In this document: piece after piece, positions 1 to 64,000 of the stretch
Layout of the letters: each line of letters begins with the position of its first letter
Position numbering within the stretch: position 1 is the first letter of the stretch
Source of the DNA: a virus
Lineage: Duplodnaviria; Caudoviricetes
DNA length: 64,000 nucleotides
Reading direction: 5' to 3' (one strand)
Virus record (IMG/VR): IMGVR_UViG_3300042465_007707
Coordinates: 177-64,176 of that record
Notes under the pieces: model-generated
Database searches by the model: none
What the model was told of the DNA's origin: nothing
Seen by the model: the letters and a program-made list of their open reading frames with translations, nothing else
Translations under genes and position numbers: made by a program

Positions 1-70
1 GACAGTAAACACTCTTATCCATTTCTTATATTATTTGTATAATTAATAAACAATTTAAAAAATAAACATC

Positions 71-295
71 ATGAAAAAGAACTTAGATTTATTGACAAAG
101 TTGCACTACGAGTTGAACTTAGACAACTTTTTTACAGCGGAGATTTATAGCCATAAAGTTAATCTATTAGGATGGCATACTCCAGAACTAGAAAAATTAT
201 TATTTGATAAAGGTTATCAGGTGGAATTTAAAGCAAGTCACAACCAATATGTTTACGATGAATTATTGTGTAAAATTACTCTTGCCGTAAAATAA
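71..295 (+). CDS. hypothetical protein
   Basis: ORF with ATG after A-rich leader; no recognisable motif. Confidence 0.7.
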   Translation: MKKNLDLLTKLHYELNLDNFFTAEIYSHKVNLLGWHTPELEKLLFDKGYQVEFKASHNQYVYDELLCKITLAVK

Positions 296-313
296 TCAAT
301 ATAGGAATATTGA

Positions 314-380
314 AGGTAACGGTTACAGCTATACGTCAGGTTTTGTTTTTCACAAAACTTGCGTATAGGTGGTGTTAGCA
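314..380 (+). other. attC-like recombination site
   Basis: AGGTAAC(314-320)...GTTAGCA(374-380) flanking an imperfect hairpin ctatacg[t]caggttttgt / acaaaacttgcgtatag with one extrahelical base. Confidence 0.6.
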
Positions 381-415
381 GTAGTACGGATTATTAACAA
401 ACAAATTATATAAAG

Positions 416-703
416 ATGGAAAATAATGAAAAAGAACATACGTTAATTGACAATGATTATTGGAAAAGTGGCGAATGGAAGCAACCACCTGTGAAAATAA
501 AACACGGAGATTTAGTAGATGTTAAATGTGAAAACTACCCAATTATGCTTGGTAGGTATATTGGAAAAGGATTGGGTGTTGTTGAATTGTATAATTATGC
601 AACAGGTGTTAGTTACCATATTGGTAATGTTGTTTCAAGAGGATTAGATAGAAACCCACGCTTAATATCTGATGAAAATTTATTTGAGTTTATAAACGAT
701 TAA
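416..703 (+). CDS. hypothetical protein (cassette ORF 1)
   Basis: ORF inside the attC-flanked segment. Confidence 0.7.
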   Translation: MENNEKEHTLIDNDYWKSGEWKQPPVKIKHGDLVDVKCENYPIMLGRYIGKGLGVVELYNYATGVSYHIGNVVSRGLDRNPRLISDENLFEFIND

Positions 704-713
704 AAAATATAAT

Positions 714-1031
714 ATGAAATTAGGAGAATTTATCGAAAATTTTAGCCACAATAATGTGATTAGACTTGTGTACAAAAACAAAGGTGGACACGAAGTGGTA
801 TTGGAAGAATGGAACGATGTTTCAATGGATTGGGAAGTAAATAAACAGAAAGGGAAATTTCGACATTTCATAAACAATGAAGTGCTTGGACTTGCAACTA
901 TCTCATTTGGTTATGGAACTGGAATACATCACTCTGATGCTTTAAATATTATAATCGAAAAGTTAGACAACCAACCTTGTTTAGATGAAGTTATTGAAGA
1001 GCAAAATTGTCATTCCGAAGCAGTATCGTAG
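714..1031 (+). CDS. hypothetical protein (cassette ORF 2)
   Basis: ORF whose stop abuts the inverse core site. Confidence 0.75.
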   Translation: MKLGEFIENFSHNNVIRLVYKNKGGHEVVLEEWNDVSMDWEVNKQKGKFRHFINNEVLGLATISFGYGTGIHHSDALNIIIEKLDNQPCLDEVIEEQNCHSEAVS

Positions 1032-1104
1032 TATTACTGCTAACTAGCTGCTACCCGAACAATAGCGTATAAATGTTGTATAACCGATATAAAAAATAAA
1101 TAAA

Positions 1105-1410
1105 ATGGCTTTAATTGAGATTGACGGATATTGTAAAAATGAAGATATATTTAACAATTCGGAAACGCCTAGAGCGTACATAGGTTCTTACTTTAAAATA
1201 ACAAAATTAAAGAATAAATTTCTTTTGAATACTTCGGAAATGAAAAGGGTTCTTAAATCAAACGAATACGATTATTCAGTAAATACGGATAGGGATTTAG
1301 GCTTATATTTGATTATAATAGTTAAAGATGAAAAGAAAGAATATTTTTGTAACATATTTGACAATGAAGAAGAAAGAGATAAGTTTTTTAATAGTTTAAT
1401 TGGTAAATAA
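1105..1410 (+). CDS. hypothetical protein
   Basis: ORF with A-rich leader; TAATG-coupled to next gene. Confidence 0.7.
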   Translation: MALIEIDGYCKNEDIFNNSETPRAYIGSYFKITKLKNKFLLNTSEMKRVLKSNEYDYSVNTDRDLGLYLIIIVKDEKKEYFCNIFDNEEERDKFFNSLIGK

Positions 1411-1787
1411 TGAGATTCACAGAAAAACAATTTGAAGTATTCGAAGCCAAAATGATTGAAGGTGGATATGTAAAAAGAAATTACAAGTTCAAGTCTGAAA
1501 GTTTCGGTTTTTGGAAAACATTCCATAAAAGTTACGATGAAGAAACGGAAGATAAACAGATAGGTTATCAATTAGCTATTTTAGTATGGGATTGGCGTGA
1601 ACACAGCCAATTTGATCCAATTTTAAACGAATACCCTTATGGAGTTCAATTAGATTTTATAGCAGGAAATAAAGCAACACCAGATGGAAGATTCGATTTT
1701 ACTATTTCAGATGAAAAATGTACGGTTGAAAAACTTGAAAGTATTGCAGAAAGGATTTATCAATTGTTATTAACCGATTTTAAATAG
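1410..1787 (+). CDS. hypothetical protein
   Basis: Translationally coupled ORF. Confidence 0.75.
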   Translation: MRFTEKQFEVFEAKMIEGGYVKRNYKFKSESFGFWKTFHKSYDEETEDKQIGYQLAILVWDWREHSQFDPILNEYPYGVQLDFIAGNKATPDGRFDFTISDEKCTVEKLESIAERIYQLLLTDFK

Positions 1788-1793
1788 AAAGGC

Positions 1794-2177
1794 ATGAAAG
1801 CGATAGTAAAACTAATTAATAAAGAACCATTTTTGATTGTAGAAAATGGAAATGATTCAAAAGCAAAATTATGTGAAGAATCTTTAGCGTGGATCAAAAA
1901 ATATTCCACTTTATTAGAAAGCAAAGGTGTTGTATTTGATGTTTCTTTAACAGGTATGGGTTCTGGATATACTTTTTATTCGATATATCAAGTGATGAAT
2001 TTTTACTACTTGAAATTTTCAAAAACTGAATTGTTTGTATGTAACGATTCCGAAAGCACAAATGGTTTAGGTGTTACTGAAAAAGAAAACAAAGCAACTA
2101 GATTTACTTTTGATGTGGCTAGAGCTTTAAGAGAGGTGATACAACAATCGACAGAGGTTGTAAAAATAACTTATTAG
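1794..2177 (+). CDS. hypothetical protein
   Basis: Last ORF of the + strand unit, before a terminator. Confidence 0.7.
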   Translation: MKAIVKLINKEPFLIVENGNDSKAKLCEESLAWIKKYSTLLESKGVVFDVSLTGMGSGYTFYSIYQVMNFYYLKFSKTELFVCNDSESTNGLGVTEKENKATRFTFDVARALREVIQQSTEVVKITY

Positions 2178-2188
2178 AAAAATAAAAT

Positions 2189-2212
2189 GGGAGTGTTTAG
2201 CTCCCTTTTTTT
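2189..2212. terminator. intrinsic terminator between converging units
   Basis: GGGAG-loop-CTCCC followed by T run, preceded by A-rich tract. Confidence 0.7.
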
Positions 2213-2229
2213 ATTGTTATCTGAAATTA

Positions 2230-2499
2230 TTAAACAGCTATATTATTAACGTTTCTGCTTGTTCCATTCTTATTATAACAAAAGAATCCTTCAGGAGCTT
2301 TTTTTAAATCAACTTCATTACCCTTGCTGTCATAACATTTGCCGTTATTATCTAAATCTTTGAAGCATGGAACGTTTGTTGGTATAGTTTGTCCACAAGC
2401 GTTTTTAGCTCCAACCGCTTCAGGCTTTTTTCTAGTGTATAAGTAATAAGCTCCACCTAGTAAAACTATTCCTAATATTATTTTTGTGTTTTTATCCAT
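2230..2499 (-). CDS. small membrane protein, N-terminal TM anchor, Cys-containing ectodomain
   Basis: IILGIVLLGGAYYLY followed by RKK; 4 Cys. Confidence 0.75.
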   Translation of the reverse strand: MDKNTKIILGIVLLGGAYYLYTRKKPEAVGAKNACGQTIPTNVPCFKDLDNNGKCYDSKGNEVDLKKAPEGFFCYNKNGTSRNVNNIAV

Positions 2500-2515
2500 C
2501 TTTAGTTGTTTTTAA

Positions 2516-3172
2516 TTATACCACTTGAGGCAAACTTGTTATTATTATATCTAATGCTCCGCCTTTACCCATCATTTTACGAATGTAATTTAGTGTTACT
2601 GAAGGTATATTTTTATAAATTTTTTCAGGTGTAGAAGTTGCTATTTTATTATTGTTAAAGCCTTTAAGTCCCCAATTATAATAAGGGATAACTCTATCCA
2701 TTCGAATAGTCCCATTAGCATCCTTTCCCCAAGGTTGATCTATGAGCTGACCTAAAATAATTGAACCTATTAAAATGTTAAGTTCAGGCTTTAGATTATC
2801 TACAACAGTTATAGCTCTTGTTTTACCATTTGCATTAAAATTAATTCCGTATGCAGATAATTTAGACTTTTCAGCGTCAGAAAGCCTTCCTGCCTTAAAT
2901 TCATTCTCTAATTGAGATTTCATGTACGAAACATTTGCTTGCATCAAGTTTTTAGTATATCCTTTTCCTGCGTTATAGATGCCTCCACTTTCAACAACGC
3001 TAAAAGCTAACAAAACTGAAACAGGAATATTACTTTGAGCTGCTGCAAATTGAAAAAATTTAGAATACTTATTCCAAGTACCTTCTATTTGTCCTTTAAT
3101 AGAACTATAGCTCCCCCAAGAAGAAGGTGAAGTTAATCCTTTTGTCGGTACATTTAACGTTAATACAGCCAT
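2516..3172 (-). CDS. lytic transglycosylase (SLT/GH23-like)
   Basis: VESGG catalytic Glu motif, LMQ, PELNILIG, YNWG motifs. Confidence 0.75.
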   Translation of the reverse strand: MAVLTLNVPTKGLTSPSSWGSYSSIKGQIEGTWNKYSKFFQFAAAQSNIPVSVLLAFSVVESGGIYNAGKGYTKNLMQANVSYMKSQLENEFKAGRLSDAEKSKLSAYGINFNANGKTRAITVVDNLKPELNILIGSIILGQLIDQPWGKDANGTIRMDRVIPYYNWGLKGFNNNKIATSTPEKIYKNIPSVTLNYIRKMMGKGGALDIIITSLPQVV

Positions 3173-3174
3173 TT

Positions 3175-3342
3175 TTAATTTCTTTTAATTAATATTTGTC
3201 TATTTTTTTTGTTACCAATAGGTAATTGAAGTAATTTCCATCCTTCATTGTTTTTCTTTTTTATGTAAACATAAATTCCTAGACCTATACCTGCTAAAGA
3301 TATTAATCCAGTTATAATTAATGCTTTTCTACTTATTGCCAT
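3175..3342 (-). CDS. small membrane protein (55 aa, not in ORF track)
   Basis: MAISRKALIITGLISLAGIGLGIYVYIKKK...; TACATTTG promoter element at 3362-3369. Confidence 0.7.
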   Translation of the reverse strand: MAISRKALIITGLISLAGIGLGIYVYIKKKNNEGWKLLQLPIGNKKNRQILIKRN

Positions 3343-3506
3343 AATAATAATTATTTATATACAAATGTACTATTATTAAATCTTTTTACAAAAAAAAACC
3401 TTGCTAAATAAATAACAAGGTCAAAACTATATTAATAAAAAGGAAAGTAATTATTTAAGTATAGTTTTATTTTTTATCCTAAGTCGTACCACGCAAATAG
3501 GATTTA

Positions 3507-3737
3507 TTATTTATCTTTTGTTTTAAAAATTTCATCAAAATCAATACTATTTATTACTAATAATGTTTCGATAACTATTATTGATAAAGATACTGCCGTA
3601 TTAAATATTGGCGTAAATATCAAAAAATAATCACTAACCATAGGTTTTGTTCTGTGTGATGTTATATCTGTAAATAAATATATTAAATTTATTACCAAGC
3701 TAATAACATAGATTATTAATACTGTTTTAAGAATCAT
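3507..3737 (-). CDS. small membrane protein, two hydrophobic segments
   Basis: Two hydrophobic stretches; ATGA overlap with upstream gene. Confidence 0.65.
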   Translation of the reverse strand: MILKTVLIIYVISLVINLIYLFTDITSHRTKPMVSDYFLIFTPIFNTAVSLSIIVIETLLVINSIDFDEIFKTKDK

Positions 3738-4108
3738 TTTTTTTCTGTTTTTATAAAATCGTTTTCAATTTTCATTTTTTTACTACAGCACATTATAATA
3801 AATTCATTTATTTCTACAATGTTTTTTTCAAATTCAAGAGATTTTTTCCTTTTTTTAACATAAAAAATAACAGTAGAGTGATGTAAATTTAAAGCAACAC
3901 CAATCTTTTCAAGAGTTTTATATTTTTTAAACTTAGTATTATTTCTTACCCAAAACATTAATAAGAAATGAACCTTGTCTTTTAAATGTTGAATCCGATT
4001 CCTTTTATTTAATTTAAACTTTAAAATTGATCTTTCTAACACGAAGTCATAATCTTTACCTGTGTTTGTATTCACACTTTTAAGTGCTTCATTCCTGTAC
4101 TTACCCAT
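3734..4108 (-). CDS. HTH protein, DnaA C-terminal-like
   Basis: TLEKIGVALNLHHSTVIFY resembles the DnaA domain IV signature; start moved to 4108 because the promoter (4128-4135) and ACGACAAG motif (4112-4119) lie inside the longer ORF. Confidence 0.6.
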   Translation of the reverse strand: MGKYRNEALKSVNTNTGKDYDFVLERSILKFKLNKRNRIQHLKDKVHFLLMFWVRNNTKFKKYKTLEKIGVALNLHHSTVIFYVKKRKKSLEFEKNIVEINEFIIMCCSKKMKIENDFIKTEKK

Positions 4109-4258
4109 AATCTTGTCGTTTATGGAGCAAATGTAATAATAAATTTGATTCAACAATATGTTTTTGCACATTATTTTCTTGAAAACACAAATAGGAGCAT
4201 AAAGCCCCTATTTATCTTACCTATCATATTTCATCTTAGTATTATCAGTACAAATATA

Positions 4259-4804
4259 CTAATTTATTTTAATTGCTTTATTTATTTGACGTACATAATC
4301 CTGAGGGAAAAATAGATTATTCATATCTTCCAATACGAATATCATTTCTAAATCTACAGCATAAGGCAAAACAAACATTGAGCAAATATCTCTATTGTAA
4401 ATTTTTGTAGTTTTTAATTTAAAGCCAAACCATCTATTTAATACGGCTTTTGCTCCATTTATAAAGTCATATTTTATTTTTACCGAATCCTGCTTTTGTA
4501 GAATTTTACTCAGAGATTTATTAATTAAATGTTGAGTTTTTGTTGATCTAACTATAGTGAAATCAGAATAACCTTCAATTCTTTCAGAAAGTCTTTCTGG
4601 ATGAACTCCGTTTCCATTTGAATCAATTAAGAATAAAGCCCCACAAATATTTCCTACAACTCCAACATGATTATAATAAGCTTCCGAATCAGACTCTTGT
4701 ATTATTTTAGAAAGTAATTTATGACCTCTAAATAGAATTAAATCTCCTTGCTTAATTTCAGGACGTAACCGAGCGTACTTTTCTTTGATAAAATTTGAAT
4801 CCAT
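4259..4804 (-). CDS. permuted papain-like NlpC/P60 enzyme (YiiX/YebB/LRAT-like)
   Basis: GDLILF, NHVGVV (His), KYDF, ICS (Cys) in permuted order. Confidence 0.75.
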   Translation of the reverse strand: MDSNFIKEKYARLRPEIKQGDLILFRGHKLLSKIIQESDSEAYYNHVGVVGNICGALFLIDSNGNGVHPERLSERIEGYSDFTIVRSTKTQHLINKSLSKILQKQDSVKIKYDFINGAKAVLNRWFGFKLKTTKIYNRDICSMFVLPYAVDLEMIFVLEDMNNLFFPQDYVRQINKAIKIN

Positions 4805-4805
4805 G

Positions 4806-5408
4806 TTATTTGTTTTTTCGCAAATATATTAATCCGCCTGCAATAATACCAATAATAATTAATGAAATTGATATATTTTTAACAGTTTCAAGTTTTTTAA
4901 ATTTTAAATAACTAGCATCAACTGAATCTTTAACTGAATTATAAACCTGAGTAACTGTGTCGGCATAGTTGGTACTAGTTGCGTATCCTGCTTTCTTCAA
5001 TTCACTCGCTTGTTCACTTACTGTTTTAACCTTTAAAACGTTTGAAAAACGAGGGTTTTCTTTTAAAAGCTTAACATAATCCTCAATTGAATCTTTTATG
5101 CTGTTATAAGCCCTGAAATCAGCATTAACAATTACCTTTTTACCTTTAATTACTTCGCCAGTATCAATGTTATAAGTTTTTCCACTCCATTTTGTAGAAC
5201 TCTTTATTCCGAAAAAATTATTTGATTTACGACTTAGTTTTGATCCACCTACCTTCCAATCACCGTTTTCATCTGTTCCAGAACTTTCTAAAATAGCTTG
5301 AGCGATTAGAGTTCCTGCTAATATTCCTGTACCTTTTACAGTTTTGTGAATAAAAGCTCCGTATTTATCAATAAATTCAGCTCTGGTATATGTATTTGAA
5401 GTACTCAA
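4806..5408 (-). CDS. GH73 (FlgJ-like) glucosaminidase/muramidase with C-terminal TM anchor
   Basis: AQAILES, NNFFGIK, FRAY, GYAT..Y motifs; C-terminal ISLIIIGIIAGGLIYL-RKNK; TTG start. Confidence 0.85.
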   Translation of the reverse strand: MSTSNTYTRAEFIDKYGAFIHKTVKGTGILAGTLIAQAILESSGTDENGDWKVGGSKLSRKSNNFFGIKSSTKWSGKTYNIDTGEVIKGKKVIVNADFRAYNSIKDSIEDYVKLLKENPRFSNVLKVKTVSEQASELKKAGYATSTNYADTVTQVYNSVKDSVDASYLKFKKLETVKNISISLIIIGIIAGGLIYLRKNK

Positions 5409-5417
5409 AATATTAAT

Positions 5418-5549
5418 TTAATTACAAGCTCCGCAAACAGAACTTTTTGTTTCTGTAATAGGTGCGATAACTTCTTTTTTTCTTTTTGTATATAAGTAAA
5501 TAGCTGCGCCAACTAAAGCAATTCCTATTATTAAATTTTTATTTTCCAT
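5418..5549 (-). CDS. small membrane protein (43 aa, not in ORF track)
   Basis: MENKNLIIGIALVGAAIYLYTKRKK...CGAC; N-terminus similar to 2230..2499. Confidence 0.7.
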   Translation of the reverse strand: MENKNLIIGIALVGAAIYLYTKRKKEVIAPITETKSSVCGACN

Positions 5550-5559
5550 TTTATTTTAT

Positions 5560-5925
5560 TTATAAATCTACTCCTTCAACTCCGTTTTCATTTGATACAG
5601 CACTCTCAACCCCTACAGCCTTTTCCGTTTCAGTTGGTTTTGCTTCAGCTTGTGGTTGTGCAGGTTGCTCTTTGTTTGCTTTATGCTTATTCCAAATGTA
5701 ATATAAAGCAGAACCTACGATAATTAATCCAATTATAAATTTACCCTTTTTAGTGAAAAATGGAACTTCTTTTTTTATTGGCGCAACATCTTCAATATCT
5801 GTATCATCTATCGGAATATCAATATCTTTAACTACAGCATCTTTTGGATTTGAACCGTCGCTACTCATCATTCTTTCCATATATTGAGTGCCTGTTGGAT
5901 GACCGTTTATTGAAAAATTATTCAT
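5560..5925 (-). CDS. single-pass membrane protein
   Basis: Central FIIGLIIVGSALYYIW segment; MMSSDG motif variant. Confidence 0.75.
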   Translation of the reverse strand: MNNFSINGHPTGTQYMERMMSSDGSNPKDAVVKDIDIPIDDTDIEDVAPIKKEVPFFTKKGKFIIGLIIVGSALYYIWNKHKANKEQPAQPQAEAKPTETEKAVGVESAVSNENGVEGVDL

Positions 5926-6425
5926 TACACATTATTATTAATTCGGTAATTACGAATGTTTGCAATTGCATTTAAAACGCCTAAAGTAATAAGTCCGTAA
6001 CGAACATATTTGTTTTGAATTTCAGTTCTTGTTCCTGCATAAATTAAAGCTCCTGAAATGACAACTGTACTTACAACTCTAGCTCTTTGACTTTGCTTGT
6101 ACTCTGTAGTTGTAACATCTGTATTACTTCCAATTCCATCAGCATTTATAAACTGATTAATACCTTTTTTTTCACGAAGTTTTCGCTTCATTTTAACTGC
6201 ACGAATCATTTCTTTACTTCCATCTGTAGGAATTATCTTCCATTGAACAGTATCATTTTTATCAGTTGTTTTTTTATACGCAACTGAATCAACGTTTTTC
6301 TTCGCTAAAGAAATAGCCTCTTCACCGTCAACGAATGTTTTTGAAAACATAAAGTTTGGATCTTGACCAATCCAATCAACTTTATATACCGATACTGGCT
6401 TTTGTTTTTGTCTATTTAAACTCAT
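5925..6425 (-). CDS. membrane protein with two C-terminal hydrophobic segments
   Basis: FINADG motif; two hydrophobic helices at C-terminus. Confidence 0.75.
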   Translation of the reverse strand: MSLNRQKQKPVSVYKVDWIGQDPNFMFSKTFVDGEEAISLAKKNVDSVAYKKTTDKNDTVQWKIIPTDGSKEMIRAVKMKRKLREKKGINQFINADGIGSNTDVTTTEYKQSQRARVVSTVVISGALIYAGTRTEIQNKYVRYGLITLGVLNAIANIRNYRINNNV

Positions 6426-7096
6426 TAATTTTTGTATTTTAATTGTGCAAAATGCACAGGGTTTAACAATTTATTACTATCTGTCAATGGTACGTTTGTT
6501 TGTGCTACTGTATTGGATAAATTACCCCCTTGAGTAACTGCATAATTTTTACCATTTATTTTTTTAATGTCAACTACAATGTCACCATGAGATAAAACTC
6601 CACTATTTATTGTGTCTAAGCTAGGATTAGTTCCTGCTCTTCCTTTTACTAGAATATCACCAACTTCAACCGCTTTATTCTCACTAGATTTATAAGCCCA
6701 ATAAGATTTATTTAATTCATTTAATCTGTTCTTTTTTGCATCCACAACATATCCTGAATGTGTTGATTTTGGATTGAAATTTCTATAACCAGACTTATCC
6801 ACTAAATGACTAATATAAACAGCCGACCAAGGGTAACTTAAATGTGTACTCGTTTGCTGCATCTGTTTATTTGTAAAATCCATTCCTGCTAATTTCCAAT
6901 AACCAACTAAATCGCTACTCATTGAAGGATCAGTTTCTGTTTTACCTTTCCAACGTCTTAAATCTTTTTTAGCTAAAAATTGTAATTTAGTATGGTTAAT
7001 TATAAACCTTCTAAAAACATACGAAACAAGAAGAACGGAAGCAACCGAAACCGCAACCGTAATTAATTCTTTTTTATGTTCTTTTACAAAACTCAA
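6425..7096 (-). CDS. DUF2272 (CHAP-related) protein with N-terminal TM anchor
   Basis: YW, PWSAVYIS, GDILV, SHGDIVV, GGNLSNTV motifs; TTG start. Confidence 0.75.
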   Translation of the reverse strand: MSFVKEHKKELITVAVSVASVLLVSYVFRRFIINHTKLQFLAKKDLRRWKGKTETDPSMSSDLVGYWKLAGMDFTNKQMQQTSTHLSYPWSAVYISHLVDKSGYRNFNPKSTHSGYVVDAKKNRLNELNKSYWAYKSSENKAVEVGDILVKGRAGTNPSLDTINSGVLSHGDIVVDIKKINGKNYAVTQGGNLSNTVAQTNVPLTDSNKLLNPVHFAQLKYKN

Positions 7097-7680
7097 ACTA
7101 TTCTAAATGTTTTTAAAATTACGCCTAATATAAATCCGAAACAAATAAGTAAGATTCCAAAAAACCAATATTTTATTCGAGAAAAAATTCTACTGATTAA
7201 TGATCCATTGTTTATAGATTTTCCTTTTGATTCTTTTCTTAATGAAGTCCTGCTTGTTCTTCCAGACTGTTTGATAAATACCTTTTCATTTTTACCATCA
7301 ATTCTAGTTTTAAGTCTTTTTTGACGTGCTTCTAGTCTAATCTCCTGACGTGTTTTATGAATTATAATCGTATCGTATATTGTAATGAATTTAGTCTTTA
7401 AAATCGTATCAATTAATTGTTGTTTTATTTCGTACTGAACCTTAATAGAATCGTTTACATTGTAAGCAATAATAGTAATATATTTATCGTCCACGAAAAC
7501 AGTATCTAAACCTTTTGCCTCTCCTTTAACTTCTTTACTTTTTACTGTAACAGTATCAACTTTTTCTTTTAAAATTGTTGGATCTTTTTTTACAGCTTTT
7601 TCTATTAACTTTGAAGCCGAACAGCTATTGATTAAATAGAATATAATCGAAATTATAAGTATGTAAAGTATTTTTCTCAT
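7093..7680 (-). CDS. putative unimolecular spanin (lipoprotein with C-terminal TM)
   Basis: Signal peptide ending INSC; C-terminal hydrophobic helix; directly downstream of endolysin. Confidence 0.55.
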   Translation of the reverse strand: MRKILYILIISIIFYLINSCSASKLIEKAVKKDPTILKEKVDTVTVKSKEVKGEAKGLDTVFVDDKYITIIAYNVNDSIKVQYEIKQQLIDTILKTKFITIYDTIIIHKTRQEIRLEARQKRLKTRIDGKNEKVFIKQSGRTSRTSLRKESKGKSINNGSLISRIFSRIKYWFFGILLICFGFILGVILKTFRIV

Positions 7681-8117
7681 TTTTTTACGAATAAATCAGC
7701 TTCTAATTTTCTTCTTTTAACAAGCCCATTTAGTACTTTACCTCCACCTTTAATATAATTTGCAACCCACCAATCGTAAACGTGTTCAGATTTATTGTTT
7801 ATTAAAGAAAATAAAGTTTTTGAGCTTCCACAATTCCAACAAAAAGAAACCAAAGCATCAAATTGATTTTGATTTAATGTAACTTTGATATTGGTGTCAA
7901 CTGTTTTTTCGTATTTAGGCAATAGACTTAAAAGCAATTCTTCTGCTCTTGCTTGAGTTATAACATCTCCTAGTTTAAACTTGCTACCATCTGCTCTAGT
8001 CGTATTTCCATAACCAATAGTTATTGGTAAATTACCAGTCGCAGGATCAGGATACGCCTTTAAGCTGCAACCTTCAAATTTTTTAATTAAATCTATACCT
8101 GATTGACTTGTTTTCAT
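7677..8117 (-). CDS. endolysin, GH24 lysozyme
   Basis: IKKFEG, AYPD, TIGYG, NQNQFDALVSF, GLVKRRKLE; start moved to 8117 because TATCTTTG promoter lies at 8142-8149. Confidence 0.9.
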   Translation of the reverse strand: MKTSQSGIDLIKKFEGCSLKAYPDPATGNLPITIGYGNTTRADGSKFKLGDVITQARAEELLLSLLPKYEKTVDTNIKVTLNQNQFDALVSFCWNCGSSKTLFSLINNKSEHVYDWWVANYIKGGGKVLNGLVKRRKLEADLFVKK

Positions 8118-8180
8118 AAAATATCTTTTCAGTTTACCCATCAAAGATAAGCACTTAAAAAGTTTTTATAAAATTAAAAA

Positions 8181-8363
8181 TTATTTTTCGAATTTTTCTG
8201 ACAATACTTCTCTGAAAATAATTTTTTTATTGTCCGATTCTGTTTTATTGTTGAGTAAATTAAAATGAAAAATATCAACAATACCATAATAGCAATTAAT
8301 ACACTTACAACGACTACTTTTGCTATGACCTGATAATACAATTCTAAAATTATTCATTATCAT
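8181..8363 (-). CDS. hypothetical protein
   Basis: Short ORF between holin and endolysin; start overlaps holin stop. Confidence 0.35.
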   Translation of the reverse strand: MIMNNFRIVLSGHSKSSRCKCINCYYGIVDIFHFNLLNNKTESDNKKIIFREVLSEKFEK

Positions 8364-8814
8364 TTTTTATAACATCGTCAAAATCTTTTTTAATCTTTTT
8401 TGCTCTACCTAGCATAGATTTAATTTTTTCCCAAATATTTACACCTGTTGCTGCTTCAATATTTTCCGAGATACTTAATAACTCAATACCAACTAATAAT
8501 GTAGCAACAACTTTTGTTAAAAATAAAGGAATTGAAGTGAATATCAATATAAAATCACCAACTAAAAACTTTTCTAAAGCGAAAAATAAGATTACCGAAG
8601 CTTGATACAATACCATTTTAGATACTATAGAAGATAAACCTTTGCTAGTTATTTTAGTACCTTCCTTTTTACATTTCCAAACACCGAAAATTGTATCTAA
8701 AAATATCATTAATCCAACCAATATAAGTAATGGTTTAATAGGCATTAAAAACGCACTTAAAATAATTAATATTTTATCAAGTGTGATTCTTTTTAATAGA
8801 GCAATTTTCATCAT
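8350..8814 (-). CDS. holin (phage holin 4-like)
   Basis: 3 TM segments, LDTIFG, ITSKGL, IELLSISEN motifs; upstream of endolysin. Confidence 0.85.
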   Translation of the reverse strand: MMKIALLKRITLDKILIILSAFLMPIKPLLILVGLMIFLDTIFGVWKCKKEGTKITSKGLSSIVSKMVLYQASVILFFALEKFLVGDFILIFTSIPLFLTKVVATLLVGIELLSISENIEAATGVNIWEKIKSMLGRAKKIKKDFDDVIKNDNE

Positions 8815-8929
8815 AATTTTAACTTCTTAGATCAAAAGTAGAAATTATAAATTCATTTATAAAATTTTTAGTTGAATTAAATGAAAAAAGCCACCATATA
8901 GGTAGCTTTTTCAATAGTTTTAGATAAAA

Positions 8930-9151
8930 TTATGCTTGTGTTTCCGTAGAAATTTCAGATACAAACACTCTAGGGTAATTACCTTTAGTAGTTACAACTA
9001 CTTCAGCACTTAATGTTAAGTTGTATTTTTCTAAAATAGCTTCAACTTCATTAATAGCATTTTTGTAATCTTCTTCTCTAGTGTTTTCAGTATTCGTTGT
9101 TGTTTCTACTGTCATCGTTGGTGTAGGCATTTCCATTACTTTAGTTTCCAT
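8930..9151 (-). CDS. hypothetical protein
   Basis: Own TATATTTG promoter (9177-9184) and downstream hairpin near 8885-8912. Confidence 0.7.
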   Translation of the reverse strand: METKVMEMPTPTMTVETTTNTENTREEDYKNAINEVEAILEKYNLTLSAEVVVTTKGNYPRVFVSEISTETQA

Positions 9152-9212
9152 AATTTTGTCTTTTAAGTTTGAAATGCAAATATACTAAAATAATTGATTG
9201 AGAATATTTTAA

Positions 9213-9560
9213 TTAATCTATAATTATTTCAATATCATTTACTGAAATACCAAATGTACCAGCCATTTGTATTCTGAATCCTAAATAGTAAAGATAAGTT
9301 GTTGAATCTGTATAGTTCAAACCCGTTGGAACTTGATCTTTTACTAATTCATATAATGTATTAGTATCTTCTGCAGATACAGGATACATATTGTTTGCAA
9401 TCATTTGACCGCTTTCACTTGAATATTCAAACATATAATTTGAATCAAATCCATATCTTAATTGTTGACTACAAGAGCTTAAAGTTCCTGTTACTAATCC
9501 TGTTTCTTGACCTGCAATTCCATTATTGTAAGTTACTGGTACTAATGTTTTAATTTTCAT
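9213..9560 (-). CDS. small partner/chaperone of spike protein
   Basis: Directly follows fibre gene; start moved to MKIKTL to avoid overlap. Confidence 0.55.
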   Translation of the reverse strand: MKIKTLVPVTYNNGIAGQETGLVTGTLSSCSQQLRYGFDSNYMFEYSSESGQMIANNMYPVSAEDTNTLYELVKDQVPTGLNYTDSTTYLYYLGFRIQMAGTFGISVNDIEIIID

Positions 9561-9574
9561 ATTTATTTTTATTA

Positions 9575-10816
9575 TTATGCGTAAATTACTTCTGTTGTAT
9601 CTATTGAGCAACTCCATTGTATATTAGTTGTTGCTGCTCCTGTAACATTTACTGTTAAACATCCAAAACTTGTATTTGCTGCTAATGTAGGAGTTCCCCA
9701 AGCTGGTGTATTTTGAATTAAATTAACATTTGACAGTAATAAAGTTGTACTCCCTGCGGTTGTACCTCTTTGAATTATACCATCAATATCCCAAGCACTT
9801 GTATTTGTTGAGCCACTTTGTCTACCTATAATTGTACCTTTGAATCTTACAGAACTATTATTAGCTAATGCTAACTGGTTATAAGATTGAGAAGTTGCAT
9901 CATCTTCAAAGAAAGCTACTAATATTTTTTCTGTTGCATTTGTCGTTCTTGTTCCAGATACAAATCTTGACGCTTGACACCCTCCTGATACAAATCCTTT
10001 CGTTGCAATCACTAACTTAGTCATTGTACTATTAGCCGACCCCCTTGCGCCAAATAAAGCTGAACCTTGACCGTTATTTGTATGAAGATAGCCAGCTGTA
10101 AAAGTATCATAAGCTGATACTGTATTTTGCCTTCCAGTAACTCCAGAATAGAAGCCACTTAATATATGTGATATGCCAACAGCAAAATTTCCACCTCCAC
10201 TTGAAGTATTATTTTGACCAAATAAAGCGTGATAATTTCCTGTAGTTGTATTGCTTTCACCTCCTATTGTAGAACCTCCTACACAAGTATTACCATAACC
10301 CCCTACAATAGTTCCATAACTTCCAGTTGTAATAGTATTACCATAACCCCCACCAATAGAGTTGTTATCTCCTGCTGTTATCTGGTTGCTTTGACCTCCT
10401 GCAATAACGGAATAGTTAGCTGTAGCTACATTTGTAGCATTGTTACGCTTCATTTGTAAGTCAACAACTCCAACGCCTCTTTTAGTTCCTCCTGTAGTTG
10501 TATCGTCTGGAATATTTGCTAAAATAGAACCTGTTCCCTTAGGTTTTATAACAAAATCTGCATTTGTTGTACTAGCTATAGCCGTTAAAGAATCTACGTT
10601 TACCGTTGCATTTGGTGAAGCTGTAGATTGTGCTTCTGTGAAATAAGTTAAACCACCTGCACCATACGCTACTTGTTGCCAAGATGTTGTGTACTGATAT
10701 GTGTTTCCATTAGATAAGTTTGTGTATCTATCACCAGCTATAGCTGAATGGGTAGGAACACCTGTACCTGTTGATACATTAGAACTTTGATCTGTTTTTG
10801 TATATATTACTCCCAT
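9575..10816 (-). CDS. spike/fibre (receptor-binding) protein
   Basis: G/S/T/N-rich; IxGGxxNxI beta-helix-type repeats; beta-rich C-terminal domain. Confidence 0.7.
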   Translation of the reverse strand: MGVIYTKTDQSSNVSTGTGVPTHSAIAGDRYTNLSNGNTYQYTTSWQQVAYGAGGLTYFTEAQSTASPNATVNVDSLTAIASTTNADFVIKPKGTGSILANIPDDTTTGGTKRGVGVVDLQMKRNNATNVATANYSVIAGGQSNQITAGDNNSIGGGYGNTITTGSYGTIVGGYGNTCVGGSTIGGESNTTTGNYHALFGQNNTSSGGGNFAVGISHILSGFYSGVTGRQNTVSAYDTFTAGYLHTNNGQGSALFGARGSANSTMTKLVIATKGFVSGGCQASRFVSGTRTTNATEKILVAFFEDDATSQSYNQLALANNSSVRFKGTIIGRQSGSTNTSAWDIDGIIQRGTTAGSTTLLLSNVNLIQNTPAWGTPTLAANTSFGCLTVNVTGAATTNIQWSCSIDTTEVIYA

Positions 10817-10818
10817 TA

Positions 10819-11142
10819 TTAATTATTTAAAAGTTCTAAACAAATAGCTAATACTTTGTCAACTGTTAACTTATCATTTTCATCTAATTCAGAAACAGTT
10901 AATACAATAGTTAATCCTGTTATAGGTTGTATGCCTAATTCATCATTATTAGTTGTATAACTACAATAATCAAATTCTTCAACCTGTGTTAGTAAAAATG
11001 TTTTTAAATCTAAAAAGGCTTGCATTTGAACTTCTGTTAATTCAGATACAAATCTAATTTCTGTAGGTTCTGACTCTTCAGATGGCACTATTATTAAAGC
11101 TCCATCTAATTGTCTATACATTATTTGTTTATACGTTTTCAT
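10819..11142 (-). CDS. small acidic partner/chaperone of spike protein
   Basis: Directly follows the 989-aa fibre gene. Confidence 0.55.
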   Translation of the reverse strand: MKTYKQIMYRQLDGALIIVPSEESEPTEIRFVSELTEVQMQAFLDLKTFLLTQVEEFDYCSYTTNNDELGIQPITGLTIVLTVSELDENDKLTVDKVLAICLELLNN

Positions 11143-11153
11143 TAATATATATT

Positions 11154-14123
11154 TTAATTTGTAAAGTATTGTGATGATAGCTCTGTACCACCAAATAAGA
11201 CATTTCCTGTAAAACTAGCAGCCGTTGTTGAAGTCAAAACTATATTTGTTAATGCTGATAAAGTTAATGGCGCTGAAGGCCCTTCAACTAACCATAAACT
11301 ACCAAAAGTAGTATTATAAGTTATACTAGCAAATAATAAAGTAGAAGCATTAATTAGTGTTATTAATTCATTCTGAATAACAACAATTGATTTTCCTGCA
11401 CCAACAACACTAAAAGTTTGTGGTGCTACACCATCATTAATAGTAATACTTGTATTTGTATTTGCTAAAGAAACATCTAATCTAAAAATTCTACCATTAC
11501 CTGAAGTTGAAGTTACAACTCCACCTCTTCCATTTGATCTTGCATAACCTAAAACAATATTTCTTTCGGGTATTGTATTAACTGTGTAATTAACTAATAA
11601 TCCCCAAGCATTTAAAATCAATCCATTATTTATAAGAGTACCAGAAGTTTTGATAATTGTTGATGTAATATTATCACCAGTATTTGCTATTTCTACCGTA
11701 CCATTATTTACAAAAGTACCTCCATTTATGATTCGGACACAACCGTTTGCGGAAAAATAACTCCCATAACCTCTAAGTTTACCATAATTAAGAAATTTAC
11801 CAGCACTTGTATAGGTTACATAATTAGTTAATATATCACCATGATTTTCAAATGAACTACCAGCACCCATAGTAATAGTACCACAAACTAACTGACCATA
11901 ATTGTAAAATGTTCCACCATTCACATTTATAGTTGGCCCACTTTGAGAATATGCATTGTGGTAAACACTACCATTTGTAATTGTAATACTGCCACTAATG
12001 ATTGCATTTAAGAAATTGCATTGTGTCCATGTAGCGTAAGTTCCATTATTTATCAATGCTCCTTGAAATGTTCCATGTATCTCAGCAAATGAACCGTTGT
12101 TAAAAGTAGTAGCTATTACATTTCCGTAAAAATTAGACCTAAATGATGTTGGTGAACCCCCATTGCTTGTAGTCAAATCAGAACAGTTAAGATTTCCATA
12201 AAGGTTTAACATTGTGATATTAGCTACATTACCCGTAACATTCCCGTAAACATTAGCTTTATTTGCTGTCGGCAATGCTCTTACAGTTGTCGGACAAACT
12301 GTATCACCTATGATAGTATAATCATTAAAACTTGCCATGTGACCACCTAACAATCCATAGGTGTAATTAACCTCCCAATATAATAGTGACCCATAAGCTT
12401 TACTTGCATAACCAAATACAGATTCCCACCTAGTCCCCTTTACGTAAAAGTTAATTATATTTAATGCGTTACTTGCATCACCTATTGCCCATGAAGTTCC
12501 TATTGTGTAGAAGTTGTTAAATTTCAGGAACCAATCTTGAACATCCGCATAAAGTATAGTACCTTTAGCAAATATAGAATTTGCATGTGTTCCATTAACA
12601 TTCCATAGTGAAGTATAATGTGGTATAATATAGTCTACATCAAATGAGAATAATGTTATTGCTCCAAAAGATATATCTGTTTTGTAAGTTCCTCCATCAA
12701 TAAAGAATCCTTGTTTACAAATGGATGAAGTAATAACAAAATCACCTATTAATACAACATTATAAGCCGTCCACCATGTAGCCGTTATAGTTGCATTAGC
12801 CGTACAAGTCTTGCTTAAAACTATAGTATTTACAGTTTTAGAAACAACTGTTGAATTATAAGGTATTCCTGTTCCTGTAATATATTGACCTACTTGAATA
12901 TTTGCTGTAGATGATACAGCTGTTAATGTTGCACTTAAATTTGTTGTTGTTGCTGTTACTGTACCTGTATTAGTTATATTTCCTAAAGCATATTCTGGAG
13001 TTAAATAAGGCTTGTTAATATCACCCCTGCCAGTTGTTGCGTTTACTCCGTTTACAGAATCTACATAAATCGTGTTTGTTTGAGGAATTGCTGAAGAACC
13101 ATCTACCCAACTAACAACTCCAGCCCCATTTGTAACTAAAGATTGTGTAGCCGTTCCATCCGTAGTTGGAAAAGTAAAAGCATTATTAACTGTTACCGCA
13201 CCTTGTAAATAAGTATTTGCAATAGAAGTATTACCTAATTGAACCGTATTTGAGCCTTTACCTAAAGCTAAATATCCAATTACAATTTGATTGGTGTCAT
13301 TGTTAGTTAAAGACCTTGTATTGTGACCTAAGAATACAGAGTTTTGAGGTGTTGTATTTGCAGTAGAACCGTTTGCTAAAAAACTACCTGCCCTATAACC
13401 AACTCCAGAATTATTTGAACCAGTTATATTACTCGACAAAACTTCAGAGCCAATAGCTGTATTATTTCCACCTGAAGTATTGTTAGTCATAGCGATTCGT
13501 CCAACCGCCGTATTATCTATAGCATCATTTGAACGTAAAGAATCATGTCCAACAGCTGTATTTGCATATCCAGATATATTATTTTCTAAGGTTCTATTTC
13601 CTATTGCAGTATTACCGTCACCGAATACGTTGCTATATAAAGCATTGTACCCAACAGCAACCATTTGTGAGCTATCGGTGTTTGAAAATAAAGCTCCATA
13701 ACCAAATGCCGAATTATATTGACCTGTAGTATTTGAACCTAAAGATTTTGATCCAACTGTCGTATTGCTAGATATAGACCCACCTCCTTTACCAATCCTC
13801 ACTCCGCTAAAATAAGAATCCTTACTTACATAAATAGCTCCACTTCTTTGAATAGCTGCTGTTTTATTTGAGCCTGCATCAATATCTGTTCCTAATAAAT
13901 ACCACTCTGTAGAATCTACCGAAGGAGCTGCATAAGAAATGTATGCCGTTCCATTCCATATCCATGTCGAAGCATCTACGCTAGAAACGTAAAGAACATC
14001 TACTGTTTGTGGCGTGTTTGGATCAAAAACAACCCCAGCAGTTGTTGGCGTTACTTTGTCAAAACTAACTATCTCACTAGGCGTTACATTTGACGTAACA
14101 TCTTTTTTTATTCCAAATCCCAT
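11154..14123 (-). CDS. large spike/fibre protein
   Basis: NTAxGxxALxxNxxG repeats, TFPTTDG..Q.LVTNGAG linker, IYVDS..G motif, long beta-helix-like region. Confidence 0.75.
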   Translation of the reverse strand: MGFGIKKDVTSNVTPSEIVSFDKVTPTTAGVVFDPNTPQTVDVLYVSSVDASTWIWNGTAYISYAAPSVDSTEWYLLGTDIDAGSNKTAAIQRSGAIYVSKDSYFSGVRIGKGGGSISSNTTVGSKSLGSNTTGQYNSAFGYGALFSNTDSSQMVAVGYNALYSNVFGDGNTAIGNRTLENNISGYANTAVGHDSLRSNDAIDNTAVGRIAMTNNTSGGNNTAIGSEVLSSNITGSNNSGVGYRAGSFLANGSTANTTPQNSVFLGHNTRSLTNNDTNQIVIGYLALGKGSNTVQLGNTSIANTYLQGAVTVNNAFTFPTTDGTATQSLVTNGAGVVSWVDGSSAIPQTNTIYVDSVNGVNATTGRGDINKPYLTPEYALGNITNTGTVTATTTNLSATLTAVSSTANIQVGQYITGTGIPYNSTVVSKTVNTIVLSKTCTANATITATWWTAYNVVLIGDFVITSSICKQGFFIDGGTYKTDISFGAITLFSFDVDYIIPHYTSLWNVNGTHANSIFAKGTILYADVQDWFLKFNNFYTIGTSWAIGDASNALNIINFYVKGTRWESVFGYASKAYGSLLYWEVNYTYGLLGGHMASFNDYTIIGDTVCPTTVRALPTANKANVYGNVTGNVANITMLNLYGNLNCSDLTTSNGGSPTSFRSNFYGNVIATTFNNGSFAEIHGTFQGALINNGTYATWTQCNFLNAIISGSITITNGSVYHNAYSQSGPTINVNGGTFYNYGQLVCGTITMGAGSSFENHGDILTNYVTYTSAGKFLNYGKLRGYGSYFSANGCVRIINGGTFVNNGTVEIANTGDNITSTIIKTSGTLINNGLILNAWGLLVNYTVNTIPERNIVLGYARSNGRGGVVTSTSGNGRIFRLDVSLANTNTSITINDGVAPQTFSVVGAGKSIVVIQNELITLINASTLLFASITYNTTFGSLWLVEGPSAPLTLSALTNIVLTSTTAASFTGNVLFGGTELSSQYFTN

Positions 14124-14138
14124 ATTTTTTTTTATATT

Positions 14139-14381
14139 TTATAAGTAATAATTATTTCTAATTTCTATTGGAACGTTCTCCATTTGTTGAAATGTATAAA
14201 ACAACAAAGGAGTTTGTTCAGTAATAAATGAAGGAGTTTCAGCAATTGCTATAGCTTCATTTTCATATACCTTATAACTTGCTATATAGTTTTCAATTGT
14301 AACACTAGAAGGTTTTAAACAAACATTCGCTTCTAAATCATCTTCAATAACTGTTGTTGGTATTAATATAAATTGTTCCAT
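14139..14381 (-). CDS. small acidic partner/chaperone of spike protein
   Basis: Directly follows the 739-aa fibre gene. Confidence 0.55.
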   Translation of the reverse strand: MEQFILIPTTVIEDDLEANVCLKPSSVTIENYIASYKVYENEAIAIAETPSFITEQTPLLFYTFQQMENVPIEIRNNYYL

Positions 14382-14383
14382 AA

Positions 14384-16603
14384 TTATAATTGAGAATAAA
14401 CACCTAATTTCATTAAATCAAATTGACCCGTACTTGTAACCGAAGTTACCGACATACATCTACTCGCAAAGAAATTTAATCCTTGAGAAGTCAAAGGTAA
14501 ATTTGTCGAAACTGTACCACTTGCAACAGAACCAGTTTCGTTATTTTTCACCTCATATTTTACGTCCGTTGACATAGGTTGATTGTATAATTGAATACTA
14601 TAAACAGTTGTTGAAATTGCACCTACAGTTCTATTTGCAGGAAAATTAACTCCCAAATCAACCTTAGTTGCTGTACCAGTTGCATCATTATGAAAAACTG
14701 ATAAGTTAGCATCTCCATTTTCAGAACCTATGCCTATTATATTAATCAACGTGCTTACTAAAATATTTGATGCAGTACCATAGTTTAAATCAGTTGTTTG
14801 ACCAGCTAAACCATAAAATTGTTGACATCCAGCAGAATATGAAGTATCTGAAATATTAAAATCACATATAAATCTAAATCCACCATGAATAAACCATAAT
14901 AAAGCACTTCCCCTAGTCCCAGTATATCTACCACCCGAAACCACCGTTGCACTATATCTTAATCGAATTTGTTTTGTTGAAAAATTAGTTGATGCAACAG
15001 ATTGAGCAGTTGTTGATGCCGAACTTGACATTGTAACGCCACCTTCAGAAATAACAGTTGTACTATTATTATTAATATTAATTCCCCTATAAGTTTCTAA
15101 AGCACTTAATTTTGGAATGAAATTAGCACTATTAAAAGTGTTCCAATCCGTAGAACTTAAATAACCATTTTGAGTAGCATTTGAAACTTGTTGTGAAATA
15201 GCTACCCCACTACCTATAATTGCACCTGTTCCGCCTGTTATTGTTATTCCATCCGTACCTACATCAGTTAAATTACCTATCGTTAAAGCATCTTGTTTAC
15301 CGTTAAAAGTAGTCCAATTTGCAGAACTTAAAGCCCCTCTATTAGTTGCGCTTGCAGTTGGTAAATTAAACGTATGAGTATCAGTAGCACTACTTATGTT
15401 AAAATCAGTTCCACTCGTTCCTACAGCTAAATATTGAGTATTTGCATTTAATCCATTTAGCGAACTAATACCCCCTGCAAAGGTTGTTATAATTTGACAT
15501 AAATGATTATCCTCTGTGTGTAAAGTAACTGTACGACCCCCAGAATTATCTACAACATAAACTCTTACAGCTAACCTATCTGTTGTTAGTAAAACAGTTT
15601 CTGGAACGGCTAAAGATGTTAAGTATAAATCTATTGTAGTACCCCCTGTTATTTGTTCTGGGATTGCTATTGTACTTGAAATAGAAGTAAAAATAGTTCC
15701 GTTATATTTTAAAAGCTCAACATAGAATTTTGTGTTACCACCGACAGAACTCATAGAAAAAAACATTTCAAAATTCCAAGCTCCACTAGGTATTAAATTT
15801 CTATTAGGATTTGCTACGTTTGTTAAAAATTGAGCAATTAAACCATTACCTGTTAAATTAAAGTCAGTACCTGCGCCAATTATAGCTGTGTTATCTAATT
15901 GCTTGTAACCTATTACACTTGCATTAATACTACCATTTAAATAGTAATATACTGAAGAACCACCACCTGTACTCGTTGGAAAAGTAGCTAATTGACCGTC
16001 ACCTCTAATATATTGAGAAGAAAGCCCAGCACCTGTTACAGCAATAGCTCCGCTACCTGTTATTGGTGAATTACTTACTGTAAAAGCCGTAGGCATAGTT
16101 AAACCTACACTTGTTACCGTTCCTTTACCGTTAAATGTATTCCAATCCGTAGACGATAAGTAACCATCCGTAGTTGTATTTGCTTGCGAAATAGTAAACG
16201 TCCTATTTGCACTTAAATCACCACCGCCAGCTAAAGGCGAGGTAGTCGAAATAGTAGTTGTTTTTAAAGTATAATTACTCCATTTATCAGCGTTTGTAAA
16301 TGTCGAAGGCGAAACAAATTTATCAGTATTCGTTCCTGTATTTACTTCGCTTAAAGTAGCTTGATAAGGAGTTTCTGAATATTCCCACGTTACACCATTT
16401 GAGTAATACATACCTAAAGGGTAATAAGTACCGCCAACAGAAAAAGGAAGCCATTTCGTTCCTTGACTAGCTTCACACCAATAAAATTTACCAGAAACGG
16501 TAGTAGCCGAAGGCAAAGCGGAGTAATTCGCAACCGTAGTTATCGTAGTTCCACCACCGCCACCTCCCGAAGAAGTTTTAGTTATACCAAAGCCTAAACT
16601 CAT
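14384..16603 (-). CDS. spike/fibre protein
   Basis: Three G(Y/A)LSSx(D/N)WxTFN repeats, PLAGGGDLSANRT, GTVTSVGL, QYIRGDG motifs typical of phage fibres. Confidence 0.75.
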   Translation of the reverse strand: MSLGFGITKTSSGGGGGGTTITTVANYSALPSATTVSGKFYWCEASQGTKWLPFSVGGTYYPLGMYYSNGVTWEYSETPYQATLSEVNTGTNTDKFVSPSTFTNADKWSNYTLKTTTISTTSPLAGGGDLSANRTFTISQANTTTDGYLSSTDWNTFNGKGTVTSVGLTMPTAFTVSNSPITGSGAIAVTGAGLSSQYIRGDGQLATFPTSTGGGSSVYYYLNGSINASVIGYKQLDNTAIIGAGTDFNLTGNGLIAQFLTNVANPNRNLIPSGAWNFEMFFSMSSVGGNTKFYVELLKYNGTIFTSISSTIAIPEQITGGTTIDLYLTSLAVPETVLLTTDRLAVRVYVVDNSGGRTVTLHTEDNHLCQIITTFAGGISSLNGLNANTQYLAVGTSGTDFNISSATDTHTFNLPTASATNRGALSSANWTTFNGKQDALTIGNLTDVGTDGITITGGTGAIIGSGVAISQQVSNATQNGYLSSTDWNTFNSANFIPKLSALETYRGININNNSTTVISEGGVTMSSSASTTAQSVASTNFSTKQIRLRYSATVVSGGRYTGTRGSALLWFIHGGFRFICDFNISDTSYSAGCQQFYGLAGQTTDLNYGTASNILVSTLINIIGIGSENGDANLSVFHNDATGTATKVDLGVNFPANRTVGAISTTVYSIQLYNQPMSTDVKYEVKNNETGSVASGTVSTNLPLTSQGLNFFASRCMSVTSVTSTGQFDLMKLGVYSQL

Positions 16604-16609
16604 TCTTAA

Positions 16610-16885
16610 TTAAGATTGAGCAATAATTTCTAATGTGCAACCTGAAGGAGCTGTAATTACCAATCCAGAAATAACACCTGCCGATTGAGAAACAAAAGTT
16701 ACCGTTTCGTTTTGTTCAACTGTTAAAGAATTTGAAACTCTAGCCCCTAAATTCATTTGACCTTGAACAGTTCCTGTAGTTGCTGAAGTACACAATATGC
16801 TTATTCCACGAACACCCATGTTGTCTGTAAGTGTTAAAACTTCATTCGTTAAAACGTATGTTCCTGTGTTTATGTTATTACTCAT
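16610..16885 (-). CDS. small beta-rich putative structural protein
   Basis: Alternating hydrophobic pattern; directly upstream of fibre genes. Confidence 0.55.
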   Translation of the reverse strand: MSNNINTGTYVLTNEVLTLTDNMGVRGISILCTSATTGTVQGQMNLGARVSNSLTVEQNETVTFVSQSAGVISGLVITAPSGCTLEIIAQS

Positions 16886-16905
16886 TTTTTTTATTTTTTT
16901 ATTAG

Positions 16906-17334
16906 TTAATCTTCACCGAAAATATCTTCAAGAGTTAAACCTCTTAATGCTTTACTTTTATGGTAAAGAACAAATTTTAATTCACTTGCGTCTGTATTTT
17001 TACTTCCAATAAGGATATAAATTTCTTTTGCGTTAATATCTTCAACTTCAGCAACACTACTAATATAACCCTTCATAAAATTAGCAGTTAAGTAAGCTCT
17101 TTGCATTAAGTCAAATTTTACGTTTAGAATATCTCGATTGAAATCTAAACTTTTAGTTGCTCCTGTTACAGAATCCTTTTCCGTAATTCCTGAAACAGTT
17201 TTGAAGTACAAAGGTTCACAATCATCCGTTTTTGTATGGATAAATATTGCTACTTTTTCCGTTTCAACATTGTTTTCTTTTGCGAATCTAACCAATGCCG
17301 ACTTCATTATCTTTTTTACTTGTCCTTTTACCAT
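16906..17334 (-). CDS. hypothetical protein
   Basis: ORF with TATTTTTG promoter element at 17357-17364. Confidence 0.7.
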   Translation of the reverse strand: MVKGQVKKIMKSALVRFAKENNVETEKVAIFIHTKTDDCEPLYFKTVSGITEKDSVTGATKSLDFNRDILNVKFDLMQRAYLTANFMKGYISSVAEVEDINAKEIYILIGSKNTDASELKFVLYHKSKALRGLTLEDIFGED

Positions 17335-17392
17335 TTTAATGCCTTATTAATTTAACGCAAAAATAGGTAAAAATAATTAATCAAGGCATTTA

Positions 17393-17878
17393 TTACCCCA
17401 TTAATTCTTTATAAGTAGCTGTGTATGTAAAAGGCACTTTTAAATTCAATCCAAATTTATTTACTTTTATAGTTCCTTTCATTGTTAGAACTACATTTTC
17501 AATATTCAATCCTGTTTGTAATAGAACACCTGTATTTTGAATCAATGTATTAGGATTAAAAGACATTCTCAAAGGAATAGAAGTACTTCCGTTTGGCTTT
17601 ATTGTTGTTGGAACTTGATTGAATATATTCGTTACTTTAACACCGTTTGCGTAAACATCAATATCAATACCATTAACACCTACTATCAATTCAGTTGGGT
17701 TATCAATAGTTAAAAAAAACTCTAAATCAATTTGTTTAGGAGTAAATTTTTTAATTACCGAACCTCTAATGCCGTAAATTAATTTACCACTCAATTCCGC
17801 TTGAAATTTAAGCCACAATCCAATTCCGATTAATAAGCTAATAACACCTGCACCGATTAATGTTTTTTTAATATCCAT
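17393..17878 (-). CDS. LEA_2/WHy-domain membrane protein
   Basis: N-terminal TM, then LTIDNPT...IDVYANG...IKPNGSTSIPL...MKGTIKV. Confidence 0.7.
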   Translation of the reverse strand: MDIKKTLIGAGVISLLIGIGLWLKFQAELSGKLIYGIRGSVIKKFTPKQIDLEFFLTIDNPTELIVGVNGIDIDVYANGVKVTNIFNQVPTTIKPNGSTSIPLRMSFNPNTLIQNTGVLLQTGLNIENVVLTMKGTIKVNKFGLNLKVPFTYTATYKELMG

Positions 17879-18240
17879 TACGCTTGTCTTGAAGATTTTA
17901 CTTTTTTAATTACTACAATCATTACTGTTATAGCCAATAAAGACCCTACAACGATTCCAGTTATCGCTAATGGTGACATTCCAGTAGACTGTTGTTGTTG
18001 ACTAGCTTTCAGTTGTATTGCGTTAGCTATTGCTAAATCAGAATCAGCTTGTTTACCTTTAGTAGCTACATTTCCTTTAATCATTTCTGTTAAAGCGTCC
18101 CACATTTTTCCGTCACCAAAAGCGTTATCGTACTCTGCATTTTCGTTAAAATATGCGTATGGATCAATTCCGTCTGCATTATTGAAATTTCCTTTTTTAA
18201 TCTCTAATATATCGCTATATTGTTCTGCGTTAAATCCCAT
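17878..18240 (-). CDS. virion membrane protein, C-terminal TM
   Basis: FNNADG and YDNAFG motifs; C-terminal hydrophobic helix followed by Lys residues. Confidence 0.75.
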   Translation of the reverse strand: MGFNAEQYSDILEIKKGNFNNADGIDPYAYFNENAEYDNAFGDGKMWDALTEMIKGNVATKGKQADSDLAIANAIQLKASQQQQSTGMSPLAITGIVVGSLLAITVMIVVIKKVKSSRQA

Positions 18241-18917
18241 TATTTCCTATTTTTATAAATTATAATTCCAATTACTGTTGCTAATAATATTCCACCGCCA
18301 ATTAAAGAGTACATTAATACATTACTACCGCTATCAGGAGTATCATCTAAAGTTGTAGGTTTAGATGGAGTAGGTGATACAGGTGCGTTTGGATCTGGAA
18401 CTAAAGGTGGATTTCCTTTAATTAAATCATCTAAAGTTGTAGGTTTAGATGGAGTAGGTGATACAGGTGCGTTTGGAACTGTAACAAAAGCTGGATTTCC
18501 GTTTTCACAAAACTCTCTTTTTTCACGACTAAAAGGATGAAGAAATAAACACTTTGTACTGCTACTGCTGGTTGAACTTATCTTTATTCCTTTTTCACAA
18601 TTACTTCTTCTAATTTTACTAAAAGGATGAAGGATTGCACATTTTTTATTAACTGAAGATTTAACTTTTGAAGGTCTGTTTTTTTCACAAGCTGCCCTTC
18701 TTACTTTGTTGAAAGGATGAAGTATTAAGCAACCTCCTGCGTAAGAATAAGCATCGTCACCTCCTGCGTAAGAATACGGATCGTCACCTCCTAAATAAGA
18801 ATACGGATCGTCACCCCCTGCATAAGAATATGGATCAAATCCATCTACGTTGTTAAAGCTATCTACTGAATCATTAACAGATAAAACTTCGCTGTATTGT
18901 TGTATGTTAAATCCCAT
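18240..18917 (-). CDS. repeat-rich virion membrane protein, C-terminal TM
   Basis: N-terminus paralogous to 17878..18240; YSYAGG-type repeats x4, C-x-x-LHPF..C x3, Pro-rich duplication. Confidence 0.8.
   Translation of the reverse strand: MGFNIQQYSEVLSVNDSVDSFNNVDGFDPYSYAGGDDPYSYLGGDDPYSYAGGDDAYSYAGGCLILHPFNKVRRAACEKNRPSKVKSSVNKKCAILHPFSKIRRSNCEKGIKISSTSSSSTKCLFLHPFSREKREFCENGNPAFVTVPNAPVSPTPSKPTTLDDLIKGNPPLVPDPNAPVSPTPSKPTTLDDTPDSGSNVLMYSLIGGGILLATVIGIIIYKNRK
18342..18477. repeat. 52-bp perfect direct repeat (coding)
   Basis: 18342-18393 equals 18426-18477; encodes PNAPVSPTPSKPTTLDD. Confidence 0.85.
18733..18840. repeat. 4 x 27-bp tandem repeat (coding, DDPYSYAGG-like)
   Basis: Contiguous cctcctgcgtaagaatacggatcgtca-like units. 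Confidence 0.85.
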
Positions 18918-18937
18918 TGTATTTATTTATTTATTAA

Positions 18938-19492
18938 TTAATATGGATTTCCTAAACCGTAAGCCTTAGAAAAATTAATTCGTTTATCTTTTACTTCATT
19001 GTAAGTTGCTGAATCTTTACCCATTATAATCTTTAAAGCATTTACAGATTTAGATCCAAAAATTCCGTCTAAAGTTAAAGGCTTGATATTAGCTACAGCT
19101 AATCTTCTTGATTCTTTAGCATCTGATGAAGAACTGTCAACAGGCATATATCCGAAAGCATCAACATAAATCAATCCTTGAGTTGGATTAATAGTGTTTT
19201 TAACTCCTGATTTCACTTTTTTAGCGTCACTAATTATATTATTCAAACATTGTTGAATTGTTTTTGCTTCATCTCCTTTAGAACCCATAGAAATTACTTT
19301 ATCAGGATTAAAAGAAGGTTTACTAGCTGTTTTGCTTTCTGGTTCAAAGCTTCCTAAAACTAAATCAACAGGTAGTGTAAAATCTTCCGTTCCTCTATTT
19401 GATATAATCTTTTTAATCAATCTATATCCTCCGTATAAAGCTACCAAAGAAACTACTGAAATAACTCCTATTTTAATGTATTTTTTATTCAT
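18938..19492 (-). CDS. membrane protein with split peptidoglycan-binding (PG_binding_1-like) domain
   Basis: N-terminal TM; ISMGSKGDEAKTIQQCLN ... LTLDGIFGSKSVNAL separated by an insertion. Confidence 0.65.
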   Translation of the reverse strand: MNKKYIKIGVISVVSLVALYGGYRLIKKIISNRGTEDFTLPVDLVLGSFEPESKTASKPSFNPDKVISMGSKGDEAKTIQQCLNNIISDAKKVKSGVKNTINPTQGLIYVDAFGYMPVDSSSSDAKESRRLAVANIKPLTLDGIFGSKSVNALKIIMGKDSATYNEVKDKRINFSKAYGLGNPY

Positions 19493-19790
19493 AATTCCAT
19501 TTTGTTTTTAATGTTTCAATTTCTTTATTTTCAGATTCAATTAAATCTTTTTTATTAATAAGTTCAGATAATCTATTCAATTGTTTTTTTGATAAATTAT
19601 GAACTTTTTTAACCATTTTAATCTCTTTTTCAGGATCAATTCCTTTTATTAATTCTGAATCTACACATTTCAATTTAAAAGATTCAAAATCTTTTTTATT
19701 AGCATTGAAAACAAAAGAATAAGAAAGGTAACAAGCCGTTGCTGTTATTCCTAGAGTTATTAATATACCTCCTGCTTTTTTCCAATTCAT
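19485..19790 (-). CDS. membrane protein, N-terminal TM
   Basis: Start moved to MNWKK; GGILITLGITATACYLSY. Confidence 0.7.
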   Translation of the reverse strand: MNWKKAGGILITLGITATACYLSYSFVFNANKKDFESFKLKCVDSELIKGIDPEKEIKMVKKVHNLSKKQLNRLSELINKKDLIESENKEIETLKTKWNYE

Positions 19791-19794
19791 TTTA

Positions 19795-20133
19795 TTAGCT
19801 GCATTTTTTTCTACACTCGTAAACAAGCCCTATACCAACTACTGGTATTAAAAGCTGTCTATTGCATTTAGTTTTACAATCATCAATACGTTTTTTAGTA
19901 TCTGCATCTATCACAGCTTGTGCTTCAGCATTTTTAGTTTCTAATGCCAAACGTTCAGCTTCAGCTTTTGCTGCCACCATAGGATCAACTCCTGTAGATG
20001 TAGCTGTGCTTGTCATGTCACTTCGCTTTGTCATTGTACCGCTAGGTTTCATTTTTTTAATTAAAAAATAAGTTCCTCCACCCACCGCAGCTAACACAAT
20101 TACCCCTATTAATACTTTTGTTCCTGTTCCCAT
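19795..20133 (-). CDS. membrane protein, N-terminal TM, Cys-rich C-terminus
   Basis: MGTGTKVLIGV N-terminus shared with next gene; CxxxC..hydrophobic..CxxxC. Confidence 0.75.
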   Translation of the reverse strand: MGTGTKVLIGVIVLAAVGGGTYFLIKKMKPSGTMTKRSDMTSTATSTGVDPMVAAKAEAERLALETKNAEAQAVIDADTKKRIDDCKTKCNRQLLIPVVGIGLVYECRKKCS

Positions 20134-20134
20134 T

Positions 20135-20485
20135 TTACTTTAAATTTTGCAAACCTTTTCGTATATCTTCATTCCAAACTTTCATTTGATATAAAGCGTG
20201 AGCTACATCTGAAATTTCTAAAGAAGCATATTCATTAGATTTAGTCCATCTAGTAGAATCTTTAGCTCTTTCATTAGTTATGAGTTCTAACCATCCTTTT
20301 AAATCACTTAATTGAGTCGCTGTAAGTTTTGATTTCAAGTAGTCAGAAAGAGTTGAATTAGTAACACCAGAAACAGAACCAACAGAAGAACCTGATTTTT
20401 TTACATATTTAACAATAAAAAAAGCCGAAACTCCAATTACCGCTAATCCTAAAACCCCTATCAATACTTTTGTTCCTGTTCCCAT
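20135..20485 (-). CDS. membrane protein, N-terminal TM
   Basis: MGTGTKVLIGV N-terminus. Confidence 0.75.
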   Translation of the reverse strand: MGTGTKVLIGVLGLAVIGVSAFFIVKYVKKSGSSVGSVSGVTNSTLSDYLKSKLTATQLSDLKGWLELITNERAKDSTRWTKSNEYASLEISDVAHALYQMKVWNEDIRKGLQNLK

Positions 20486-20486
20486 A

Positions 20487-20738
20487 CTACCATTTTTTTA
20501 ACGGACAGCCATCATTCTTATATTTTGCTTTATCGTCTATTTTACAACCACAAAGTTCTTTCTTTTCACCATTATACTCAACTGTACCTCCTAAAAATAA
20601 CGTACCACAACTTCTTGTTGTTCTATTTAAAAAGGGACAACCATTACAAGTTGCTATTCTCCTATTGTACAATTCAACAGTTACTTTATCAGTATCTTTT
20701 CCTTGTGCTTTTTTTATAACGTCAAACAGTAAACTCAT
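20487..20738 (-). CDS. Cys-rich putative Zn-binding protein (DUF6171-like)
   Basis: RRIATCNGCPF...C...CGC..K....CPLKKW. Confidence 0.65.
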   Translation of the reverse strand: MSLLFDVIKKAQGKDTDKVTVELYNRRIATCNGCPFLNRTTRSCGTLFLGGTVEYNGEKKELCGCKIDDKAKYKNDGCPLKKW

Positions 20739-20755
20739 ATTAATTATTTTAATTA

Positions 20756-21058
20756 TTACACAGCAAATGTATCAGCCCTACGAGATATACTATTATTTGC
20801 AATCTTAGGTTGTATCTGTACTCTATTAACCGTTTCGCCTGTAGCTATTTTCATCTTAGCATCGTGTTCTGTTCGATAAACTGGTGCTTTTTTTAAAACA
20901 AATGGCTTTAATGGAGTTGAAGTTGCACCTATTGGAGTTGCATCTATTGGAGTTAACGCTAATGATTTCTTCTTTTTTTTATCATTATAAAGATAAAAAG
21001 CAACTCCGCCTCCTATAACTAATACAGAAACTAGAAATATTATCTTTCTTTTATCCAT
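20756..21058 (-). CDS. membrane protein, N-terminal TM
   Basis: IIFLVSVLVIGGGVAFYLY followed by poly-Lys. Confidence 0.75.
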   Translation of the reverse strand: MDKRKIIFLVSVLVIGGGVAFYLYNDKKKKKSLALTPIDATPIGATSTPLKPFVLKKAPVYRTEHDAKMKIATGETVNRVQIQPKIANNSISRRADTFAV

Positions 21059-21062
21059 CTTA

Positions 21063-21770
21063 TTAATCTTTTTTATTCAATAAAATAACGCCTAAAACCA
21101 TTACTATTAGTATTGAAGATCCTACAACAATATATTTAGTATTGCTTGATGTTTTAGCAGATAATAATTGTACTTGCTTATCAGCTTCAGTTTTTCTAAG
21201 TAAGGCATCAGCAACGCCCTGAGAAGCTTTTAATACAGCTTCAGGAGTAGTTCCTTTTGTAGCTAAAGACGCTCTAGCCACAGCTTCAGCATCAGTTTTA
21301 ATTTTTAAATTTTTAGCTGCAGCTACTCTTTCTACTTCAGCAATATCTTCATCCGTTCTATCAGCCAAACCTTTATTAGCTACTGCAAGTTTCCCTTCAT
21401 AATCTAAAATAAGACTATTATTTGTAGCAATACTTGAATCCAAAGCGGTTATTAAGCCAGACCATTTTACTTTTCCAGCTTGTTTATCAGCTTTAGCGTC
21501 TTGACAAACTCCACAAGGATTCATGGCATTATATTTATCATAAGTAGCTTGTGCAATAACACGATTTTTCGCCAAAGTTTCCTTTGTTTTGTAAAACTCT
21601 GTTAATTTAGCTTTTATAGCGTCAATTTGACTTCTCCAATCATCTTGATCTCCTGTAACAAAATTAGACCAGCCATCTCCATCAGCATAACTCATACCTT
21701 CATCCCAAACTTGAGCTTTAGTTGAAGAATATTTCATTCTTTCTAATTCTTTATCTATATCGTAACCCAT
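21063..21770 (-). CDS. coiled-coil virion membrane protein, C-terminal TM
   Basis: MSYADG and WSNFVTG motifs, Ala-rich helices, CxxC, C-terminal TM. Confidence 0.75.
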   Translation of the reverse strand: MGYDIDKELERMKYSSTKAQVWDEGMSYADGDGWSNFVTGDQDDWRSQIDAIKAKLTEFYKTKETLAKNRVIAQATYDKYNAMNPCGVCQDAKADKQAGKVKWSGLITALDSSIATNNSLILDYEGKLAVANKGLADRTDEDIAEVERVAAAKNLKIKTDAEAVARASLATKGTTPEAVLKASQGVADALLRKTEADKQVQLLSAKTSSNTKYIVVGSSILIVMVLGVILLNKKD

Positions 21771-21781
21771 CTTCTTTTTAT

Positions 21782-22297
21782 TTAAAATTTATATCTTATT
21801 CCTTTTCCTAACCAATTCTTGTTTATAGAAACTAGCCTAGAATCAGATAAACCTCCGTACTCAGTACCTAATTCAGACCGAACGAAGGTAAATAAATCTC
21901 TTTCTCCGCCTTCTGGAATACCAAAAATATATCCTTGACGTTTTCCAAACTCCTTAACTAAATAATTAACATCTAAGTCGTTTTTCATTTTCTTTAAAAC
22001 TTCCTCAACACTTCCGTAATTATCACCAAGCCCATATCTCATACCTTCGTAAATCTGATTCGCCATAGCAGGATATTGACTTAAAGGAAATGAAGCTCTT
22101 AATTTTGTTTTATTTTTATCTAATTCCTCGTCATTTGACTTTGCTAAAGATTTATCAGCAACATCTTCACTTGATCTATTGAAAATACTTTTCAAGCCTT
22201 TTATACCATAAAAAATACCAACAACAGCTACTCCTGTAACTGCAACTGCAATAGTTCCTTTAGCCCAAGGCGGTAAATTATTAAAAGTGTTACTCAT
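21782..22297 (-). CDS. membrane protein with annexin-like repeat
   Basis: N-terminal TM; ANQIYEGMRYGLGDNYGSVEEVL...LVKEFG...DLFTFVRSEL resembles the annexin repeat consensus. Confidence 0.5.
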   Translation of the reverse strand: MSNTFNNLPPWAKGTIAVAVTGVAVVGIFYGIKGLKSIFNRSSEDVADKSLAKSNDEELDKNKTKLRASFPLSQYPAMANQIYEGMRYGLGDNYGSVEEVLKKMKNDLDVNYLVKEFGKRQGYIFGIPEGGERDLFTFVRSELGTEYGGLSDSRLVSINKNWLGKGIRYKF

Positions 22298-22299
22298 AA

Positions 22300-22428
22300 T
22301 TATTTTTTTTGTTTCAAAGCAAAGATAACTATTGAAAAAAGAATTATAAAACTTCCACCTAATAAAAATGCTTTATATGTTTTTTTGCTTTTAATTATTG
22401 ATTCTGATTCTGTTAAATTATCTTCCAT
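22300..22428 (-). CDS. small membrane protein (42 aa, not in ORF track)
   Basis: MEDNL...AFLLGGSFIILFSIVIFALKQKK. Confidence 0.65.
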   Translation of the reverse strand: MEDNLTESESIIKSKKTYKAFLLGGSFIILFSIVIFALKQKK

Positions 22429-22501
22429 TATTTTTTATATTACATTAAAAAAAAGCTAACATTTCTATTAGCTTTTTTGTTTGTTTTTTTTTAATTAAAG
22501 A

Positions 22502-22750
22502 TTAAAATCTTCTATTAGCTTTTTTGTATTGCTCATCAATACCAGCACAACATCCTCTTTTAGTTCCTGCACAAAATCTAGTTATACCATCTGCACAAGT
22601 TACGTTTGATCCTGTAGCTTTTGACATTTCATCTCCTTTAGATACAGGCGTCATAATAGACGTTTCTTTTTGTTTTTTATCGTATCTGTAGTATAAATAC
22701 CCAGCCAACGCTAAAACTCCTAATCCCATTAACATTTTTTTGTTTTCCAT
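22502..22750 (-). CDS. membrane protein, N-terminal TM, Cys-rich C-terminus
   Basis: LMGLGVLALAGYLYY; MSKATG motif variant; 4 Cys. Confidence 0.75.
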   Translation of the reverse strand: MENKKMLMGLGVLALAGYLYYRYDKKQKETSIMTPVSKGDEMSKATGSNVTCADGITRFCAGTKRGCCAGIDEQYKKANRRF

Positions 22751-22787
22751 CTTTGTTTTTATTTATTGTTTATTATTTAATTTACTT

Positions 22788-22949
22788 TTAATTCTCGTAA
22801 CGAGATGTGTTTTTTGAAGCCGCAACAGGGAAATGATAAGTAATAGTCATGCCCACAATTTTATCAATTTTTGCACCTCTTTTTTTTAATCCAGCTTGAT
22901 GTTTTGCAAAAGCCGTTTTGTTTGTGTGTTTTCTAGTGTAAGTTTTCAT
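22788..22949 (-). CDS. small basic protein (53 aa, not in ORF track)
   Basis: MKTYTRKHTNKTAFAKHQAGLKKRGAKI...; fills a gap in the operon. Confidence 0.55.
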   Translation of the reverse strand: MKTYTRKHTNKTAFAKHQAGLKKRGAKIDKIVGMTITYHFPVAASKNTSRYEN

Positions 22950-22965
22950 TATATTTATTTTTAAA

Positions 22966-23715
22966 TTACATACAAATTCTATATTTCAACTCTTCAAAAT
23001 TATCAATGAAGGCTTTAATATATTGGTAACGTTCTTTATTTTGTTCCGAAGGAGTTCCTTTGAATACATTTAAAAAACTCATGTGAGCTTCTATTACAGG
23101 ATAACCTAATCCTAAATAAATTTTCAAAGCATTTAGATCAGCTTCAATCTCATCTTTTTGAACTACGTTTAAATTGAAATGAGAAAATTCATGTAGAATA
23201 ATCGCCATTCTCATCGGCACAGTATAAGAAGTGAAATGTTTTTTAGAAATTTCCATTCTTCCAGTTGTGTTACTTATTCTAGCAGGAGTTTTAATTTCTC
23301 TTCCTTGATGCTTTATGACATTCATATAGTCAATTCTATATTTTTTGTCATTTGAAAAATAAGTACCTTCGCTTAGTACTGAAGCTTGTTCGCAAAACTC
23401 TTGAGCAAACTTTACAAAACTAGCGACTTTTGGCGAATTAAAACAATTACTAAATTGATTCAATTTTTTCTTTTCAACCGAAACAACTCTAACATCATTA
23501 CCACCACCAACTCTTAATGTTACCGAATCACAATTCTGAGGCATCCTAACTTCAAATTCACTTATCCCATCTACTGTTTTTACTCTATCTGTATAGAATG
23601 TTTTAGGTCTATTAGAATTAAAAACAGCAAGTCTTATTTTTTGAGGACGAGATACACTAATCTTTATAACAAGATTTGTAGGTTCTCCCTTACATGGTAT
23701 CTGAATATCCTTCAT
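22966..23715 (-). CDS. zincin metallopeptidase, candidate virion maturation protease
   Basis: IILHEFSH (HExxH) followed by DEIEADLNA (ExxAD); beta-rich N-terminal domain; sits among structural genes. Confidence 0.7.
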   Translation of the reverse strand: MKDIQIPCKGEPTNLVIKISVSRPQKIRLAVFNSNRPKTFYTDRVKTVDGISEFEVRMPQNCDSVTLRVGGGNDVRVVSVEKKKLNQFSNCFNSPKVASFVKFAQEFCEQASVLSEGTYFSNDKKYRIDYMNVIKHQGREIKTPARISNTTGRMEISKKHFTSYTVPMRMAIILHEFSHFNLNVVQKDEIEADLNALKIYLGLGYPVIEAHMSFLNVFKGTPSEQNKERYQYIKAFIDNFEELKYRICM

Positions 23716-23719
23716 AAAA

Positions 23720-24193
23720 TTATTTTTTCTTCATTAATGAGTAAACTCCAAATCCAATAGCAACCACTCCAACAGCAACAGCTATTTTTGTTATAGGTGT
23801 CATTCTCTCCTTTTCAGGCAAGACGTATTGATTTGTGCTTTTGTTTGATAATCCTGAAAAAATTCCTAAACCTGTAGTAGCTAAACCTAAAGCTTTACTT
23901 ATTATACTTTTTCTTTTTAAAAAAGCATCTATATCTTTAGAATATCCTTTACCTACAGCTTTCCAATAAGACTTAAGCTCATCTTCCTTGTATTTTGTAT
24001 CTTCAGAACCATCTAACTGAGCGTAACAATGCTCTTTTTTAGATGAATTTTCAACTCTTTGACAGATAGTTTTTATATCAGCTTCACCTATTATGTTTGA
24101 ATTATTTTCTTCAGCTATAATAGAATGAATAATTGCTTCATCTTGACTTTCTACTCCTGCATCAATATAAGGTTGGTATAATATAGTTCCCAT
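23720..24193 (-). CDS. virion membrane protein, C-terminal TM
   Basis: IAVAVGVVAIGFGVYSLM-KKK. Confidence 0.75.
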   Translation of the reverse strand: MGTILYQPYIDAGVESQDEAIIHSIIAEENNSNIIGEADIKTICQRVENSSKKEHCYAQLDGSEDTKYKEDELKSYWKAVGKGYSKDIDAFLKRKSIISKALGLATTGLGIFSGLSNKSTNQYVLPEKERMTPITKIAVAVGVVAIGFGVYSLMKKK

Positions 24194-24570
24194 TATTTTT
24201 TATTTTTAGATTGGTAAATAACCACAGCTGCAATACCGATAACAACAACTCCAATTCCAATCCATACATTTCTTGAAATAGTTTTTTGTACAGTTACACA
24301 TACGCCTTGAGCATCTTTTTCGTAACCATCAGAACATGGAGTATCTTGAATCAATGGAGTTCCAGAGTTTATTCCAAATTTAGAATGTAAAATAGAAGAT
24401 GTAGCGTTCAATGTTTGATCTATCCATCCACTACCCACAGCTTTATTCATAAAGTCTTTAAACGGAGTGCTAGTGTCACCTGTAGCATTTACATATTCTT
24501 TGTATGCTTGGTTCATCGTAAGGTCTTGTTCAGCCTTTTTCTGAAGTGCCAATTGGATATTGCTATTCAT
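24193..24570 (-). CDS. virion membrane protein, C-terminal TM
   Basis: C-x9-C mini-domain, then VWIGIGVVVIGIAAVVIY. Confidence 0.75.
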   Translation of the reverse strand: MNSNIQLALQKKAEQDLTMNQAYKEYVNATGDTSTPFKDFMNKAVGSGWIDQTLNATSSILHSKFGINSGTPLIQDTPCSDGYEKDAQGVCVTVQKTISRNVWIGIGVVVIGIAAVVIYQSKNKK

Positions 24571-24572
24571 AA

Positions 24573-25166
24573 TTATTTATTTGATTTTTTATAAAAAAAG
24601 TAAGCAGCTCCAGCAATTAATATTATTGGAATAATATTTTTTCTTAAAAAGCTTTTTTGTTCTACAACAGGTGCTACTTTAGATGTTTCTGAATCCATTG
24701 ATCCACCACCGCCACCAATACCTCCACCAGCACTACCATCGCTAGTAATAACAGGCGTTGCTAAAATTGGAATTGTAGCAACTCCAACAGTTCCAATTGG
24801 CATTGGTGGTCTTGGATAACCTGACACAGGAGGTAATGTATATGTTCTTGGATTAGGTGCAATAAACCTTCCTTCAGTAGCCTCAGTTACTCTAGTAGGT
24901 TCTCCGTATGTTCTAGGAGGCCTAACAGTTGTTCCTTCAGTAGGCGTAGCAGTTCCTTCAGTAGGCGTAGCAGTTCCTATAGTAGGTCTAGCATTTCTTA
25001 CACCTTCATTTTCAGAAATTGATAAAATAGGTGCAGTTCTTGTAGGTTGTGTAACTGGTATGGTAGTAGATTGACCAAATGATTCGCTAGTAGGTGCAGT
25101 AAAATTTGAATACGAATTTTTGCCTATTAAAGCATCCATTGAATGATTGTAATTTCTTCTTGACAT
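24573..25166 (-). CDS. Pro/Thr-rich extended membrane protein, C-terminal TM
   Basis: TATPTEG repeats, Gly run, IIPIILIAGAAYFFY-KK. Confidence 0.75.
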   Translation of the reverse strand: MSRRNYNHSMDALIGKNSYSNFTAPTSESFGQSTTIPVTQPTRTAPILSISENEGVRNARPTIGTATPTEGTATPTEGTTVRPPRTYGEPTRVTEATEGRFIAPNPRTYTLPPVSGYPRPPMPIGTVGVATIPILATPVITSDGSAGGGIGGGGGSMDSETSKVAPVVEQKSFLRKNIIPIILIAGAAYFFYKKSNK

Positions 25167-25168
25167 AA

Positions 25169-25636
25169 TTATATTTTTTTAACTATTAATAATGCTATAG
25201 CAATTACTATTAATTGCCTAGCTGTAAATCCTAAGTATTTTTTTTCTGGATTGTTATTAATATAATCCAAATCGTGTTGAATTTGATTTCCTAAAGTATT
25301 AGCTTCGTCTTTTACAATTGTAGAATCAATAAGAACTACTTCTTCAGAAATAGGTTTTGTAAATTCCAAAGGAATTAACCACATTCCGCTACTATCTTCA
25401 TTTCTAACCATGAATCCTTTACCTTGTCCGTATTGAACAAAATTACCATTTCTCATTTTTCTTTGAAGTTTAGCCTCAACAGGTTCGCCCATAAAAGAAC
25501 CATCTTTCATAAATGTTTTAACAGTACCTTCTTTAGAAGTATTTTCAGTTAATATATCTAAATTAAAATCTTTAGATACTGAAAAAGGACGAATCCCTTT
25601 GCCATCTAATTTCTTATATTGAACTTTTGCAATCAT
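25169..25636 (-). CDS. membrane protein, C-terminal TM
   Basis: LIVIAIALLIV-KK at C-terminus. Confidence 0.7.
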   Translation of the reverse strand: MIAKVQYKKLDGKGIRPFSVSKDFNLDILTENTSKEGTVKTFMKDGSFMGEPVEAKLQRKMRNGNFVQYGQGKGFMVRNEDSSGMWLIPLEFTKPISEEVVLIDSTIVKDEANTLGNQIQHDLDYINNNPEKKYLGFTARQLIVIAIALLIVKKI

Positions 25637-26091
25637 TTTTTATCTTCATTAACGTAATTACTATACATATTCCCACCTACAAATCCTAATACAGAGCCTA
25701 TAGTAGAAAACAATAGCTTGTTCTTTGTTTTAGCTAAAGCGTAGGCAAAACCTACAATTAAACCAACAACAGCACCTTGAACAGCAACTTTGCTTTTAAC
25801 TTTTAAAATATTTGCCATGTTGGATTTTATTCCTTCTGGCATACTTATTTTTTTTGACTTATCTTCTATTACTTCAGCATATTCAATATCTTCATAACCA
25901 CTTGCATTTTGCATCATTGGTTTAAGATTTGACTTCGGCAAAACAAAGCCTTGGTCGGTTCTGAACATTTTAGCATCAATTAAATTACCCGATACTCTTT
26001 GACCAACTTTAAATTCCTTGTAAATAACATTACTTCCTTCCTTTTTAGGAGAACGAAAGCCTTTTGTTACTTCACAATTAATCACGCCCAT
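25633..26091 (-). CDS. membrane protein with Gly-rich hydrophobic hairpin
   Basis: MQNASG motif; GAVVGLIVGFAYAL ... TIGSVLGFVGG. Confidence 0.75.
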   Translation of the reverse strand: MGVINCEVTKGFRSPKKEGSNVIYKEFKVGQRVSGNLIDAKMFRTDQGFVLPKSNLKPMMQNASGYEDIEYAEVIEDKSKKISMPEGIKSNMANILKVKSKVAVQGAVVGLIVGFAYALAKTKNKLLFSTIGSVLGFVGGNMYSNYVNEDKK

Positions 26092-26092
26092 C

Positions 26093-26614
26093 TTACTTTT
26101 GTTTTAAAGCTATAAAAGCAACAACACCACCTAAAATAAGAACACCTGTAATAAGTACAATTGGAGTCCAATTAGTTTTAGGGCTTAACTCTTGTAATAA
26201 AGCTAATTTCAACTGATTTCTATCAGCCTCTTGTTGAGCTTTTCTATCTACATTACCTGATATAGCTCCTGCTATTCCTCCAAAAATTCCTCCCATCGCA
26301 CCTAATATTGAATTTGCACTTTTCTCACCTGCATCTCCGTCTGCATTATTGTATTGAGAAAGTATAGATTTACTTATCTCACCTCTAAACGCTGCGTTAT
26401 CATAAAGAGCATCAACTACTTTATGAATCAAATCTCTTTTAGATATAGATCGTGAAGTAGCAACATTAGATTTATTTAAATTTTCAATCAATACTTGTGG
26501 TTTGCTATCTAGCAACTTATGAATTTCACTAAGCAAAATATCTTTAGTCATTTCATTATCTTTAGATAATATAGCTCCGTTAAAATTACTCATTAAATCT
26601 CCTCCGTATATCAT
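26093..26614 (-). CDS. virion membrane protein, C-terminal TM
   Basis: MSNFNG and YNNADG motifs; glycine-zipper segment; C-terminal TM. Confidence 0.75.
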   Translation of the reverse strand: MIYGGDLMSNFNGAILSKDNEMTKDILLSEIHKLLDSKPQVLIENLNKSNVATSRSISKRDLIHKVVDALYDNAAFRGEISKSILSQYNNADGDAGEKSANSILGAMGGIFGGIAGAISGNVDRKAQQEADRNQLKLALLQELSPKTNWTPIVLITGVLILGGVVAFIALKQK

Positions 26615-26625
26615 AATATTTTTTT

Positions 26626-27036
26626 TTACTTCTTGAAAACGATAGCTAAACCAATAACTAAAATTCCACCTATGATTAACAATTTATGATCTCCGCCTTT
26701 TTCATTTCCATTAGCATTTGAAACGTTATTTTTCAAATCTGAAATTTCCTGCTTAATCATTTGTCCGTCCATGTTCCAGAAATTAGAATTAGAATTAGAA
26801 GATTTATCTTCATGTTCTTTTTTTATCTTTTCTTTAAACATATCTATCTGTTGTTGGAATAAGCCTAAATCTGGGTGAATCATAGCTACTTTATTCAAAG
26901 CATCTTGACCATTTCTAGCTACAACGCTAGCTAATTGTTGACTTAATCCTTTTTTATCAGCACGAATACCATAACTTTCCACGATTTCTCTAGCTCCGTT
27001 CGGATTGTTGATAGCTGTATATTGATATATATTCAT
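26626..27036 (-). CDS. virion membrane protein, C-terminal TM
   Basis: FWNMDG and VSNANG motifs; LLIIGGILVIGLAIVF-KK. Confidence 0.75.
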   Translation of the reverse strand: MNIYQYTAINNPNGAREIVESYGIRADKKGLSQQLASVVARNGQDALNKVAMIHPDLGLFQQQIDMFKEKIKKEHEDKSSNSNSNFWNMDGQMIKQEISDLKNNVSNANGNEKGGDHKLLIIGGILVIGLAIVFKK

Positions 27037-27058
27037 TACTTATTTTTTTTAACTTTTC

Positions 27059-27094
27059 AAAAAAAAAGGTAGGTAGCATTAACCACCTACCTTT
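27059..27094 (-). terminator. intrinsic terminator after candidate capsid gene
   Basis: AAAGGTAGGT/ACCTACCTTT stem followed by T run on minus strand. Confidence 0.75.
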
Positions 27095-27119
27095 CAGGGT
27101 ATCTAAAAACTCAGATTAA

Positions 27120-27782
27120 TTATCCTACAAGTCCTCTATTAGAAGGCATTTGTAATTGAGATAAATTAGGTTTAGAGTATGCTTTAGCAACTGTTTGACC
27201 ACTCAATGAACGAGCAACATCAATTTGTTCTTTAGGATATAAAGAAACGATTAAAGTAGCTGAACCTAAGATAGTAGTAGCGATAGAAGTAAAAGAGTTA
27301 ACTGTGAACTCAGTTCTAACTATAGAAACACCAGCTTGATTTTGCATTGGGTCTAATCTTGGGTTGATTGGCAACTCAACTTTTCTACCATTAGCTTCAC
27401 GATTTGTAATCGTTAAAGTTTTGAATGGTTGGTTTGCGTTAGCAGACTGTAAGTACATTTGACCTACTTTAAAAGGAGAAGACTTGATGTCTTGCAAGAA
27501 CTCAGCGTAAGTAATAGTACCGTCCATAGTAATAGTAATTGCAGCAGCATTACCAAATGAAACAGTAGTAGTATTACCAGCTAAATTGGCATTTAAAAAT
27601 ACAACATTTGCAACGTCAGCCGTAGTTGAGTTAGAAATATTGATTACGAATGGTAAAGAACTTAAAGCAGTTCCTTCTGATCCACCGTCAGCATAGTTGT
27701 AATCATCTGTGAAGTTGTTCCAACCATCATAGTTTGAGAAGTTCTCGTTAGCGAAGTTTTCCGCTGTGTCAAAATAATTCAT
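27120..27782 (-). CDS. candidate major capsid protein (single jelly-roll-like)
   Basis: Soluble beta-strand-rich 220-aa protein near the head of the structural operon; own terminator; frequent AAC/TTC/GCT codons; N-terminal extension with FSNYDG/YNYADG; paralog at 30056. Confidence 0.6.
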   Translation of the reverse strand: MNYFDTAENFANENFSNYDGWNNFTDDYNYADGGSEGTALSSLPFVINISNSTTADVANVVFLNANLAGNTTTVSFGNAAAITITMDGTITYAEFLQDIKSSPFKVGQMYLQSANANQPFKTLTITNREANGRKVELPINPRLDPMQNQAGVSIVRTEFTVNSFTSIATTILGSATLIVSLYPKEQIDVARSLSGQTVAKAYSKPNLSQLQMPSNRGLVG

Positions 27783-27816
27783 TTTTTTTGTTTTTTAAGG
27801 TTTGTAGAAAAATGGA

Positions 27817-27930
27817 TTATACAGAAGCTTTAGCTGTAATTTTCTTTAATTGCTCATAAGCAACCATTCCAACCGCAACACCAATAGCAACTGGTAACGC
27901 ACTTTTCAAAATTTCGATAACTGATTTCAT
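27817..27930 (-). CDS. 37-aa membrane protein upstream of capsid gene (not in ORF track)
   Basis: MKSVIEILKSALPVAIGVAVGMVAYEQLKKITAKASV; A-rich leader. Confidence 0.7.
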   Translation of the reverse strand: MKSVIEILKSALPVAIGVAVGMVAYEQLKKITAKASV

Positions 27931-28171
27931 TTTTTTCGTTTTTTAATTTTACACAAAATTTATTTTTCGTTCTCCATCGTACACACAATGGAACGATTAA
28001 CACTACAAAAGTGTTGGTATTTAAAGTTTTTATAAAACACACAGTTAACATAATTTAAGTTTAAACTATATATAACATTGATTATCAGTTATTAAATTAT
28101 TTAAAAATGTTAAAATTAACTTGCTTTTGAACTTGTTTTAATAAGTAATTTAGCAAAACAAAATAAAACAA

Positions 28172-28888
28172 ATGGAAGAAAAACAGAACAATTTACCAAA
28201 AGTATTAATTTGCGCCCCTCAACATGAGTCAAAAAACTATTGTTGGGAAACTTGGTTTAACAACGTGAATAACTTTACATATCCAAAAGATAGGCTTGAA
28301 ATTTTTATTGCAGATAATTCACCAACAAAAGACAATTACACTAAATTGAGGTTTCAAGGAATTACAGCAGTACATACTCCTGTAAATTCAAAAGGAATAT
28401 TATTTACAATTAATGATTCACATGAAGCTTGCCGTCAATATGCAATAGATAATAAATTCGATTTTATTCTACATTTAGAAACGGATATAATACCTCCTAT
28501 TGACGTTATTGAAAGATTATTAAACAATAAGAAGAAAGTTTGTTGTGGTATTTATGATTTGTTCTACGGAACTGAAAGACGACCAATGATTCAATTGGAT
28601 GAACCGTATGACCGTAATATTCGAGAATATAGAAATCCTGAATTTGTTACTGTTGAAGAACCTTTATTTTTTGATGGTACAGTAAAACAAGTTTATCATG
28701 CAGGTCTTGGTTGTGCCTTAATTCATAGTTCGGTATTTAGCTTGTTCCCATTCAGAGTTATTGAAGGAACGGATATTCATACCGACACTTGGTTTGCAAA
28801 TGATTGCTATTTATTAAATATAAACATATTCGCTGATACAAACGTTCAATGTCAACATTTGAATAGTACTTGGTTGGGTAAAAAATAA
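28172..28888 (+). CDS. glycosyltransferase, GT-A/family 2
   Basis: VLICAP, IFIADNS, FILHLETD (DxD-like), GLGCALI, D.WF motifs. Confidence 0.8.
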   Translation: MEEKQNNLPKVLICAPQHESKNYCWETWFNNVNNFTYPKDRLEIFIADNSPTKDNYTKLRFQGITAVHTPVNSKGILFTINDSHEACRQYAIDNKFDFILHLETDIIPPIDVIERLLNNKKKVCCGIYDLFYGTERRPMIQLDEPYDRNIREYRNPEFVTVEEPLFFDGTVKQVYHAGLGCALIHSSVFSLFPFRVIEGTDIHTDTWFANDCYLLNINIFADTNVQCQHLNSTWLGKK

Positions 28889-28907
28889 TAATTTAAAACA
28901 AAATAAA

Positions 28908-29756
28908 ATGACGGAAAAATTAACAAAGCTATTATATAGAAAACAAATAGCAGAATCAAACTTAGAAAAATACGCTAATGGATTAGCAATATATTCAAAT
29001 CTTTGTGACCAAATAGATTCAACTTTAAAAACTAGTGATTTAAGCTTTTTAGAACGTGCCAGATTAGAAGCTGAATTAGATAAGTACAATTGGGAAGCTA
29101 GAATATTCGCCACTAACTACAAAACAACTCAAAGAGATTACCAACATAATATACTACCTATAATTGATACGGAAGCAACTGAAGAGGAAAAAAAATCAAT
29201 TGAGTTCAAAGATTTAAGTGAGGAAGCAAAAGAATTAGCTGAAAATGAAATATTCGGGAAAGCGGTAAAAGAACCTGCGAATATCGAACACGTTGAAATG
29301 ATTGAAAGTATTAAAAAATATTTAGCGATACTTAAAAATACAAGCAAGGAATTAACTAAAAAACTTGAATCAGACAAGATTATTTCAAAACTTGAAATTT
29401 GTAAACTTCAAAAAGAATTATATGATACGGACGTTCATATTAAATGTTTAGAAAAAAGATTAAATAACCGTACAGATTACTATGTTAATCAGTTCCTGCC
29501 TGTTTATACAGTTGAATTAGCTGAAGCAAAAGAAAAACTTGAATCCTACTACGAAAGAGGGGTTAAACTAGCTGAATCTGGTATTGACGTTCAACTTCAA
29601 TTTGTGATTCAAAAATATGAAGAGCATAAAAATAGCGAAGAGAGAATATGGCTATACTATACAGCTTTAAAATCTCGTGTAAATTCTTTAATTGAAGAAA
29701 TTAAAAGTGATCCGATTAAGTATAAGGATTTACAACATCTAACAAGTCCTGTATAA
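28908..29756 (+). CDS. helical/coiled-coil hypothetical protein
   Basis: Long ORF, heptad-like, apparent internal duplication. Confidence 0.75.
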   Translation: MTEKLTKLLYRKQIAESNLEKYANGLAIYSNLCDQIDSTLKTSDLSFLERARLEAELDKYNWEARIFATNYKTTQRDYQHNILPIIDTEATEEEKKSIEFKDLSEEAKELAENEIFGKAVKEPANIEHVEMIESIKKYLAILKNTSKELTKKLESDKIISKLEICKLQKELYDTDVHIKCLEKRLNNRTDYYVNQFLPVYTVELAEAKEKLESYYERGVKLAESGIDVQLQFVIQKYEEHKNSEERIWLYYTALKSRVNSLIEEIKSDPIKYKDLQHLTSPV

Positions 29757-30025
29757 TGAAGCTGCCTTACGAAAGCAAGCGTATTGCTGTTTTAGTTAAT
29801 TTATTAGAGCAAAAAGAAAATGACTTAAAAATAGCGAACGAAGTTACTTTGCAATTCATAAAAGATAAAGTTGATTTAAATACTTTAGAACTCCAGATAA
29901 CAAAAAGAAATTTGCTTTTTATTGATATTTCAGGTATTAATTCACAGATAAAAAACCTTCAAAGAGGAAAATATCAGTACGGTTTAGAGATTCAAGAAAG
30001 GGACGTAAAGAAATGGACAGATTGA
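29756..30025 (+). CDS. hypothetical protein
   Basis: TAATG-coupled ORF. Confidence 0.7.
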   Translation: MKLPYESKRIAVLVNLLEQKENDLKIANEVTLQFIKDKVDLNTLELQITKRNLLFIDISGINSQIKNLQRGKYQYGLEIQERDVKKWTD

Positions 30026-30029
30026 AATT

Positions 30030-30057
30030 AAGGGAGTTTTTTTAACTCCCTTTTTTT
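30030..30057. terminator. terminator between converging genes
   Basis: AAGGGAGTT/AACTCCCTT stem plus T run. Confidence 0.75.
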
Positions 30058-31036
30058 ATAATTCTTTAAAATCTAATCCGTCAAATGAATTGTAAACATC
30101 TTCATCTGTAACATCGCTAAAATCTACTTTACTTACTACTTTTTCTTTAATTGAAATTTTTTTAGAAGTAGTTTCTCCAACTAAATCAAATAAAGGGTTT
30201 ATTGACTCTTGCATAATTATTATTTTTTCTATTGTTTTTGGAGCTATTATTTCTTCAAATTTTTCTTGATTTATTTCCGACATATCAATTCTACTATAAT
30301 AAAACCACATTCTAACAGATTCAAGTGCTTTCATATTATAGTTTATAGCATTTATAGGGCTTGGAATAAATTTCGTATCAATGCCTTCAATTGCAAGTTG
30401 ATTTTGCATAGGATCAACTCTAGGTCTATTAAAATCAACTGAAACTACTCCTGTAGCTAACTTTGTTGTTTTCTTCAACCGCTGCATAGCTTGAACCTGA
30501 GTATTAGCATACACATTAACCGTATTAATTATATACGGTTGAGATTGAAGTTCATTAAGCAACTCCGAATAAGATATATTTGTTCCTGTTGATACAACTA
30601 CTGTTGTTCCTGATATAGCTATCCATGGATTTCCAGCAGGATAAGATACATTAGGCGTTAAAGACGAAAATATAGTTGGAACAAATGTTGGATTTATAAT
30701 CCTAATTATTAAAGTATAATTTGGAGAAATTCCATTTGGAGCATAAGAAAAAAAAGCGTATCCTAAACCTGTGAATAAAAACGCATTAAGGTCAGCTATT
30801 AACAAGTCAATTGTAGCTAATAAAGGAGAGGTGAAATAATTATTAGGAACGCCCCCTAAAGTGTAGTCTAATTTAAATTGATTAACTAAGGTAAAAGGAA
30901 AATTAATTCGATAATAAGTCGTTGTGTTGCTCGAAGAACTACCACTTAATCCGCCCGAAAATAAATTTATCTCACTATCGGCATTGGCAATGTTAGTTAA
31001 TTCTAATGATATTAATTCGCTTTCTGGATTCTTCAT
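30056..31036 (-). CDS. capsid-protein paralog with insertion (candidate penton/minor capsid protein)
   Basis: ISYSELLNELQSQPY and RPRVDPMQNQ align with ITYAEFLQDIKSSPF and NPRLDPMQNQ of 27120..27782; start moved to MKNPES (promoter at 31042-31049). Confidence 0.6.
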   Translation of the reverse strand: MKNPESELISLELTNIANADSEINLFSGGLSGSSSSNTTTYYRINFPFTLVNQFKLDYTLGGVPNNYFTSPLLATIDLLIADLNAFLFTGLGYAFFSYAPNGISPNYTLIIRIINPTFVPTIFSSLTPNVSYPAGNPWIAISGTTVVVSTGTNISYSELLNELQSQPYIINTVNVYANTQVQAMQRLKKTTKLATGVVSVDFNRPRVDPMQNQLAIEGIDTKFIPSPINAINYNMKALESVRMWFYYSRIDMSEINQEKFEEIIAPKTIEKIIIMQESINPLFDLVGETTSKKISIKEKVVSKVDFSDVTDEDVYNSFDGLDFKEL

Positions 31037-31129
31037 AATTGCAAATATAATTGTTTTTAAATAAATTATAAAATAAAAAAAGCTTACCCAATGTACGGGC
31101 AAGCTTTAAATTTCATTAAAATAAGATAA

Positions 31130-31312
31130 TTATTCGTGAGAAAGTTTAGCTTCGTCTTTAGAAATTTTCATTTCTTCCATCTTCATTTTACCCAGCTTTA
31201 ATTGGTTACGGTAATAAAGAATCATAAATACAGAAACTCCTACTGTAAGAATAAATAGTAATTGTTTTCCTTCAGTTGACTGACCATCTGACATTCTTTG
31301 AATATTAATCAT
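31130..31312 (-). CDS. small single-pass membrane protein
   Basis: LLFILTVGVSVFMILYY. Confidence 0.7.
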   Translation of the reverse strand: MINIQRMSDGQSTEGKQLLFILTVGVSVFMILYYRNQLKLGKMKMEEMKISKDEAKLSHE

Positions 31313-31330
31313 TTTAATTTATTTTAGTTT

Positions 31331-31741
31331 TTACCAATTCGATAGGTTTTTAAGTCCCCATCCTCCGTTTTTTTCTTCTTCTTTATGTTCCTCTACAACT
31401 TCTGGATTCGTAACGTGAGAAACGATATTTTGAGGTTGTTCAACGATTGGAGCAACTACTACAGGTTTTTCAACTAATAAAGGTTCGTCTTCACGTTCAC
31501 TTTCTGTATCATATTCCTCTTCCTCTTCCTCTTCCTCTTCATCGTCGCTATTTGCGTAGTGCCATGCTGCAATATCGTCTGCAATATCTACAGATAAGCC
31601 TTCCAACAAAACAATTGTTTCGGTTTTAGTCGCTAATCTTTGCTTGTTATTCCAAGTTCTTATAGCTGTTTTAATCTCTGAAGGTAAATCGCTTGCAGTT
31701 ATACCTAATTCTCTAATTACTTCTTGATGTGCGTATTCCAT
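31331..31741 (-). CDS. acidic protein with GWGLK..NW C-terminus
   Basis: Poly-Glu tract; C-terminus shared with next gene; TATATTTG at 31769-31776. Confidence 0.75.
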   Translation of the reverse strand: MEYAHQEVIRELGITASDLPSEIKTAIRTWNNKQRLATKTETIVLLEGLSVDIADDIAAWHYANSDDEEEEEEEEEYDTESEREDEPLLVEKPVVVAPIVEQPQNIVSHVTNPEVVEEHKEEEKNGGWGLKNLSNW

Positions 31742-31823
31742 TTTATATAAGTTTAAAATTCAAGGCACAAATATAAGCAAAAGTTGGTTACATTTTACAT
31801 AGTAACCAACTCCATTTTGTTTA

Positions 31824-33884
31824 CTACCAATTAAGGAATTTTAATCCCCAACCTGAAGCATTTTTGCCTATTTCTCCACCGTCTTTAAATTGAGGTTTAC
31901 CTTTAGTCTTAACAATTGCATATTTACCTTTTGAATCATTTTTATACTCAATGTAAGTGCTTTGTTCTGGGTAAGATTTTTTTATTTCTTTTTGTTTGTA
32001 TTCAATTGCCATAGGTAAATTATCAACCTCAGATTCATAAATTTTCCCTAGAATTTCTCCACCGTCTTCGAATTTATCTTCTTTGCTCATATCACCTCTA
32101 TTCAAACGATTCTCGTAATAGACAGACCCATCTGCCGAAACTCTTTTTCCTAAAGGTAGGGCTTCACGTTTTCTGTCTGAAGATTCGCTTCTTTTGTGAC
32201 CTTTACTTGGTTCGTTGCTTGGTGTTGCACCTTTTTTAGCTTTCAATTTAGCAACTAGCTTTTTGTGGTCTGCTTTTGCTGGTTTATTTTTTTGTTTGTA
32301 AGATTCTGAAAGTTTATTTCTTTCATTTAAAGCCATTTTATTCCATTCCGATTCTGTCAAGTCAAAGAATTTAATAACTTTTAAATCATCACCAACAACT
32401 TTGCTTTTAATACCAGTTTTAACAACCACTTTTTTAGCAACAGCCTTTTTGATTGGTGCTTTTCTAGTTGTTGGTTTTTTAGTTGTTGCTGTAGCTTTTT
32501 TAAATAAAGCCAATTCTTTTTCGTCACGTTTTCTTTGAGTTTCAGAAATAGTTTTATCTTTTAGACTAGCTTCTAAATTTTTAACTTTAGCTCCAACGTA
32601 ATCTTCAGCCTTAAATCTTTCGTATTTTTCGATTGATCCAAAACCATATATCTTATTTTTGTTTTTATTAGCTAATTCTTTTGCGCTTTTTTCTGCATTT
32701 GCTAATGTTGAATGTTTAGATATAATTTCGTATGTAGCATCTTCATATACAACGTATTCATCTTTATGTTCTTCTTTTTCCTCTGCTTTAGTTTCCTTGC
32801 TTTCGTGTAATTGCTTTTTTAACTTTTCTATTTCATCTTTTGCTTTATCTTTAGCAAATTGAGGAAAATCTCCATCTATAACAGCTTGTAAATCTTCAAT
32901 TTTTGATTGGATTTCTCCACCACCTTCGTATTGACCTTCTCTAATATGTTTTTGTAAAGAAAGTTTTACATATCTTGGTAAATTAACATATTTTGTTTCA
33001 ACTATTTTATCATTATCAACAAACCTAAATCCAATTTCTGCACCTTTAGAACCTTGTATTCTTTTTGTTGTTTTTATTTTTTCATTATAAAATTCTTCAT
33101 CAAATCCTATTTCGTTAACGTGGTCTGATAAAAAATGATATTTTTGGTCTAAATTCCAACTATTATCCCAAATATCCCCCTCGTATCTGTTTTTATATTG
33201 ATTTTCAATACTACCACCACCTTCAAAAAACCCAAAACGTTTCTTTTTAGCAACAGGAGTTTCTGAAAAGCTAATTACTTCATAAGGTTCAACAAATCTC
33301 TCTCCGTCATCTGTGCCAACTATATAGCTGCTACCTTTTTTCTCTCTTATAATTCCACTTCTCGGAGTTCCGTAGTCACCTTTAAAGCTTATTGTGTTAC
33401 CTATTTCACCACCTACAGCAAACATTCTCTCGTCTTTATATCCTTTTCTCATTGGTTTATCTTTTGCGTATCTTGTTTCGTAATCTTCACTTTTATTTAC
33501 ATATCTTTTTTCAATAACGTTTCCGCCTTTTGAAAACATTTTAGATTCTCCGTCTTTTTTGTCGCTTATAGAATCAATATATTTTATAATTGTACTTCTA
33601 ATTGCACCATCTTTTGGATTTTTTGATCTATACTCCCATTTTCTATCGTAACGACCAACACTTGAATTTTCATTATAAATATTCAAATAATAAATAGAAC
33701 CTTTATTTATTCCGTCAGTTCCATTATTATCTGTTTCAGCTGTAAAAGTATAGTCACCTAAATTACCTTCGTATGAATGAAAAACCCTATTAGGTTCGTC
33801 TTTTCTAGCTCGAAATTCATTTTTAGTTATGTTAACTTTCATTTTATCATCACCAACACCGCCACCGTTATCTTGTTTTGTCAT
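31824..33884 (-). CDS. polyvalent-type protein with FxxGG-delimited segments
   Basis: MFSKGG, MFAVGG, FFEGGG, YEGGG, FEDGG, FKDGG; Lys/Ala-rich basic tract; DRKREALPLGKRVSADGSVYYENRLNRGD motif. Confidence 0.7.
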   Translation of the reverse strand: MTKQDNGGGVGDDKMKVNITKNEFRARKDEPNRVFHSYEGNLGDYTFTAETDNNGTDGINKGSIYYLNIYNENSSVGRYDRKWEYRSKNPKDGAIRSTIIKYIDSISDKKDGESKMFSKGGNVIEKRYVNKSEDYETRYAKDKPMRKGYKDERMFAVGGEIGNTISFKGDYGTPRSGIIREKKGSSYIVGTDDGERFVEPYEVISFSETPVAKKKRFGFFEGGGSIENQYKNRYEGDIWDNSWNLDQKYHFLSDHVNEIGFDEEFYNEKIKTTKRIQGSKGAEIGFRFVDNDKIVETKYVNLPRYVKLSLQKHIREGQYEGGGEIQSKIEDLQAVIDGDFPQFAKDKAKDEIEKLKKQLHESKETKAEEKEEHKDEYVVYEDATYEIISKHSTLANAEKSAKELANKNKNKIYGFGSIEKYERFKAEDYVGAKVKNLEASLKDKTISETQRKRDEKELALFKKATATTKKPTTRKAPIKKAVAKKVVVKTGIKSKVVGDDLKVIKFFDLTESEWNKMALNERNKLSESYKQKNKPAKADHKKLVAKLKAKKGATPSNEPSKGHKRSESSDRKREALPLGKRVSADGSVYYENRLNRGDMSKEDKFEDGGEILGKIYESEVDNLPMAIEYKQKEIKKSYPEQSTYIEYKNDSKGKYAIVKTKGKPQFKDGGEIGKNASGWGLKFLNW

Positions 33885-33978
33885 TTTTTCAATATTTTGT
33901 TTGTAAAGTTAATTGTTTTGTAATGATTTATAAAATCAAAAATAATAGGTAGCTTTGAATAGCTACCTATTATTTATT

Positions 33979-34323
33979 TTAAACTAAAGTTAAAATCATT
34001 TGCAAACCTCTTATTTGTTTTTCAACGATAGCTTTTTGTTCATCTTCTAACATAGGCACTAAAAGTTTTAAACCTCTAATCTGTTTTTCAACAATAGATT
34101 TTTGAGATTCATTTGATCCTTCAGTAATAACCTTTTCTACATTTTGATTTTGATATTTTTCAACTTTTTCTTTTATCTCAATAAATATAGGTTCTCTTTC
34201 CGATAAATACTTTAATTCTGGATCGGTTAAAATTTCTGTCTTAATGAAATTAGAAAATTGTTCTGGCAGTTTAGAGTAATCTAAATTTCTAAAATACGAC
34301 TCTACTATAGTATATTTACTCAT
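33979..34323 (-). CDS. hypothetical protein with duplicated EKQIRGL C-terminal motif
   Basis: C-terminus nearly identical to that of 42993..45305. Confidence 0.75.
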   Translation of the reverse strand: MSKYTIVESYFRNLDYSKLPEQFSNFIKTEILTDPELKYLSEREPIFIEIKEKVEKYQNQNVEKVITEGSNESQKSIVEKQIRGLKLLVPMLEDEQKAIVEKQIRGLQMILTLV

Positions 34324-34324
34324 T

Positions 34325-37300
34325 TTATATAAGTTTTGCTAATTGAATTAGTTTCTGTTTTATTCTAGCTACTTTATTAGGCTCTGATATATTTTCATAA
34401 TTTCTATCATTAGGAATTTCCATACCACCTTTTTCAAGTACATTGTAATCTCTAGTTGAAGCATCTATGACCATATATCCATCAACAACATTTTTAAGCT
34501 CGTCTAGGGCTTCTTTGCCTTTTGAAAAGAAATCATCAATAACTGACACAGGGACAAACCTTCCAGTTTTTTGATACCTTGAAAGCATCCTTTCTTTAAC
34601 TTCTTTATAAGGAACTTTATCCATATAAACTATAAATACTTTGTAACCTAACCTTTTTAAAGTGCCTATTAATGGTAAATAGTTTTTAGTGCTATTCATT
34701 GTGCCATCATAGATCATATCAAATTGACAAGGAACTCCGATTTCTTTATCTGTAAGTAAAGTATTAATTATATCCTTCGTTTCTAAATGTGTAGAGTTTG
34801 CGTTCCAACCTTTATACTCAGGTAATTTAGCTCTAACTTCATCAGCATCTATTTTAAATATAGCATCGTTCAACAAATAAGGTGCATAAGTTTTAAGGAA
34901 ACTTGATTTACCAGAAGCAGGGCTACCACCTGTTAAAATAGCTATTGGCTGTTCATCTTTTAAACAATTAATTTGCTCTTTTAATTCGTTAATTATTTCG
35001 TAATGTAATAATTTTCTTTCTTCCGTATAATCTCCGTTAATATCAATGTGCATTGATTTTGTTTGCGGTAAAGATTCAACACACTCTGTAAGTTTCTTTA
35101 TAGAATCGTCATCTATTTTACGAACCCCTTCTCCGTCCAATAATTCACAACTTTCATAAACTAATTTTTCTTTTTTAGGTTCTTTTAATCGTTTAATACT
35201 TAATAAATAGTTAAGTCTTTCAAATTCCTTTACTAAAGTAGGTACGCTTTTTAATTCATATTTATTTTTTTCCCTATCTAATATAATTTCTTCAGTCCTT
35301 TTACCTACATATTCTGGAGAAGCTAAAAATTTAACTTCTTCACTTAAAGCAATAACCTTTTGTTTACTTTCGTCTATGTAAGAATCAATTCTTTCTACTT
35401 TTATGCTACGAGGATTTAAAAGGTCTTTATTTTCTTTTTCTACAAGCCTTTTACTTTCTATAGAATAATCTAACCAATAAGGTCTAAAAGGTCTTTGAAC
35501 ATTTGAAATATCCTCTTGTTTGAATTTTTTAAGTATTTCGTCCATAGCATATCTTCTATCATAATCAGTTATTATTATCTTACCAAAATCATCTTTTGGA
35601 TATTCTGACTTAAAGAAAGTAATTAAGAAATTAACCTTTTGAATAATATCTAAATCTTTTTTTGAAGGTGCTATTTGAGTTAGTAATTCATCAATTTCAT
35701 CTTTATAGCGACTTAATGTATCTAAACTTGATTTATATGCAATTAACCTATCTTGAACACTTTTTAATGAATTTATATCATCTTGAATTTTAGTGTTTTT
35801 AACCTCAATCTCAAATAAAGCAATAACTTTTGGGTCTTTTATAAGTGCATATTTTATTTCTTGTGGATCAATTTCCTCAATTTTTAATACACTTTTACCA
35901 TCGTTGCTCCAAATACTGTTTATTCTAGCTGTTTTTTCTTCTAATTTCTGGAACATAAATATATCAATACTATCAATCATTAATGGATTGACAATACGAA
36001 CATTCATAAACTCATTTTGTTGACGCCAAATTCTACCTTGTAACTGAATCATATCAGTAGGATTCCAATCTAAAAAACAATTGTATAAACAAGTTGATTT
36101 TTTTTGTAGGTTAATGCCTTCCTTTATAGAACTTGAACCTAGTAAAATTTTCATTCTCTGAGAATCACTAATATTTTCGTATTCTTTGGTTTTTTCATCA
36201 TACCTTCTACCTAAAAAAGAATCCTGAGATATTCTTTTTTTATCGACACTCATTTTAGCAGTTATTTGTCCTACTTCGTGTTTTTCAAAACCAATTTCGT
36301 TAATAAGATAATCAATTATAAGATTAAAGTATTTTAAACCACGATCCATATAAATAACCTGACCTGACATTGGCTCGTTATGTTCTTCATGGTATTTTTT
36401 AATTGATCTAATACACTCCATTACATATTTAAGCTTAGGGCTTGTGTTTATGTAATCTAAATATGTTGGCTCTCCTAAATCATTGTATTCATATAAATAA
36501 GGGCTTAAAGCTATGTTTCTAGCAAAATTCATGCTTCTTAATGCACGAACTCCCGATTTTTCTTTATCGGTTAAACTATCATCGTCTATTGTATCTTCAT
36601 CAGATGAATCATTTAATTTTTCAGAATCTATATCGTCTGCGTTAGAATGTTTTATCAAACCTAGTTCAATTTTGCCTTCTGCGTAACTAACTACATCAGA
36701 CATGAATCTTTTTTGAGCAAAAGACATTTCTATATTACAAGTAACTTCCTCCTCTTTTGATAATCTAACTACTTCATTGTTCACTAATTTTTTAGTAAAT
36801 GGAATAACTATTTTATTAGGTCGAATAACCCCAATATCATCACCCTCTTTATAGTTGAAATATCTTAATATTATTTTTTGCAGCGAAGGTAAATTATTGA
36901 ACCCTTTAACGATTTCTTTATATTGTGGCTGTAATTTATGATTTACAATTAATTCACTATTTACATCAATATAATTATCAAAAAAGTCTGTTATATTTTT
37001 TAACCCTAAACTATCTAATTGATTATAAGCAACCATTGATAGCATACTAAACACTTCCAAAGGTGAATTTGTAAATGGTGTTGCAGTCAACATTAATACA
37101 TTTCTGTTTTTATTGTTTTTCAGAATATATTGGCTAATCATAAAACCTTTCAATGCAGTATCTGAAGGGCTACCAGATTGTATTTTATATTGTTGTTTTG
37201 CTTTTTTTCCAGAAGATTCAGCTTCACCTTTTACGGATGTAAAAACTTTTTTCAAGGCGTGAGCTTCATCAAAACAAACAAAATCTAATCCAAGTGCTTC

Positions 37301-39367
37301 TATTTCTACATTAGTCCCTTTAAGTCCTTTACCTATTAATGTTTCTAACTTGCTGTAAAAACTTGCTTTTTTCTTTTCAGACATCATTTCATCTGCACCA
37401 CCTTGATTCAATATTTCATAAAGTTCAGTCAAAAGTTCATTTTCAGTTTTTTGACTAAATCCTAATTTTGCAAAACCTTCGTAAGTTAATACAGTAATTG
37501 AACCCTCATCAAGTTTTCTTACATTATTATTTTCATCTAAAATTTCATCAGAATAATCAACACCTAAATTAAATAATCCATTTATTTTTCTATGTGGTAG
37601 TAATCCTTTTATCTCTGATAACCATTGTTTATAGGTTTGATTAGGCACTACTACAAAAGGTCTTTTTGAATATCCAGCAATAATAAATTGCTCCATAACC
37701 ATAATAGCTGACATTGTTTTACCTACACCCACATCGTATGCTAAACATCCACTACCTTCATTGAAAATGAAAGATACAGCTTCTCTTTTTTCTGGCTTAA
37801 TAATAAACGGCTGTTCGTCATAAAAACTTTCTGTTATATTAAAAGCTACTGGAATTTTTAAAAAATCTGGCTTTAAATAGTTATTAAACTGCGAGTTCCA
37901 TTGTGTTTCAATAGTAACTTTTTGCGATAAAGACAATTCTTCTTTAAGAAATAAAGAAAATAAACGATTACCTTCTTCTGTTGCTTTGGCTTTTGTTCGT
38001 GCAATTTGAGCCTTCCATTTTTCAACTTCTGAATCGTTTAAATAAGAAGGTGCTTGTTTAGACCTTTTTTCAATGTAATAGTATATTATATCATTATATG
38101 ATAAATTTCCCTTAATATCTAATTTATTTCTATTGATAGCAAGCCACAAACAATAGGCATCTGTTAAAGATAATTTATTAAATGTAGTTTGTTGGTAGCT
38201 TCTACCTTCTAATTTATAAAAATCTGGTTTCCCTTTATTTTCTGCTTTTCCAATTTCCCACCATTTAAAAACGTCAATAGAATTAGTATTTTCTATAAAA
38301 TTATTTTTAGCAAATTTTGAAATTGGTTTTAGAATCAAAGATTTTGCATCATCGTTTCCTGTAATCGTTAATCTATTATCATAAACTTTTTGAAAAGAAT
38401 TATTTAAAACAACTAACTGATTTTTTAATACATCTTCACCATAGGTTTTAGTAATAAAATCAATATCTTGACCAGAATTTTCTCCACCTTTAACTATCTT
38501 GCTTATTTTCTCGTAAATATCACCACTTGCATAAAGTGGTAATGGTAAATAACTTCCTTTATAGTAAAACAAAATACCTTCATTTACCCAGTCTTTTAGC
38601 TTTTCTTCTATTGATCTTGTGTCCTCACCATATTTAGCCATTAAATACCAATCTTCAGAAAGCTCTTGACCTATACTTTCTTTGTAGTATATATATGCTT
38701 TTAATTCCTCGTTGGATATATTTTCATTTAGGGCTTGATATACCTGTTGATATGTTTGTAATTTAGCAACAGGAGCTTCGTAATCCTCGTTAAGACTTTC
38801 TTCTTTTTTAACTTTTTTAGCGACAGCCTTTTTACCTATATCATTATTTGATCTTTCAATAATTTTAATTAAAAATTGTTCATTTTCAACCTTTAATATC
38901 TCTTGAGAAATCGTCATTTTAATATCACTAACTCCGATATTAATATTTTTAATAAATTGGTCGAAATCGTCTGGTGCATCAATATTAGTTAATACTGTTA
39001 TATCTCCAGTTAAAACTTGAATTTCTTTACCATATCTGCTTTTGTCAATTTTTATATTACCTAAAAGTTTCGTGTTATTTTTTTTATACCAATTACCACC
39101 GTATAAGTCCTCAATAGAATTATCTTCTTTATCAATAATATTAATTTCTTCTTCATCAATAACATCAATTTCTTTTTGTTCTGGGTATTTACCCAATATA
39201 AAATCTATTGCTTTTTGAAGGTATTGTTTATCTTCTTCAGATGCTGTTTCTATGCTTTCTCTAAACTCTTGAAGTTCGGATTTTACATCATCGGGCATTA
39301 AGATTCCACCGCCATTGAATTTTTTTATAGCGTGTTGAATATTTTTTGGAGAAATGTTATCTATCAT
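34325..39367 (-). CDS. DarB-like SNF2/SF2 helicase fused to C-terminal zeta-toxin-like P-loop kinase
   Basis: YDVGVGKT, DEAH, LTATPFTNSPLE, KEGINLQ, QLQGRIWRQ; C-terminal GGSPASGKSS, IDADEVRAKLPEY, YDGT, RYQKTGRFVP. Confidence 0.85.
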   Translation of the reverse strand: MIDNISPKNIQHAIKKFNGGGILMPDDVKSELQEFRESIETASEEDKQYLQKAIDFILGKYPEQKEIDVIDEEEINIIDKEDNSIEDLYGGNWYKKNNTKLLGNIKIDKSRYGKEIQVLTGDITVLTNIDAPDDFDQFIKNINIGVSDIKMTISQEILKVENEQFLIKIIERSNNDIGKKAVAKKVKKEESLNEDYEAPVAKLQTYQQVYQALNENISNEELKAYIYYKESIGQELSEDWYLMAKYGEDTRSIEEKLKDWVNEGILFYYKGSYLPLPLYASGDIYEKISKIVKGGENSGQDIDFITKTYGEDVLKNQLVVLNNSFQKVYDNRLTITGNDDAKSLILKPISKFAKNNFIENTNSIDVFKWWEIGKAENKGKPDFYKLEGRSYQQTTFNKLSLTDAYCLWLAINRNKLDIKGNLSYNDIIYYYIEKRSKQAPSYLNDSEVEKWKAQIARTKAKATEEGNRLFSLFLKEELSLSQKVTIETQWNSQFNNYLKPDFLKIPVAFNITESFYDEQPFIIKPEKREAVSFIFNEGSGCLAYDVGVGKTMSAIMVMEQFIIAGYSKRPFVVVPNQTYKQWLSEIKGLLPHRKINGLFNLGVDYSDEILDENNNVRKLDEGSITVLTYEGFAKLGFSQKTENELLTELYEILNQGGADEMMSEKKKASFYSKLETLIGKGLKGTNVEIEALGLDFVCFDEAHALKKVFTSVKGEAESSGKKAKQQYKIQSGSPSDTALKGFMISQYILKNNKNRNVLMLTATPFTNSPLEVFSMLSMVAYNQLDSLGLKNITDFFDNYIDVNSELIVNHKLQPQYKEIVKGFNNLPSLQKIILRYFNYKEGDDIGVIRPNKIVIPFTKKLVNNEVVRLSKEEEVTCNIEMSFAQKRFMSDVVSYAEGKIELGLIKHSNADDIDSEKLNDSSDEDTIDDDSLTDKEKSGVRALRSMNFARNIALSPYLYEYNDLGEPTYLDYINTSPKLKYVMECIRSIKKYHEEHNEPMSGQVIYMDRGLKYFNLIIDYLINEIGFEKHEVGQITAKMSVDKKRISQDSFLGRRYDEKTKEYENISDSQRMKILLGSSSIKEGINLQKKSTCLYNCFLDWNPTDMIQLQGRIWRQQNEFMNVRIVNPLMIDSIDIFMFQKLEEKTARINSIWSNDGKSVLKIEEIDPQEIKYALIKDPKVIALFEIEVKNTKIQDDINSLKSVQDRLIAYKSSLDTLSRYKDEIDELLTQIAPSKKDLDIIQKVNFLITFFKSEYPKDDFGKIIITDYDRRYAMDEILKKFKQEDISNVQRPFRPYWLDYSIESKRLVEKENKDLLNPRSIKVERIDSYIDESKQKVIALSEEVKFLASPEYVGKRTEEIILDREKNKYELKSVPTLVKEFERLNYLLSIKRLKEPKKEKLVYESCELLDGEGVRKIDDDSIKKLTECVESLPQTKSMHIDINGDYTEERKLLHYEIINELKEQINCLKDEQPIAILTGGSPASGKSSFLKTYAPYLLNDAIFKIDADEVRAKLPEYKGWNANSTHLETKDIINTLLTDKEIGVPCQFDMIYDGTMNSTKNYLPLIGTLKRLGYKVFIVYMDKVPYKEVKERMLSRYQKTGRFVPVSVIDDFFSKGKEALDELKNVVDGYMVIDASTRDYNVLEKGGMEIPNDRNYENISEPNKVARIKQKLIQLAKLI

Positions 39368-41523
39368 AGGTATTTTATTGCTTTTTTAAGACTTTCTATA
39401 AGTTTATCGGGCTTGTCAGTATATTTACCTGCCTTTTCTAAAATGTCTATCCTTTTTTGTAGTTTTTCTTTTTCTGAACTAATTTCCAAAGGTAACACAT
39501 TTTTATCAAATTTTTCTTTTATGTTAATTGATTTAATTACGGATTCGTCTGTTTCTTTAACGAAAATAGTATCGAATATCTCGTCTGGAGTTAAATTATT
39601 TCCAAATAAACCTGATCCGCTATTTTCGTCCACACCCTTATTATATTTTAACAAAGCATTTTTAAAGGAGTTAGCTTTTTGATTTAAAAACCAATTTATT
39701 ATAATTGCCTTTTCAGTTTTTAAGTCCTCATCGTCCTCAAATATACTTTGTTCTGTAACGTATTGCTTAACCGACTTATAGTTGTTTAAAACCATTTGAT
39801 TTTGAATAAGCATAGCTTTGTTAAGATCCTCTATTAAACTACCTTCCTTAAATGATTTATTTTTAATTAAAGGTATAATAGCATTAACAACATTTTTAGT
39901 TACCGACTTGATACCTTCATTTTGGCTTATTTCAATAGCATCTGAATTTAAAACAAGACTTACCAAAATAGTTTCGTAAAAAACCTTTCCATTTTCAGTT
40001 AGAGAAGTATCAGTAAACAGATTTGATATTTCATTTTCTGTTATTATTCCACATTCTAAAATTGTTTTTTTAAACCTATTTACGGCATTTCTATCATTGT
40101 ATAGTTCACTAACTATATCTTGTTCTGAAATAATTGAAATTAAAGCATTTCTACACCCTTCATTATCTTTTATTTGTTGAGATAGTCTAATACCTAAATC
40201 TATTTGTCTTTCAGACTTTGCTGTAGATTTATTATACCTATTTAGTTCTGAAGTTACATAGGAGTTAAAATCAAGATCAAACCTAACTAAAACTGGTTGT
40301 TTAAATTTAGCATAAACTTGCTCCATATTAATTCCATACCCACCATATTTTAATTCATTATATAGTGTTTTAACGTATGAATCATAATTTTGTTTATAGT
40401 TTTTTGTTGCTAACTTTAAACTCATTACCCTATTATTACCACTTACTACAATACCATCTATTGTAATTATAGGAGTTCCATTAGCTGTAGGGCTTGTAGT
40501 TATTATAATTTCTGGAGTTAATTTTTCTGCTACCGAAATAACTTTAGCTTGTGCGTTTTTATCACCAGAATAATTCCTATCGTTCACATTCCTTCCTTTA
40601 TCATCAGTAGGGTAATTTTCAGAATTACCAAAAGTTTGTTCGTTATGAGATGCTATTATATTTTCTAATTCAACAACAGCAAAAATAGATTTGTTCTTTT
40701 TATTATCAGGAAAAACAAGCTCTCTTTCTCTACCTAAAACTATATTCGTTTCTAAAAAGTTTTTTCTATATCCTATTTTAAAAAATCCTTCGTTTTTTAA
40801 TTTCGATATGTTTATTTCAGTTAAAAGATCAATGTTTGAAACGTTATTTTCTTCTATTGGTTCTGTTGGTTTAAAATCTAATTTTGATTCAATATCTTTT
40901 ATTTCTGGTATTTTTTCTTCGTCAAAAACAAAAGTTGTTAAAGGTTTTGCTTGGTATCTATCTTCTTTATAGTCTATATTATTTTTAAGCCAAGATTCTT
41001 TTGAATTTAATTTAACAGCATAATATAACTCTTTGAAATTAGTAACAGCACCTATTTTTGTATCTGTTTTTCCTTTGTATAAATTCTTATTTTTCCAATT
41101 ATCTTCGTTTATGACACCATTTAATATTTTAAAATAATCAATGTTATCTCTACCTATTATTCCGTCAAAAGAAAAATTATTACTTTTTAATTCTTTTTTT
41201 TCATTATAATAAACCCATAAATCAAAAAATGATTGTTGGTTTTTGCTATATTCACATTTTTGCAGTTCAGATGCAATTTTAGATATTAAATCTTCTAAAC
41301 TTTTTTCTTTTGTTGAACCAGCATATCTTACATAAGTTTCTATATTACAACCGAAATTATCAATTTTCCACTTTATAAATTCCTCACCCATTAAATCGGG
41401 CGTTTTTATTCTCGAATTATAAGAACCTTTGTCATAGCCAGAGGTCATTCTATTATAGCTTACGCCAAATTTATTTATTAAAATTTCGGCTTCTTTTTTC
41501 CAATAATCGTAATCTTTATACAT
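39364..41523 (-). CDS. DdrB-like ParB-domain protein
   Basis: AVVELENIIASH, NDRNY, GTPII..DGIVVSGNNR, PVLVR motifs. Confidence 0.7.
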   Translation of the reverse strand: MYKDYDYWKKEAEILINKFGVSYNRMTSGYDKGSYNSRIKTPDLMGEEFIKWKIDNFGCNIETYVRYAGSTKEKSLEDLISKIASELQKCEYSKNQQSFFDLWVYYNEKKELKSNNFSFDGIIGRDNIDYFKILNGVINEDNWKNKNLYKGKTDTKIGAVTNFKELYYAVKLNSKESWLKNNIDYKEDRYQAKPLTTFVFDEEKIPEIKDIESKLDFKPTEPIEENNVSNIDLLTEINISKLKNEGFFKIGYRKNFLETNIVLGRERELVFPDNKKNKSIFAVVELENIIASHNEQTFGNSENYPTDDKGRNVNDRNYSGDKNAQAKVISVAEKLTPEIIITTSPTANGTPIITIDGIVVSGNNRVMSLKLATKNYKQNYDSYVKTLYNELKYGGYGINMEQVYAKFKQPVLVRFDLDFNSYVTSELNRYNKSTAKSERQIDLGIRLSQQIKDNEGCRNALISIISEQDIVSELYNDRNAVNRFKKTILECGIITENEISNLFTDTSLTENGKVFYETILVSLVLNSDAIEISQNEGIKSVTKNVVNAIIPLIKNKSFKEGSLIEDLNKAMLIQNQMVLNNYKSVKQYVTEQSIFEDDEDLKTEKAIIINWFLNQKANSFKNALLKYNKGVDENSGSGLFGNNLTPDEIFDTIFVKETDESVIKSINIKEKFDKNVLPLEISSEKEKLQKRIDILEKAGKYTDKPDKLIESLKKAIKYL

Positions 41524-41525
41524 TA

Positions 41526-41744
41526 TTAATCAATATTATTAACTGAATAAAGTCTTTCAACTTCTACTATTGCTTCCGAAATATTGATTTTCCTTGACAA
41601 AATCGTTTCAGCTATTGTTTGTAATAAAGCATTTCTCAATTCAATATTAGAGTAGTTGTAACAAACTACAGGAGTAACAGATGAATCGCAAAATTCTAAC
41701 TCTGTTTGAATCTGAATGTAAAGTTTTTCTAGTAAATTTTCCAT
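41526..41744 (-). CDS. hypothetical protein
   Basis: Small ORF tightly packed in the Dar-like operon. Confidence 0.65.
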   Translation of the reverse strand: MENLLEKLYIQIQTELEFCDSSVTPVVCYNYSNIELRNALLQTIAETILSRKINISEAIVEVERLYSVNNID

Positions 41745-41747
41745 TTT

Positions 41748-42980
41748 TTATCTTTTTTTAAATACAACAATTTCAGACGATACGCCAGTTCTTTCAAATA
41801 TATTAATAGGTAATCTGTAGGCATCTATTAAATCAGCTTTTTCAAATATAATTTCTTTAACCTTTGATAATGGCGAATCTAAAAATAATGATCCACCATT
41901 ATATTGTTCAGCACCTACAATGTATATTAAAAGTCCACCTTGAACTAATAAATCTAATCCCCTTGTAATAAAATACTCAGTAAAGTTACCTGCTTTAGTA
42001 AAAGAATCCTCTCCCATAGCTATATATTTAGAATCTAGTTTACCATAAGGCGGATTTCCTATAACTAACGAATATTTATCTAAATTTTCAGTTTTGTTTT
42101 TAATTGTCATATTGCCTTTTAAGAAGTTTTGCTCAAAATATTTTAGTTCTACTTTAGCGTTTGGATATAGTATTTCACAAATTTTAACTGAGTATTCATT
42201 GATTTCATTTGCTACCAACTTAACGTCTTTAGGCGCATATTTTAAAAAAGCACCTATACCAACTGAAGGCTCAAAAACAGAATTGTCTGCTATCGTTCCA
42301 TATCCATATTTATAAGCCAAAGCCCACATTTTTTTTACAACTGCATCAGGAGTATAAAATTCATACATTAACCCTTTCATTCGTTCTATTCCTATTTCAC
42401 CAAACTTTTCAAGTCCACCATATCCAGAATAATAAGATATAAACTCTAGTTCATCATTAGAATAGTTGTCGCTATCTCCTTTTTGTTCTAAAAGCCTTTC
42501 GATTGCTTTATTTATTTCATACGGATTTTTATAGCTTTCAATATCAGTTTTAATTTCTGGTATTAATTCTTCTTCAATATCTTCTTCTTCATCAATATCT
42601 TCACCAATTATTTTAGATAATTTTTTTGGATCAAAATAAAAATCTAATTCTGTATAATTTTTAAGTTCCTCAATATCTATATAACCTAATTCAGCATCTT
42701 CCATATCTCCATTTAGAATAGTGAATCCAAACGCTTGTAATTGTTCTTCCTCAATATCTTTCTCTAATATGTACCAATCACTAGACGAACTGAAGTAATG
42801 TAAATAAGCTATTTTTTGTAATTTCGGTATTCCGTCCGTTTCGTATGTTTTCGGCATAGTAGTAATAGTTGTGTATAAATCATCTATTACTTCATTATAG
42901 CTATCTAAATTGCTTTTAACTACTTCATATTGCCCTTTTCCGAAAAACGGCTTTACAACCTTTAATTTATCTATTTCCAT
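41748..42980 (-). CDS. N6-adenine DNA methyltransferase (DarB-type) with N-terminal DUF2958-like domain
   Basis: YSGYGGL, EFYTP, FEPSVGIGAF (motif I), IGNPPY (motif IV); N-terminal DWYILE..AFG..ELGYIDIEEL. Confidence 0.85.
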   Translation of the reverse strand: MEIDKLKVVKPFFGKGQYEVVKSNLDSYNEVIDDLYTTITTMPKTYETDGIPKLQKIAYLHYFSSSSDWYILEKDIEEEQLQAFGFTILNGDMEDAELGYIDIEELKNYTELDFYFDPKKLSKIIGEDIDEEEDIEEELIPEIKTDIESYKNPYEINKAIERLLEQKGDSDNYSNDELEFISYYSGYGGLEKFGEIGIERMKGLMYEFYTPDAVVKKMWALAYKYGYGTIADNSVFEPSVGIGAFLKYAPKDVKLVANEINEYSVKICEILYPNAKVELKYFEQNFLKGNMTIKNKTENLDKYSLVIGNPPYGKLDSKYIAMGEDSFTKAGNFTEYFITRGLDLLVQGGLLIYIVGAEQYNGGSLFLDSPLSKVKEIIFEKADLIDAYRLPINIFERTGVSSEIVVFKKR

Positions 42981-42992
42981 TTTGTTTTATTT

Positions 42993-45305
42993 TTATACAA
43001 TGTTAATCAAAAGTTTTAACCCTCGTATCTGTTTTTCTATAATATTTTTTTGATCCCCTTCAAGCATAGGTACTAACAATTCTAAACCACGAACCTGAGT
43101 TTCTAAAATTGATTCTTCGCTTTCTTGTTCTATTGTTTCGTGTTTTAAAGCTTTTTCAAACTCATCAATACTTTTCTTTTCTGTTTTTTTATCCCTTCCA
43201 TCAATAGAACCTAAAGAATAAGCTTCAATTGATTTAGCCCCATTAAAATCTGGAACATAACCAAATTGATACGCTGTGTTTTCATATCCTTTTGTGTAAA
43301 AATCGTATAGTTCAACTATATCTTCATTTTCCTTTTCCATTTTAGCTAGATCCTCGTAATATTCTGGATTCTCCTTAATATGTGTTTTTGCCGTTTCAAC
43401 AACTGCTTGTTCTGGTGTTAATTTACGTTCAGCTACCTTTTTTAATGTAGCCAAATGTTCCATTTCGTGTTCAGTTCCTTTTGCTAGTTCTCCACCACCT
43501 TTGAATTTTTTAGTTTTAATATATTCTTTTGCGTCTTCAATGTAAGTTTCTATTTCATCAATTACACTATCAAAAGAATCATCACCACTAAAATATATTT
43601 GAGGTCTATTTTGTTGAAACCTTCCCCTTGTAGCATCTTTATTTGCTATAACAACCGATAAGCTCCTATCTATACCATAAGGTAGATTAGATTCATTTTG
43701 TGAATGATCCGCAATCCTTAATTGAATAGAACCTATTGAATCATTTTCTTCGTTTGTATCGTCCTCTGAATAAACATCAATAGTGTTATACTTATAATTT
43801 CCGAATTTATTTTTAGCCCACTCTTGAACTTCATCTAATAAATCTTCTGAACTGGAATTAATAGCTGAAACAACTCTATTTTCAATGTTTTCAAATTCTC
43901 CTTCTTCAGTTAATTCATAGTAATAAGAATCATCATAATATTCTTCAATTGGATAATCGTCTATACTTTCTTCCTCATCTAATTCATAAATAAATTTATA
44001 TTTATCAATCTTTTTTTCTAATGAAACGCTAAATTCACTATCTCCAAAATCACCAATAGTAGCCCCTTCGTATTCACTTTTAGCATCTTCGTAACTCATT
44101 GTTACAAGTTTAATTTCAGAATCATCGTCCGTATCAAATCTAACTTGGTAAAGTTCTAATTCAACTTCGTCACCAATTCCACCACCACCTTTGAATTTCT
44201 TCTCTGAATTAGGCATCCTTTTCATTGAATAAAAATCGCTATTTACTACAAATCCAAATTTACTATAATAGTTGATTAGATATTCCTTCGTAATTTTAGA
44301 TTTCTTTTCTTCGTTGTCTAAAAAGTAAGTGTGTTTAGGGCTTGGTTCTAAATAAATAGTAACCTTAAACTCGTCTGCTTTATCAACTATTTTTTGTAAA
44401 TATTTTTTAGCATCAATTGATTGATTTTTTTTCTCAAAAACATCTAAAATAACAACATTATTTTCTTTGTAAGGTTGGATTTCATTTGGCAAAGAAAAAG
44501 AAATATTCATTTCATCTGAAATCGGCTTATACCAATCAATAAACCATTTACTAAATGATTGTACACCTTGTATTCCACCACCACCTTCAAATTTTTTAGT
44601 AGGTTTGTGTCCCCAGATTAATAGGGCTGTATGTTTTCTAGTTTTACGACCTTTATCATCGTAAAGCTCACCTTTCATACCACTCATTCGCTTGATAAAT
44701 GATATTTGCTTTTTAGCCCAACGCCACATATCAGAACTCCATAGTTTATATGGTATATCCTTCATTTTCATTAGCCACCTTGCGGATTCTCTACCTGAAT
44801 CAATACCTTGCTTGTTCGCTTCAGATTCACTCAATCCTGCTTGTTTTCCTTCTGGTGAATTATAGAAATTTGTTATCTCAGATTTACTCATATTTACAAG
44901 TGACTTCCACTCGGCATAAGTTTCAGCATCTAATTTTTTGCCTTCTGGTGTGTTGTAAAAAGCTTTTAGCTCAGATGGTGTCATGTTGGATATATTACCA
45001 CCTTGTATATATTTAGCCAGAATTTCAGCTTCTTCATCACCAATAGCAACACCATTTCCTTCCATTTGATTTAATGTAGAAAGTATTTCTTTTGGCGTTC
45101 CTTTTACGGTTAAAACCTTGTCAGATTGAACGGTCTTTTTGTTTATTATAACCTCGTTCCCTTCAAGTTCTACAGGAGTACCACCTTGGTCGGTTACAAT
45201 AGCTTTAATACCACCTAGTGAATTGCCCTCTGAATCGTAATGTGCTTTGCCTTTCAGCATACCGCCTTTTGATCCATTATTAGTTTCGAAAAATCTTTTA
45301 GCCAT
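42993..45305 (-). CDS. polyvalent protein (GG..G..H..GGI..ELEG domain, DUF3140-like, GNAT-like, acidic/RIADH domain, DUF5661-like)
   Basis: VNMS..E..SGRES..WGHKP; KIVDKADE..YLEP..YYSKFGF; KGTEHEMEH..HIKENPEYYEDL; domains separated by YIQGG, FEGGGG, FKGGGG, FKGGG. Confidence 0.75.
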   Translation of the reverse strand: MAKRFFETNNGSKGGMLKGKAHYDSEGNSLGGIKAIVTDQGGTPVELEGNEVIINKKTVQSDKVLTVKGTPKEILSTLNQMEGNGVAIGDEEAEILAKYIQGGNISNMTPSELKAFYNTPEGKKLDAETYAEWKSLVNMSKSEITNFYNSPEGKQAGLSESEANKQGIDSGRESARWLMKMKDIPYKLWSSDMWRWAKKQISFIKRMSGMKGELYDDKGRKTRKHTALLIWGHKPTKKFEGGGGIQGVQSFSKWFIDWYKPISDEMNISFSLPNEIQPYKENNVVILDVFEKKNQSIDAKKYLQKIVDKADEFKVTIYLEPSPKHTYFLDNEEKKSKITKEYLINYYSKFGFVVNSDFYSMKRMPNSEKKFKGGGGIGDEVELELYQVRFDTDDDSEIKLVTMSYEDAKSEYEGATIGDFGDSEFSVSLEKKIDKYKFIYELDEEESIDDYPIEEYYDDSYYYELTEEGEFENIENRVVSAINSSSEDLLDEVQEWAKNKFGNYKYNTIDVYSEDDTNEENDSIGSIQLRIADHSQNESNLPYGIDRSLSVVIANKDATRGRFQQNRPQIYFSGDDSFDSVIDEIETYIEDAKEYIKTKKFKGGGELAKGTEHEMEHLATLKKVAERKLTPEQAVVETAKTHIKENPEYYEDLAKMEKENEDIVELYDFYTKGYENTAYQFGYVPDFNGAKSIEAYSLGSIDGRDKKTEKKSIDEFEKALKHETIEQESEESILETQVRGLELLVPMLEGDQKNIIEKQIRGLKLLINIV

Positions 45306-45430
45306 AAAATATAAAATATAGACAAATTTACCTTTAATTATTTTATTTACGAAATTTTGATTATATTTGACCTCGTAGGCTCAACGCCTACATTCTTTAC
45401 TATTCTTGTCGGAATTACTTGTTGAAGAAA

Positions 45431-45466
45431 AAAAAGTAGGATAACGCTCGTTGTCCTACTTTTTTG
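45431..45466 (-). terminator. intrinsic terminator
   Basis: AAAAAGTAGGA/TCCTACTTTTT stem flanked by A and T runs. Confidence 0.7.
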
Positions 45467-45475
45467 TTTTAATGC

Positions 45476-45700
45476 TTATCTAATAAATCTCCTTCTGGAA
45501 CTTTTTATCTTCCTTGCTTTTTTAATAGCTTTTGACGAGTTTTTCCTTTGCTTTATCATTTTCTTTTTTGAAAACTTATCATAGTTTGAAATAATTTTTT
45601 CACGATTCTCTTTATCTTGATTGTGAGAAACCCCTTTGTTGTAGTTTAAACCACTGTAGCAGGACATTAAAAGTAAAAGCAATAAGAATATGAGTTTCAT
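45476..45700 (-). CDS. small basic lipoprotein
   Basis: MKLIFLLLLLLMSC lipobox-like signal; Lys/Arg-rich. Confidence 0.6.
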   Translation of the reverse strand: MKLIFLLLLLLMSCYSGLNYNKGVSHNQDKENREKIISNYDKFSKKKMIKQRKNSSKAIKKARKIKSSRRRFIR

Positions 45701-45778
45701 TATTTTTCGTCCTCTTCAGGTGATTTATTGAATTGTTTTATTCTAATTTGGATCAATTCATTTTCAGATTTAACTTGT

Positions 45779-46171
45779 TCAGTTGATTTGCTCATTAATT
45801 ACATTTTTTAAACTCCATATAAAGTTTGGTTGATTATACCTACCCATTTTTTTTTCTCCTGTCATGTTTAAAATACCATGATCCGTTAGCTTTGTCATAG
45901 CACGTCTAATTGAAGTTATAGGAACTGAATCATAAAGTTTTTCGTAAGCTTCTAAAACTTCATAAGGAGTCATTCCATTGCCGTTTTCTCTGATTATAGA
46001 TTCAACCCTAGATTCTTGATTTTTATCGTTTAAAACAATTCTTTTCCCCCTTACTTCAGGAACAGTAGTAAAATTATCTTTAACGATTGCCGTTGCTCCT
46101 TGGTTGCTGCCGAATAAAGTATTCTCAGTAACTAAAATCCCTTCTTTATTTCTTTTAAAAAAACTAAACAT
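45779..46171 (-). CDS. winged-HTH protein
   Basis: MTPYEV...ITSIRRAMTKLTDHG.L..TGEK..G.Y....WSL. Confidence 0.7.
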   Translation of the reverse strand: MFSFFKRNKEGILVTENTLFGSNQGATAIVKDNFTTVPEVRGKRIVLNDKNQESRVESIIRENGNGMTPYEVLEAYEKLYDSVPITSIRRAMTKLTDHGILNMTGEKKMGRYNQPNFIWSLKNVINEQIN

Positions 46172-46221
46172 AACTTTGAATTTAAAAATTAGGGAGGGTT
46201 TAATCTCCCTAAAAATGAATA

Positions 46222-46707
46222 TTAATTTTCTTCTACTACTTCAGGTGCTACTCTTGAAATTTCTTTATCCAGTTCTTCTTTATATGGAAAAACGTCAACG
46301 ATTGGCGAAATTGATACTGATAATATTGTATAATCAGCAATTAAGTGAGTTAAAGATTCTTTTAAGTTATCGCAAGCGTTAGAAACTGAATCCGCTTTTA
46401 CTAAATATTTAGCTTTAATCATTTTTATTTTATCGCTTTCTAAAGTAGCATCCTGCATTGAAGCTATAATTACATACCAGTCATCATGATTTTCGTAATC
46501 GAAAATATCAACTATAGGAAAAGGAACTAAACCTACTACTGAAAATTCACCACGAATTGTACTACCTAGCTCTTCATAAACCCTGCTTTCTGCATCCGTA
46601 TAGCTTAATGCTGAAAATAAATGAGTATCTGTAACTCTTTTGAAAGTACCATCTTCGCTTTGTTTTGTGTACTTTACTTTTCCTTGAAACCAATTGTTTG
46701 TTGTCAT
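46222..46707 (-). CDS. DUF4494 protein (Bacteroidota-type)
   Basis: WFQGKVKY.K..EDG..KRVT...L.SA.SYTDAE; YLVKA; IVDVFPY. Confidence 0.8.
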   Translation of the reverse strand: MTTNNWFQGKVKYTKQSEDGTFKRVTDTHLFSALSYTDAESRVYEELGSTIRGEFSVVGLVPFPIVDIFDYENHDDWYVIIASMQDATLESDKIKMIKAKYLVKADSVSNACDNLKESLTHLIADYTILSVSISPIVDVFPYKEELDKEISRVAPEVVEEN

Positions 46708-46737
46708 AATTGTCTGTTTTTATTTATTATTACTTGT

Positions 46738-47067
46738 TTAATTACTTAATTTATAGCTTGAAAAAGCTAAATTTTGCTCGTTCCATTCTTTAACGTCAAT
46801 ATCCCAGTTCTTTTTATTTTTTAAAGCGAAAAGAATCTGACTAAGACGATCTTTATTATTAACCATTATTTTCTTCTGATAATAATTTAAATCATCTGTA
46901 TCCAATAAAATATCAATATTTGGAATTATGATCTCGTATGTCGTTTTATAAAAATCCTTACAATAAGCCGAACCTTCGCAAAAAATCAAAGTTTTTGGTA
47001 TATCTCCTGAAGATAAGAGCTGAAAAGCTTCCTCTCTTAAATCTGAATAAAGGACGTTTTCACTCAT
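46738..47067 (-). CDS. hypothetical protein
   Basis: Coupled ORF. Confidence 0.7.
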   Translation of the reverse strand: MSENVLYSDLREEAFQLLSSGDIPKTLIFCEGSAYCKDFYKTTYEIIIPNIDILLDTDDLNYYQKKIMVNNKDRLSQILFALKNKKNWDIDVKEWNEQNLAFSSYKLSN

Positions 47068-47270
47068 TACCTAATTGCAATAGATGAATTAAGTATCGGT
47101 GTAATAGAAAGCGAATCGGTCGATTCTTTATCGTATTTTACCAAAATAATACCGTCATAAATACCTCTTTTAATAATGTACTTAACCCCTTTTACAGTTA
47201 ATGTAATGGCCTCAACTTCATCTAATGATAGCAAGCCTTCTTTTCGCTTATCTCCTATTTCTAATCTCAT
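47067..47270 (-). CDS. hypothetical protein
   Basis: ACGACAAA motif directly upstream. Confidence 0.7.
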   Translation of the reverse strand: MRLEIGDKRKEGLLSLDEVEAITLTVKGVKYIIKRGIYDGIILVKYDKESTDSLSITPILNSSIAIR

Positions 47271-47284
47271 GATTTTGTCGTTTT

Positions 47285-47521
47285 TTAATTATTAGTACCG
47301 TTGAATTTATCTGAAAAAAAAGATTTAATACCAAAACAGTATAAATTTTCTCCCATATCTTTCATTTGAAAGGCTGACTTTGGAAACCAGTTTTTTGATC
47401 CATGTATATCAATTAACACAGCTTTTTCAGTAGATTTTTCTACATTAGCAAAAAAATTGCCTACCATGTGAATACAACCATTCGATTGTACTTGTTTGTT
47501 TAATTCTTCTATTGCGCTCAT
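47285..47521 (-). CDS. hypothetical small beta protein
   Basis: STEKAVLI...WFPKS; start moved to MSAIEE, after promoter 47541-47548 and ACGACAAG 47525-47532. Confidence 0.7.
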   Translation of the reverse strand: MSAIEELNKQVQSNGCIHMVGNFFANVEKSTEKAVLIDIHGSKNWFPKSAFQMKDMGENLYCFGIKSFFSDKFNGTNN

Positions 47522-47570
47522 AATCTTGTCGTATTTTTGACAAATATACAAATTAAATTGAATCAACAAA

Positions 47571-47586
47571 TTATTTTGTAAAATAA
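47571..47586. promoter_or_regulatory. 16-bp palindromic operator-like site
   Basis: TTATTTTGTAAAATAA, 22 bp upstream of TATATTTG. Confidence 0.55.
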
Positions 47587-48486
47587 TTATTTTTTTATTT
47601 GTTTTGAATCAGGATTACCATAAAAATCTCTCATATACGTTGCAATTATGTGTTTTACAGCTACTGATCTGTCTTTATGAACTAGATTACCAGTATGAAT
47701 ATCACGCTTTTTAACTTCTTTTTCAATGATTGAATAATTATCCGTTAAATAGTCCTCAACGGCTTTTTGAAATTCAGCACGAGAAAAATTTCCTTTAACT
47801 TTTTTCATGTCTTTATCAACGAATAAAAAGAAACGTTCGTCACCACCTCTATATTTGTTTTCAACTAATTTTTCAGCTAAATGCAAGTGAGTAACATCTG
47901 TTCCGAATTTATTTTCGTGTTTTTTTACAGTATCTTCAGTTTTATGAATCCTTAACCAATTACAATTAGCCCACAACTTAGGGTGCGCCATTTTTCCAAC
48001 TGACTGAAAGTGCAAAATAATATCACAACTTTTATGTCTTTGAGTACAAATAGCTCCAATTAAATCACTTGGTAATGAATCTGAAAGGAACTTAGTAATA
48101 TCCTCAATAAGTAATAAACCATTTTTAAAGTTCTCCAGAATAACACCTAAAGCATCAGCAGTTTCTTTTAAAGTCATTTGACCACCACCTTCTTTTAAAA
48201 TAGTTACCCTTCTAGCTTCTACTATACCATTGTGACACCATTTACCTATATCCGATAAACGGATAGCTCTAATATGTGCAAAGTTTGGGTTTTGATCCGA
48301 CTGAACATTTCCAAATTCATTATTTACATCTAAAATAAGAACCTTTCTAGGCTTTGCTCCTATACTTGTATTTCCTCTTAAAGTTGGTTGCATCATAGCG
48401 AGAGTAGAGTAGGATTTACCCACTCCCTTCATTCCTATTGCAATTCCTAATTGTGCTTCCCTATATTTAATTTCTGCCATAATCAA
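47587..48486 (-). CDS. FtsK/HerA-superfamily genome packaging ATPase (P9/A32-like)
   Basis: Walker A GMKGVGKS, VLILDVNNEF, Walker B LLLIED, QRH arginine finger, then IILHFQ sensor. Confidence 0.7.
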   Translation of the reverse strand: MIMAEIKYREAQLGIAIGMKGVGKSYSTLAMMQPTLRGNTSIGAKPRKVLILDVNNEFGNVQSDQNPNFAHIRAIRLSDIGKWCHNGIVEARRVTILKEGGGQMTLKETADALGVILENFKNGLLLIEDITKFLSDSLPSDLIGAICTQRHKSCDIILHFQSVGKMAHPKLWANCNWLRIHKTEDTVKKHENKFGTDVTHLHLAEKLVENKYRGGDERFFLFVDKDMKKVKGNFSRAEFQKAVEDYLTDNYSIIEKEVKKRDIHTGNLVHKDRSVAVKHIIATYMRDFYGNPDSKQIKK

Positions 48487-49469
48487 TCCTCCATCATTTG
48501 TGCTTCAATATCTTCAACTGACATTTTAGCTGTTGCTACTTTCATTTCTACTACATTATTTTCTTCTTTTGGTTTCGACTCAATTGAATCAGGAGTATAT
48601 GTTTGAACAGGCGGTTGAATAACTATTTCAGCTCTATTGTTAGCTGTTGCTGTTGCAAAATGTTTTAACATTTGATTTCCTTGTTTTTTCATTCCGATAA
48701 TAACTACCATTTTCATAGCTAAATCTTTTCCAAACATTCCCAATAAATACTGTTCATCGGTAACACCCCATCCTTTTTTCTGAAATACACGAATCATAGC
48801 AGGCTTAACTTTTTCACCAAATTCAGGATCATAAGTTAAAGCTTCAGTTACTTGCTGGTTGTGTGTTTGAGCATATTCAACAGCATTAACATCTGAACCG
48901 TCCTCGGAAATTGGAACTCTTAACTCGGAATCAATTTCACCATTTATAATTTTTTCGTAAATTTTAGCTTCATCAATCTTAGCAACTTTCGCCCCTAATT
49001 CATGAATCATAGCGTACCCTTCAAGAACAGAATTAACCAATTGCGTAGCTGCCATTTTTTTATCCTTGTTATCTAAATCAGACATTGCAGGATTAGTAAC
49101 ATTATCAAATGCACTTGGTTCTTTTGGTTGTTCTACTTCAGGAGCTTCCTCTTCCTTAAAATCTTCAAACGTAAGGTTTTGATCTCCAAAATCAGGTTCT
49201 TCTATATCTCCAATTTCTGAAATTACTTCAGTTTTATTATAAATACGTTCTATTACAGGTTCATTAATAGGGCTATATTCAAAACTTGGCACTTCAAAAT
49301 CATCTACTTTTTCACTCATTATCGGTTCTATTTTTGGTTCAACTATATTTTCTTTAATTTCTTCTACTTCTACCTTTTCAATTGTTGGTACTTCTCTTTT
49401 TTTTACAACTCTTTTAGCGATTAAGTTACCCTCTTTAGGTTTTCTGCCTCTTGTCTTTATTTCTGTCAT
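48483..49469 (-). CDS. acidic protein coupled to packaging ATPase (possible packaging accessory)
   Basis: Stop overlaps ATPase start; weakly hydrophobic segment near C-terminus. Confidence 0.6.
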   Translation of the reverse strand: MTEIKTRGRKPKEGNLIAKRVVKKREVPTIEKVEVEEIKENIVEPKIEPIMSEKVDDFEVPSFEYSPINEPVIERIYNKTEVISEIGDIEEPDFGDQNLTFEDFKEEEAPEVEQPKEPSAFDNVTNPAMSDLDNKDKKMAATQLVNSVLEGYAMIHELGAKVAKIDEAKIYEKIINGEIDSELRVPISEDGSDVNAVEYAQTHNQQVTEALTYDPEFGEKVKPAMIRVFQKKGWGVTDEQYLLGMFGKDLAMKMVVIIGMKKQGNQMLKHFATATANNRAEIVIQPPVQTYTPDSIESKPKEENNVVEMKVATAKMSVEDIEAQMMED

Positions 49470-49909
49470 TCTGATATTTTTTGTTTATAAATTTCTATAT
49501 CTATATCAATTGCTTTATAATAATCCAGATAAATTTTATGTTCTTTTATTTTTTCATTTTTATTCTTAAAATCAGTCAAAGCATGAGATACTATAGAGTG
49601 ATTTTTATTATCGAACAAATTGGAAACTTCTAAATGAGATAAGTTTAAATGTTTTTTTACTAATACCATTACCATGCTCCTGCTGGTGAATAATTCACTA
49701 GAAAGAAACGATTTATTTAAATCGGACGGATTTACATTAAAAGATAAGCAAACTTTATTTTTTATAAAATCAATTACTTTTTGGTCGTAATTATTAATTC
49801 CAGACCTACATAGTTTCTCTAATGCAGTCATCACATTTTTTACGCCAACCTTTTTAAAAGTCTTGTATAATTTAGATACAACTTCTACTATTTCTTTTTC
49901 TTCTGACAT
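49466..49909 (-). CDS. DnaA C-terminal-like HTH protein
   Basis: VC..F.V....L...R.M...L....L.LS..EV..LF..KNHS.V.HA pattern; TAAATTTG at 49931-49938. Confidence 0.65.
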   Translation of the reverse strand: MSEEKEIVEVVSKLYKTFKKVGVKNVMTALEKLCRSGINNYDQKVIDFIKNKVCLSFNVNPSDLNKSFLSSELFTSRSMVMVLVKKHLNLSHLEVSNLFDNKNHSIVSHALTDFKNKNEKIKEHKIYLDYYKAIDIDIEIYKQKISE

Positions 49910-49960
49910 ATTTCTTTAACACTATAAACGCAAATTTAATGTTTTTTTTGTTATTTATGC

Positions 49961-50380
49961 CTAGATTTCAAGTAAAAAAATAATATAACCTTCACTATTA
50001 GTCCATAGTTTTGAAGCATGAAGAAAACATATCGTAGAATCATCCGTTAAAAGAGTTCCTGATTGAGTTAAGGCATCCTTCATTCCTTTCGTGAGATTAT
50101 CTAGGTCTGGCTTTTGAATGTGAATTTTTCCTTCTATTCGGGCTTTTTTACCTCCTTTTACCGTAATAGGGTATGGTATTCCAAATGTTACATTTAGAGT
50201 AGTGTAATCTTTAGGATTAACTTTCAATTGTTTTAATATCAAACAAAGTTCATCTTTGTACTGTTGGTATTCAGGTGGGTAATATGTGCAATTTATACCT
50301 TTACCATTTTTGTAAATAGTTTTAACCCTTGGTCTTGGCGTAGGTTTCGGCTTAATCTTTATTAAAATCTGTTTATTCAT
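49961..50380 (-). CDS. rusA: RusA family Holliday junction resolvase
   Basis: KPKPTPRPR, KPDLDNLTKGMKDAL, DDSTI, K.W motifs. Confidence 0.85.
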   Translation of the reverse strand: MNKQILIKIKPKPTPRPRVKTIYKNGKGINCTYYPPEYQQYKDELCLILKQLKVNPKDYTTLNVTFGIPYPITVKGGKKARIEGKIHIQKPDLDNLTKGMKDALTQSGTLLTDDSTICFLHASKLWTNSEGYIIFLLEI

Positions 50381-50396
50381 AATTATAAAAGTAAGT

Positions 50397-50466
50397 TTGT
50401 AATTAAGAGATTCAAACTCTTATCTATCGGATCAACCGACATTTTAACCAATTAAACTAAATTACA
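50397..50466 (-). ncRNA. tRNA-like cloverleaf with shortened anticodon arm
   Basis: Acceptor TGTAATT/AATTACA (extends to 12 bp), TA, D-arm GTTT-AATTGGTTA-AAAT, TCGG-TTGAT-CCGA, T-arm AAGAG-TTTGAAT-CTCTT. Confidence 0.55.
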
Positions 50467-50613
50467 AACTTTAAAAGCTACTGAAGCCCCTCTGAGCATT
50501 GACCAGATTAACAATATCTATTTCGAAATTCAATATTGAAGGAGTAAGCTGTGCTACCTTTTTAAAAGACTAAGAAGCTGTTCTAAAGGTAAGCTGTCAA
50601 AGTACTGTTGCCA

Positions 50614-50621
50614 CAAATATA
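50614..50621 (-). promoter_or_regulatory. Bacteroidota -7 promoter element
   Basis: TATATTTG upstream of non-coding leader, tRNA-like element and rusA. Confidence 0.6.
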
Positions 50622-50625
50622 AGCA

Positions 50626-50814
50626 TTAAAATAATAAAAATAACCTATCTGCCGAATATATAGCAATAAGCCAACATATCAAAAACATTAACATTGTTTT
50701 CGGTTTTAAATAGCCCTCCAAACGATCCGCTGCAACTTCTTGATATAAATATAATCCTCCAATAACTCCAGAAATTAAAAGTATGCTATAAATTATAATT
50801 TGATATTTTATCAT
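50626..50814 (-). CDS. small membrane protein, two TM segments
   Basis: Two hydrophobic stretches. Confidence 0.65.
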   Translation of the reverse strand: MIKYQIIIYSILLISGVIGGLYLYQEVAADRLEGYLKPKTMLMFLICWLIAIYSADRLFLLF

Positions 50815-50836
50815 AATGTTTTTTTACAAATTTAAT

Positions 50837-51562
50837 TTAAAAAGGGGTTTTATCAAAATTGATTGTTAAATTAGGTTCAGCAACTGTAACCAATTTACTT
50901 GTAGATTCAGTTACTTTTTGTTTAAACTCTATAGCGTTTGAATTGCTATCTGATAAATGAATTAAGACTATATTGTTAGTTTGTGTTAAATCGTTTGCTT
51001 GTAATAGTTTTATGCAATTCTGAACCGATAGGTGACTATTAATTACCCTAGAAGGTAGAAAACCATCACTACTACTAACTAGATTTTCACAATAATTTGC
51101 TTCGATAATCCAATTTGCAATTCCATTGAAAGAATATTTACTATAAACTAAATCCGTTAAAAACACAATCTTTCCAGATTCAAAATGGTTTATCAAAAAA
51201 CCAAACGTATCTATTGTTGGATCGTGACGAACTAAAAATGGTATTACTGAAAAACTACCTACATTGAATTGTTTATTCGGCTCTACTATCTTTAAATTAC
51301 TCGTTTCACCGCCAAATTTCTCAACTACCGATTTATTGCTATAAACTTTAATTCCAGAACTTGTAAAGTCATTTATATATTTAGAATGATCCATGTGTAA
51401 ATGTGAAGACAAAGCACCAACAACTCCAGTTAAATCAAAATTAAGGGCTTCTTTTACTTTTGAAAACTTCTCGCCACATTCTAAAATTAGAATCTCTCCT
51501 GATGAAGATTTTAATAAATAGCAATTTCCTGAGCTGCCTGAATTAATTACTGTTAGATTCAT
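50837..51562 (-). CDS. MBL-fold metallo-hydrolase (probable exonuclease of recombination module)
   Basis: SGSSGNCY, SHLHMDH, V.HD, TD, EANY, SHLS, LIHLS..N. Confidence 0.9.
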   Translation of the reverse strand: MNLTVINSGSSGNCYLLKSSSGEILILECGEKFSKVKEALNFDLTGVVGALSSHLHMDHSKYINDFTSSGIKVYSNKSVVEKFGGETSNLKIVEPNKQFNVGSFSVIPFLVRHDPTIDTFGFLINHFESGKIVFLTDLVYSKYSFNGIANWIIEANYCENLVSSSDGFLPSRVINSHLSVQNCIKLLQANDLTQTNNIVLIHLSDSNSNAIEFKQKVTESTSKLVTVAEPNLTINFDKTPF

Positions 51563-51643
51563 TCTTGTCGTATTTTTATGAGTATAAATGTAATAAAAAA
51601 AGCGAACCGAAGCTCGCTCTTTAAAATTTATTTTTTTTTTGAT

Positions 51644-52879
51644 TTATGCTCCCATAACACATCTTTCATTTATGCTTTTTTTTTCTGCATTTTTTTTCGT
51701 GTATTTACGTTTTGGTTTTGGCTCGTTTAATTCGATTGCTTTAGACCATATTACTTTAGCTAAATTAGTTCTAAGTTCAAAAGACTCCTCCATTTTTCCC
51801 TTTCTAAAAACATATAAAAAATCGTCCCATTTTTTAAAAATATCTAATCTTTGAAAGTTAAAACTAGAAATTCTAAAATCAACCTTATTTTTAATCTCAG
51901 TAATGGATTCAACATCATTTTGGTTAACCTGCTGTTTCATTTTAAGCTTAGTTTCACAACTAGGTCTGGTTACTTCGATTGGATTTTCCAGAACTTTTTT
52001 AAGATTTTTAGCTAAAAACTGTGTTGCAATATTTTCATTATATTTATTGATAGCTAGATTAAAACTATGATTTTGTTGGTCAACTTTTTTAGATAAACTA
52101 TTTAACTTAGTATCATTTGCTGAAAAATTAGTGTCTAGTTTTACAAGTCTATCTGCTACTTTACCTACATTATCTCTTTGCTCTTTAACTCCTTTAATGA
52201 CTTCATTTAAACAATGACTTTGTTCTATAACCTTCAAATTTAAAGAATCAATTTCTTTTAGTTTTTTTAGCAAATCTTTAATCTTATCGAAATTTCTTTG
52301 AACCCTATTAAATTGATCCGTTGTTCTTTCGAAATTACCTGCTGATATATGTACATTTTGATTAAATCTTAAATTTAAATCATCTACCAAATTAAAAACT
52401 TCAGTTATCCTGATTTCGTAACTGTTTTTTTTCATTATAAGTTTATCAAGTTCTCTACAAGCTATATTTAACTGCTGCTTGTCAAGTTCTTTTGTAATCA
52501 AAATTTCTTCCTGAGAATCTGAAACTGTATTCACTTTTTCATCTAAACCTTGAATTATAGAATCGAACTCCTTAAATATATCTAAATTATCAAGATTTAT
52601 TTGAGATTGTATTTCTGACAACTCTTCTAATTTACTAAATCTTTCATGAGAAATATCCCAATTTTCATCCTGACCTTTTGAGTTTTTATTTGCAATTTCA
52701 AAATGTTTCATTACAACTTTCTGAAAGTCTATAGAAATATTATCACGTTCCGTTTCTGAATCGGAAAGCTTTTTGAAGAACTCGGTTCTTAATTTTGAAA
52801 TTTTAAATATTAAACTCAAGATCCAAAAAATTAATAAAATATAAGGTATTAATATTGATGCTATTATTATAATTTCCAT
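51644..52879 (-). CDS. N-terminally anchored coiled-coil protein
   Basis: Hydrophobic N-terminus, long heptad region, PKRKYTKK basic tail. Confidence 0.7.
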   Translation of the reverse strand: MEIIIIASILIPYILLIFWILSLIFKISKLRTEFFKKLSDSETERDNISIDFQKVVMKHFEIANKNSKGQDENWDISHERFSKLEELSEIQSQINLDNLDIFKEFDSIIQGLDEKVNTVSDSQEEILITKELDKQQLNIACRELDKLIMKKNSYEIRITEVFNLVDDLNLRFNQNVHISAGNFERTTDQFNRVQRNFDKIKDLLKKLKEIDSLNLKVIEQSHCLNEVIKGVKEQRDNVGKVADRLVKLDTNFSANDTKLNSLSKKVDQQNHSFNLAINKYNENIATQFLAKNLKKVLENPIEVTRPSCETKLKMKQQVNQNDVESITEIKNKVDFRISSFNFQRLDIFKKWDDFLYVFRKGKMEESFELRTNLAKVIWSKAIELNEPKPKRKYTKKNAEKKSINERCVMGA

Positions 52880-52890
52880 TTTTTTTGTTG

Positions 52891-53346
52891 TTATATAAAA
52901 TTATTAATTCTTTCTATTAGAATACTAGAGTATGTTTCCATGACTATTAATTGCTTATTCAATCTCTCTTGTTCTGCTACATCTATTTTTTCTTTAAAGA
53001 AGTCTGATTTAGTGAAATTTGTTAGATCAATTACTTTTACTTGCAAATCTCTCAATTCACTAACAACTCTTTGTTCATGAGATTCAAATATGTCTTTTTT
53101 ATAATTTAAATCAATACCTGTCTTTATGTATGAATCTTCAAAAACATCTATTGGCGACCAACTAATATAGCCTTTATGTTTTTGGTGATTTACCTTTTGG
53201 ATTGTTCCTGACTCAATGTTTTCAACTAAAAATCCTTCATCCTGACCGTTTTCTTCACTTGGCAACTCCCAACCTCTATAATCGTTATATTCTTTACGAT
53301 TCATTGGTTTAGCTATAATTTCTTTTACTCCTGTGTACTTTTCCAT
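52891..53346 (-). CDS. conserved phage protein (DUF2829-associated N-terminus plus crAss001_48-like C-terminus)
   Basis: AKPM..EY..YRGW..P..E...DEG.LVE..GYISWSP..VFE; QRV..E...L..K...L..F...QL..M..Y...L..RI. Confidence 0.65.
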   Translation of the reverse strand: MEKYTGVKEIIAKPMNRKEYNDYRGWELPSEENGQDEGFLVENIESGTIQKVNHQKHKGYISWSPIDVFEDSYIKTGIDLNYKKDIFESHEQRVVSELRDLQVKVIDLTNFTKSDFFKEKIDVAEQERLNKQLIVMETYSSILIERINNFI

Positions 53347-53349
53347 AAC

Positions 53350-54234
53350 TTAAAATCCTGCATCTGGTTTAATTGCGCTTACTGTTGGTTCTTCGAATAA
53401 ATCTTTAGCCGTTTCTTTTTTAGCTTCTACTTTTGGAGTTTCAACTTCAACTACTTCATCAAAATCAATTACTTCTGTATTTGCGAACTCTTCGATTTCA
53501 TCGTTTACCACTTCTTCAGTTGTTGGTGGTGTTTTTTCATCGTACAATCCACCATCATCACTTGAACCGATTACAATTTTTAAAGCTCTATTGATTACTG
53601 ACTTTTTCGCCATTTCATCAGAGAAGTTTTGGTGAGCAGGTGAATTACCTTTTGCTTTTCCTTGATTCCATGCCGACTTAATTTGCTCCATGTTCATTAT
53701 CTCTACACTCGTGCTATCGTCATTGTAAATAACAATTGCATAAGCTCCTTTAATTTTTGATAAATTAATGTTTTCTAAAGATGGTTTATGTTTTAAGATT
53801 TTCAACCTTCCTGTGTTTACATCAATTTCATAATCAAAATCGTCACCATCAAAAATACAATTAGCTCTAACTTCTTTTACATTACCAACTCTTTTAGCTA
53901 CAGCAATTGCCCCTAAGTAACTTCTTGATAATTGTAATTTGTTACCGTAAGCGATAAAGTAACATTGTTTTTTAACAGGCGAAAGCCCCTGAACAACCAT
54001 ATCTAGCAAACAGTTTGCAATTGATACTTTTGTACAAGCTTCTAAAACAGGTTTTTTATTCAAATCAACTGTTTCCTGCAAAATTAACCAAGCCGATTTC
54101 AAGGCATTTTCTGGACTGTATGAAGAAGGTAAAGTTAATTCTCCATTTTGTTGAAAAGTATTGATTTTAGCCAATACTTGATTTGTAATAACTTTGTCCT
54201 CGACTAAAGCTACTTGTTCTGTCGTTTTGCTCAT
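53350..54234 (-). CDS. recT: RecT-family single-strand annealing protein
   Basis: SIANCLLDMVVQGLSP.KKQCYFIAYG, RSYLG, GAYA, EMAKKSVINRALK; acidic tail. Confidence 0.9.
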   Translation of the reverse strand: MSKTTEQVALVEDKVITNQVLAKINTFQQNGELTLPSSYSPENALKSAWLILQETVDLNKKPVLEACTKVSIANCLLDMVVQGLSPVKKQCYFIAYGNKLQLSRSYLGAIAVAKRVGNVKEVRANCIFDGDDFDYEIDVNTGRLKILKHKPSLENINLSKIKGAYAIVIYNDDSTSVEIMNMEQIKSAWNQGKAKGNSPAHQNFSDEMAKKSVINRALKIVIGSSDDGGLYDEKTPPTTEEVVNDEIEEFANTEVIDFDEVVEVETPKVEAKKETAKDLFEEPTVSAIKPDAGF

Positions 54235-54280
54235 TTTTACTTGTTTTTATTATTAATAATTGTCGTATCAAATATAGTTA

Positions 54281-54616
54281 TTAATTCGATTCACTATAAG
54301 ATTTTTCGTGTTTTATTTTAAGTTCATAATAGCCCTCACAAATTTCTTTTAATATATTCTCAAATAAGCCTGACCTTCTTAAATAAACAATTTCTTCTTC
54401 TATAAATTTATCCAAGCTTTTTGGTTCTGGAACATCTTTTATTTTAACTACAAAATGATTCATTCCACAACAAGCAATAAAAGTTTTATTTGAAATAGAC
54501 AAACTTTTTAGTTCAAATAAATCACTAAAAGGAGGTTCTTTTAATTCTGTAACTCCTTGCCCATCTCTATCTATCCAAGATATAAAATCTAGCTCTATTG
54601 ATTTATATTTTCTCAT
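54281..54616 (-). CDS. hypothetical protein
   Basis: ORF between ATPase and recT. Confidence 0.65.
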   Translation of the reverse strand: MRKYKSIELDFISWIDRDGQGVTELKEPPFSDLFELKSLSISNKTFIACCGMNHFVVKIKDVPEPKSLDKFIEEEIVYLRRSGLFENILKEICEGYYELKIKHEKSYSESN

Positions 54617-54623
54617 TTTTTTA

Positions 54624-56585
54624 TTACTTTACAGTTAATTTTTCGCAACCAGAATCAACGATTAAATTGATTATTTGATTATCTGTTTTTATTAGGCTTG
54701 TAATACTTTCTCTACCGTCAATAATTACAGGGCAATTAATCTCGTAAAAATCGCTTAAAACATTTATTACTTCAATTCCTGCGTTAATTTTAGCTGCTGT
54801 ATTTACATCGTTAAAACCAACTCCATTAACTAAACAAGTACAATCTTCTGAAATACCTCCATTAACTAAATTTTGGAACATTTTAAACTTAACAAATTTG
54901 AATTTTGCGTTTACCTTTTCCTCAATCATTTTCATTTTTGAGTTTTCGAATTGATCTATAATCATTTCAGTTTTTTCAAGACTTGCTATTTCCTGAGATA
55001 AAGTTTTTTGTTGTTGGTTTAGTTCTTCAATCCTAGCCGTTCCTTTTTCGATTTGAACCTTATCATGTAGTTTTAACTTTAAAATGTCTATACTAGCTTG
55101 TACTTCTGTTTTTCTCAACTTTAAAGCTGAATTATCAATTGCCGTAACTTCTGGAATAACTATTTCCGAAATTTCGGATTGCAACTCCGTTACTTTTATC
55201 GAAACTGTTTTTTCTGAAGCAAATTGAACCTCGAAAGCTTTGATTTTATCTTCAATAATTTTTAGTTCTGCTTCTTTTGTTTCGATAATTTCATCTAAAC
55301 TAATTTTTGCTTTTTTAAATACTTCAATATCGAATTGGTAATTTTCAATTTGAGTTTTATTTTTTTGACCTCTACCTCTAATTTCTGAAATAACTTCTTC
55401 CTGCTGTGCTTTGAATTTTAATAAAGCATTTGCTTTAATTTCTTCAATTTTGTCTGTATCATATTCACGTTGACAACTATTGCAGGAGAAGGCTGTTGAA
55501 TCGAATGTAAAATCCTTTGCATTTTCATCTGTAAACTTTTTTCTTAATTCGTCATTGGCTGTTTCGTGACGTTTTATTTTACCTTCTAACTCCTGAATTA
55601 ATTCAACCTGCTGTTTTGAATTATTTTTATTTAACTGGATTATATGTTTCACGTTACTGGAATCGGAAACCAAAATATTGTAACCCTTTTTTGATTCAGC
55701 AATTTCTTCATTTATTACTGCCTGAAGCTCCTGATCCTTTTGGAATTTAATTTGTTTTACTTTGTTTACTTCAGCAAACTTCGAATCCATTTGTTTTGTA
55801 GCATCCTCAATTTGAGTATCAATATCTTTTATTTCGTTTGTATAATTTTCAATTGTTTTTTCTACTAAATCCCAATTTTTAGAATCTGGTAAACTTCTTG
55901 TCGCTTCGTCAATTCTTGAAGGAATTAAATCCAACTCATCTTTTATTTTTTTACGTTTTACGGAGTATTCTCGCTTGTAATCAGCTAAAGTCTTATCTGA
56001 AGAAAGTAGGGCTTGTATTTCAGTTTGTTTATCCTTAGAAAAATTACTGTAAACCTCTGAATCTAATATTTCACCAACTATTTTTGATAAAACAACTCTT
56101 CTATCATTCCATTTCATTACAGAATTAAAGTATAATGGATTTGATAGTAATTTTTGAAACTCTTCTGATATTATTCCATCGACTTTCATTTTATATTCTG
56201 AAAGTGAACAAGGCACTCCGTTAAAAAAGAAGTCTGTACTATGACCTGTTAACTCTTGTTGCTCTGCACCCTTCTTCTTAGTCCATTTCTCGCTGTAAAC
56301 ACGTTTCAAAGTTAATTCTGAATCATCTACCATAAACACGCCTTCTACTGAATGGTTTAGGTTATGAATTGGATCATTATTTGTGTCTAGTGTTTTTATT
56401 CCAAAATCGGTTTGGTTCTGGCTATTTTTACCAAATAACAACCACGAATAAGCATCTGCTACAGTTGTTTTGCCTGAACCATTTTTACCATGGATATTAG
56501 TTTCCTGAGAATCGAAATCTAAAGTATAATGTTTGATCCCTTTAAAATTGGTTAATACCAACTTATTTAATACTATTTTTTTCAT
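54624..56585 (-). CDS. SMC/Rad50-like ATPase
   Basis: NFKGI, GKNGSGKTT, long coiled coil with CNSC hook, PVIIDGRES. Confidence 0.85.
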   Translation of the reverse strand: MKKIVLNKLVLTNFKGIKHYTLDFDSQETNIHGKNGSGKTTVADAYSWLLFGKNSQNQTDFGIKTLDTNNDPIHNLNHSVEGVFMVDDSELTLKRVYSEKWTKKKGAEQQELTGHSTDFFFNGVPCSLSEYKMKVDGIISEEFQKLLSNPLYFNSVMKWNDRRVVLSKIVGEILDSEVYSNFSKDKQTEIQALLSSDKTLADYKREYSVKRKKIKDELDLIPSRIDEATRSLPDSKNWDLVEKTIENYTNEIKDIDTQIEDATKQMDSKFAEVNKVKQIKFQKDQELQAVINEEIAESKKGYNILVSDSSNVKHIIQLNKNNSKQQVELIQELEGKIKRHETANDELRKKFTDENAKDFTFDSTAFSCNSCQREYDTDKIEEIKANALLKFKAQQEEVISEIRGRGQKNKTQIENYQFDIEVFKKAKISLDEIIETKEAELKIIEDKIKAFEVQFASEKTVSIKVTELQSEISEIVIPEVTAIDNSALKLRKTEVQASIDILKLKLHDKVQIEKGTARIEELNQQQKTLSQEIASLEKTEMIIDQFENSKMKMIEEKVNAKFKFVKFKMFQNLVNGGISEDCTCLVNGVGFNDVNTAAKINAGIEVINVLSDFYEINCPVIIDGRESITSLIKTDNQIINLIVDSGCEKLTVK

Positions 56586-56604
56586 CTTTCTTGTCGTTTA
56601 TTTA

Positions 56605-57045
56605 TTATTTGTTTAAATATTTAGCGTTTAGCAAAAACTCGTTCGCCATTTTTGTAGCCGTTATTTTTGTAATATAAGTGTATCTACCATCATTATCACG
56701 AATATTTATTTCATTTGGTATGTTTGCAAATAAATTTAATGAATAGTTACCCATATCAATCATTACATCAACCTTTCCTTTTTTTGCTACTAATGTTTTT
56801 AAAGCATTTGCGAAGTCTATTAATTCTTCTTGTTCAGTAAGATATATTGATCCAATGTCATTAATATATTTATAAGCTTGATTTTTGAAGCTATAATAAA
56901 AATAAGTCGATGTATCCATTCCATTTTTTACATCCATTGTAATATCCCATCTACCTGTACCTGTTGCTATTTTTTTAGATATAGTCATTTGAGAGAAACT
57001 GTTTGTAGCGATAAGCATTGCCGCACTAATAATAATCTTTTTCAT
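56605..57045 (-). CDS. exported protein with Sec signal peptide
   Basis: MKKIIISAAMLIATNSFS-Q, Bacteroidota-type signal ending before Gln. Confidence 0.7.
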   Translation of the reverse strand: MKKIIISAAMLIATNSFSQMTISKKIATGTGRWDITMDVKNGMDTSTYFYYSFKNQAYKYINDIGSIYLTEQEELIDFANALKTLVAKKGKVDVMIDMGNYSLNLFANIPNEINIRDNDGRYTYITKITATKMANEFLLNAKYLNK

Positions 57046-57069
57046 TTTCTTGTCGTTTTAAATATAGAG

Positions 57070-57114
57070 CAAATATATATAAAAATTTGAATTGAAAGTT
57101 ATTTTATAAAATAA
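57070..57114 (-). promoter_or_regulatory. promoter (-7 TATATTTG) with palindromic operator
   Basis: TATATTTG 57070-57077; TTATTTTATAAAATAA 57099-57114; ACGACAAG 57049-57056. Confidence 0.65.
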
Positions 57115-57162
57115 TTTATTAAAATAAAAAAAAGCTACTCAAATCAATGAATAGCTTTGGAT

Positions 57163-57216
57163 TTATAGTGCTTGCCTACCACCTGACATTCCGTCAAATA
57201 AACTTAATACATTCAT
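57163..57216 (-). pseudogene. 17-codon remnant of a C5 cytosine methyltransferase
   Basis: MNVLSLFDGMSGGRQAL-stop matches the motif I N-terminus of phage Dcm-like MTases. Confidence 0.7.
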
Positions 57217-57234
57217 ATCCTTATCTTTTTTACT

Positions 57235-58044
57235 TTATAAATATTTATTCAATAATTTCTTCGGATCAACATTTTTTTCAATCCACTCCTGAAACTTACG
57301 TTCTACAGCACAATCTCTAGCAACTGTTCTCGAAGCGTGTTCTGGTATTCCACCTTTTAAAGACATTACAGAACGAATAAATACATTCTCTTTATTCACG
57401 TTCAATGAATTATCTAAAAGTCTTTTATTTGCTTCTAGCATCAAAAGTTTCTTTTGCTCATCTGTGAGAATTAAAAGTTTTGATCTTGATAAAAAATTGT
57501 AGGTAGAATTGCCTAAGTCCGAGAATACTTTTGTTTCCTTGTATTTTTCAAAGTTTACTATCGTTGCTTTAGCCATATATTGATCCACTTCTTCCTGAGT
57601 TTTCTCTTGAGATTTTTCTAAATCAATATCACGCTTTTTAATTTCGTACTCAATCAAGGCTTTGCTCCTGTTAATCTTGTACGCTTGAAGGATTTTACTA
57701 ATCCAAATAACGTTCATTGTACCGTAATTATTTAAATCATCTATATCTAGTTGGTATGATAAAGCCATTGTAAATGAAGTTTCTATTTCTTTTTGAGAAA
57801 AATCTGAATAAGCTTCTTTTAAAAATATTACTATTGACTTTAAAATATCATTTGTAGGCTTCTGAACTCCTGAAATTTGACAAAGCTTAACTAAATAGAT
57901 ATATAATGATTTATAATCTTCCTCATTATAATTTTTTATCTTTTTATATTCAAAATGTATTGGAATATATTTACGACTTTCAGGACGCAAGGTCTGAAAA
58001 ATCAATTGATTCTGCTCCTTGTTGTAAACTTGAATATTTGTCAT
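57235..58044 (-). CDS. putative replication accessory/helicase-loader-like protein
   Basis: Downstream of initiator-like gene; EIETSF.MA...LD....YG....WISKIL.AY pattern. Confidence 0.45.
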   Translation of the reverse strand: MTNIQVYNKEQNQLIFQTLRPESRKYIPIHFEYKKIKNYNEEDYKSLYIYLVKLCQISGVQKPTNDILKSIVIFLKEAYSDFSQKEIETSFTMALSYQLDIDDLNNYGTMNVIWISKILQAYKINRSKALIEYEIKKRDIDLEKSQEKTQEEVDQYMAKATIVNFEKYKETKVFSDLGNSTYNFLSRSKLLILTDEQKKLLMLEANKRLLDNSLNVNKENVFIRSVMSLKGGIPEHASRTVARDCAVERKFQEWIEKNVDPKKLLNKYL

Positions 58045-58618
58045 TTTGACTTGATTTAATTTGATTTAAAATACTTGTAAAATTTTTGTTTAATGTAGGG
58101 AGTGAAAGCTTTTTATTTACAGTCCACCACGAAGGTAATTTTTCAAAGAATATGCAAAAACTATCGAAACGAATATCCTCAGTAATAACATCGTTTTTAA
58201 CTTTTATTAATTCGTCCATTTTAGACATTATATTCAAGGCATAACGAAAATGTTTTTCTAGTTCTGGGTAATCAAAATCGTGTTTAAAGTAAAATTCTTT
58301 CAGGAACTTTCGAAGCCTTCCGTTGTATTCAATATCGGAACTATCTGTTGACTTTTTTACAACCTTAACAACTTCCGCTAGTTCTTCTTTTTCAGCAAAT
58401 TTTATTATCCTCATCCCACCTTTTAATTTCATTAAATGAAACTTATGATTTGAACCTAAAAACCTATATAATGAAGTTTTTGGTATTGAAAACAGTTTAC
58501 AAATTTCTGAAACTTTAAAAGTTGTAATTCCTTTCTTGTCTGATTCAAGCCACAAATATAAAATTAACGAAAATTGTTTTTTATTTATTAGCTGTAGCCC
58601 TTTTAAATATTCCTTCAT
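57980..58618 (-). CDS. putative replication initiator (N-terminal wHTH)
   Basis: LILYLWL...VSEICKLFSIPKTSLYRFL; C-terminal WW....SL.TLNKNF..I.NQI. Confidence 0.5.
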   Translation of the reverse strand: MKEYLKGLQLINKKQFSLILYLWLESDKKGITTFKVSEICKLFSIPKTSLYRFLGSNHKFHLMKLKGGMRIIKFAEKEELAEVVKVVKKSTDSSDIEYNGRLRKFLKEFYFKHDFDYPELEKHFRYALNIMSKMDELIKVKNDVITEDIRFDSFCIFFEKLPSWWTVNKKLSLPTLNKNFTSILNQIKSSQNDKYSSLQQGAESIDFSDLAS

Positions 58619-58866
58619 TATTCATAATCAATTATCTCATTAGGGGAAACATTTAAAGCTCCGCAAATCCTTATAATTGTAGAGGTCTTATAGTCTGGAT
58701 TTGATCCTGTAACAACCGTATTAAGATGACTAATTGAAATTGGAAAATCTGGATACAATTCATCAATCATTTTTTTTAATTTTCTTTGAGATATTCTTTT
58801 TGAATGAAGGATTGCTTGTAGTTTAGTTTTACCCTCTAACTGTTCGTAGGTATATACCTTTCTCAT
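58618..58866 (-). CDS. XRE/Cro-like HTH regulator
   Basis: ISQRKL...ISISHLNTVVTG..PDYKTSTIIRICGALNVSPNEII. Confidence 0.85.
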   Translation of the reverse strand: MRKVYTYEQLEGKTKLQAILHSKRISQRKLKKMIDELYPDFPISISHLNTVVTGSNPDYKTSTIIRICGALNVSPNEIIDYE

Positions 58867-59078
58867 TTTATATCGTATTTAAATGTTGTTTTATTTCTTC
58901 GATTAATTTCTTTTGTCACTTCTAAAGCATCTTGTAAAGTTGCTTTATCTCCTTTCTCCATAATCAATTTGTAGGATTGAATAACTACTTCCAGTATCTT
59001 TTCGTGTACTTCAATTCCTTGAATAGATAAAGCGTGCTTCATCCAAGTTAATTCGTCTTTTAATCTTTTTTCTTTCAT
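58863..59078 (-). CDS. hypothetical protein
   Basis: Coupled ORF. Confidence 0.7.
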   Translation of the reverse strand: MKEKRLKDELTWMKHALSIQGIEVHEKILEVVIQSYKLIMEKGDKATLQDALEVTKEINRRNKTTFKYDIK

Positions 59079-59080
59079 AA

Positions 59081-59320
59081 CTATTTCTTTTTAAATTGTT
59101 CTATATAATATCTTGCTGTTGTTTCACTTACAGAACTAGTATTAGCTAAATCTGGATTTGAGATAATAAATTGCATAAAAGCAATCATCTCTCCCTCACT
59201 ATACATTCTTTCAGCTTGCCATTCAGCACCAGCAATCCAATTATCAGTTTTACATAAATTTGGATCAGCAAGACTTGCAGCAACTTCTTCTAGTTTAACT
59301 AATTCAAAACTTTCCATCAC
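59081..59320 (-). CDS. hypothetical phage protein
   Basis: AGAEWQAERMYSE..M and IEQFKKK, a pattern common in Bacteroidota phage small ORFs. Confidence 0.7.
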   Translation of the reverse strand: MMESFELVKLEEVAASLADPNLCKTDNWIAGAEWQAERMYSEGEMIAFMQFIISNPDLANTSSVSETTARYYIEQFKKK

Positions 59321-59502
59321 TCAATTATTTTACCGTAAACAATAGCTATTCTTAATTCATAAGAAATAACCCTACTTGAAACCAAAAACTTCTCTCCGTT
59401 AAGCAAAACAACATCGTTTGCAAACGGTAGAACATTATCCTTCATTTTGTGAATAAGATTTTTACTTTCAAAATCCCGAAACTTTAATTCAAATTCATTC
59501 AT
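59317..59502 (-). CDS. hypothetical protein
   Basis: Coupled ORF. Confidence 0.65.
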   Translation of the reverse strand: MNEFELKFRDFESKNLIHKMKDNVLPFANDVVLLNGEKFLVSSRVISYELRIAIVYGKIIE

Positions 59503-59505
59503 AAT

Positions 59506-59733
59506 TTAAATCATTTCATCTGTACAAACGCTGCATACTCTTAATAGCTCGTAATTTGTTTTCATTACGATTGAAAAAGGTTCTATTCCTTCATAATCCA
59601 TGTTAAATGAAGTTAAAGCTTCAATCATTGATTCCGCAAATACGTTTACTCCTTTTGAATATTTATCACCTGTATTCTTAAAATATACTATGTGATACTC
59701 TTTTAATTTTAAATTTTGTTCTTTACTTTTCAT
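59506..59733 (-). CDS. hypothetical protein
   Basis: ACGACAGG motif and promoter upstream. Confidence 0.7.
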   Translation of the reverse strand: MKSKEQNLKLKEYHIVYFKNTGDKYSKGVNVFAESMIEALTSFNMDYEGIEPFSIVMKTNYELLRVCSVCTDEMI

Positions 59734-59759
59734 TTTTCCTGTCGTTTTTAAATTGTTTT

Positions 59760-59790
59760 CAAATATAATAATAATTATTTTATAAAATAA
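59760..59790 (-). promoter_or_regulatory. promoter with palindromic operator
   Basis: TATATTTG 59760-59767; TTATTTTATAAAATAA 59775-59790. Confidence 0.65.
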
Positions 59791-59832
59791 CTTTTGTTAG
59801 TTTATTTTTGTTTACAATCAGTTTTTAATTTA

Positions 59833-59973
59833 TCACTCATCATCCTTGAATTTCATCTTTTTTATTACCTTACCTTTTGGCTTTACTTTTTTATCCGATT
59901 TAACTTTCTTTAAATCTCCATTTGTTAACCATTGATTATAATTAATTTCTTTATCAAATTCACTTTTTTTCAT
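59833..59973 (-). CDS. small basic protein (46 aa, not in ORF track)
   Basis: TAATG-coupled to upstream gene; MKKSEFDKEINYNQWL... Confidence 0.5.
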   Translation of the reverse strand: MKKSEFDKEINYNQWLTNGDLKKVKSDKKVKPKGKVIKKMKFKDDE

Positions 59974-60323
59974 TACACAAACTTTAATTCAACATTTAAC
60001 ATTAATCTACATAGGTCTTGAAATTTATGTAGCTGGTTTGCTTCTTTTATTACTACTGAACCAGATGTTACATTGCATCCGCTATTTTCATTTCCGTAAA
60101 ACAAAACTTCAATTAAAAAGTTTCCATTATACCTGTAAAAAACACTTTGAATCCTCTCAAATCCTGCTTTAACCAATAGCTCTTCAGTCAACATCATAGG
60201 CTTATATCTTCGCTCTTCCAATACGTTCCCCCATTGTAGCTTTACAATATCATCCGAATCAATAACATAAGGTTTTCCAGAAACCTCTACCATACTTCCA
60301 ACCCTTACTTCTGAACACTTCAT
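59973..60323 (-). CDS. hypothetical phage protein
   Basis: EVRVGSMV...YKPMMLTEELLVKAGF...LH.FQ.L pattern common in Bacteroidota phages. Confidence 0.75.
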   Translation of the reverse strand: MKCSEVRVGSMVEVSGKPYVIDSDDIVKLQWGNVLEERRYKPMMLTEELLVKAGFERIQSVFYRYNGNFLIEVLFYGNENSGCNVTSGSVVIKEANQLHKFQDLCRLMLNVELKFV

Positions 60324-60345
60324 CTTGTCTTTTTTTTAATTTGAA

Positions 60346-60374
60346 CAAATATATAAAATTATTTTACAAAATAA
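60346..60374 (-). promoter_or_regulatory. promoter with palindromic operator
   Basis: TATATTTG 60346-60353; TTATTTTACAAAATAA 60359-60374. Confidence 0.65.
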
Positions 60375-60440
60375 CTATTTATAGAAAAAAAATAACCACT
60401 CCTTTTGAGAATGGTTAAGTTTACTATTGTTTATACTTGT

Positions 60441-60752
60441 TTACTTGTTTGTAATACTTATATTTTTCAATAAATAAAGAATCGTATCAGTTGTTGGTTC
60501 ACAAATCAATTCCCATTCATTGTTATATGTATTATATTTTCTGATTACAACTTTGAAATTAAGATGAATAACATCTTTAAGTATTCCCTTTTCTTTTCTC
60601 CAAGGTTTAACTCTAAATGTTGCTTTAGAAAAATCTTTGTTATTTGTTTCTATAATATCTCCTACCATAGGCACATAATCCATTTCTTTTAATGAATATA
60701 AAACGAACATTCCATCGTTTTTTTCATTACATCTAAACCATACTCTTGTCAT
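60441..60752 (-). CDS. hypothetical protein
   Basis: Start moved to ATG of MTRVWF. Confidence 0.65.
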   Translation of the reverse strand: MTRVWFRCNEKNDGMFVLYSLKEMDYVPMVGDIIETNNKDFSKATFRVKPWRKEKGILKDVIHLNFKVVIRKYNTYNNEWELICEPTTDTILYLLKNISITNK

Positions 60753-60855
60753 TTTTTCTACAAATTTACTGATAAATTTTGATTGGCATCGAACCACTCG
60801 GTTGTAATCTGGTAAATAGAAGGCGCACCAACTTCCCCGAACTCGTTAAATATTT

Positions 60856-60972
60856 CTACCATGGTTTATATCTGTTTAATTCCCACACACAGTCAGGAAC
60901 TGTTACTACTGGCGTTTTAATTCTGAAGAACCACGCTCCGAATTTCTCTAATTTCTGATTAATTTTTTTCAT
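60856..60972 (-). CDS. small protein (38 aa, not in ORF track)
   Basis: ACGACAAG-ATG start downstream of promoter; MKKINQKLEKFGAWFFRIK... Confidence 0.55.
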   Translation of the reverse strand: MKKINQKLEKFGAWFFRIKTPVVTVPDCVWELNRYKPW

Positions 60973-60988
60973 CTTGTCGTATATTTAT

Positions 60989-61039
60989 GTGTCAAATATA
61001 GTAAATATATTGACACGACAACATTATTTTACAAAATAA
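60989..61039 (-). promoter_or_regulatory. promoter with inverted repeat and palindromic operator
   Basis: TATATTTG 60993-61000 within GTGTCAA..TTGACAC inverted repeat; TTATTTTACAAAATAA 61024-61039. Confidence 0.6.
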
Positions 61040-61325
61040 TAAAAAAAAGGTTAAGTTATTGATTTTAAGGTTGTGTGTTGATTACTAGTAGGTAATAAAT
61101 AATTCTTTTATAAAATAATAAAGGGTAAGACTAATCTTACCCCATTTTAACTGATTTTGTCGGATCGTACAATACGCAAACGACCTTCTAAATATATCGG
61201 TTGTAATTTAGTGTTATTTTCGTAAAATATTGGTTCACTATATAAAAATAATTTTGTTTATGAAGAAAGTTCCTAAAAATTCCTTTTTATTCCTTTTTTT
61301 ACTTATTGTTTACTTTTTTTTTGAA

Positions 61326-61369
61326 GATTCGAGGTTGATTCGAGTTTGATTCGAGGTTGATTCGAGTTT
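61326..61369. repeat. 4 x 11-bp tandem repeat, iteron-like
   Basis: GATTCGAGGTT GATTCGAGTTT GATTCGAGGTT GATTCGAGTTT next to an AT-rich non-coding tract. Confidence 0.8.
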
Positions 61370-61482
61370 CAAACCGCACCAAGTTTGTTCCAAAAGTGAC
61401 CAAATTTTTCCCAAACTGCGTTGTAAGTAATTGATAATCAATAAAATTTTGTTCCAAAAAAAACCACATTTTTCCCAAATGG

Positions 61483-61992
61483 TTAAAATTTAACAACCAT
61501 TTTTTCAATTTCATCTAAGTTTAAAACCCCTTCTTTATGTAGTTTGAAATACTCCTTTAAATTTTCAGTTCTTAAAACGTCTGCTTTTTCATTATTTTCA
61601 ATGATAGTCCTTAACGTTTCAGCTTCAGATTCAAGTTCTTTTATATATTCCTGCTCTTCCCATCCAATTATCGGACAATCGAAGTCGAATACCACCTCAA
61701 AGCGTTCCTCCTTCATGTGAAGTCTTAATCTCATTGGTGGACGTGTTTCCTTTGTAAATTCATACTTTGCAATTTCAAGAAATCTATGTAGGTAAATTTT
61801 AATTTGTTGGCTTTCTTCATCTGTGACTATTGGAAAAGTTTCTCCTAGAAGCGTGAATGATTTAAAACCGTATGTATTGAGCATTTCAACTATGTATTCA
61901 TAAGCTCCAAAAGGATTTACAGAGCAACTCATAACTTTCTTATTGTTTATGTTACCATGTAAATTAAACAACCCTAAACCCCTTCTTTTCAT
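61483..61992 (-). CDS. hypothetical protein
   Basis: Third gene of the right-end operon. Confidence 0.7.
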   Translation of the reverse strand: MKRRGLGLFNLHGNINNKKVMSCSVNPFGAYEYIVEMLNTYGFKSFTLLGETFPIVTDEESQQIKIYLHRFLEIAKYEFTKETRPPMRLRLHMKEERFEVVFDFDCPIIGWEEQEYIKELESEAETLRTIIENNEKADVLRTENLKEYFKLHKEGVLNLDEIEKMVVKF

Positions 61993-61993
61993 A

Positions 61994-62905
61994 TTATTTC
62001 TCTTTTGTTATTTTTGATCCATACTGCATTAATTTATAGGCTTCAGCGAGTGAAACTTTACTTTTTGCTTTTTTAGAACCGTCTGGATTCCAACTAAAAA
62101 GTTTTGATGATTTTCCCAATTCAGAATAAACTAAAAAAGTTCTATTTAGGAACTCAACTTTCGAAACGTCCTCTGGTTTACATTCGTAACTACAGGATTC
62201 CAAAAATTCCTTTACTTTTTTAATGTTTTCATCTGTTTTCTTAAAGTAAATACCGTCAACCCAATAGAATATAAAGTCCTCACCTAAAGACTTCATTAAA
62301 TCCTGCATAACGTCCGAAACTCGTTTACAGATAGCAAACCAAAGGTTTTCTGTTTCGTAGCTTCTAATCGTTTCAACGTGACGATAAATCGAACCGTCAT
62401 AAGTATATACCTCTTTTCTTTTTGCTAATGATCCCAAGGAAGCCAAGCGTGTAATTTTGTCTTTTTTCAGTCCTTCAAGGTAGATTTCTTTTGAAATAAC
62501 ACCCATCATCAAAGCTGTTTGCCAATAAGCTCCATTAATATCTAAGCAGCAAACATTCTCAAATACATCACCCTCTTTGATAGTTCCCTTTATCGAAAAA
62601 TATTCAATATCCATAAGTCTATAGACGTTTTCCCTATATCTCATAGCCACATAGTTATCAATCGAATATTTCTTTACCTTCTTAACGAAATTCATATCCT
62701 CTGGACGAAAAAATTTACTCATTGACCTACAATTCCATTCGTCACTATACAATTCAACTGAACTCCCAGAATTTACAATCGTAAATGGTAGTTTCAACCT
62801 ATGAAGGTACTCAGCCTTAGAATCCAAACTATTTTTGTCAACCTGAAATATTTTACGTTTCACGTTCTTCAAGGCACTATTATTTGCTTTTTTCAATTCG
62901 CTCAT
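61994..62905 (-). CDS. minimal family-B-like DNA polymerase/nucleotidyltransferase (palm only)
   Basis: Motif A-like CLDINGAYW, motif B-like RLASLGSL, motif C-like FYWVDGIYF; no exonuclease motifs seen. Confidence 0.6.
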   Translation of the reverse strand: MSELKKANNSALKNVKRKIFQVDKNSLDSKAEYLHRLKLPFTIVNSGSSVELYSDEWNCRSMSKFFRPEDMNFVKKVKKYSIDNYVAMRYRENVYRLMDIEYFSIKGTIKEGDVFENVCCLDINGAYWQTALMMGVISKEIYLEGLKKDKITRLASLGSLAKRKEVYTYDGSIYRHVETIRSYETENLWFAICKRVSDVMQDLMKSLGEDFIFYWVDGIYFKKTDENIKKVKEFLESCSYECKPEDVSKVEFLNRTFLVYSELGKSSKLFSWNPDGSKKAKSKVSLAEAYKLMQYGSKITKEK

Positions 62906-63669
62906 CTTGTCGTTATTCTTATTTCTTTTAAAACCCTATTAAACTCAATTACAACCTGATAGTTACCCCCTTTTTCTCGTTCATCAGTCATTTCCTCAAC
63001 GCGTTCCTTAATATCGTTAATCAACTCAAAGTTATTGGTAGGAATAACATATTTTAAACCGTCCAAATAGATAACATTGTAAATTTTTGAATCCAGAATA
63101 TCTGTAATGTTACTATTCAAATCCCAAATACCAACATTCGTACTGAAAACTTCTCCTGAAGGAACATGGGGAGTAATATCCAAATCCGTTGGCTTGAATC
63201 CATGAATATTCAAGTCCATCAAAGATTTCAAATCACTCAATTCAGCATCCAACTTAGCTAATTCCTTACACTTAGCCTTCTTTATCGAAGCTTCCTTCTT
63301 ACGTTCCTTTGCCGAAAGTTTTTTACCTTCCAACTCCTGATCCCTTTTCTCAATTGACTTACACAAATACTTAATCCTAGAACTCAGTTTTCGCTTCTTA
63401 GACTTCAATTTAGCGTACTTCTTACCGCACTTGAATAGTTTTACCTTGTACCTGTCAATCTTAACGTCAATCCTTCCTAAACGCCTTGAAGCAATTTCCA
63501 ATCTCTTTTCACTCAATTCACCAGATGTAATCGAAACATTCAATCGTTTACGCTCAACATACAACTTTGACCTTTCTTTGTTGTACTTAACGCATAACTC
63601 CTGCTGTGTAGAACGCTGTCGTTTACCTTCGTTATTTTGCTCCTTAGAAACTTTACCCCCCTTTCTCAT
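62902..63669 (-). CDS. basic coiled-coil protein coupled to the polymerase gene (candidate terminal protein)
   Basis: Lys/Arg-rich N-terminal two-thirds, acidic C-terminal domain; ATGA overlap with polymerase gene. Confidence 0.6.
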   Translation of the reverse strand: MRKGGKVSKEQNNEGKRQRSTQQELCVKYNKERSKLYVERKRLNVSITSGELSEKRLEIASRRLGRIDVKIDRYKVKLFKCGKKYAKLKSKKRKLSSRIKYLCKSIEKRDQELEGKKLSAKERKKEASIKKAKCKELAKLDAELSDLKSLMDLNIHGFKPTDLDITPHVPSGEVFSTNVGIWDLNSNITDILDSKIYNVIYLDGLKYVIPTNNFELINDIKERVEEMTDEREKGGNYQVVIEFNRVLKEIRITTR

Positions 63670-64000
63670 ATCAATATACCAATTATTGTTTTTTAATAGC
63701 TTAAATCGAAAGTTTTGAAGTTAAATAGTCAAATACTCCTTTCAATTACTAAAGATAAGCATTTTTTAAACACTAAACACATTGATATACAACTTTTTAA
63801 CTACAAAAATAGACGAAAATGAACGAAAGTTGAAGGTATGGATCAATTGTTTAAACAAATCTGTTACTATGTAGGTTATATTCCAGAGATGCACTTCGTG
63901 TTTTAATTAGTAGTATAATTTTTTTATCAAAAAATCACACAAGTTTTTTTTAGAAGTGAACTTCTTTTTTTTTGGTTGTTGGGTGGTAGCTCCGTAGGGG

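What the first reader, a model, noticed from the sequence alone, without database searches (positions are those of the whole stretch)
2230..48486. Large tailless, membrane-containing dsDNA phage of Bacteroidota
Seen: about 28 small single-pass membrane proteins, mostly at 17.4-27.9 kb; a beta-rich 220-aa capsid candidate with its own terminator; an ATPase with Walker A, LLLIED, QRH and sensor-Q motifs. I recognised no terminase, portal, HK97 capsid or tape measure. Known: FtsK/HerA-type packaging ATPases, jelly-roll capsids and many small membrane proteins characterise PRD1-, PM2- and sphaerolipovirus-like viruses, whose bacterial members mostly have much smaller genomes. Inference: a >=64 kb internal-membrane virus that has acquired replication, recombination, lysis and antirestriction modules normally seen in tailed phages, possibly an undescribed lineage.
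Basis: partly seen in the sequence, partly recalled or inferred. Interest (0 to 1): 0.88.

Follow-up and report, generated by a model that had tools for sequence, protein, structure and literature searches.

The report
Large tailless-type jelly-roll lake phage
This is the essentially complete, roughly 67-kb linear genome of an uncultured lake-water virus that has the packaging motor, jelly-roll coat-type proteins and many small membrane proteins of tailless, membrane-lined phages but no tailed-phage genes, making it several times larger than the described bacterial viruses of that type.

Summary
A crude scan finds 28 small single-pass membrane proteins, 19 of 22 ORFs at 17.3-27.9 kb. The 220-aa protein folds as a jelly-roll sandwich and has its own terminator. 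The ATPase is HerA/FtsK-like. No TerL, portal or HK97 capsid gene was detected, whereas the same tools found all three in the tailed-phage half of a chimeric relative.

New here:
- The genome is closed by inverted terminal repeats of at least 3,141 bp, seen in contigs of two samples, so no head or tail genes lie off-contig.
- The ATPase family's best phage family is the one holding the PRD1, PM2, P23-77 and SH1 packaging ATPases.
- Distant relatives keep the order ATPase, small membrane protein, jelly-roll gene, membrane genes.
- A 23.5-kb provirus with this core sits in a cultured Fluviicola strain.

The fold matches are weak (Z up to 6) and no virion has been seen.

Reading: tailless internal-membrane virus, about 0.75. 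This scan has noted the same lineage on other genomes. Three literature searches found no description.

The parts
60860..64000 (.). One copy of the inverted terminal repeat (at least 3,141 bp). It carries the 303-aa and basic 255-aa genes (61994-62905, 62902-63669) and two small ORFs.
   Evidence: Genome bases 1-99 are the exact reverse complement of genome 61036-61134. A separate Logan unitig covers 60860-63999 at depth 31.1 against 19 (X1), 10.3 against about 5.5 (X2) and 9.3 against about 5-6 (X3). A loose end at 60860 in X1 and X2 equals the reverse complement of genome 100-129.
47587..48486 (-). FtsK/HerA-superfamily P-loop ATPase, the putative genome-packaging motor.
   Evidence: 491 homologues. 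39 of 46 members match Pfam DUF87. 15 of 46 match phrog_2666, best E 6.7e-9. That family holds PRD1 P9, PM2 P9, P23-77 ORF13 and SH1 ORF17. hhalign result.
48483..49469 (-). 328-aa protein whose gene overlaps the ATPase start. It is conserved directly upstream of the ATPase throughout the lineage. Role unknown; a packaging accessory is inferred.
   Evidence: Homologues lie upstream of the ATPase in G002, G004, the Fluviicola provirus and most MAG loci. No usable family hit.
49466..49909 (-). 147-aa protein with a DnaA C-terminal helix-turn-helix domain, conserved upstream of the 328-aa/ATPase pair.
   Evidence: Pfam Bac_DnaA_C E 4.9e-12. Conserved position.
31824..45305 (-). Block of polyvalent and DarB-like proteins: 686 aa, 1680 aa (helicase/methylase-like), 719 aa (ddrB-ParB), 410 aa (methyltransferase-like) and 770 aa. 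In this genome the block separates the ATPase from the coat gene.
   Evidence: PHROG DarB-like, methyltransferase and helicase hits. Pfam ddrB-ParB E 1.7e-16. Repeated [FY]xxGG linkers seen by eye in the sequences.
30056..31036 (-). 326-aa paralogue of the coat candidate: a jelly roll with a roughly 100-aa insertion domain and a conserved C-terminal tail. Vertex or penton candidate.
   Evidence: BLASTP E 1e-8 to the 220-aa protein. A1 HMM E 9e-11. AF2 pLDDT 67 in one model, with the other four at 42-47. PR772 P31 Z 6.3; insertion like FliD D2-D3 Z 7.7. Foldseek top hit is the mavirus penton, E 3.7e-3.
27120..27782 (-). 220-aa single jelly-roll protein, the major coat candidate.
   Evidence: AF2 model. 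Fold searches. 1,288 representative relatives. It is the only non-membrane, non-enzyme protein of the virion block conserved in G000, G001, G002 and G004.
27064..27095 (-). Terminator-like hairpin after the coat gene.
   Evidence: 14-pair stem followed by a T-run.
17393..27036 (-). Block of about 20 small single-pass membrane proteins with N- or C-terminal anchors, interrupted by the zincin gene.
   Evidence: Several are conserved in G001, G002 and G004.
22966..23715 (-). 249-aa protein with an HEFSH zincin motif, conserved across the lineage. Maturation or entry peptidase (inferred).
   Evidence: 41-67% identity in G001, G002 and G004. Motif read. No Pfam, PHROG or PDB hit.
9213..17334 (-). 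Spike and fibre module: 142-aa and 91-aa conserved proteins, then fibres of 739, 989 and 413 aa and a 134-aa protein.
   Evidence: The 989-aa protein hits tail-spike and virion-structural PHROGs at about 1e-22. Fibre repeats were read. Homologues occur in G001.
2230..8814 (-). Lysis cassette: holin 8350-8814, lysozyme 7677-8144, DUF2272 6425-7096, glucosaminidase 4806-5408, C92-like amidase 4259-4804, and small membrane proteins.
   Evidence: Pfam hits.
50837..56585 (-). Recombination module: metallo-hydrolase 50837-51562, RecT 53350-54234 and SbcC-like 54624-56585. tRNA-Ser lies at 50395-50467.
   Evidence: PHROG hits. ARAGORN.

Best explanation
The window is the whole unique part plus one terminal repeat of a linear dsDNA virus of about 67.2 kb from lake water. 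It belongs to a widespread, undescribed lineage whose relatives integrate in Flavobacteriales genomes.

The virion is most likely a tailless icosahedral shell lined by a lipid membrane.
- The 220-aa jelly-roll protein forms the shell (inferred).
- The 326-aa paralogue, with its insertion domain, forms or decorates the vertices together with the long fibres (inferred).
- The roughly 20 small anchored proteins populate the internal membrane (inferred).
- The 299-aa FtsK/HerA-type ATPase, with its two conserved upstream partners, pumps the DNA into a preformed particle at a special vertex, as in PRD1 (inferred by homology and gene order).
- The polyvalent DarB-like proteins are probably packaged and delivered with the DNA (inferred from P1, recalled).
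- Release uses a holin with several cell-wall hydrolases (shown by family hits).

Shown here: genome closure by ITRs, absence of detectable tailed-phage genes, the ATPase family link, jelly-roll-type fold predictions, conserved gene order, and the lineage's size range.
For: (1) Completeness. The 99-bp inverted overlap, the roughly 1.6-1.9-fold depth of 60860-63999 in 3 of 3 runs with usable flanking depth, and the inverted junction in X1 and X2 show ITRs of at least 3,141 bp. All unique sequence is therefore in hand.

(2) No tailed-phage hallmarks. PHROGs and/or Pfam were run on all ORFs of at least 200 aa. phrog_2 in six frames matched 0 of 4 lineage genomes (G000, G002, G004, G010) but did match the tailed part of G001 at 1.8e-35. 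That part also yields TerS, portal (4e-80) and head protease, which serves as a positive control. G004, closed by a perfect 653-bp ITR, has none among its 20 largest ORFs.

(3) ATPase. 39 of 46 members match DUF87/HerA. 15 of 46 match phrog_2666, best E 6.7e-9. That family matched the annotated packaging ATPases of 4 of 5 known membrane phages tested. The G002 orthologue scores 6.3e-6. hhalign gives 73% to P23-77 ORF13 over 180 columns, against at most 3.5% for TraC, TraD and FtsK.

(4) Gene order. In G004 the order is ATPase, 58-aa membrane protein, jelly-roll gene, membrane genes. This matches PRD1 P9-P20-P3, PM2 P9-P7-P2 and P23-77 ORF13-VP15-VP16/17.

(5) Coat candidate. It has a jelly-roll model, and most of the top 50 VIA rows are virus capsid jelly rolls. 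Each of G000, G001, G002 and G004 has at least two family members, and G002 has a tandem pair. 4 of the top 150 representatives are fused double domains.

(6) A 23.5-kb Fluviicola provirus carries only this core plus an integrase, a lysin and unknown genes, so it has no room for a tail.
Against: - Fold matches are weak. The best Z is 6.0 for the 220-aa model, below the typical best Z of 7-8 that the tool reports for models without a clear match. CBM-, nucleoplasmin-, pilus- and phage-tail-associated sandwiches score alike.
- The 326-aa model is confident in only 1 of 5 models.
- The window's own ATPase is below the Pfam cut-off and did not hit phrog_2666 on its own. 31 of 46 members did not hit phrog_2666 either.
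- hhalign probabilities of 67-73% are moderate, and M13 pI reaches 38%.
- phrog_2666 also matches in all 14 control cellular genomes, so it is not virus-specific.
- The fibres resemble tail fibres.
- Atlas labels for related clusters read Uroviricota.
- The nearest relative's record, G001, does hold tailed-phage genes. I read it as an assembly chimera, but that is an inference.
- P23-77 and SH1 have few hydrophobic ORFs in my scan, so a rich membrane block is not universal among such viruses.
- No lipid, particle or proteome data exist.
Confidence: 0.75

Rival explanations
1. A virus whose shell is built from a protein of another, still unrecognised fold, or which is pleomorphic or enveloped. 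The jelly-roll paralogues would then be vertex, decoration or receptor-binding parts only.
For: Fold scores are at noise level. Jelly rolls also serve as fibre knobs and cement proteins (rows). The paralogues are numerous and variable: five domains in G010. Atlas lead to the crAss auxiliary capsid protein at score 0.86.
Against: In the conserved virion block, every other conserved protein is membrane-anchored, very small, or the zincin. The gene sits where PRD1, PM2 and P23-77 keep their coat genes. It has its own terminator. The family is large and length-constrained at about 217-262 aa.
Confidence: 0.13
2. A tailed phage (Caudoviricetes) whose terminase, portal, capsid and tail genes are too divergent to detect or lie outside the assembled contig.
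For: Fibres hit tail-spike and tail-fibre PHROGs. The lysis, RecT and DarB-like modules are typical of tailed phages. The G001 record joins this module to a tailed phage. Atlas taxon labels.
Against: ITRs close the genome, as they do in G004. Every ORF of at least 400 aa is accounted for as fibre, polyvalent protein, SbcC-like, or a coiled-coil protein with a membrane anchor. The same tools readily detect TerS, TerL, portal and protease of a phage sharing a fibre domain with a member of this lineage. The end of G001 repeats 699 of 700 bases of its own internal fibre gene, as expected if a circular 36.85-kb phage was fused to it in assembly. The 23.5-kb provirus has no room for such genes.
Confidence: 0.08
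3. A non-viral mobile element, such as a conjugative element or plasmid, whose ATPase and membrane proteins form a transfer apparatus.
For: FtsK/HerA ATPases also drive conjugation. A few weak hits go to TrwB, AAA_10 and Zot models (1-2 of 46 members each). Large DarB-like proteins also occur on conjugative elements (recalled).
Against: hhalign to TraD, TraC and FtsK is at most 3.5%. The genome has a holin-lysozyme cassette and long fibres and linear ITR ends. No relaxase, pilin or VirB-type hits appeared in any scan.
Confidence: 0.04

Closest known systems
Halopanivirales: Thermus phage P23-77 (Matshushitaviridae) and Haloarcula virus SH1 (Sphaerolipoviridae)
   Same: The best profile match of the ATPase family is P23-77 ORF13, at 73% over 180 columns. 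Both packaging ATPases lie in phrog_2666. The gene order is ATPase, small protein(s), single-jelly-roll coat gene(s), small membrane proteins. G002 has two adjacent jelly-roll genes. SH1 is linear, and the ICTV profile abstract in the listing gives it ITRs and terminal proteins.
   Different: Their genomes are 17-31 kb against about 67 kb here. They have two dissimilar coat proteins, whereas this window has one main gene plus a distant paralogue. The coat proteins share no detectable sequence similarity with those here. Their hosts are Thermus and haloarchaea. They have no polyvalent, RecT or SbcC modules.
Tectiviridae (PRD1) and Corticoviridae (PM2)
   Same: The packaging ATPases belong to the same PHROG. 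The gene order is P9, small membrane protein, coat gene, membrane proteins. Both have many small membrane proteins. The PRD1 record is linear with terminal-protein and polymerase genes. Its penton P31 is among the best fold matches: Z 5.7 and 6.3 to its PR772 homologue.
   Different: They have double jelly-roll coat proteins and genomes of 10-15 kb. PRD1 has a protein-primed polymerase B. Here no DNA polymerase was recognised, and the main coat candidate has a single domain.
Salisaeta icosahedral phage 1 (SSIP-1)
   Same: It is the largest tailless, membrane-containing phage I could check, at 43,788 bp. The morphology and Bacteroidota-related host are recalled, not read here. It has many hydrophobic ORFs, 19 of 66.
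   Different: It has a circular genome. The A1 and A3 profiles give no significant match (best E 0.67 and 0.4), and BLASTP of G000, G002 and G004 proteins gives none. phrog_2666 has no match in it.
Phage P1 Dar system and polyvalent proteins of phages and conjugative elements
   Same: DarB-like methylase/helicase and ddrB-ParB domains.
   Different: Here the domains are split over several ORFs and sit in a genome without tailed-phage genes. Packaging into the virion is untested.

Membership tests
Tailless membrane-containing dsDNA viruses with jelly-roll coat and FtsK/HerA ATPase (Varidnaviria / Singelaviria type) | Coat protein with vertical jelly-roll fold(s) | tested here: inconclusive
   AF2 gives an eight-stranded-type sandwich, and capsid jelly rolls dominate the fold lists. 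However, the best Z is 6.0 (rmsd 3.2-4.6, 96-116 residues aligned). Orientation in a shell cannot be tested with these tools.
Tailless membrane-containing dsDNA viruses with jelly-roll coat and FtsK/HerA ATPase (Varidnaviria / Singelaviria type) | ATPase of the FtsK/HerA superfamily | tested here: met
   39 of 46 family members match Pfam DUF87 (HerA), best E 8.4e-8. The window's own protein scores E 0.0017, below the cut-off.
Tailless membrane-containing dsDNA viruses with jelly-roll coat and FtsK/HerA ATPase (Varidnaviria / Singelaviria type) | ATPase belongs to the virus packaging clade (PRD1 P9 / A32 type) | tested here: inconclusive
   15 of 46 members hit phrog_2666, best E 6.7e-9. That family holds PRD1, PM2, P23-77 and SH1 ATPases. 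hhalign gives 73% and 67%. The window's own protein gave no hit. No tree was built.
Tailless membrane-containing dsDNA viruses with jelly-roll coat and FtsK/HerA ATPase (Varidnaviria / Singelaviria type) | Internal lipid membrane | not testable with these tools
   Only indirect evidence: 19 of 22 ORFs in the virion block carry a membrane anchor.
Caudoviricetes (tailed phages) | Large terminase subunit | tested here: not met
   PF03237, PF03354 and phrog_2 in six frames gave no match in G000. Control: G001 TerL was found at 1.8e-35. PHROG scans of all ORFs of at least 400 aa found none.
Caudoviricetes (tailed phages) | Portal protein and HK97-fold capsid protein | tested here: not met
   PF04860 and PF05065 in six frames gave no match in G000. 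PHROG scans found none. Control: G001 portal was found at 4e-80. Extreme divergence cannot be excluded without folds of every ORF.
Halopanivirales (Helvetiavirae / Singelaviria) | Two different single jelly-roll major coat proteins encoded side by side | tested here: inconclusive
   The window has one main gene and a paralogue 2.3 kb away. G002 has a tandem pair. The coat proteins show no sequence similarity to those of P23-77 or SH1.
Tectiviridae / Bamfordvirae | Double jelly-roll major coat protein | tested here: not met
   The main candidate has about 160 folded residues in one sandwich. Fused double-domain members exist in the family (4 of the top 150 representatives). In G010 the fused gene lies away from the ATPase, and a single-domain gene lies beside it.
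Tectiviridae / Bamfordvirae | Protein-primed family B DNA polymerase | tested here: not met
   No polymerase hit in any PHROG or Pfam scan of ORFs of at least 200 aa. No dedicated PolB profile was run.

The most novel reading that the evidence does not exclude
This is a member of a high-rank, undescribed lineage of single-jelly-roll-coated, membrane-lined viruses of Bacteroidota. The lineage runs from 23-kb integrated proviruses to linear ITR genomes of more than 100 kb. Its coat gene exists as single, tandem and fused-double copies, which would be a living series for the step from single to double jelly-roll capsids. Without a tail, these viruses would deliver large polyvalent anti-defence proteins, and they exchange receptor-binding domains with tailed phages.
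Probability: 0.35. Interest if true: 0.9.

Novelty: new variant of a known kind. Interest (0 to 1): 0.8.

Why it matters
The described tailless, membrane-containing bacterial viruses that I could check span 10-44 kb and are rare in culture. This lineage is common. The coat family has 1,288 representative clusters among 1.84 billion proteins. This virus itself recurs in lake-water runs from several studies.

Genomes of 64-102 kb carrying tailed-phage-like accessory modules would change three things:
- the assumed size limit of this virion type;
- how viromes are classified, since relatives carry Uroviricota labels;
- what is lost when viromes are treated with chloroform.

The single, tandem and fused forms of the coat gene bear on the origin of double jelly-roll capsids.

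The provirus in a cultured Fluviicola strain gives a direct experimental entry point.

Tried and rejected
- **Complex prediction.** Three copies of the 220-aa protein (residues 40-205) gave 'no answer', score 0.02. This is no evidence either way.
- **Sequence searches of solved structures.** The ATPase profile, the coat profile, the zincin and the 303-aa protein gave nothing usable. 49961-50380 matched RusA only weakly, at E 0.018.
- **tblastn against 50,697 phage records.** The ATPase and the coat protein gave no match. megablast of 10000-34000 also gave none.
- **Protein atlas.** It gave only leads under 0.9 for the coat protein and unnamed clusters for the zincin. No structure search was possible.
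- **'TerL' PHROG hits of a G004 823-aa protein.** Rejected. Pfam shows a MoxR-type AAA_5 ATPase with Hom_end/LAGLIDADG matches, which I read as an intein. The intein-free G002 protein of the same Pfam family is 447 aa.
- **Tailed-phage genes of G001.** Rejected as part of this lineage. The last roughly 700 bp of the record repeat its own 16974-17673 (699 of 700 bases), so a circular phage of about 36.85 kb appears joined to the jelly-roll module through a shared fibre end. Tetranucleotide correlations are compatible with this but not decisive.
- **CheckV completeness.** The value '100' is not trusted, because G001 has the same value.
- **Terminal repeats.** No direct terminal repeat was found in G000 or G001, and no end overlap in G002.
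- **RNA.** No RNA holder is listed.
- **Logan contigs.** X2 and X3 do not cover 60613-60813, and X5 depth was uninformative.
- **att repeats.** None longer than 13 bp was found around the Fluviicola provirus.
- **Literature.** Three searches listed no paper on such a lineage. I read only passages of PMC5894146 and the listings or abstract starts of the others. Supplementary contig lists were closed and may hold relatives.
- **Recalled, not from a call.** The TQRP-like motif of FtsK, SSIP-1 morphology and host, and P1 Dar packaging.

Full report
**What the record is.** The window is bases 177-64176 of a single 64,176-bp IMG/VR virus record. GC content is about 30%. Nearly all genes from 2.2 to 63.7 kb lie on the minus strand, and there is one tRNA-Ser. 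Read along the minus strand, the order is:
- small early genes and a 303-aa/255-aa gene pair (63.7-57 kb);
- a recombination module with SbcC-like, RecT and a metallo-hydrolase;
- a DnaA_C-HTH protein, a 328-aa protein and the 299-aa ATPase (49.9-47.6 kb);
- a 13.5-kb block of polyvalent and DarB-like proteins;
- two jelly-roll genes separated by three plus-strand genes;
- about 20 small membrane proteins around a zincin gene;
- long fibres;
- a holin and hydrolase lysis cassette.

**Checking the observation.** A hydropathy scan finds 39 of 97 ORFs with a hydrophobic segment. 28 of them are single-pass and at most 260 aa, and 19 of the 22 ORFs at 17.3-27.9 kb carry one. The same scan gives 10 of 60 for a tailed phage from the same kind of sample (the G001 tailed part), 10 of 27 for PRD1, 6 of 18 for PM2 and 19 of 66 for SSIP-1. 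It gives only 3 of 24 for P23-77 and 3 of 36 for SH1, so the feature is typical but not universal.

The 220-aa protein has 95 close homologues. It folds with mean pLDDT 73.8 as an all-beta sandwich with disordered ends. A strong terminator-like hairpin follows its gene. The ATPase has 491 homologues in the word-limited search and a weak HerA match of its own.

**Is the genome complete?** This decides whether 'no terminase' means anything. The first 99 bases of the record are the exact reverse complement of genome 61036-61134. That is what a de Bruijn assembler leaves when a long inverted repeat is collapsed into one copy.

Independent per-run contigs agree:
- In run X1, which may be the source sample, one unitig of depth 19 ends at window 60889.
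- A separate 3,140-base unitig of depth 31.1 covers 60860-63999.
- A third unitig of depth 15.4 enters 60860 from other sequence.
- In X2, from another sample and study, a unitig leaves 60860 into the same other sequence, and depth again doubles (10.3 against about 5.5). X3 shows 9.3 against about 5-6.

The loose sequence is the reverse complement of genome 100-129. So the 3,141 bp at the right end also occur, inverted, at the left end, and the genome is about 64,176 + 3,141 - 99 = 67.2 kb. Contigs of three runs stop within 87 bases of the window's end, which is a weak hint of a physical end. A distant relative, G004 (74,101 bp), has a perfect 653-bp ITR.

**No tailed-phage genes, with a positive control.** PHROGs and/or Pfam were run on every window ORF of at least 200 aa. 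Five hallmark profiles were run in six frames. None finds a terminase, portal, HK97 capsid or head protease.

G001 is the nearest relative's record, with 71-74% identity in the coat protein and the ATPase. It looked like a refutation at first. Beyond 18.5 kb it encodes TerS, TerL (2e-34), a portal (4e-80), a head protease and a tape measure.

But the last roughly 700 bases of that record repeat 699 of 700 bases of its own positions 16974-17673, inside a fibre gene. The simplest reading is that a circular tailed phage of about 36.85 kb shares a nearly identical fibre C-terminus with the jelly-roll virus, and the assembler walked from one into the other. The jelly-roll part of G001 also starts abruptly at the ATPase and lacks the two upstream partners present in the other relatives examined. 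I therefore use G001 as a positive control for the tools and as a warning about CheckV's '100'. The chimera remains an inference.

G004's 20 largest ORFs hold no head or packaging genes. One 'TerL' PHROG hit there falls on a MoxR-type ATPase carrying Hom_end and LAGLIDADG matches, which I read as an intein.

**The ATPase.**
- Of 46 family members, 39 match Pfam DUF87/HerA.
- 15 match phrog_2666, the top PHROG, best E 6.7e-9. 13 match a DnaC-like family only weakly, best E 0.0021.
- phrog_2666 is labelled 'terminase large subunit'. A six-frame search shows that it matches exactly the annotated packaging ATPases of PRD1 (P9), PM2 (P9), P23-77 (ORF13) and SH1 (ORF17). It does not match SSIP-1.
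- It also matches in all 14 control cellular genomes, so it is not virus-specific.
- The G002 orthologue scores 6.3e-6. The window's own gene gives no hit.

With a 75-sequence alignment, hhalign gives 73% (E 3e-5, 180 columns) to P23-77 ORF13 and 67% to an alignment of the four known packaging ATPases. It gives 38% to M13 pI, 3.5% to F TraC, 1.0% to TraD and 0.8% to the FtsK motor (a narrower alignment gave 39% against 40% for pI).

**The coat candidates.** Fold searches with the 220-aa model return mostly virus capsid jelly rolls: nepo-, como- and picornavirus capsids, satellite viruses, PR772 penton P31, and the phiCjT23, STIV and FLiP capsids. They also return AlgX, nucleoplasmin, Ena pili and phage tail parts. 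All score Z of 6.0 or less, which the tool itself rates as a common arrangement.

The 326-aa protein is a paralogue (E 1e-8). Its one confident model is a jelly roll interrupted by a 100-residue domain resembling FliD D2-D3 (Z 7.7). PR772 P31 scores Z 6.3, and the mavirus penton is the weak top Foldseek row at E 3.7e-3. A single jelly roll with an insertion is the design of several penton proteins (recalled), so I read it as a vertex candidate.

**Conservation and gene order carry more weight than the folds.** The proteins shared by G000, G001, G002 and G004 are the ATPase, its 328-aa partner, the 220-aa protein, a 136-aa anchored protein, the zincin, two further anchored proteins and two early proteins. 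In G004 the order is ATPase, 58-aa membrane protein, jelly-roll gene, anchored proteins. This is the order in PRD1, PM2 and P23-77. In the window the polyvalent block has been inserted between the ATPase and the coat gene.

Each of G000, G001, G002 and G004 has at least two family members, and G002 has a tandem pair. The family has 1,288 representatives at E up to 0.001, 598 at 1e-10 and 126 at 1e-30. 4 of the top 150 are fusions of two complete domains. In the 102-kb record G010 the fused gene is an extra paralogue, while a single-domain gene sits 2.8 kb from the ATPase.

**Range and hosts.** A scan of one genome per species found 25 loci with the ATPase. By record title, 12 are Bacteroidota, mostly Flavobacteriales (Crocinitomicaceae, Parvicellaceae, Fluviicola), 2 are Ignavibacteria and 11 are others, mostly short MAG contigs. 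Of the 7 loci on contigs of at least 100 kb, 6 are Bacteroidota and 1 is labelled Glaciecola. All 5 whole genomes tested also hold the coat gene.

In the cultured Fluviicola chungangensis MAH-3 the genes form a low-GC element of about 23.5 kb. It carries a large serine recombinase, a patatin-like lipase, a DUF2272 lysin, a membrane-protein block, the zincin, the jelly-roll gene and the ATPase trio. Its large unknown ORFs have no counterpart in G000, G001, G002 or G004.

The window's own DNA recurs in lake-water metagenomes: 8 runs hold at least 0.24 of its sampled words.

**Comparison with what is known.** The nearest described viruses are the Halopanivirales (best ATPase match, single-jelly-roll coats, same gene order, ITRs in SH1). 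PRD1 and PM2 come next. No coat-protein sequence similarity to any of them, or to SSIP-1, was detectable.

The differences are genome size, the apparent single main coat gene, the many paralogues, the polyvalent, recombination and lysis modules, and the absence of a recognisable DNA polymerase.

Three full-text searches listed no description. This scan's own notebook lists the same reading on other genomes: 65 notes in at least 50 genomes, and follow-up reports on records of 65-130 kb. Those are unchecked AI notes and not independent evidence.

**Verdict.** I put about 0.75 on a tailless, membrane-lined virion with the 220-aa protein in the shell, and the remainder on the rivals listed. The result is a new variant of a known kind, with a realistic route to an experiment through the Fluviicola provirus.

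Noticed in passing
window 60860-64000: The long ITR duplicates whole genes, including the 303-aa protein and the very basic 255-aa protein that another note reads as a polymerase/terminal-protein pair. Homologues of the 303-aa protein lie near the left end of G002 and G004. No family or PDB hit supports a polymerase.
   Followed up: partly
G001 (L017-L019) 16974-17673 and 53825-54524: A 700-bp stretch of a fibre gene is shared, 699 of 700 bases, between the jelly-roll virus part and a tailed phage. This likely caused an assembly chimera, and it implies recent exchange of a receptor-binding domain between the two virus types. An HNH gene, with copies at 19033-19563 and 29945-30436, also has a homologue in G004.
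   Followed up: partly
window 17878-31036: The short motif [FYWM][SNGDL][NYS][AFVYL][DGS]G occurs 12 times in 7 proteins, against 0.53 +/- 0.75 in shuffles. The pattern was chosen after seeing the data. 11 of the 12 lie in the disordered ends of the two jelly-roll proteins and in four membrane proteins, and 1 lies in the 739-aa fibre. It is kept at about residue 19 of the coat homologues of G002 and G004.
   Followed up: partly
window 31824-45305: The 686-aa and 770-aa proteins are chains of small domains joined by [FY]xxGG(G)[EI] linkers such as KFEGGGGI and FEDGGEI (read). These may be processing sites; the conserved zincin is a candidate protease.
   Followed up: no
G004 51986-54457 (L011:11986-14457): A MoxR-type AAA_5 ATPase carries Hom_end and LAGLIDADG matches, read as an intein. 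This produces misleading 'terminase large subunit' PHROG hits.
   Followed up: yes
G005:C18 120346-121434 (L059): The Fluviicola provirus encodes a patatin-like phospholipase next to its integrase. That is notable for a virus thought to carry or cross lipid membranes.
   Followed up: no
window 9575-26091: Nine virion-block proteins start with Met-Gly: MGF, MGT, MGV and MGY. In G004 three fibre proteins start with MADFG...GFFGGE followed by a glycine run.
   Followed up: no
window 18342-18504: Two 79-bp direct copies at 94% identity encode the GGDDPYSYAGG repeats of the 225-aa anchored protein.
   Followed up: no
L036 (CP034120.1, 902301-923146): A complete chromosome labelled Glaciecola amylolytica, a gammaproteobacterium, holds a provirus 76-80% identical in parts to the Fluviicola one, at 36% GC. 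This is either a wider host range or a labelling question.
   Followed up: partly
G010 (IMG/VR record of 102,228 bp; L063): One genome holds five jelly-roll domains of this family in four genes, one of them a fused double.
   Followed up: partly

What the first reader, a model, noticed from the sequence alone, without database searches (positions are those of the whole stretch)
5560..31036. Shared [FYWM]-[SN]-[NY]-[AF]-[DG]-G motif across capsid and membrane proteins, with a metallopeptidase in the same operon
Seen in at least 10 mostly unrelated proteins: capsid candidate (FSNYDG, YNYADG), 26626 (FWNMDG, VSNANG), 26093 (MSNFNG, YNNADG), 25633 (MQNASG), 22502 (MSKATG), 21063 (MSYADG), 18240 (FNNVDG, YSYAGG x3, YSYLGG), 17878 (FNNADG, YDNAFG), 5925 (FINADG) and 30056 (YNSFDG). 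It lies in N-terminal extensions or linkers. Known: adenovirus, poxvirus and ASFV mature by cleavage at short Gly-ending motifs using cysteine proteases. Inference: either a maturation cleavage code read by the HExxH peptidase at 22966..23715 (or the papain-like 4259..4804), or a docking motif that tethers membrane proteins to the capsid lattice.
Basis: partly seen in the sequence, partly recalled or inferred. Interest (0 to 1): 0.82.

Follow-up and report, generated by a model that had tools for sequence, protein, structure and literature searches.

The report
Shared hook motif in virion proteins
An uncultured, apparently tailless bacterial virus carries the same six-residue peptide on the loose ends of its jelly-roll shell proteins and on the cytoplasm-facing parts of many unrelated tail-anchored membrane proteins, which looks like a shared address or docking tag for building the particle.

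Summary
All listed peptides are in the sequence.

- **Enrichment:** aromatic-x-[NY]-x-D-G gives 8 sites in 7 proteins against 0.86 in shuffles (0 of 2000 reach it).
- **Location:** all 15 PSSM sites lie in the virion module and none in the other 11,691 aa.
- **Relatives:** a PSSM built from the window alone is enriched in relatives, 26 vs 2.5 and 12 vs 2.5.
- **Conservation:** it is a conserved island in variable linkers.
- **Topology:** it occurs in 79 of 297 proteins with only a C-terminal TM against 1 of 116 with only an N-terminal TM. It also sits in the disordered N-arm of the small jelly-roll protein and near the C-terminus of its larger paralogue.
- **Peptidase:** the HExxH protein is a conserved zincin-like peptidase, present in 22 of 23 relatives. 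Nothing links it to the motif.

I read the motif as a docking or sorting hook (0.5) rather than a cleavage site (0.2), because copies sit at extreme termini and in tandem. This is inference; no binding or processing was shown. Earlier scan notes describe similar tailless membrane-virus modules on other DNA; none shown mentions this motif.

The parts
27120..27782 (-). Small jelly-roll capsid candidate (220 aa). The disordered N-arm (residues 11-40) carries two motif copies.
   Evidence: AF2 model with a jelly-roll core, pLDDT 71, arm below 50. Fold hits to viral SJR capsid and penton proteins at Z 5-6. 95 homologues.
27723..27740 (-). Motif FSNYDG (residues 15-20 of the capsid candidate)
   Evidence: G20 is invariant and the block is conserved in 29 aligned homologues.
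27684..27701 (-). Motif YNYADG (residues 28-33 of the capsid candidate)
30056..31036 (-). Larger capsid paralogue. The likely start is the ATG at 31036, not the TTG at 31102.
   Evidence: BLASTP against the small capsid candidate: 30% identity over 94 aa, E 1e-8.
30077..30094 (-). Motif-like YNSFDG, 6 residues from the C-terminus of the larger paralogue
   Evidence: 11 of 18 large paralogues end in a similar element. It scores below the PSSM threshold here.
26626..27036 (-). Tail-anchored protein (136 aa, TM 116-134) with FWNMDG at 26764-26781
   Evidence: The motif is a conserved island in 52 unique homologues.
26093..26614 (-). Tail-anchored protein (173 aa, TM 152-170) with YNNADG at 26336-26353
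   Evidence: The motif is a conserved island in 44 unique homologues.
24193..24570 (-).
   Evidence: 13 of 44 family members have a site in the same column.
21063..21770 (-). Tail-anchored protein (235 aa, TM 213-231) with MSYADG at 21678-21695
18240..18917 (-). Tail-anchored protein (225 aa) with five tandem copies between 18732 and 18857 (FNNVDG, YSYAGG, YSYLGG, YSYAGG, YSYAGG)
17878..18240 (-). Tail-anchored paralogue of 18240 (120 aa) with FNNADG at 18169-18186 and YDNAFG at 18115-18132
22502..22750 (-). Small protein with an N-terminal TM and MSKATG. Homologues carry M[SY]NASG.
   Evidence: 4 of 5 members keep a like peptide. This is the one N-terminal-TM family with the motif.
5925..6425 (-). 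FINADG at 6135-6152, not conserved in homologues
   Evidence: 1 of 5 members, inside an insertion.
22966..23715 (-). Zincin-like metallopeptidase: N-terminal CBM/GOLD-like beta-sandwich (1-87) plus a catalytic domain. HEFSH lies at 23179-23193 and E-I-E-A-D at 23137-23151.
   Evidence: H175, E176, H179, E189, A192 and D193 are invariant in 19 sequences. AF2 pLDDT 92.7. BepA (M48) at Z 7.6 and 7.4 over residues 102-242.
47587..48486 (-). P-loop ATPase, candidate FtsK/HerA-type packaging ATPase. It lies within 10 kb of the capsid gene in relatives.
   Evidence: 17 of 19 family members match Pfam DUF87/HerA, best E 2.6e-7. Family 6 was recovered in the flanks of the capsid gene.
4259..4804 (-). 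Permuted papain-like (C92-like) ORF in the lysis cassette. Probably not the reader of the motif.
   Evidence: Pfam PF05708, E 1e-3, below the cut-off. Its neighbours are a glucosaminidase and a DUF2272 protein.

Best explanation
The motif [FYW]-x-[N/Y]-A-[D/G/S/N]-G is a short linear docking or sorting hook. It probably forms an aromatic anchor followed by a tight turn. It sits on flexible ends of the two jelly-roll shell proteins: the N-arm of the small one and the C-tail of the large one. It also sits on the cytoplasm-facing N-terminal parts of many unrelated tail-anchored membrane proteins. I propose that one common receptor reads it, most simply the underside of a neighbouring jelly-roll capsomer, or else a shared assembly factor. 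The shell protein's own arm would use it to lock subunits together. The membrane proteins would copy it to be gathered under the growing shell and tethered to it, and so sorted into the virion's membrane. What is shown: enrichment, conservation, restriction to the virion module, topology and lineage co-variation. What is inferred: that the virion has an internal membrane, that the jelly-roll proteins form the shell, the identity of the receptor, and binding itself.
For: (1) Enrichment over composition: 8 vs 0.86 sites, 0 of 2000 shuffles. All 15 PSSM sites fall in the virion module and none elsewhere; 1 hit in 99,613 wrong-frame residues. (2) A PSSM built from the window's 8 sites alone is enriched in relatives with the capsid family excluded: 26 vs 2.5 sites in 15 families (mid group) and 12 vs 2.5 in 6 families (far group). 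(3) It is a conserved island in hypervariable linkers: 0.62 vs 0.27 and 0.55 vs 0.27 majority fraction. (4) Topology: 79 of 297 C-terminal-TM-only proteins against 1 of 116 N-terminal-TM-only proteins, Fisher p 7e-12. All 99 sites in tail-anchored proteins lie N-terminal of the TM, the side that faces the cytoplasm where shell proteins are. (5) Placement fits a hook: 16 of 99 sites lie within the first 15 residues; 11 of 18 large capsid paralogues end in a motif-like element 6-9 residues from the C-terminus; the capsid N-arm is predicted disordered. (6) Multivalency: 5 tandem copies in 18240, 3 in an L054 protein, and 16 of 79 motif-bearing tail-anchored proteins have 2 or more sites. (7) Position 2 is Leu in the far lineage in both capsid arms (4 of 11) and other proteins (8 of 15), but rarely in the near and mid groups (3 of 42, 2 of 49, 0 of 45). 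This fits one co-evolving reader. (8) Precedent (passages seen, PMC6414509): in HCIV-1/HHIV-2 the N-terminal residues of the small single-barrel capsid protein VP7 run under the base of the adjacent VP4 jelly-roll, with Asn and Gly contacts, and single-TM membrane proteins act as docking rafts.
Against: No binding was shown and no receptor was identified. The shell role of the jelly-roll proteins rests on fold hits of only Z 5-6 and on context; the BFVD hits are generic jelly-roll or C1q-like. The internal membrane is inferred from about 25 single-TM proteins and from the absence of terminase, portal and HK97 hits among the ORFs scanned. A conserved zincin peptidase sits in the same module in 22 of 23 relatives. 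A motif ending in an invariant Gly is also what a cleavage site could look like. The topology and co-variation fit a protease reader equally well. TM calls come from a simple hydropathy window, and ORFs from a longest-ORF rule, not from a gene caller. The far and near groups differ by one phylogenetic split, so the co-variation is effectively a single event.
Confidence: 0.5

Rival explanations
1. Maturation cleavage code. The conserved zincin-like peptidase (22966-23715) cuts at or next to the motif's Gly. This would trim the capsid N-arm and release or activate domains of the membrane proteins during assembly, as adenovirus, poxvirus and ASFV proteases do at Gly-containing sites.
For: The peptidase is real. 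HExxH and E-x-x-A-D are invariant in 19 sequences. The model is confident (pLDDT 92.7), and the only catalytic-domain matches are to M48 BepA at Z 7.6 and 7.4. It lies inside the virion module and is present in 22 of 23 relatives with enough flank. The motif ends in a nearly invariant Gly (169 of 188 unique instances) and lies in disordered arms and linkers on the cytoplasmic side, which a soluble protease could reach. The peptidase's N-terminal beta-sandwich could be a substrate-recognition domain.
Against: Cutting would remove only 6-15 residues in many cases: 16 of 99 sites lie within the first 15 aa, and the C-terminal copies lie 6-9 aa from the end. Tandem arrays would yield 9-residue scraps. 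In the 26626 and 26093 families a cut would detach the folded domain from its anchor. No preference is seen at the residue after the Gly. No Pfam peptidase family is matched. A CBM-like domain fused to a peptidase fits a host-envelope enzyme equally well.
Confidence: 0.2
2. Intrinsic membrane-surface or cation-binding turn. The aromatic residue with Asn/Asp and Gly forms an interfacial turn that binds lipid head groups or a bridging cation. Both capsid arms and membrane proteins would then stick to the outer face of the viral membrane with no protein reader.
For: The x-N-x-D-G part resembles positions 3-6 of D-x-D-x-D-G type calcium loops (recalled, not tested). Both classes of carrier would lie next to the membrane. 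The flanks are acidic or polar.
Against: The motif is often far from the TM: median 69 residues, up to 173. Position 1 is aromatic and not acidic. Plain N-x-D-G is not enriched. The lineage-specific S-to-L shift at position 2 is easier to explain with a protein pocket.
Confidence: 0.1
3. Modification sequon. The Asn/Tyr/Ser at position 3 is modified in the cytoplasm, for example glycosylated by the conserved GT-A-like protein encoded between the two capsid genes (28172-28888).
For: Position 3 is N, Y, S or T in 188 of 188 unique instances, all residues that can be modified. A conserved gene with a weak glycosyltransferase-like hit (Anp1, E 1e-4, below the cut-off) lies between the capsid paralogues and co-occurs with them (family 3, 49 members; conserved E-T-D).
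Against: The glycosyltransferase assignment is weak: a profile search of solved structures found nothing relevant. The invariant Gly and the aromatic residue are not typical of sequons known to me (recalled). No test was possible.
Confidence: 0.07
4. No function: a by-product of Asn/Tyr/Gly-rich low-complexity linkers, or of shared ancestry of the carriers.
For: The genome is AT-rich (about 30% GC) and the linkers are rich in N, S, G and D. 17878/18240 and the two capsid proteins are paralogues. Two listed sites are not conserved.
Against: Shuffles within each protein keep composition and never reach the observed count. Wrong frames give 1 hit in 99,613 residues. More than 25 BLAST-unrelated families carry it. 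Motif columns are about twice as conserved as their flanks. The topology bias has p 7e-12.
Confidence: 0.03

Closest known systems
N-terminal arm docking of VP7 under VP4 in HCIV-1/HHIV-2 (tailless, internal-membrane viruses with two single-beta-barrel capsid proteins)
   Same: There are two small jelly-roll capsid paralogues. A short N-terminal stretch of the small one, with Asn and Gly contacts, binds the base of the neighbouring jelly-roll. Single-TM membrane proteins and membrane-proximal proteins position the capsomers (passages seen in PMC6414509).
   Different: No shared motif between capsid and membrane proteins is described in the passages I read. Those genomes are far smaller than 64 kb and the hosts are haloarchaea (recalled). 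I did not test sequence relatedness to these viruses. The capsid fold match here is only Z 5-6 to other jelly-roll proteins.
Consensus cleavage sites of the adenovirus protease, (M/I/L)XGX-G, and of the poxvirus I7L and ASFV pS273R proteases (recalled knowledge)
   Same: A short Gly-containing peptide recurs in several unrelated virion proteins of a jelly-roll-capsid virus, with a virus-encoded protease in the genome.
   Different: Those enzymes are cysteine proteases of the adenain/Ulp1 type. Here the candidate is a zincin-like metallopeptidase, and no processing is shown. Here the motif starts with an aromatic residue, occurs at extreme termini and in tandem, and is tied to tail-anchored topology.
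Particle-targeting peptides: the T4 capsid targeting sequence and encapsulin cargo-loading peptides (recalled knowledge)
   Same: A short, portable peptide on unrelated proteins directs them to a protein shell. It usually sits at a terminus in a disordered stretch.
   Different: Those signals load soluble cargo into HK97-fold shells. Here the carriers are membrane proteins and the shell proteins themselves, in a jelly-roll system. The T4 signal is then cut off; whether this one is cut is unknown.
Salisaeta icosahedral phage 1 (SSIP-1), PRD1 and PM2 (cultured tailless membrane phages)
   Same: They share the general plan inferred here: no tail genes, many small membrane proteins and a small ATPase.
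   Different: There are 0 motif hits in each of the three genomes and no profile hit for the capsid, peptidase, ATPase or GT-like families (best E 0.075). No tblastn hit for the three core proteins was found in 50,697 phage records.
M48-family gluzincins (BepA, HtpX, Ste24), for the peptidase only
   Same: HExxH plus a downstream Glu in an E-x-x-A-D block (the motif label is recalled). The catalytic-domain fold match is to BepA at Z 7.6 with 121 residues aligned.
   Different: There is no Pfam M48 hit. The Glu block lies only 10 residues after HExxH. The protein has no TM segments and carries an N-terminal CBM/GOLD-like beta-sandwich.

Membership tests
Zincin/gluzincin metallopeptidase (M48-like), for ORF 22966-23715 | HExxH zinc-binding and catalytic motif | tested here: met
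   H175, E176 and H179 are invariant in 19 aligned homologues, including the most distant locus L083.
Zincin/gluzincin metallopeptidase (M48-like), for ORF 22966-23715 | Third zinc ligand: a Glu downstream of HExxH | tested here: inconclusive
   E189, A192 and D193 are invariant, and the block looks like the gluzincin E-x-x-A-D (label recalled). The spacing is unusually short, and no metal site was modelled or checked.
Zincin/gluzincin metallopeptidase (M48-like), for ORF 22966-23715 | Zincin catalytic fold | tested here: inconclusive
   The only catalytic-domain matches are BepA 6sar at Z 7.6 (rmsd 4.1, 121 aligned) and 6ait at Z 7.4. Z below 8 may reflect only a common arrangement. The domain was not folded or searched alone.
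Zincin/gluzincin metallopeptidase (M48-like), for ORF 22966-23715 | Match to a curated peptidase family model | tested here: not met
   No Pfam family at E <= 0.1 and no PHROG at E <= 0.01. The profile search of PDB sequences gave only an irrelevant EF-hand protein.
Viral maturation cleavage sites (adenain-type) | A virion-associated protease encoded by the virus | tested here: inconclusive
   No adenain or Ulp1-like protease was seen among the ORFs scanned. A zincin-like peptidase is present in the module.
Viral maturation cleavage sites (adenain-type) | Proteins are actually cut at the motif | not testable with these tools
   This needs proteomics of particles or a co-expression assay.
Short linear docking or targeting peptide (SLiM) | Short conserved block within disordered or variable sequence, in otherwise unrelated proteins | tested here: met
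   More than 25 BLAST-unrelated families carry it. Motif columns are about twice as conserved as their flanks. The capsid arm has pLDDT below 50.
Short linear docking or targeting peptide (SLiM) | Binds a defined pocket on a partner | not tested
   The one co-fold job went to the peptidase with the capsid arm and gave no verdict. Capsomer with peptide was not run.
Tailless internal-membrane viruses with two single-jelly-roll capsid proteins (Halopanivirales-like) | Two vertical single-jelly-roll capsid proteins | tested here: inconclusive
   The two ORFs are paralogues. The small one folds as a jelly-roll, with viral capsid and penton hits at Z 5-6. Orientation in a shell cannot be known.
Tailless internal-membrane viruses with two single-jelly-roll capsid proteins (Halopanivirales-like) | FtsK/HerA-type packaging ATPase | tested here: inconclusive
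   17 of 19 family members hit DUF87/HerA, best E 2.6e-7, while the window's own protein gives E 1.7e-3, below the cut-off. The profile search of PDB gave only P-loop-level ClpB hits.
Tailless internal-membrane viruses with two single-jelly-roll capsid proteins (Halopanivirales-like) | Lipid membrane under the shell | not testable with these tools
   Inferred from about 25 single-TM proteins in the module.

The most novel reading that the evidence does not exclude
The motif is the sorting and tethering code of a large, undescribed lineage of tailless membrane phages. The shell protein locks to its neighbour with an N-arm hook. Dozens of unrelated tail-anchored proteins copy that hook, so that the growing shell itself picks which host-membrane-inserted proteins (and hence which membrane patch) enter the particle. 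This would be the first defined sequence signal for loading proteins into the internal membrane of a virus.
Probability: 0.35. Interest if true: 0.85.

Novelty: new variant of a known kind. Interest (0 to 1): 0.68.

Why it matters
How tailless, lipid-containing phages choose which membrane proteins and which patch of host membrane end up inside the shell is, to my knowledge, still unresolved for PRD1-type viruses. My two full-text searches found no paper describing a sorting signal or tail-anchored proteins in this setting. Here a six-residue peptide marks both the shell proteins' loose ends and the capsid-facing side of more than 25 unrelated tail-anchored families, across relatives down to 35-41% capsid identity from marine, lake and brine metagenomes. 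That gives a concrete, mutable handle. Peptide pull-downs, point mutants and co-expression could test whether shell and membrane are coupled by one code, or whether a zincin peptidase matures the particle at these sites. Either result would be new for bacterial jelly-roll viruses. The motif is also a practical marker for finding virion membrane proteins in this uncultured lineage.

Tried and rejected
**Virus identity**
- Megablast of 12 kb of the module against 50,697 phage records gave no match.
- tblastn of the capsid candidate, the ATPase and the peptidase against the same records gave no match at E <= 0.01.
- Pfam and PHROGs scans of 38 ORFs found no terminase, portal or HK97 capsid. Not every ORF of the window was scanned.

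**Capsid fold**
- Foldseek against PDB found nothing at E <= 0.001.
- VIA wide gave only Z 5-6 jelly-roll hits.
- BFVD gave generic jelly-roll or C1q-like hits.
- The protein atlas gave no hit at 0.9 or above.

**Other profile searches**
- Profile searches of PDB sequences with the peptidase, ATPase and GT-like alignments gave nothing useful.
- Viral contigs held only one relative, L002.
- Genome contigs held only a weak match, L083, on a contig labelled as a Pacearchaeota MAG. I draw no host conclusion from it.

**Co-fold**
- The peptidase (A2) with Zn and the capsid N-arm (A1, residues 1-44) gave no verdict: score 0.01 against a mark of 0.32, and the controls were not run. I count this neither for nor against binding.

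**Rejected readings**
- A DNA-level repeat: codons vary and wrong frames are empty.
- Composition: shuffles never reach the observed count.
- The papain-like ORF as reader: it has only a weak hit and sits in a lysis context.

**Literature and rows dropped**
- Literature searches were seen as listings only. For PMC6414509 I read the passages. Supplements were not opened.
- One search left out L050-L052 and L083, and placed the L069 fragment in the 'distant' set.
- One search left out L069 and L083.
- considered only loci long enough.

Full report
**What the window is**

The window is almost all of a 64,176-bp IMG/VR virus record that CheckV rates complete. It is about 30% GC, with nearly all genes on the minus strand. 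Pfam and PHROGs scans of 38 ORFs found no terminase, portal or HK97 capsid. What is there instead:
- Two paralogous small beta proteins, 27120-27782 and 30056-31036 (30% identity over 94 aa, E 1e-8).
- About 25 proteins with a single TM segment at one end.
- Fibre-like proteins.
- A lysis cassette: glucosaminidase and DUF2272, plus lysozyme-like and holin-like ORFs read.
- A P-loop ATPase whose family matches HerA/DUF87 in 17 of 19 members, best E 2.6e-7.

The small paralogue folds as a single jelly-roll with a disordered N-arm (pLDDT 71 overall, below 50 for residues 11-40). Its best structural matches are viral jelly-roll capsid and penton proteins at Z 5-6, including PR772 P31, phiCjT23 and PM2. 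That level is suggestive and not decisive. Neither this protein nor the ATPase or the peptidase has a tblastn match in 50,697 deposited phage genomes. I therefore accept, as an inference, that this is a large tailless virus with an internal membrane. Earlier notes of this scan reached the same reading for this genome and for similar modules on other DNA. I treated those notes as leads only.

**The observation**

The regex as printed fits only 7 sites in 5 proteins, but even that is far above the shuffle expectation of 0.03. The pattern aromatic-x-[NY]-x-D-G gives 8 sites in 7 proteins against 0.86 expected (0 of 2000 shuffles). N-x-D-G and DG alone are not enriched.

An iterated PSSM gives the consensus below.

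| Position | Residues |
|---|---|
| 1 | Y/F/W/M |
| 2 | S/N/D/L |
| 3 | N/Y/S |
| 4 | A (137 of 188) |
| 5 | D/G/S/N |
| 6 | G (169 of 188) |

In the window the PSSM finds 15 sites. All lie in 5560-31102 (8,212 aa) and none in the other 11,691 aa. The five wrong frames give 1 hit in 99,613 residues, and synonymous codons differ between copies. The signal is therefore at the protein level and is not compositional.

**Relatives**

The small capsid protein has 95 homologues in a 5.8-billion-protein set, all from metagenomes. I fetched 80 metagenome loci, one IMG/VR contig and one weakly related MAG contig. In 29 aligned capsid homologues the N-arm block [FY]-S-N-Y-D-G is conserved, with its Gly invariant. 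It persists as F-N-S-M-[DN]-G at about 40% identity, and the second copy is also broadly kept.

A PSSM built only from the window's eight sites is enriched in the relatives even when the capsid family is excluded:
- Mid-distance group: 26 vs 2.5 sites, in 15 families.
- Far group: 12 vs 2.5 sites, in 6 families.

In the 26626 and 26093 families the motif is an island in otherwise unalignable linkers. The majority fraction is 0.62 vs 0.27 and 0.55 vs 0.27. Against this, MQNASG in 25633 and FINADG in 5925 are not conserved, and MSNFNG is kept only in close relatives.

**The new fact: topology**

Of 1122 non-redundant ORF products from all loci, the motif is distributed as follows.

| Protein class | With motif |
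|---|---|
| Only TM is C-terminal | 79 of 297 |
| Only TM is N-terminal | 1 of 116 |
| No TM | 95 of 648 (67 of these are capsid-family proteins) |

- The C-terminal versus N-terminal contrast has Fisher p 7e-12.
- All 99 sites in tail-anchored proteins lie N-terminal of the TM, which is the cytoplasmic side.
- More than 25 BLAST-unrelated families carry the motif.
- 16 of the 99 sites lie within the first 15 residues.
- 16 of 79 carriers have two or more copies.
- 18240 has five tandem copies.
- 11 of 18 large capsid paralogues end in a motif-like element 6-9 residues from the C-terminus.
- In the far lineage, position 2 is Leu both in capsid arms (4 of 11) and in other proteins (8 of 15), whereas Leu is rare in the near and mid lineages. 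This fits one reader that co-evolves with all its clients, but phylogenetically it is a single split.

**The peptidase**

ORF 22966-23715 is a core gene of the lineage, present in 22 of 23 loci with at least 8 kb downstream of the capsid gene. H175-E-x-x-H179 and E189-x-x-A-D193 are invariant in 19 sequences. The model is confident (pLDDT 92.7). It shows an N-terminal CBM/GOLD-like beta-sandwich (Z up to 10.4) and a catalytic domain whose only structural matches are two entries of the M48 peptidase BepA (Z 7.6 and 7.4). No curated family model matches it. I call it a zincin-like, probably gluzincin, peptidase.

Nothing ties it to the motif. The one co-fold I could run (peptidase, Zn and capsid arm) returned no verdict, and I do not use it either way. 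The papain-like 4259-4804 has a sub-threshold C92 hit and sits in the lysis cassette.

**Mechanism**

I commit to a docking or sorting hook (0.5). The shell proteins and the tail-anchored proteins expose the same peptide on the same side of the membrane. The copies sit at extreme termini or in tandem, as binding hooks do. A solved analogue also exists: in HCIV-1/HHIV-2 the N-terminus of the small single-barrel capsid protein runs under the base of the adjacent one, with Asn and Gly contacts, and single-TM proteins act as docking rafts (PMC6414509, passages).

The shown steps are enrichment, conservation, module restriction, topology and co-variation. The inferred steps are the receptor, the binding, the membrane and the shell role.

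The rivals are:
- Cleavage by the zincin (0.2). It is kept alive by the conserved peptidase and the invariant Gly, and weakened by the terminal and tandem copies.
- A lipid- or cation-binding turn (0.1).
- A modification sequon read by the weakly GT-like gene between the capsid genes (0.07).
- No function (0.03).

**Comparison and novelty**

Portable particle-targeting peptides (the T4 capsid targeting sequence, encapsulin cargo peptides) and Gly-containing maturation sites (adenovirus, poxvirus, ASFV) are known kinds; these are recalled and were not tested here. What differs here is threefold:
- The carriers are tail-anchored membrane proteins together with the shell proteins themselves.
- The system is a jelly-roll virus.
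- The candidate protease is a metallopeptidase.

The motif is absent from SSIP-1, PRD1 and PM2 (0 hits each), and none of them has a detectable homologue of the four core families. Full-text searches for tail-anchored proteins or sorting signals in internal-membrane phages and for a metalloprotease maturation system in jelly-roll phages found no description of such a motif. Subscription journals and supplements were not covered. I rate it a new variant of a known kind, in a lineage without a cultured member.

**Limits**
- ORFs came from a longest-ORF rule and TM segments from a hydropathy window.
- Only two structures and one co-fold could be run.
- The PSSM used was trained on the same loci. 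The independent test is.

Noticed in passing
window 9575-26091, minus strand: Nine of 39 minus-strand genes in the virion module start Met-Gly (9575, 11154, 17878, 18240, 19795, 20135, 21063, 23720, 25633), against 0 of 55 genes elsewhere (Fisher p 2e-4). This may mark an N-terminal Gly that is exposed or modified after Met removal.
   Followed up: partly
window 30056-31102: The TTG-started ORF probably begins at the ATG at 31036 (MKNPESE...). The 'N-terminal TM' my hydropathy scan gave it is then an artefact of the upstream extension.
   Followed up: no
L023:4540-7059, L027:4571-7057, L033:3856-6135, L048:4162-6579: In several relatives the large capsid paralogue is 759-839 aa, against 326-348 aa here. 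It still ends in the motif-like peptide. The extra mass may be a tower or spike domain.
   Followed up: no
window 28172-29756, plus strand: Two plus-strand genes between the capsid paralogues are conserved in relatives (families 3 and 2, 49 members each). One has a weak GT-A/Anp1-like hit (E 1e-4) and an invariant E-T-D. The other looks like a coiled-coil protein, judged by eye. They are possible assembly or modification factors.
   Followed up: partly
window 47587-50380: In relatives the ATPase and its three upstream neighbours (families 6, 8, 9, 13) lie within 10 kb of the capsid gene. In this genome they lie about 20 kb away, beyond a block of DarB-like helicase, methyltransferase, ParB-like and polyvalent proteins at 31.8-45.3 kb. 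That block looks like an insertion into the core module.
   Followed up: no
L083 (contig titled as a Pacearchaeota MAG): The most distant related locus has the peptidase (L083:16066-16857), a weak capsid match and a tail-anchored protein with YLNADG at residue 28. The contig may be a mis-binned virus or a sign of a much wider host range.
   Followed up: no
window 31331-33884: Two unrelated proteins end in GWGLK(F/N)L(S)NW. An earlier first-reader note flagged these as possible targeting tails. This is a second shared peptide, distinct from the motif studied here.
   Followed up: no

What the first reader, a model, noticed from the sequence alone, without database searches (positions are those of the whole stretch)
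61483..63669. Minimal polymerase plus basic protein: possible terminal-protein end-patching system
Seen: a 303-aa protein with palm motifs DINGAYW / RLASLGSL / YWVDGIYF and no proofreading domain, translationally coupled to a very basic 255-aa protein, in an operon at the window end that looks somewhat more GC-rich. The genome separately has initiator-like, RecT and RusA genes and no full replicative polymerase in view. Known: Streptomyces linear replicons replicate from an internal origin and patch ends with Tap (polymerase activity) and Tpg (terminal protein); PRD1-type ATPases package protein-capped linear DNA. Inference: host-replisome replication plus a dedicated mini-polymerase and terminal protein for the ends, which I do not know to be described for such phages.
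Basis: inference. Interest (0 to 1): 0.8.

Follow-up and report, generated by a model that had tools for sequence, protein, structure and literature searches.

The report
Minimal end-of-genome polymerase with partner protein
An uncultured lake phage carries, as the first genes at one physical end of its linear DNA, a stripped-down 303-residue relative of family B DNA polymerases and a basic partner protein predicted to clamp onto it, a pair that most likely starts or finishes DNA copying at the genome ends and belongs to a large, unnamed virus protein family.

Summary

New here:
- The family is large: 1,724 representatives at 50% identity, all about 160-415 aa, viral, unnamed.
- In 29 of 29 contigs of at least 10 kb the gene lies at most 5.9 kb from a contig end and is transcribed inward. 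In the window's clade it is the second gene from the end.
- 9 of 16 such ends carry a GC-rich or tandem-repeat cap.
- The two proteins are predicted to bind (ipSAE 0.86, best control 0.10).
- The partner's C-domain has the strand-helix order of PRD1-type terminal proteins, with Ser/Thr/Tyr beside Gly/Pro in the equivalent loop in 19 of 19.
- The third gene (169 aa) is a paralogue of that domain.
- The layout copies PRD1 (end, terminal protein, polymerase).

Against: no terminal repeat between the contig's two ends, no fold or sequence match to known terminal proteins, and no biochemistry. Best reading (0.45): protein-primed synthesis at the genome ends. I found no paper describing it.

The parts
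63974..64000 (-). GC-rich terminal cap of the genome's right end (read from the end inward on the minus strand: CCCCTACGGAGCTACCACCCAACAACC, then a run of 9 A)
   Evidence: The first 25 nt are 60% GC against 25% in the rest of the 331-nt leader. A 99%-identical relative (L009) has a related but longer cap, and L002 has (CTAC)x9 at the same place. 9 of 16 related contig ends have such a cap.
63670..63973 (-). AT-rich leader with a promoter-like TAnnTTTG box at 63804-63811
   Evidence: The motif lies at position 190 from the end. The stretch from there to the start codon is nearly identical in L002, while the outer part is not. The Bacteroidota -7 box consensus is recalled, not tested.
62902..63669 (-). 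Basic 255-aa partner or candidate terminal protein. It has four long helices (22-152), a disordered linker (153-173) and a C-terminal strand-helix-strand-strand-helix-strand-strand domain (174-254). The candidate linking loop is K233-G-G-N-Y237-Q.
   Evidence: ORF. pI 9.7. Model pLDDT 82.8. Predicted complex with the polymerase: ipSAE 0.86 against a best control of 0.10. The loop motif is present in 19 of 19 homologues.
61994..62905 (-). 303-aa minimal family-B-type polymerase: palm plus short fingers, no exonuclease site, no thumb recognised. Key residues are D122 and Y127 (motif A-like), K150, R153 and G158 (motif B-like) and D217 (motif C-like, VDG).
61483..61992 (-). 169-aa protein whose residues 18-103 are a paralogue of the partner's C-terminal domain, followed by an acidic helical tail
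   Evidence: hhalign A4 against A6: probability 90.6%, E 1.3e-6, 84 columns. It is conserved directly downstream of the polymerase gene in 7 loci besides the window.
61300..61482 (.). Non-coding repeat block just downstream of the operon. An 11-nt unit GATTCGAG(G/T)TT is repeated in tandem at 61326-61369, and two 35-nt repeats lie at 61381-61415 and 61445-61479.
   Evidence: the repeat finder families D1 and D2. Whether it belongs to the module (origin or operator) is not known.

Best explanation
The first operon at the right physical end of this linear phage genome encodes a dedicated end-replication module. The 303-aa protein is an active DNA polymerase reduced to the palm and short fingers of a family B enzyme, with no proofreading. 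It works as a heterodimer with the basic 255-aa protein encoded just upstream.

The partner's C-terminal alpha/beta domain sits in the polymerase cleft. It offers a hydroxyl residue of the loop between its second helix and fourth strand (Tyr237 here, Thr-Pro in most relatives) as the primer for the first nucleotide. The protein therefore stays attached to the 5' end, as in PRD1, phi29 and adenovirus. Its long basic helical half binds DNA.

Short reiterated, GC-rich terminal sequences would serve sliding-back or jumping-back after initiation. Because the enzyme lacks thumb, TPR-type insertions and exonuclease, I infer that it makes only short stretches at the ends (initiation or patching). Bulk synthesis would be done by the host replisome, recruited by the phage's DnaA-like protein, or by recombination-dependent replication (RecT, RusA, SbcC-like).

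Shown: fold, conserved catalytic residues, operon structure, end association, predicted binding. Inferred: protein priming, the linking residue, the division of labour with the host.
For: 2. Conservation. D122, Y127, K150, R153, G158 and D217 are invariant in 45 sequences. D-to-Y spacing of 5 equals that of motif A in phi29 (recalled).
3. Family. 1,724 representatives at E<=1e-3 and 1,287 at <=1e-10; the 150 listed are 161-415 aa. Atlas clusters are viral and unnamed; the nearest named ones carry PF03175 (10% of members) or PF00136.
4. Ends. In 29 of 29 contigs of at least 10 kb (26, 2, plus the window's record) the gene is 46-5,893 nt from a contig end, within the first 36% of the contig, with its 5' end towards that end.
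5. Position in the window's clade. The basic gene starts 17-421 nt from the contig end in 16 loci. 9 of the 16 ends have a cap of at least 50% GC over a leader of 17-30% GC. The caps include (CTAC)x9 and (CAG)n.
6. Precedent for terminal repeats. The protein-capped virus SH1 ends in CA(CT)x8 at both ends.
7. Binding. Complex prediction score 0.86, best of 3 controls 0.10. That mark was reached by 58 of 80 solved complexes and 2 of 110 mismatched pairs (counts hold only roughly, as my own alignments were used). Runs agree in at least 87% of contacts and partner pLDDT is at least 83. The interface includes polymerase residues 151, 154, 187 and 215-216, next to K150, R153 and D217. It also includes partner residues 236, 238 and 240-242.
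8. Partner fold. The C-domain order is b-a-b-b-a-b(-b) behind a helical extension. PMC11161782 describes PRD1/adenovirus terminal proteins as a 4-stranded sheet (optionally 5) plus 2 helices with helical extensions. It places the linking residue in the loop between helix 2 and strand 4, with Gly or Pro nearby and a variable residue type (passages).
9. Candidate linking loop. S, T or Y within 2 residues of G or P occurs in 19 of 19 homologues, against 0.24 of all 11-residue windows of the same proteins.
10. Synteny. PRD1 has its terminal protein at 233-1012 and its polymerase at 1016-2677 from the left end. Here the partner starts 331 nt from the end and the polymerase follows directly.
11. No canonical polymerase in the record.
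12. Context. An earlier follow-up in this scan (e1-6233313) reads the virus as tailless and membrane-containing with an FtsK/HerA-type packaging ATPase. I saw only a weak DUF87/HerA hit at 47587-48486 (E 0.0017) and no terminase. [quoted passage not shown]
13. Precedent for exonuclease-less protein-primed PolB palms: mavirus and polinton-like viruses (PMC11161782).
Against: - No inverted or direct terminal repeat between the two ends of the 64,176-nt record. There is no shared 12-mer. The best local alignment scores 25, against a shuffle mean of 23 and maximum of 35. All known protein-primed genomes have such repeats (recalled). The left contig end may be incomplete, but that is an excuse, not evidence.
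- No single hydroxyl residue is invariant in the partner. The aligned column holds T 13, S 1, N 3, V 1 and I 1.
- The partner's model found no terminal protein or little-finger domain, and hhalign against the PRD1 terminal protein found nothing.
- The b-a-b-b-a-b order is a very common fold.
- The polymerase has one Asp (VDG) where family B enzymes have DTD. It lacks the N, S and Y of motif B and matches no PolB HMM even weakly.
- In the marine clades the overlapping upstream gene is a different basic protein with no detectable homology (hhalign E 0.42), or an HNH endonuclease. There the gene lies 2-6 kb from the contig end, without GC-rich caps.
- The A1 profile finds nothing in SH1.
- An early gene at the first-injected end would show the same end association without any role at the ends.
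Confidence: 0.45

Rival explanations
1. A two-subunit minimal DNA polymerase without protein priming. The basic protein supplies in trans the DNA-binding parts that the 303-aa core lacks: a 'little finger' or thumb plus a basic coiled coil. The 169-aa paralogue would be an alternative or regulatory subunit. The enzyme would extend 3' ends in recombination-dependent replication, gap filling or primer synthesis early in infection. Its place at the genome end would reflect only early expression.
For: There is a strong predicted heterodimer in which the partner wraps the cleft. PMC11161782 derives the PRD1-type terminal protein fold from the DNA-binding little-finger domain of family Y polymerases, so the same fold can simply bind DNA. 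No hydroxyl residue is invariant. No terminal repeat is present. RecT, RusA and an SbcC-like protein are present. A second paralogous domain protein sits in the operon.
Against: This reading does not explain why the pair is the very first operon behind a capped end in 16 loci. It does not explain the identical order to PRD1. It does not explain the S/T/Y beside G/P in the loop equivalent to the linking loop in 19 of 19.
Confidence: 0.28
2. An early-injected host-takeover or anti-defence enzyme. Being on the first DNA to enter the cell, the polymerase pair would make a small nucleic acid product (a decoy, signal or modified primer) that blocks a host defence, with no role in replicating the ends.
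For: The gene is always transcribed inward from the end, and in marine clades it sits among small variable genes and HNH endonucleases 2-6 kb from the end. The same genome carries DarB-like antirestriction parts. The family is absent from bacterial genomes: only 2 small MAG contigs were found.
Against: No PADLOC hit at E<=0.01; the only row is a weak one for the 255-aa protein (E 0.014), and no other family hit was found. The gene is strictly conserved over 1,724 diverse clusters with a constant size, which is more like a core replication gene than an accessory one. The genome has no other polymerase.
Confidence: 0.12
3. A telomerase-like or terminal-transferase-like enzyme that adds short GC-rich repeats to the 3' ends. 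This would protect the ends or compensate for end loss, and would explain why the outer 16-32 nt differ between nearly identical phages.
For: The window and L009 (polymerase 99% identical) share the inner ACCCAACAACC-poly(A) but differ in the outer cap, which is longer in L009. L002 has nine perfect CTAC units, L017 has CAG repeats and L004 has GTTG repeats.
Against: No RNA or protein template is evident. Caps occur in only 9 of 16 ends. Repeat units differ between relatives. Repeated sliding-back in protein priming would give the same picture.
Confidence: 0.07
4. A catalytically dead polymerase-like scaffold, as HSV UL8 is within the helicase-primase complex.
Against: Both metal-binding Asp positions, the steric-gate-like Tyr and the finger Lys/Arg are invariant over 45 sequences at 33-83% identity. 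That is not expected of a dead enzyme.
Confidence: 0.05

Closest known systems
PRD1 (Tectiviridae) terminal protein P8 plus protein-primed family B polymerase P1
   Same: Same gene order and place: genome end, about 230-330 nt leader, a protein of about 255-259 aa, then the polymerase immediately after, all transcribed inward. Both are read as tailless, membrane-containing phage types with an FtsK/HerA-type packaging ATPase (e1-6233313; weak support). The partner's secondary-structure order and loop features fit the published description of the PRD1-type terminal protein fold.
   Different: PRD1's polymerase is 553 aa, with exonuclease, TPR1/TPR2 and thumb (recalled), and matches PF03175. This one is 303 aa, has a single Asp in motif C and matches no HMM. 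There is no sequence or profile similarity of either protein. PRD1 has 110-bp inverted terminal repeats (recalled), and none is seen here. This genome is 64 kb against 15 kb.
Exonuclease-less protein-primed PolB palms of mavirus-like virophages (TP-vOTU-PALM) and polinton-like viruses (TP-vOTU-PALM-S1H), PMC11161782
   Same: A protein-primed-type family B palm that has lost the exonuclease domain and is predicted to be still active. It is associated with a terminal-protein domain of the little-finger-like fold (passages).
   Different: Those are eukaryotic elements in which terminal protein, protease and palm are fused in one chain, often with a helicase. Here the host is bacterial, the parts are separate genes, there is no protease and no helicase is fused. 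Homology to them was not tested.
Sphaerolipoviridae (SH1, HCIV-1): linear genomes with terminal proteins but no canonical polymerase
   Same: Tailless, membrane-containing, single-jelly-roll type virus (per e1-6233313). The genome is linear and lacks a canonical polymerase. The very ends carry short tandem repeats: SH1 has CA(CT)x8.
   Different: SH1 has 309-bp identical ends (one search shows the first 120 nt identical). No homologue of the 303-aa family is detectable in SH1 by profile search. Those hosts are haloarchaea.
Streptomyces Tap/Tpg end patching
   Same: The proposed logic is the same: internal or host-driven bulk replication plus a protein-primed fill-in at the ends (recalled knowledge).
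   Different: In Streptomyces the patching polymerases are host enzymes, and Tap is not a family B polymerase (recalled). No sequence comparison was made here.
phi29 DNA polymerase with its terminal protein
   Different: The phi29 enzyme is 575 aa with proofreading and full processivity. Its terminal protein's priming domain is a helical bundle (recalled), not an alpha/beta domain.

Membership tests
Family B DNA polymerase (catalytic core) | Right-hand palm/fingers fold of PolB type | tested here: met
Family B DNA polymerase (catalytic core) | Motif A: Asp metal ligand followed five residues later by the steric-gate Tyr (DxxSLYP, recalled) | tested here: met
   D122 and Y127 are invariant in 45 sequences, consensus VDIxxAYW.
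Family B DNA polymerase (catalytic core) | Motif B: Kx3NSxYG (recalled) | tested here: inconclusive
   K150 and G158 are invariant at the right spacing, but Leu, Ala and Leu replace N, S and Y. R153 is an extra invariant basic residue.
Family B DNA polymerase (catalytic core) | Motif C: YxDTDS with two Asp (recalled) | tested here: not met
   The invariant sequence is W215-V216-D217-G218, with only one Asp in the hairpin.
Family B DNA polymerase (catalytic core) | 3'-5' exonuclease domain with conserved acidic residues | tested here: not met
   Residues 1-110 hold only S54 and F73 as invariant positions. The whole protein is 303 aa.
Family B DNA polymerase (catalytic core) | Match to Pfam PF00136 or PF03175 | tested here: not met
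   No hit for the protein, for the record in six frames, or for any of the 45 members at E<=10.
Protein-primed PolB systems (PRD1, phi29, adenovirus type) | Terminal-protein gene next to the polymerase gene near a genome end | tested here: met
   The layout is identical to PRD1. This holds as gene order only; the partner's identity as a terminal protein is not shown.
Protein-primed PolB systems (PRD1, phi29, adenovirus type) | Linear genome with inverted terminal repeats | tested here: not met
   There is no shared 12-mer between the ends, and the alignment score is at shuffle level. Caveat: the left contig end may be incomplete.
Protein-primed PolB systems (PRD1, phi29, adenovirus type) | TPR1 and TPR2 insertions in the polymerase (recalled) | tested here: inconclusive
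   Only 28 residues separate D122 and K150, so there is no room for TPR1. A beta-hairpin at 163-181 lies between motif B and motif C, where TPR2 lies in phi29 (plus recall). No residue-level superposition was available.
Protein-primed PolB systems (PRD1, phi29, adenovirus type) | Protein covalently bound to the 5' DNA ends | not testable with these tools
   This needs virion DNA or an in vitro deoxynucleotidylation assay.
PRD1-type terminal protein / little-finger-like fold (PMC11161782) | 4-stranded sheet (optionally 5) with two helices, plus helical extensions in stand-alone forms | tested here: inconclusive
   The secondary-structure order E174-179, H181-194, E199-202, E205-208, H213-232, E239-244, E249-254 behind four long helices fits. 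No fold search returned a terminal protein or a little-finger domain: the helical half filled the lists.
PRD1-type terminal protein / little-finger-like fold (PMC11161782) | Ser, Thr or Tyr in the loop between helix 2 and strand 4, with Gly or Pro nearby | tested here: met
   Present in 19 of 19 homologues against a background of 0.24: GGNY in the window, L002 and L056; TP in 13; SP, GYS and GIYY in one each. The sequences are related, so the count is not 19 independent events.
PRD1-type terminal protein / little-finger-like fold (PMC11161782) | Sequence or profile similarity to PRD1 P8 | tested here: not met
   hhalign probability 0.1%, E 0.46. The paper itself says terminal proteins of different families lack sequence similarity.
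Streptomyces Tap/Tpg | Homology to Tap or Tpg | not tested
   No Tap or Tpg sequence was fetched. Pfam, NCBIfam and PHROGs gave no hit of any kind.

The most novel reading that the evidence does not exclude
A previously unrecognised and very widespread protein-primed end-replication system of aquatic bacterial viruses. The smallest known family B polymerase (about 250-340 aa, palm and fingers only, one motif C Asp) would be active only as a heterodimer with a separately encoded little-finger-like terminal protein. It would cap and copy just the genome ends, whose short GC-rich repeats grow and shrink by sliding-back, while the host replisome copies the 64-kb body. If so, it offers a template for how 'polymerase-less' protein-capped viruses such as sphaerolipoviruses may replicate, and a natural minimal polymerase/primer pair for biotechnology.
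Probability: 0.35. Interest if true: 0.88.

Novelty: new variant of a known kind. Interest (0 to 1): 0.74.

Why it matters
Protein-primed replication is known from a handful of small viruses and plasmids. There it always uses a large, self-sufficient family B polymerase of about 550 aa or more. A stand-alone core of about 300 aa with a separate clamp-like partner, fixed at the physical genome end, would show how far this enzyme can be reduced and how its functions can be split between genes.

The scale is large. The family has at least 1,724 clusters at 50% identity and more than 300 metagenome stretches. No name, no Pfam family and no cultured representative were found. A 64-kb tailless phage with no other polymerase raises a direct, testable question of who copies the genome.

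[quoted passage not shown] Practically, a minimal polymerase plus primer-protein pair would be of interest for in vitro replication systems.

Tried and rejected
- Family libraries (Pfam, PHROGs, PADLOC, NCBIfam) gave nothing meaningful for the three proteins. A scan of all 45 family members at E<=10 found no weak PolB signal.
- A profile search of PDB sequences gave only chance hits, E>1.
- tblastn of the 303-aa protein and of two distant members (P0200, P0244) against 50,697 phage records found no match. The 770-aa protein found none either.
- Genome contigs held only 2 small MAG contigs, so no host could be read from prophages.
- Fold searches with the whole model of the 255-aa protein were filled by generic helical hairpins (VIA) or had no hit at E<=0.001 (Foldseek PDB, BFVD). 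This says nothing about the C-domain, which I could not fold alone.
- hhalign of A4 against PRD1 P8, A1 against the PRD1 polymerase, A1 against SH1 ORF55, and hmmsearch of A1 against SH1 six-frame ORFs were all negative.
- hhalign of A4 against the marine upstream proteins (A5) was negative.
- Terminal repeats. The k-mer test and local alignment of the two contig ends were negative. The other end of G003 lies in coding sequence, so it gives no information.
- The first left-end ORF (74 aa) is a mobile small gene found inside many unrelated contigs. One relative of a left-arm gene (L112) ends 209 nt upstream of it with an unrelated leader.
- Exact-pattern scans of IMG/VR with a left-end 41-mer and a right-end 22-mer found nothing.
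- Public runs. All holders are lake-water metagenomes kept as Logan contigs. Laid on 61000-64000, the contigs of X1, X3 and X4 stop at 63999, 63913 and 63983, and no loose end is listed beyond 63237. This is compatible with a physical end. It is not decisive, because contigs cannot show molecule ends and depth was low (5-31).
- I considered a hairpin (protelomerase-type) end because L009's cap starts GGGTACCCC. I dropped the idea: it rests on 3-4 nt only, and no protelomerase family appeared in the Pfam scans.
- I considered contig ends caused by assembly breaks in a circular genome. This is not excluded, but the two ends of G000 share nothing.
- Earlier notes of this scan held no look-alike of the 303-aa protein.


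Full report
WHAT IS THERE

The window is bases 177-64176 of a 64,176-nt IMG/VR virus record, classed linear with CheckV completeness 100%. The window's right end is therefore the end of the record. Almost all genes lie on the minus strand, so transcription starts near the right end and runs leftwards.

- 62902-63669(-), 255 aa, pI 9.7.
- 61994-62905(-), 303 aa. Its ATG overlaps the preceding stop (ATGA).
- 61483-61992(-), 169 aa, one base further on.

A 331-nt leader separates the first start codon from the contig end.

THE 303-AA PROTEIN IS A MINIMAL FAMILY-B-TYPE POLYMERASE CORE

No Pfam, PHROG, PADLOC or NCBIfam family matches it. A word-indexed search found 186 homologues of about 300 aa, all 'hypothetical'.

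In an alignment of 45 of them (33-83% identical to the query) the invariant residues form three blocks:
- D122, A126 and Y127 (VDIxxAYW).
- K150, R153, L154, L157 and G158 (KxxRLAxLGSLA).
- W215, V216, D217 and G218 (YWVDGIY).

The AlphaFold model built on this alignment is confident (pLDDT 89.7, pTM 0.81). All 46 rows that Foldseek listed against PDB are family B DNA polymerases or replisome entries containing one (best E 2.5e-5).

The exhaustive VIA search agrees:

From recalled motif definitions, the first block is motif A (metal-binding Asp, with the steric-gate Tyr five residues later, as in phi29). The second is a variant of motif B that keeps Lys and Gly but not Asn, Ser and Tyr. The third is a motif C hairpin with a single Asp instead of DTD.

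The N-terminal 110 residues hold no conserved acidic residue (only S54 and F73 are invariant), so there is no proofreading site. There is no recognisable thumb, and only 28 residues lie between motif A and motif B.

An exhaustive profile search of 1.84 billion representatives found 1,724 proteins at E<=1e-3 and 1,287 at E<=1e-10. The 150 listed are 161-415 aa long. The ESM Atlas places the protein among unnamed viral clusters, one of 1,311 members. The nearest clusters with any Pfam label carry DNA_pol_B_2 (10% of members) or DNA_pol_B.

No cultured phage in INPHARED encodes it. Bacterial genomes hold it only on two small MAG contigs.

THE GENE SITS AT A GENOME END

Loci are returned oriented with the gene on the plus strand, so the distance from the gene to the upstream contig end can be read directly.

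Among contigs of at least 10 kb there are 26 of the 80 metagenome loci, 2 IMG/VR loci and the window's own record. In 29 of these 29 the gene lies 46-5,893 nt from a contig end, within the first 36% of the contig, with its 5' end towards that end. Examples are 877 nt in a 71,460-nt contig, 5,298 nt in 76,676 nt and 4,634 nt in 61,310 nt. The contigs are related to each other and some are near-duplicates, so they are not 29 independent events. Even so, no exception was seen.

In the window's own clade the basic-protein gene is the first gene. It starts 17-421 nt from the contig end in 16 loci. The window and L002 (78% identical polymerase) end within a few bases of each other.

Nine of these 16 ends begin with a cap of about 25 nt at 52-72% GC, on a leader of 17-30% GC. 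Read from the end inward, the caps are:
- Window: CCCCTACGGAGCTACCACCCAACAACC, then A9.
- L009 (99% identical polymerase): a related but longer cap on the same inner ACCCAACAACC-poly(A).
- L002: (CTAC)x9.
- L017: CAG repeats.
- L004: GTTG repeats.
- L003: CCCA(A/G)C-like repeats.

The other seven ends are AT-rich and mostly have very short leaders, so they probably stop short of the terminus.

In the marine clades the gene lies 2-6 kb from the contig end, and those ends show no cap.

For comparison, the protein-capped virus SH1 ends in CA(CT)x8 at both ends.

THE BASIC PROTEIN IS A PREDICTED PARTNER WITH TERMINAL-PROTEIN-LIKE FEATURES

An iterative search among the ORFs of the fetched loci found homologues of the 255-aa protein directly upstream of the polymerase gene in the window's clade.

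Its model (pLDDT 82.8) has three parts:
- Four long helices (22-152).
- A disordered linker (153-173).
- A C-terminal domain ordered strand-helix-strand-strand-helix-strand-strand (174-254).

The complex test gave ipSAE 0.86 (runs 0.80, 0.86, 0.86) against a best control of 0.10. That mark was reached by 58 of 80 solved complexes and 2 of 110 mismatched pairs. The counts hold only roughly, because my own alignments were used. The runs agree in at least 87% of contacts and the partner's pLDDT is at least 83.

The interface is large, 177-187 contacts. On the polymerase side it includes 151, 154, 187 and 215-216, which are the neighbours of K150, R153 and D217. It also includes the 163-181 hairpin and the C-terminal helix. 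On the partner side it includes helix 4, the linker, most of the C-domain and loop residues 236, 238 and 240-242. The score is the model's confidence, not a measurement.

Passages of PMC11161782 describe the PRD1/adenovirus terminal-protein fold as follows:
- A 4-stranded sheet (sometimes 5) with two helices, related to the little finger of family Y polymerases.
- Helical extensions in stand-alone proteins.
- The linking residue (PRD1 Tyr190, adenovirus Ser580) lies in the loop between helix 2 and strand 4.
- Gly or Pro lies nearby, and the residue type varies.

The C-domain here has that order of elements. Its equivalent loop holds S, T or Y within two residues of G or P in 19 of 19 homologues: GGNY in the window, TP in 13. 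The background is 0.24 for all 11-residue windows of the same proteins.

The gene order equals that of PRD1. There the 259-aa terminal protein gene (233-1012) and the polymerase gene (1016-2677) are the first two genes from the left end.

The 169-aa protein is a paralogue of the partner's C-domain (hhalign probability 90.6%, E 1.3e-6, 84 columns). It is conserved directly downstream of the polymerase gene in 7 other loci.

WHAT SPEAKS AGAINST PROTEIN PRIMING

- The two ends of the record share no inverted or direct repeat. There is no common 12-mer. The best local alignment scores 25, against a shuffle mean of 23 and maximum of 35.
- No hydroxyl residue is invariant at one alignment column (T 13, S 1, N 3, V 1, I 1).
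- Fold searches with the whole partner model returned only generic helical matches or nothing. I could not fold the C-domain alone, and its topology is a common one.
- Profile comparisons with the PRD1 terminal protein, the PRD1 polymerase and SH1 proteins were negative.
- In marine clades the overlapping upstream gene is a different basic protein of about 190-215 aa with no detectable homology, or an HNH endonuclease separated by 40-100 nt.
- End association alone would also follow if this were simply the first-injected early operon.

CONTEXT IN THE GENOME

Pfam finds the following:
- A DnaA C-terminal HTH protein (49466-49909), RusA (49961-50380), a metallo-beta-lactamase-fold protein (50837-51562) and RecT (53350-54234).
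- An SbcC/SMC-like ATPase at 54624-56585.
- DarB-like methylase, ParB-like and SNF2-helicase/zeta-toxin proteins at 34325-42980.
- Lysis genes.

No family A or B polymerase and no Terminase_6N is found in six frames. No polymerase, primase or replicative helicase family appears among the 76 ORFs scanned.

An earlier follow-up of this scan (e1-6233313) reads the virus as a large tailless, membrane-containing, jelly-roll phage with an FtsK/HerA-type packaging ATPase, closest to Halopanivirales. I saw only a weak HerA hit at 47587-48486 (E 0.0017) and did not test the capsid claim.

The ICTV profile of Sphaerolipoviridae says these viruses have linear genomes with inverted repeats of about 300 bp and terminal proteins. 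[quoted passage not shown]

READING

The best-supported explanation (0.45) is a terminal replication module. A minimal polymerase, in a heterodimer with a little-finger-like primer protein, would start or complete DNA synthesis at the genome ends. The short reiterated caps would reflect sliding-back.

It rests on the enzyme's small size and on the DnaA-like, RecT and RusA genes, but nothing here tests it.

The main rival (0.28) is the same heterodimer acting as an ordinary, non-protein-primed small polymerase whose partner only binds DNA. Lesser rivals are an early anti-defence enzyme (0.12), a repeat-adding telomerase-like activity (0.07) and a dead scaffold (0.05).

NOVELTY

Terminal-protein/PolB modules are known. 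Exonuclease-less protein-primed palms are known from mavirus and polinton-like viruses (PMC11161782).

I found no description of a stand-alone core of about 300 aa with a separately encoded partner at the end of bacterial virus genomes, in six literature searches or in any family library. I file it as a new variant of a known kind: it works like a protein-primed PolB system. It fails several membership features of canonical family B and protein-primed polymerases (single motif C Asp, no exonuclease, no HMM match, no terminal repeat seen).

Noticed in passing
window 61326-61479: Non-coding block just downstream of the operon. It holds tandem 11-nt units GATTCGAG(G/T)TT at 61326-61369 and two 35-nt direct repeats at 61381-61415 and 61445-61479. 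It could be an iteron-type origin or an operator. The 71-aa ORF called over it (61299-61514) is probably spurious.
   Followed up: no
window 62906-62913 and L002 (alignment A2, last columns): ACGACAAG lies immediately before the polymerase ATG and is identical in L002. It may be a translation-initiation or coupling signal.
   Followed up: partly
window 71-295 (+): The first left-end ORF (74 aa) has homologues at 51-60% identity inside 23 IMG/VR contigs, mostly far from contig ends. It looks like a small mobile or widely shared phage gene, not an end-specific one.
   Followed up: partly
L024-L044 loci (upstream of the polymerase gene): In one marine clade the gene upstream of the mini-polymerase is an HNH endonuclease of about 165-200 aa with an N-terminal Cys-rich motif. 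In another clade it is a 90-100-aa HNH. Homing endonucleases seem to target this neighbourhood repeatedly.
   Followed up: no
L062, L068-L074, L079, L082, L086 (upstream ORFs): A second family of basic proteins of 190-216 aa (MAIxNKxYA..., GQHD, VKDSSGKxYRFxGxG) overlaps the start of the polymerase gene in a marine clade. It has invariant Y8, Y134, Y176 and Y203 and no detectable homology to the window's partner. It may be an analogous partner.
   Followed up: partly
L113 (SH1, AY950802) 27880-30477 (-): In SH1 the second gene from the right end, transcribed inward, is the 865-aa ORF 55 of unknown function. It shows no similarity to the mini-polymerase profile, but its position invites a structural look.
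   Followed up: partly
window 34325-39367 (-): The 1,680-aa protein joins a SNF2/ResIII helicase (about 535-1115) to a C-terminal zeta-toxin/AAA_33 kinase-like domain (1461-1634). It is part of the split DarB-like module noted earlier in this scan (e1-6233320).
   Followed up: no
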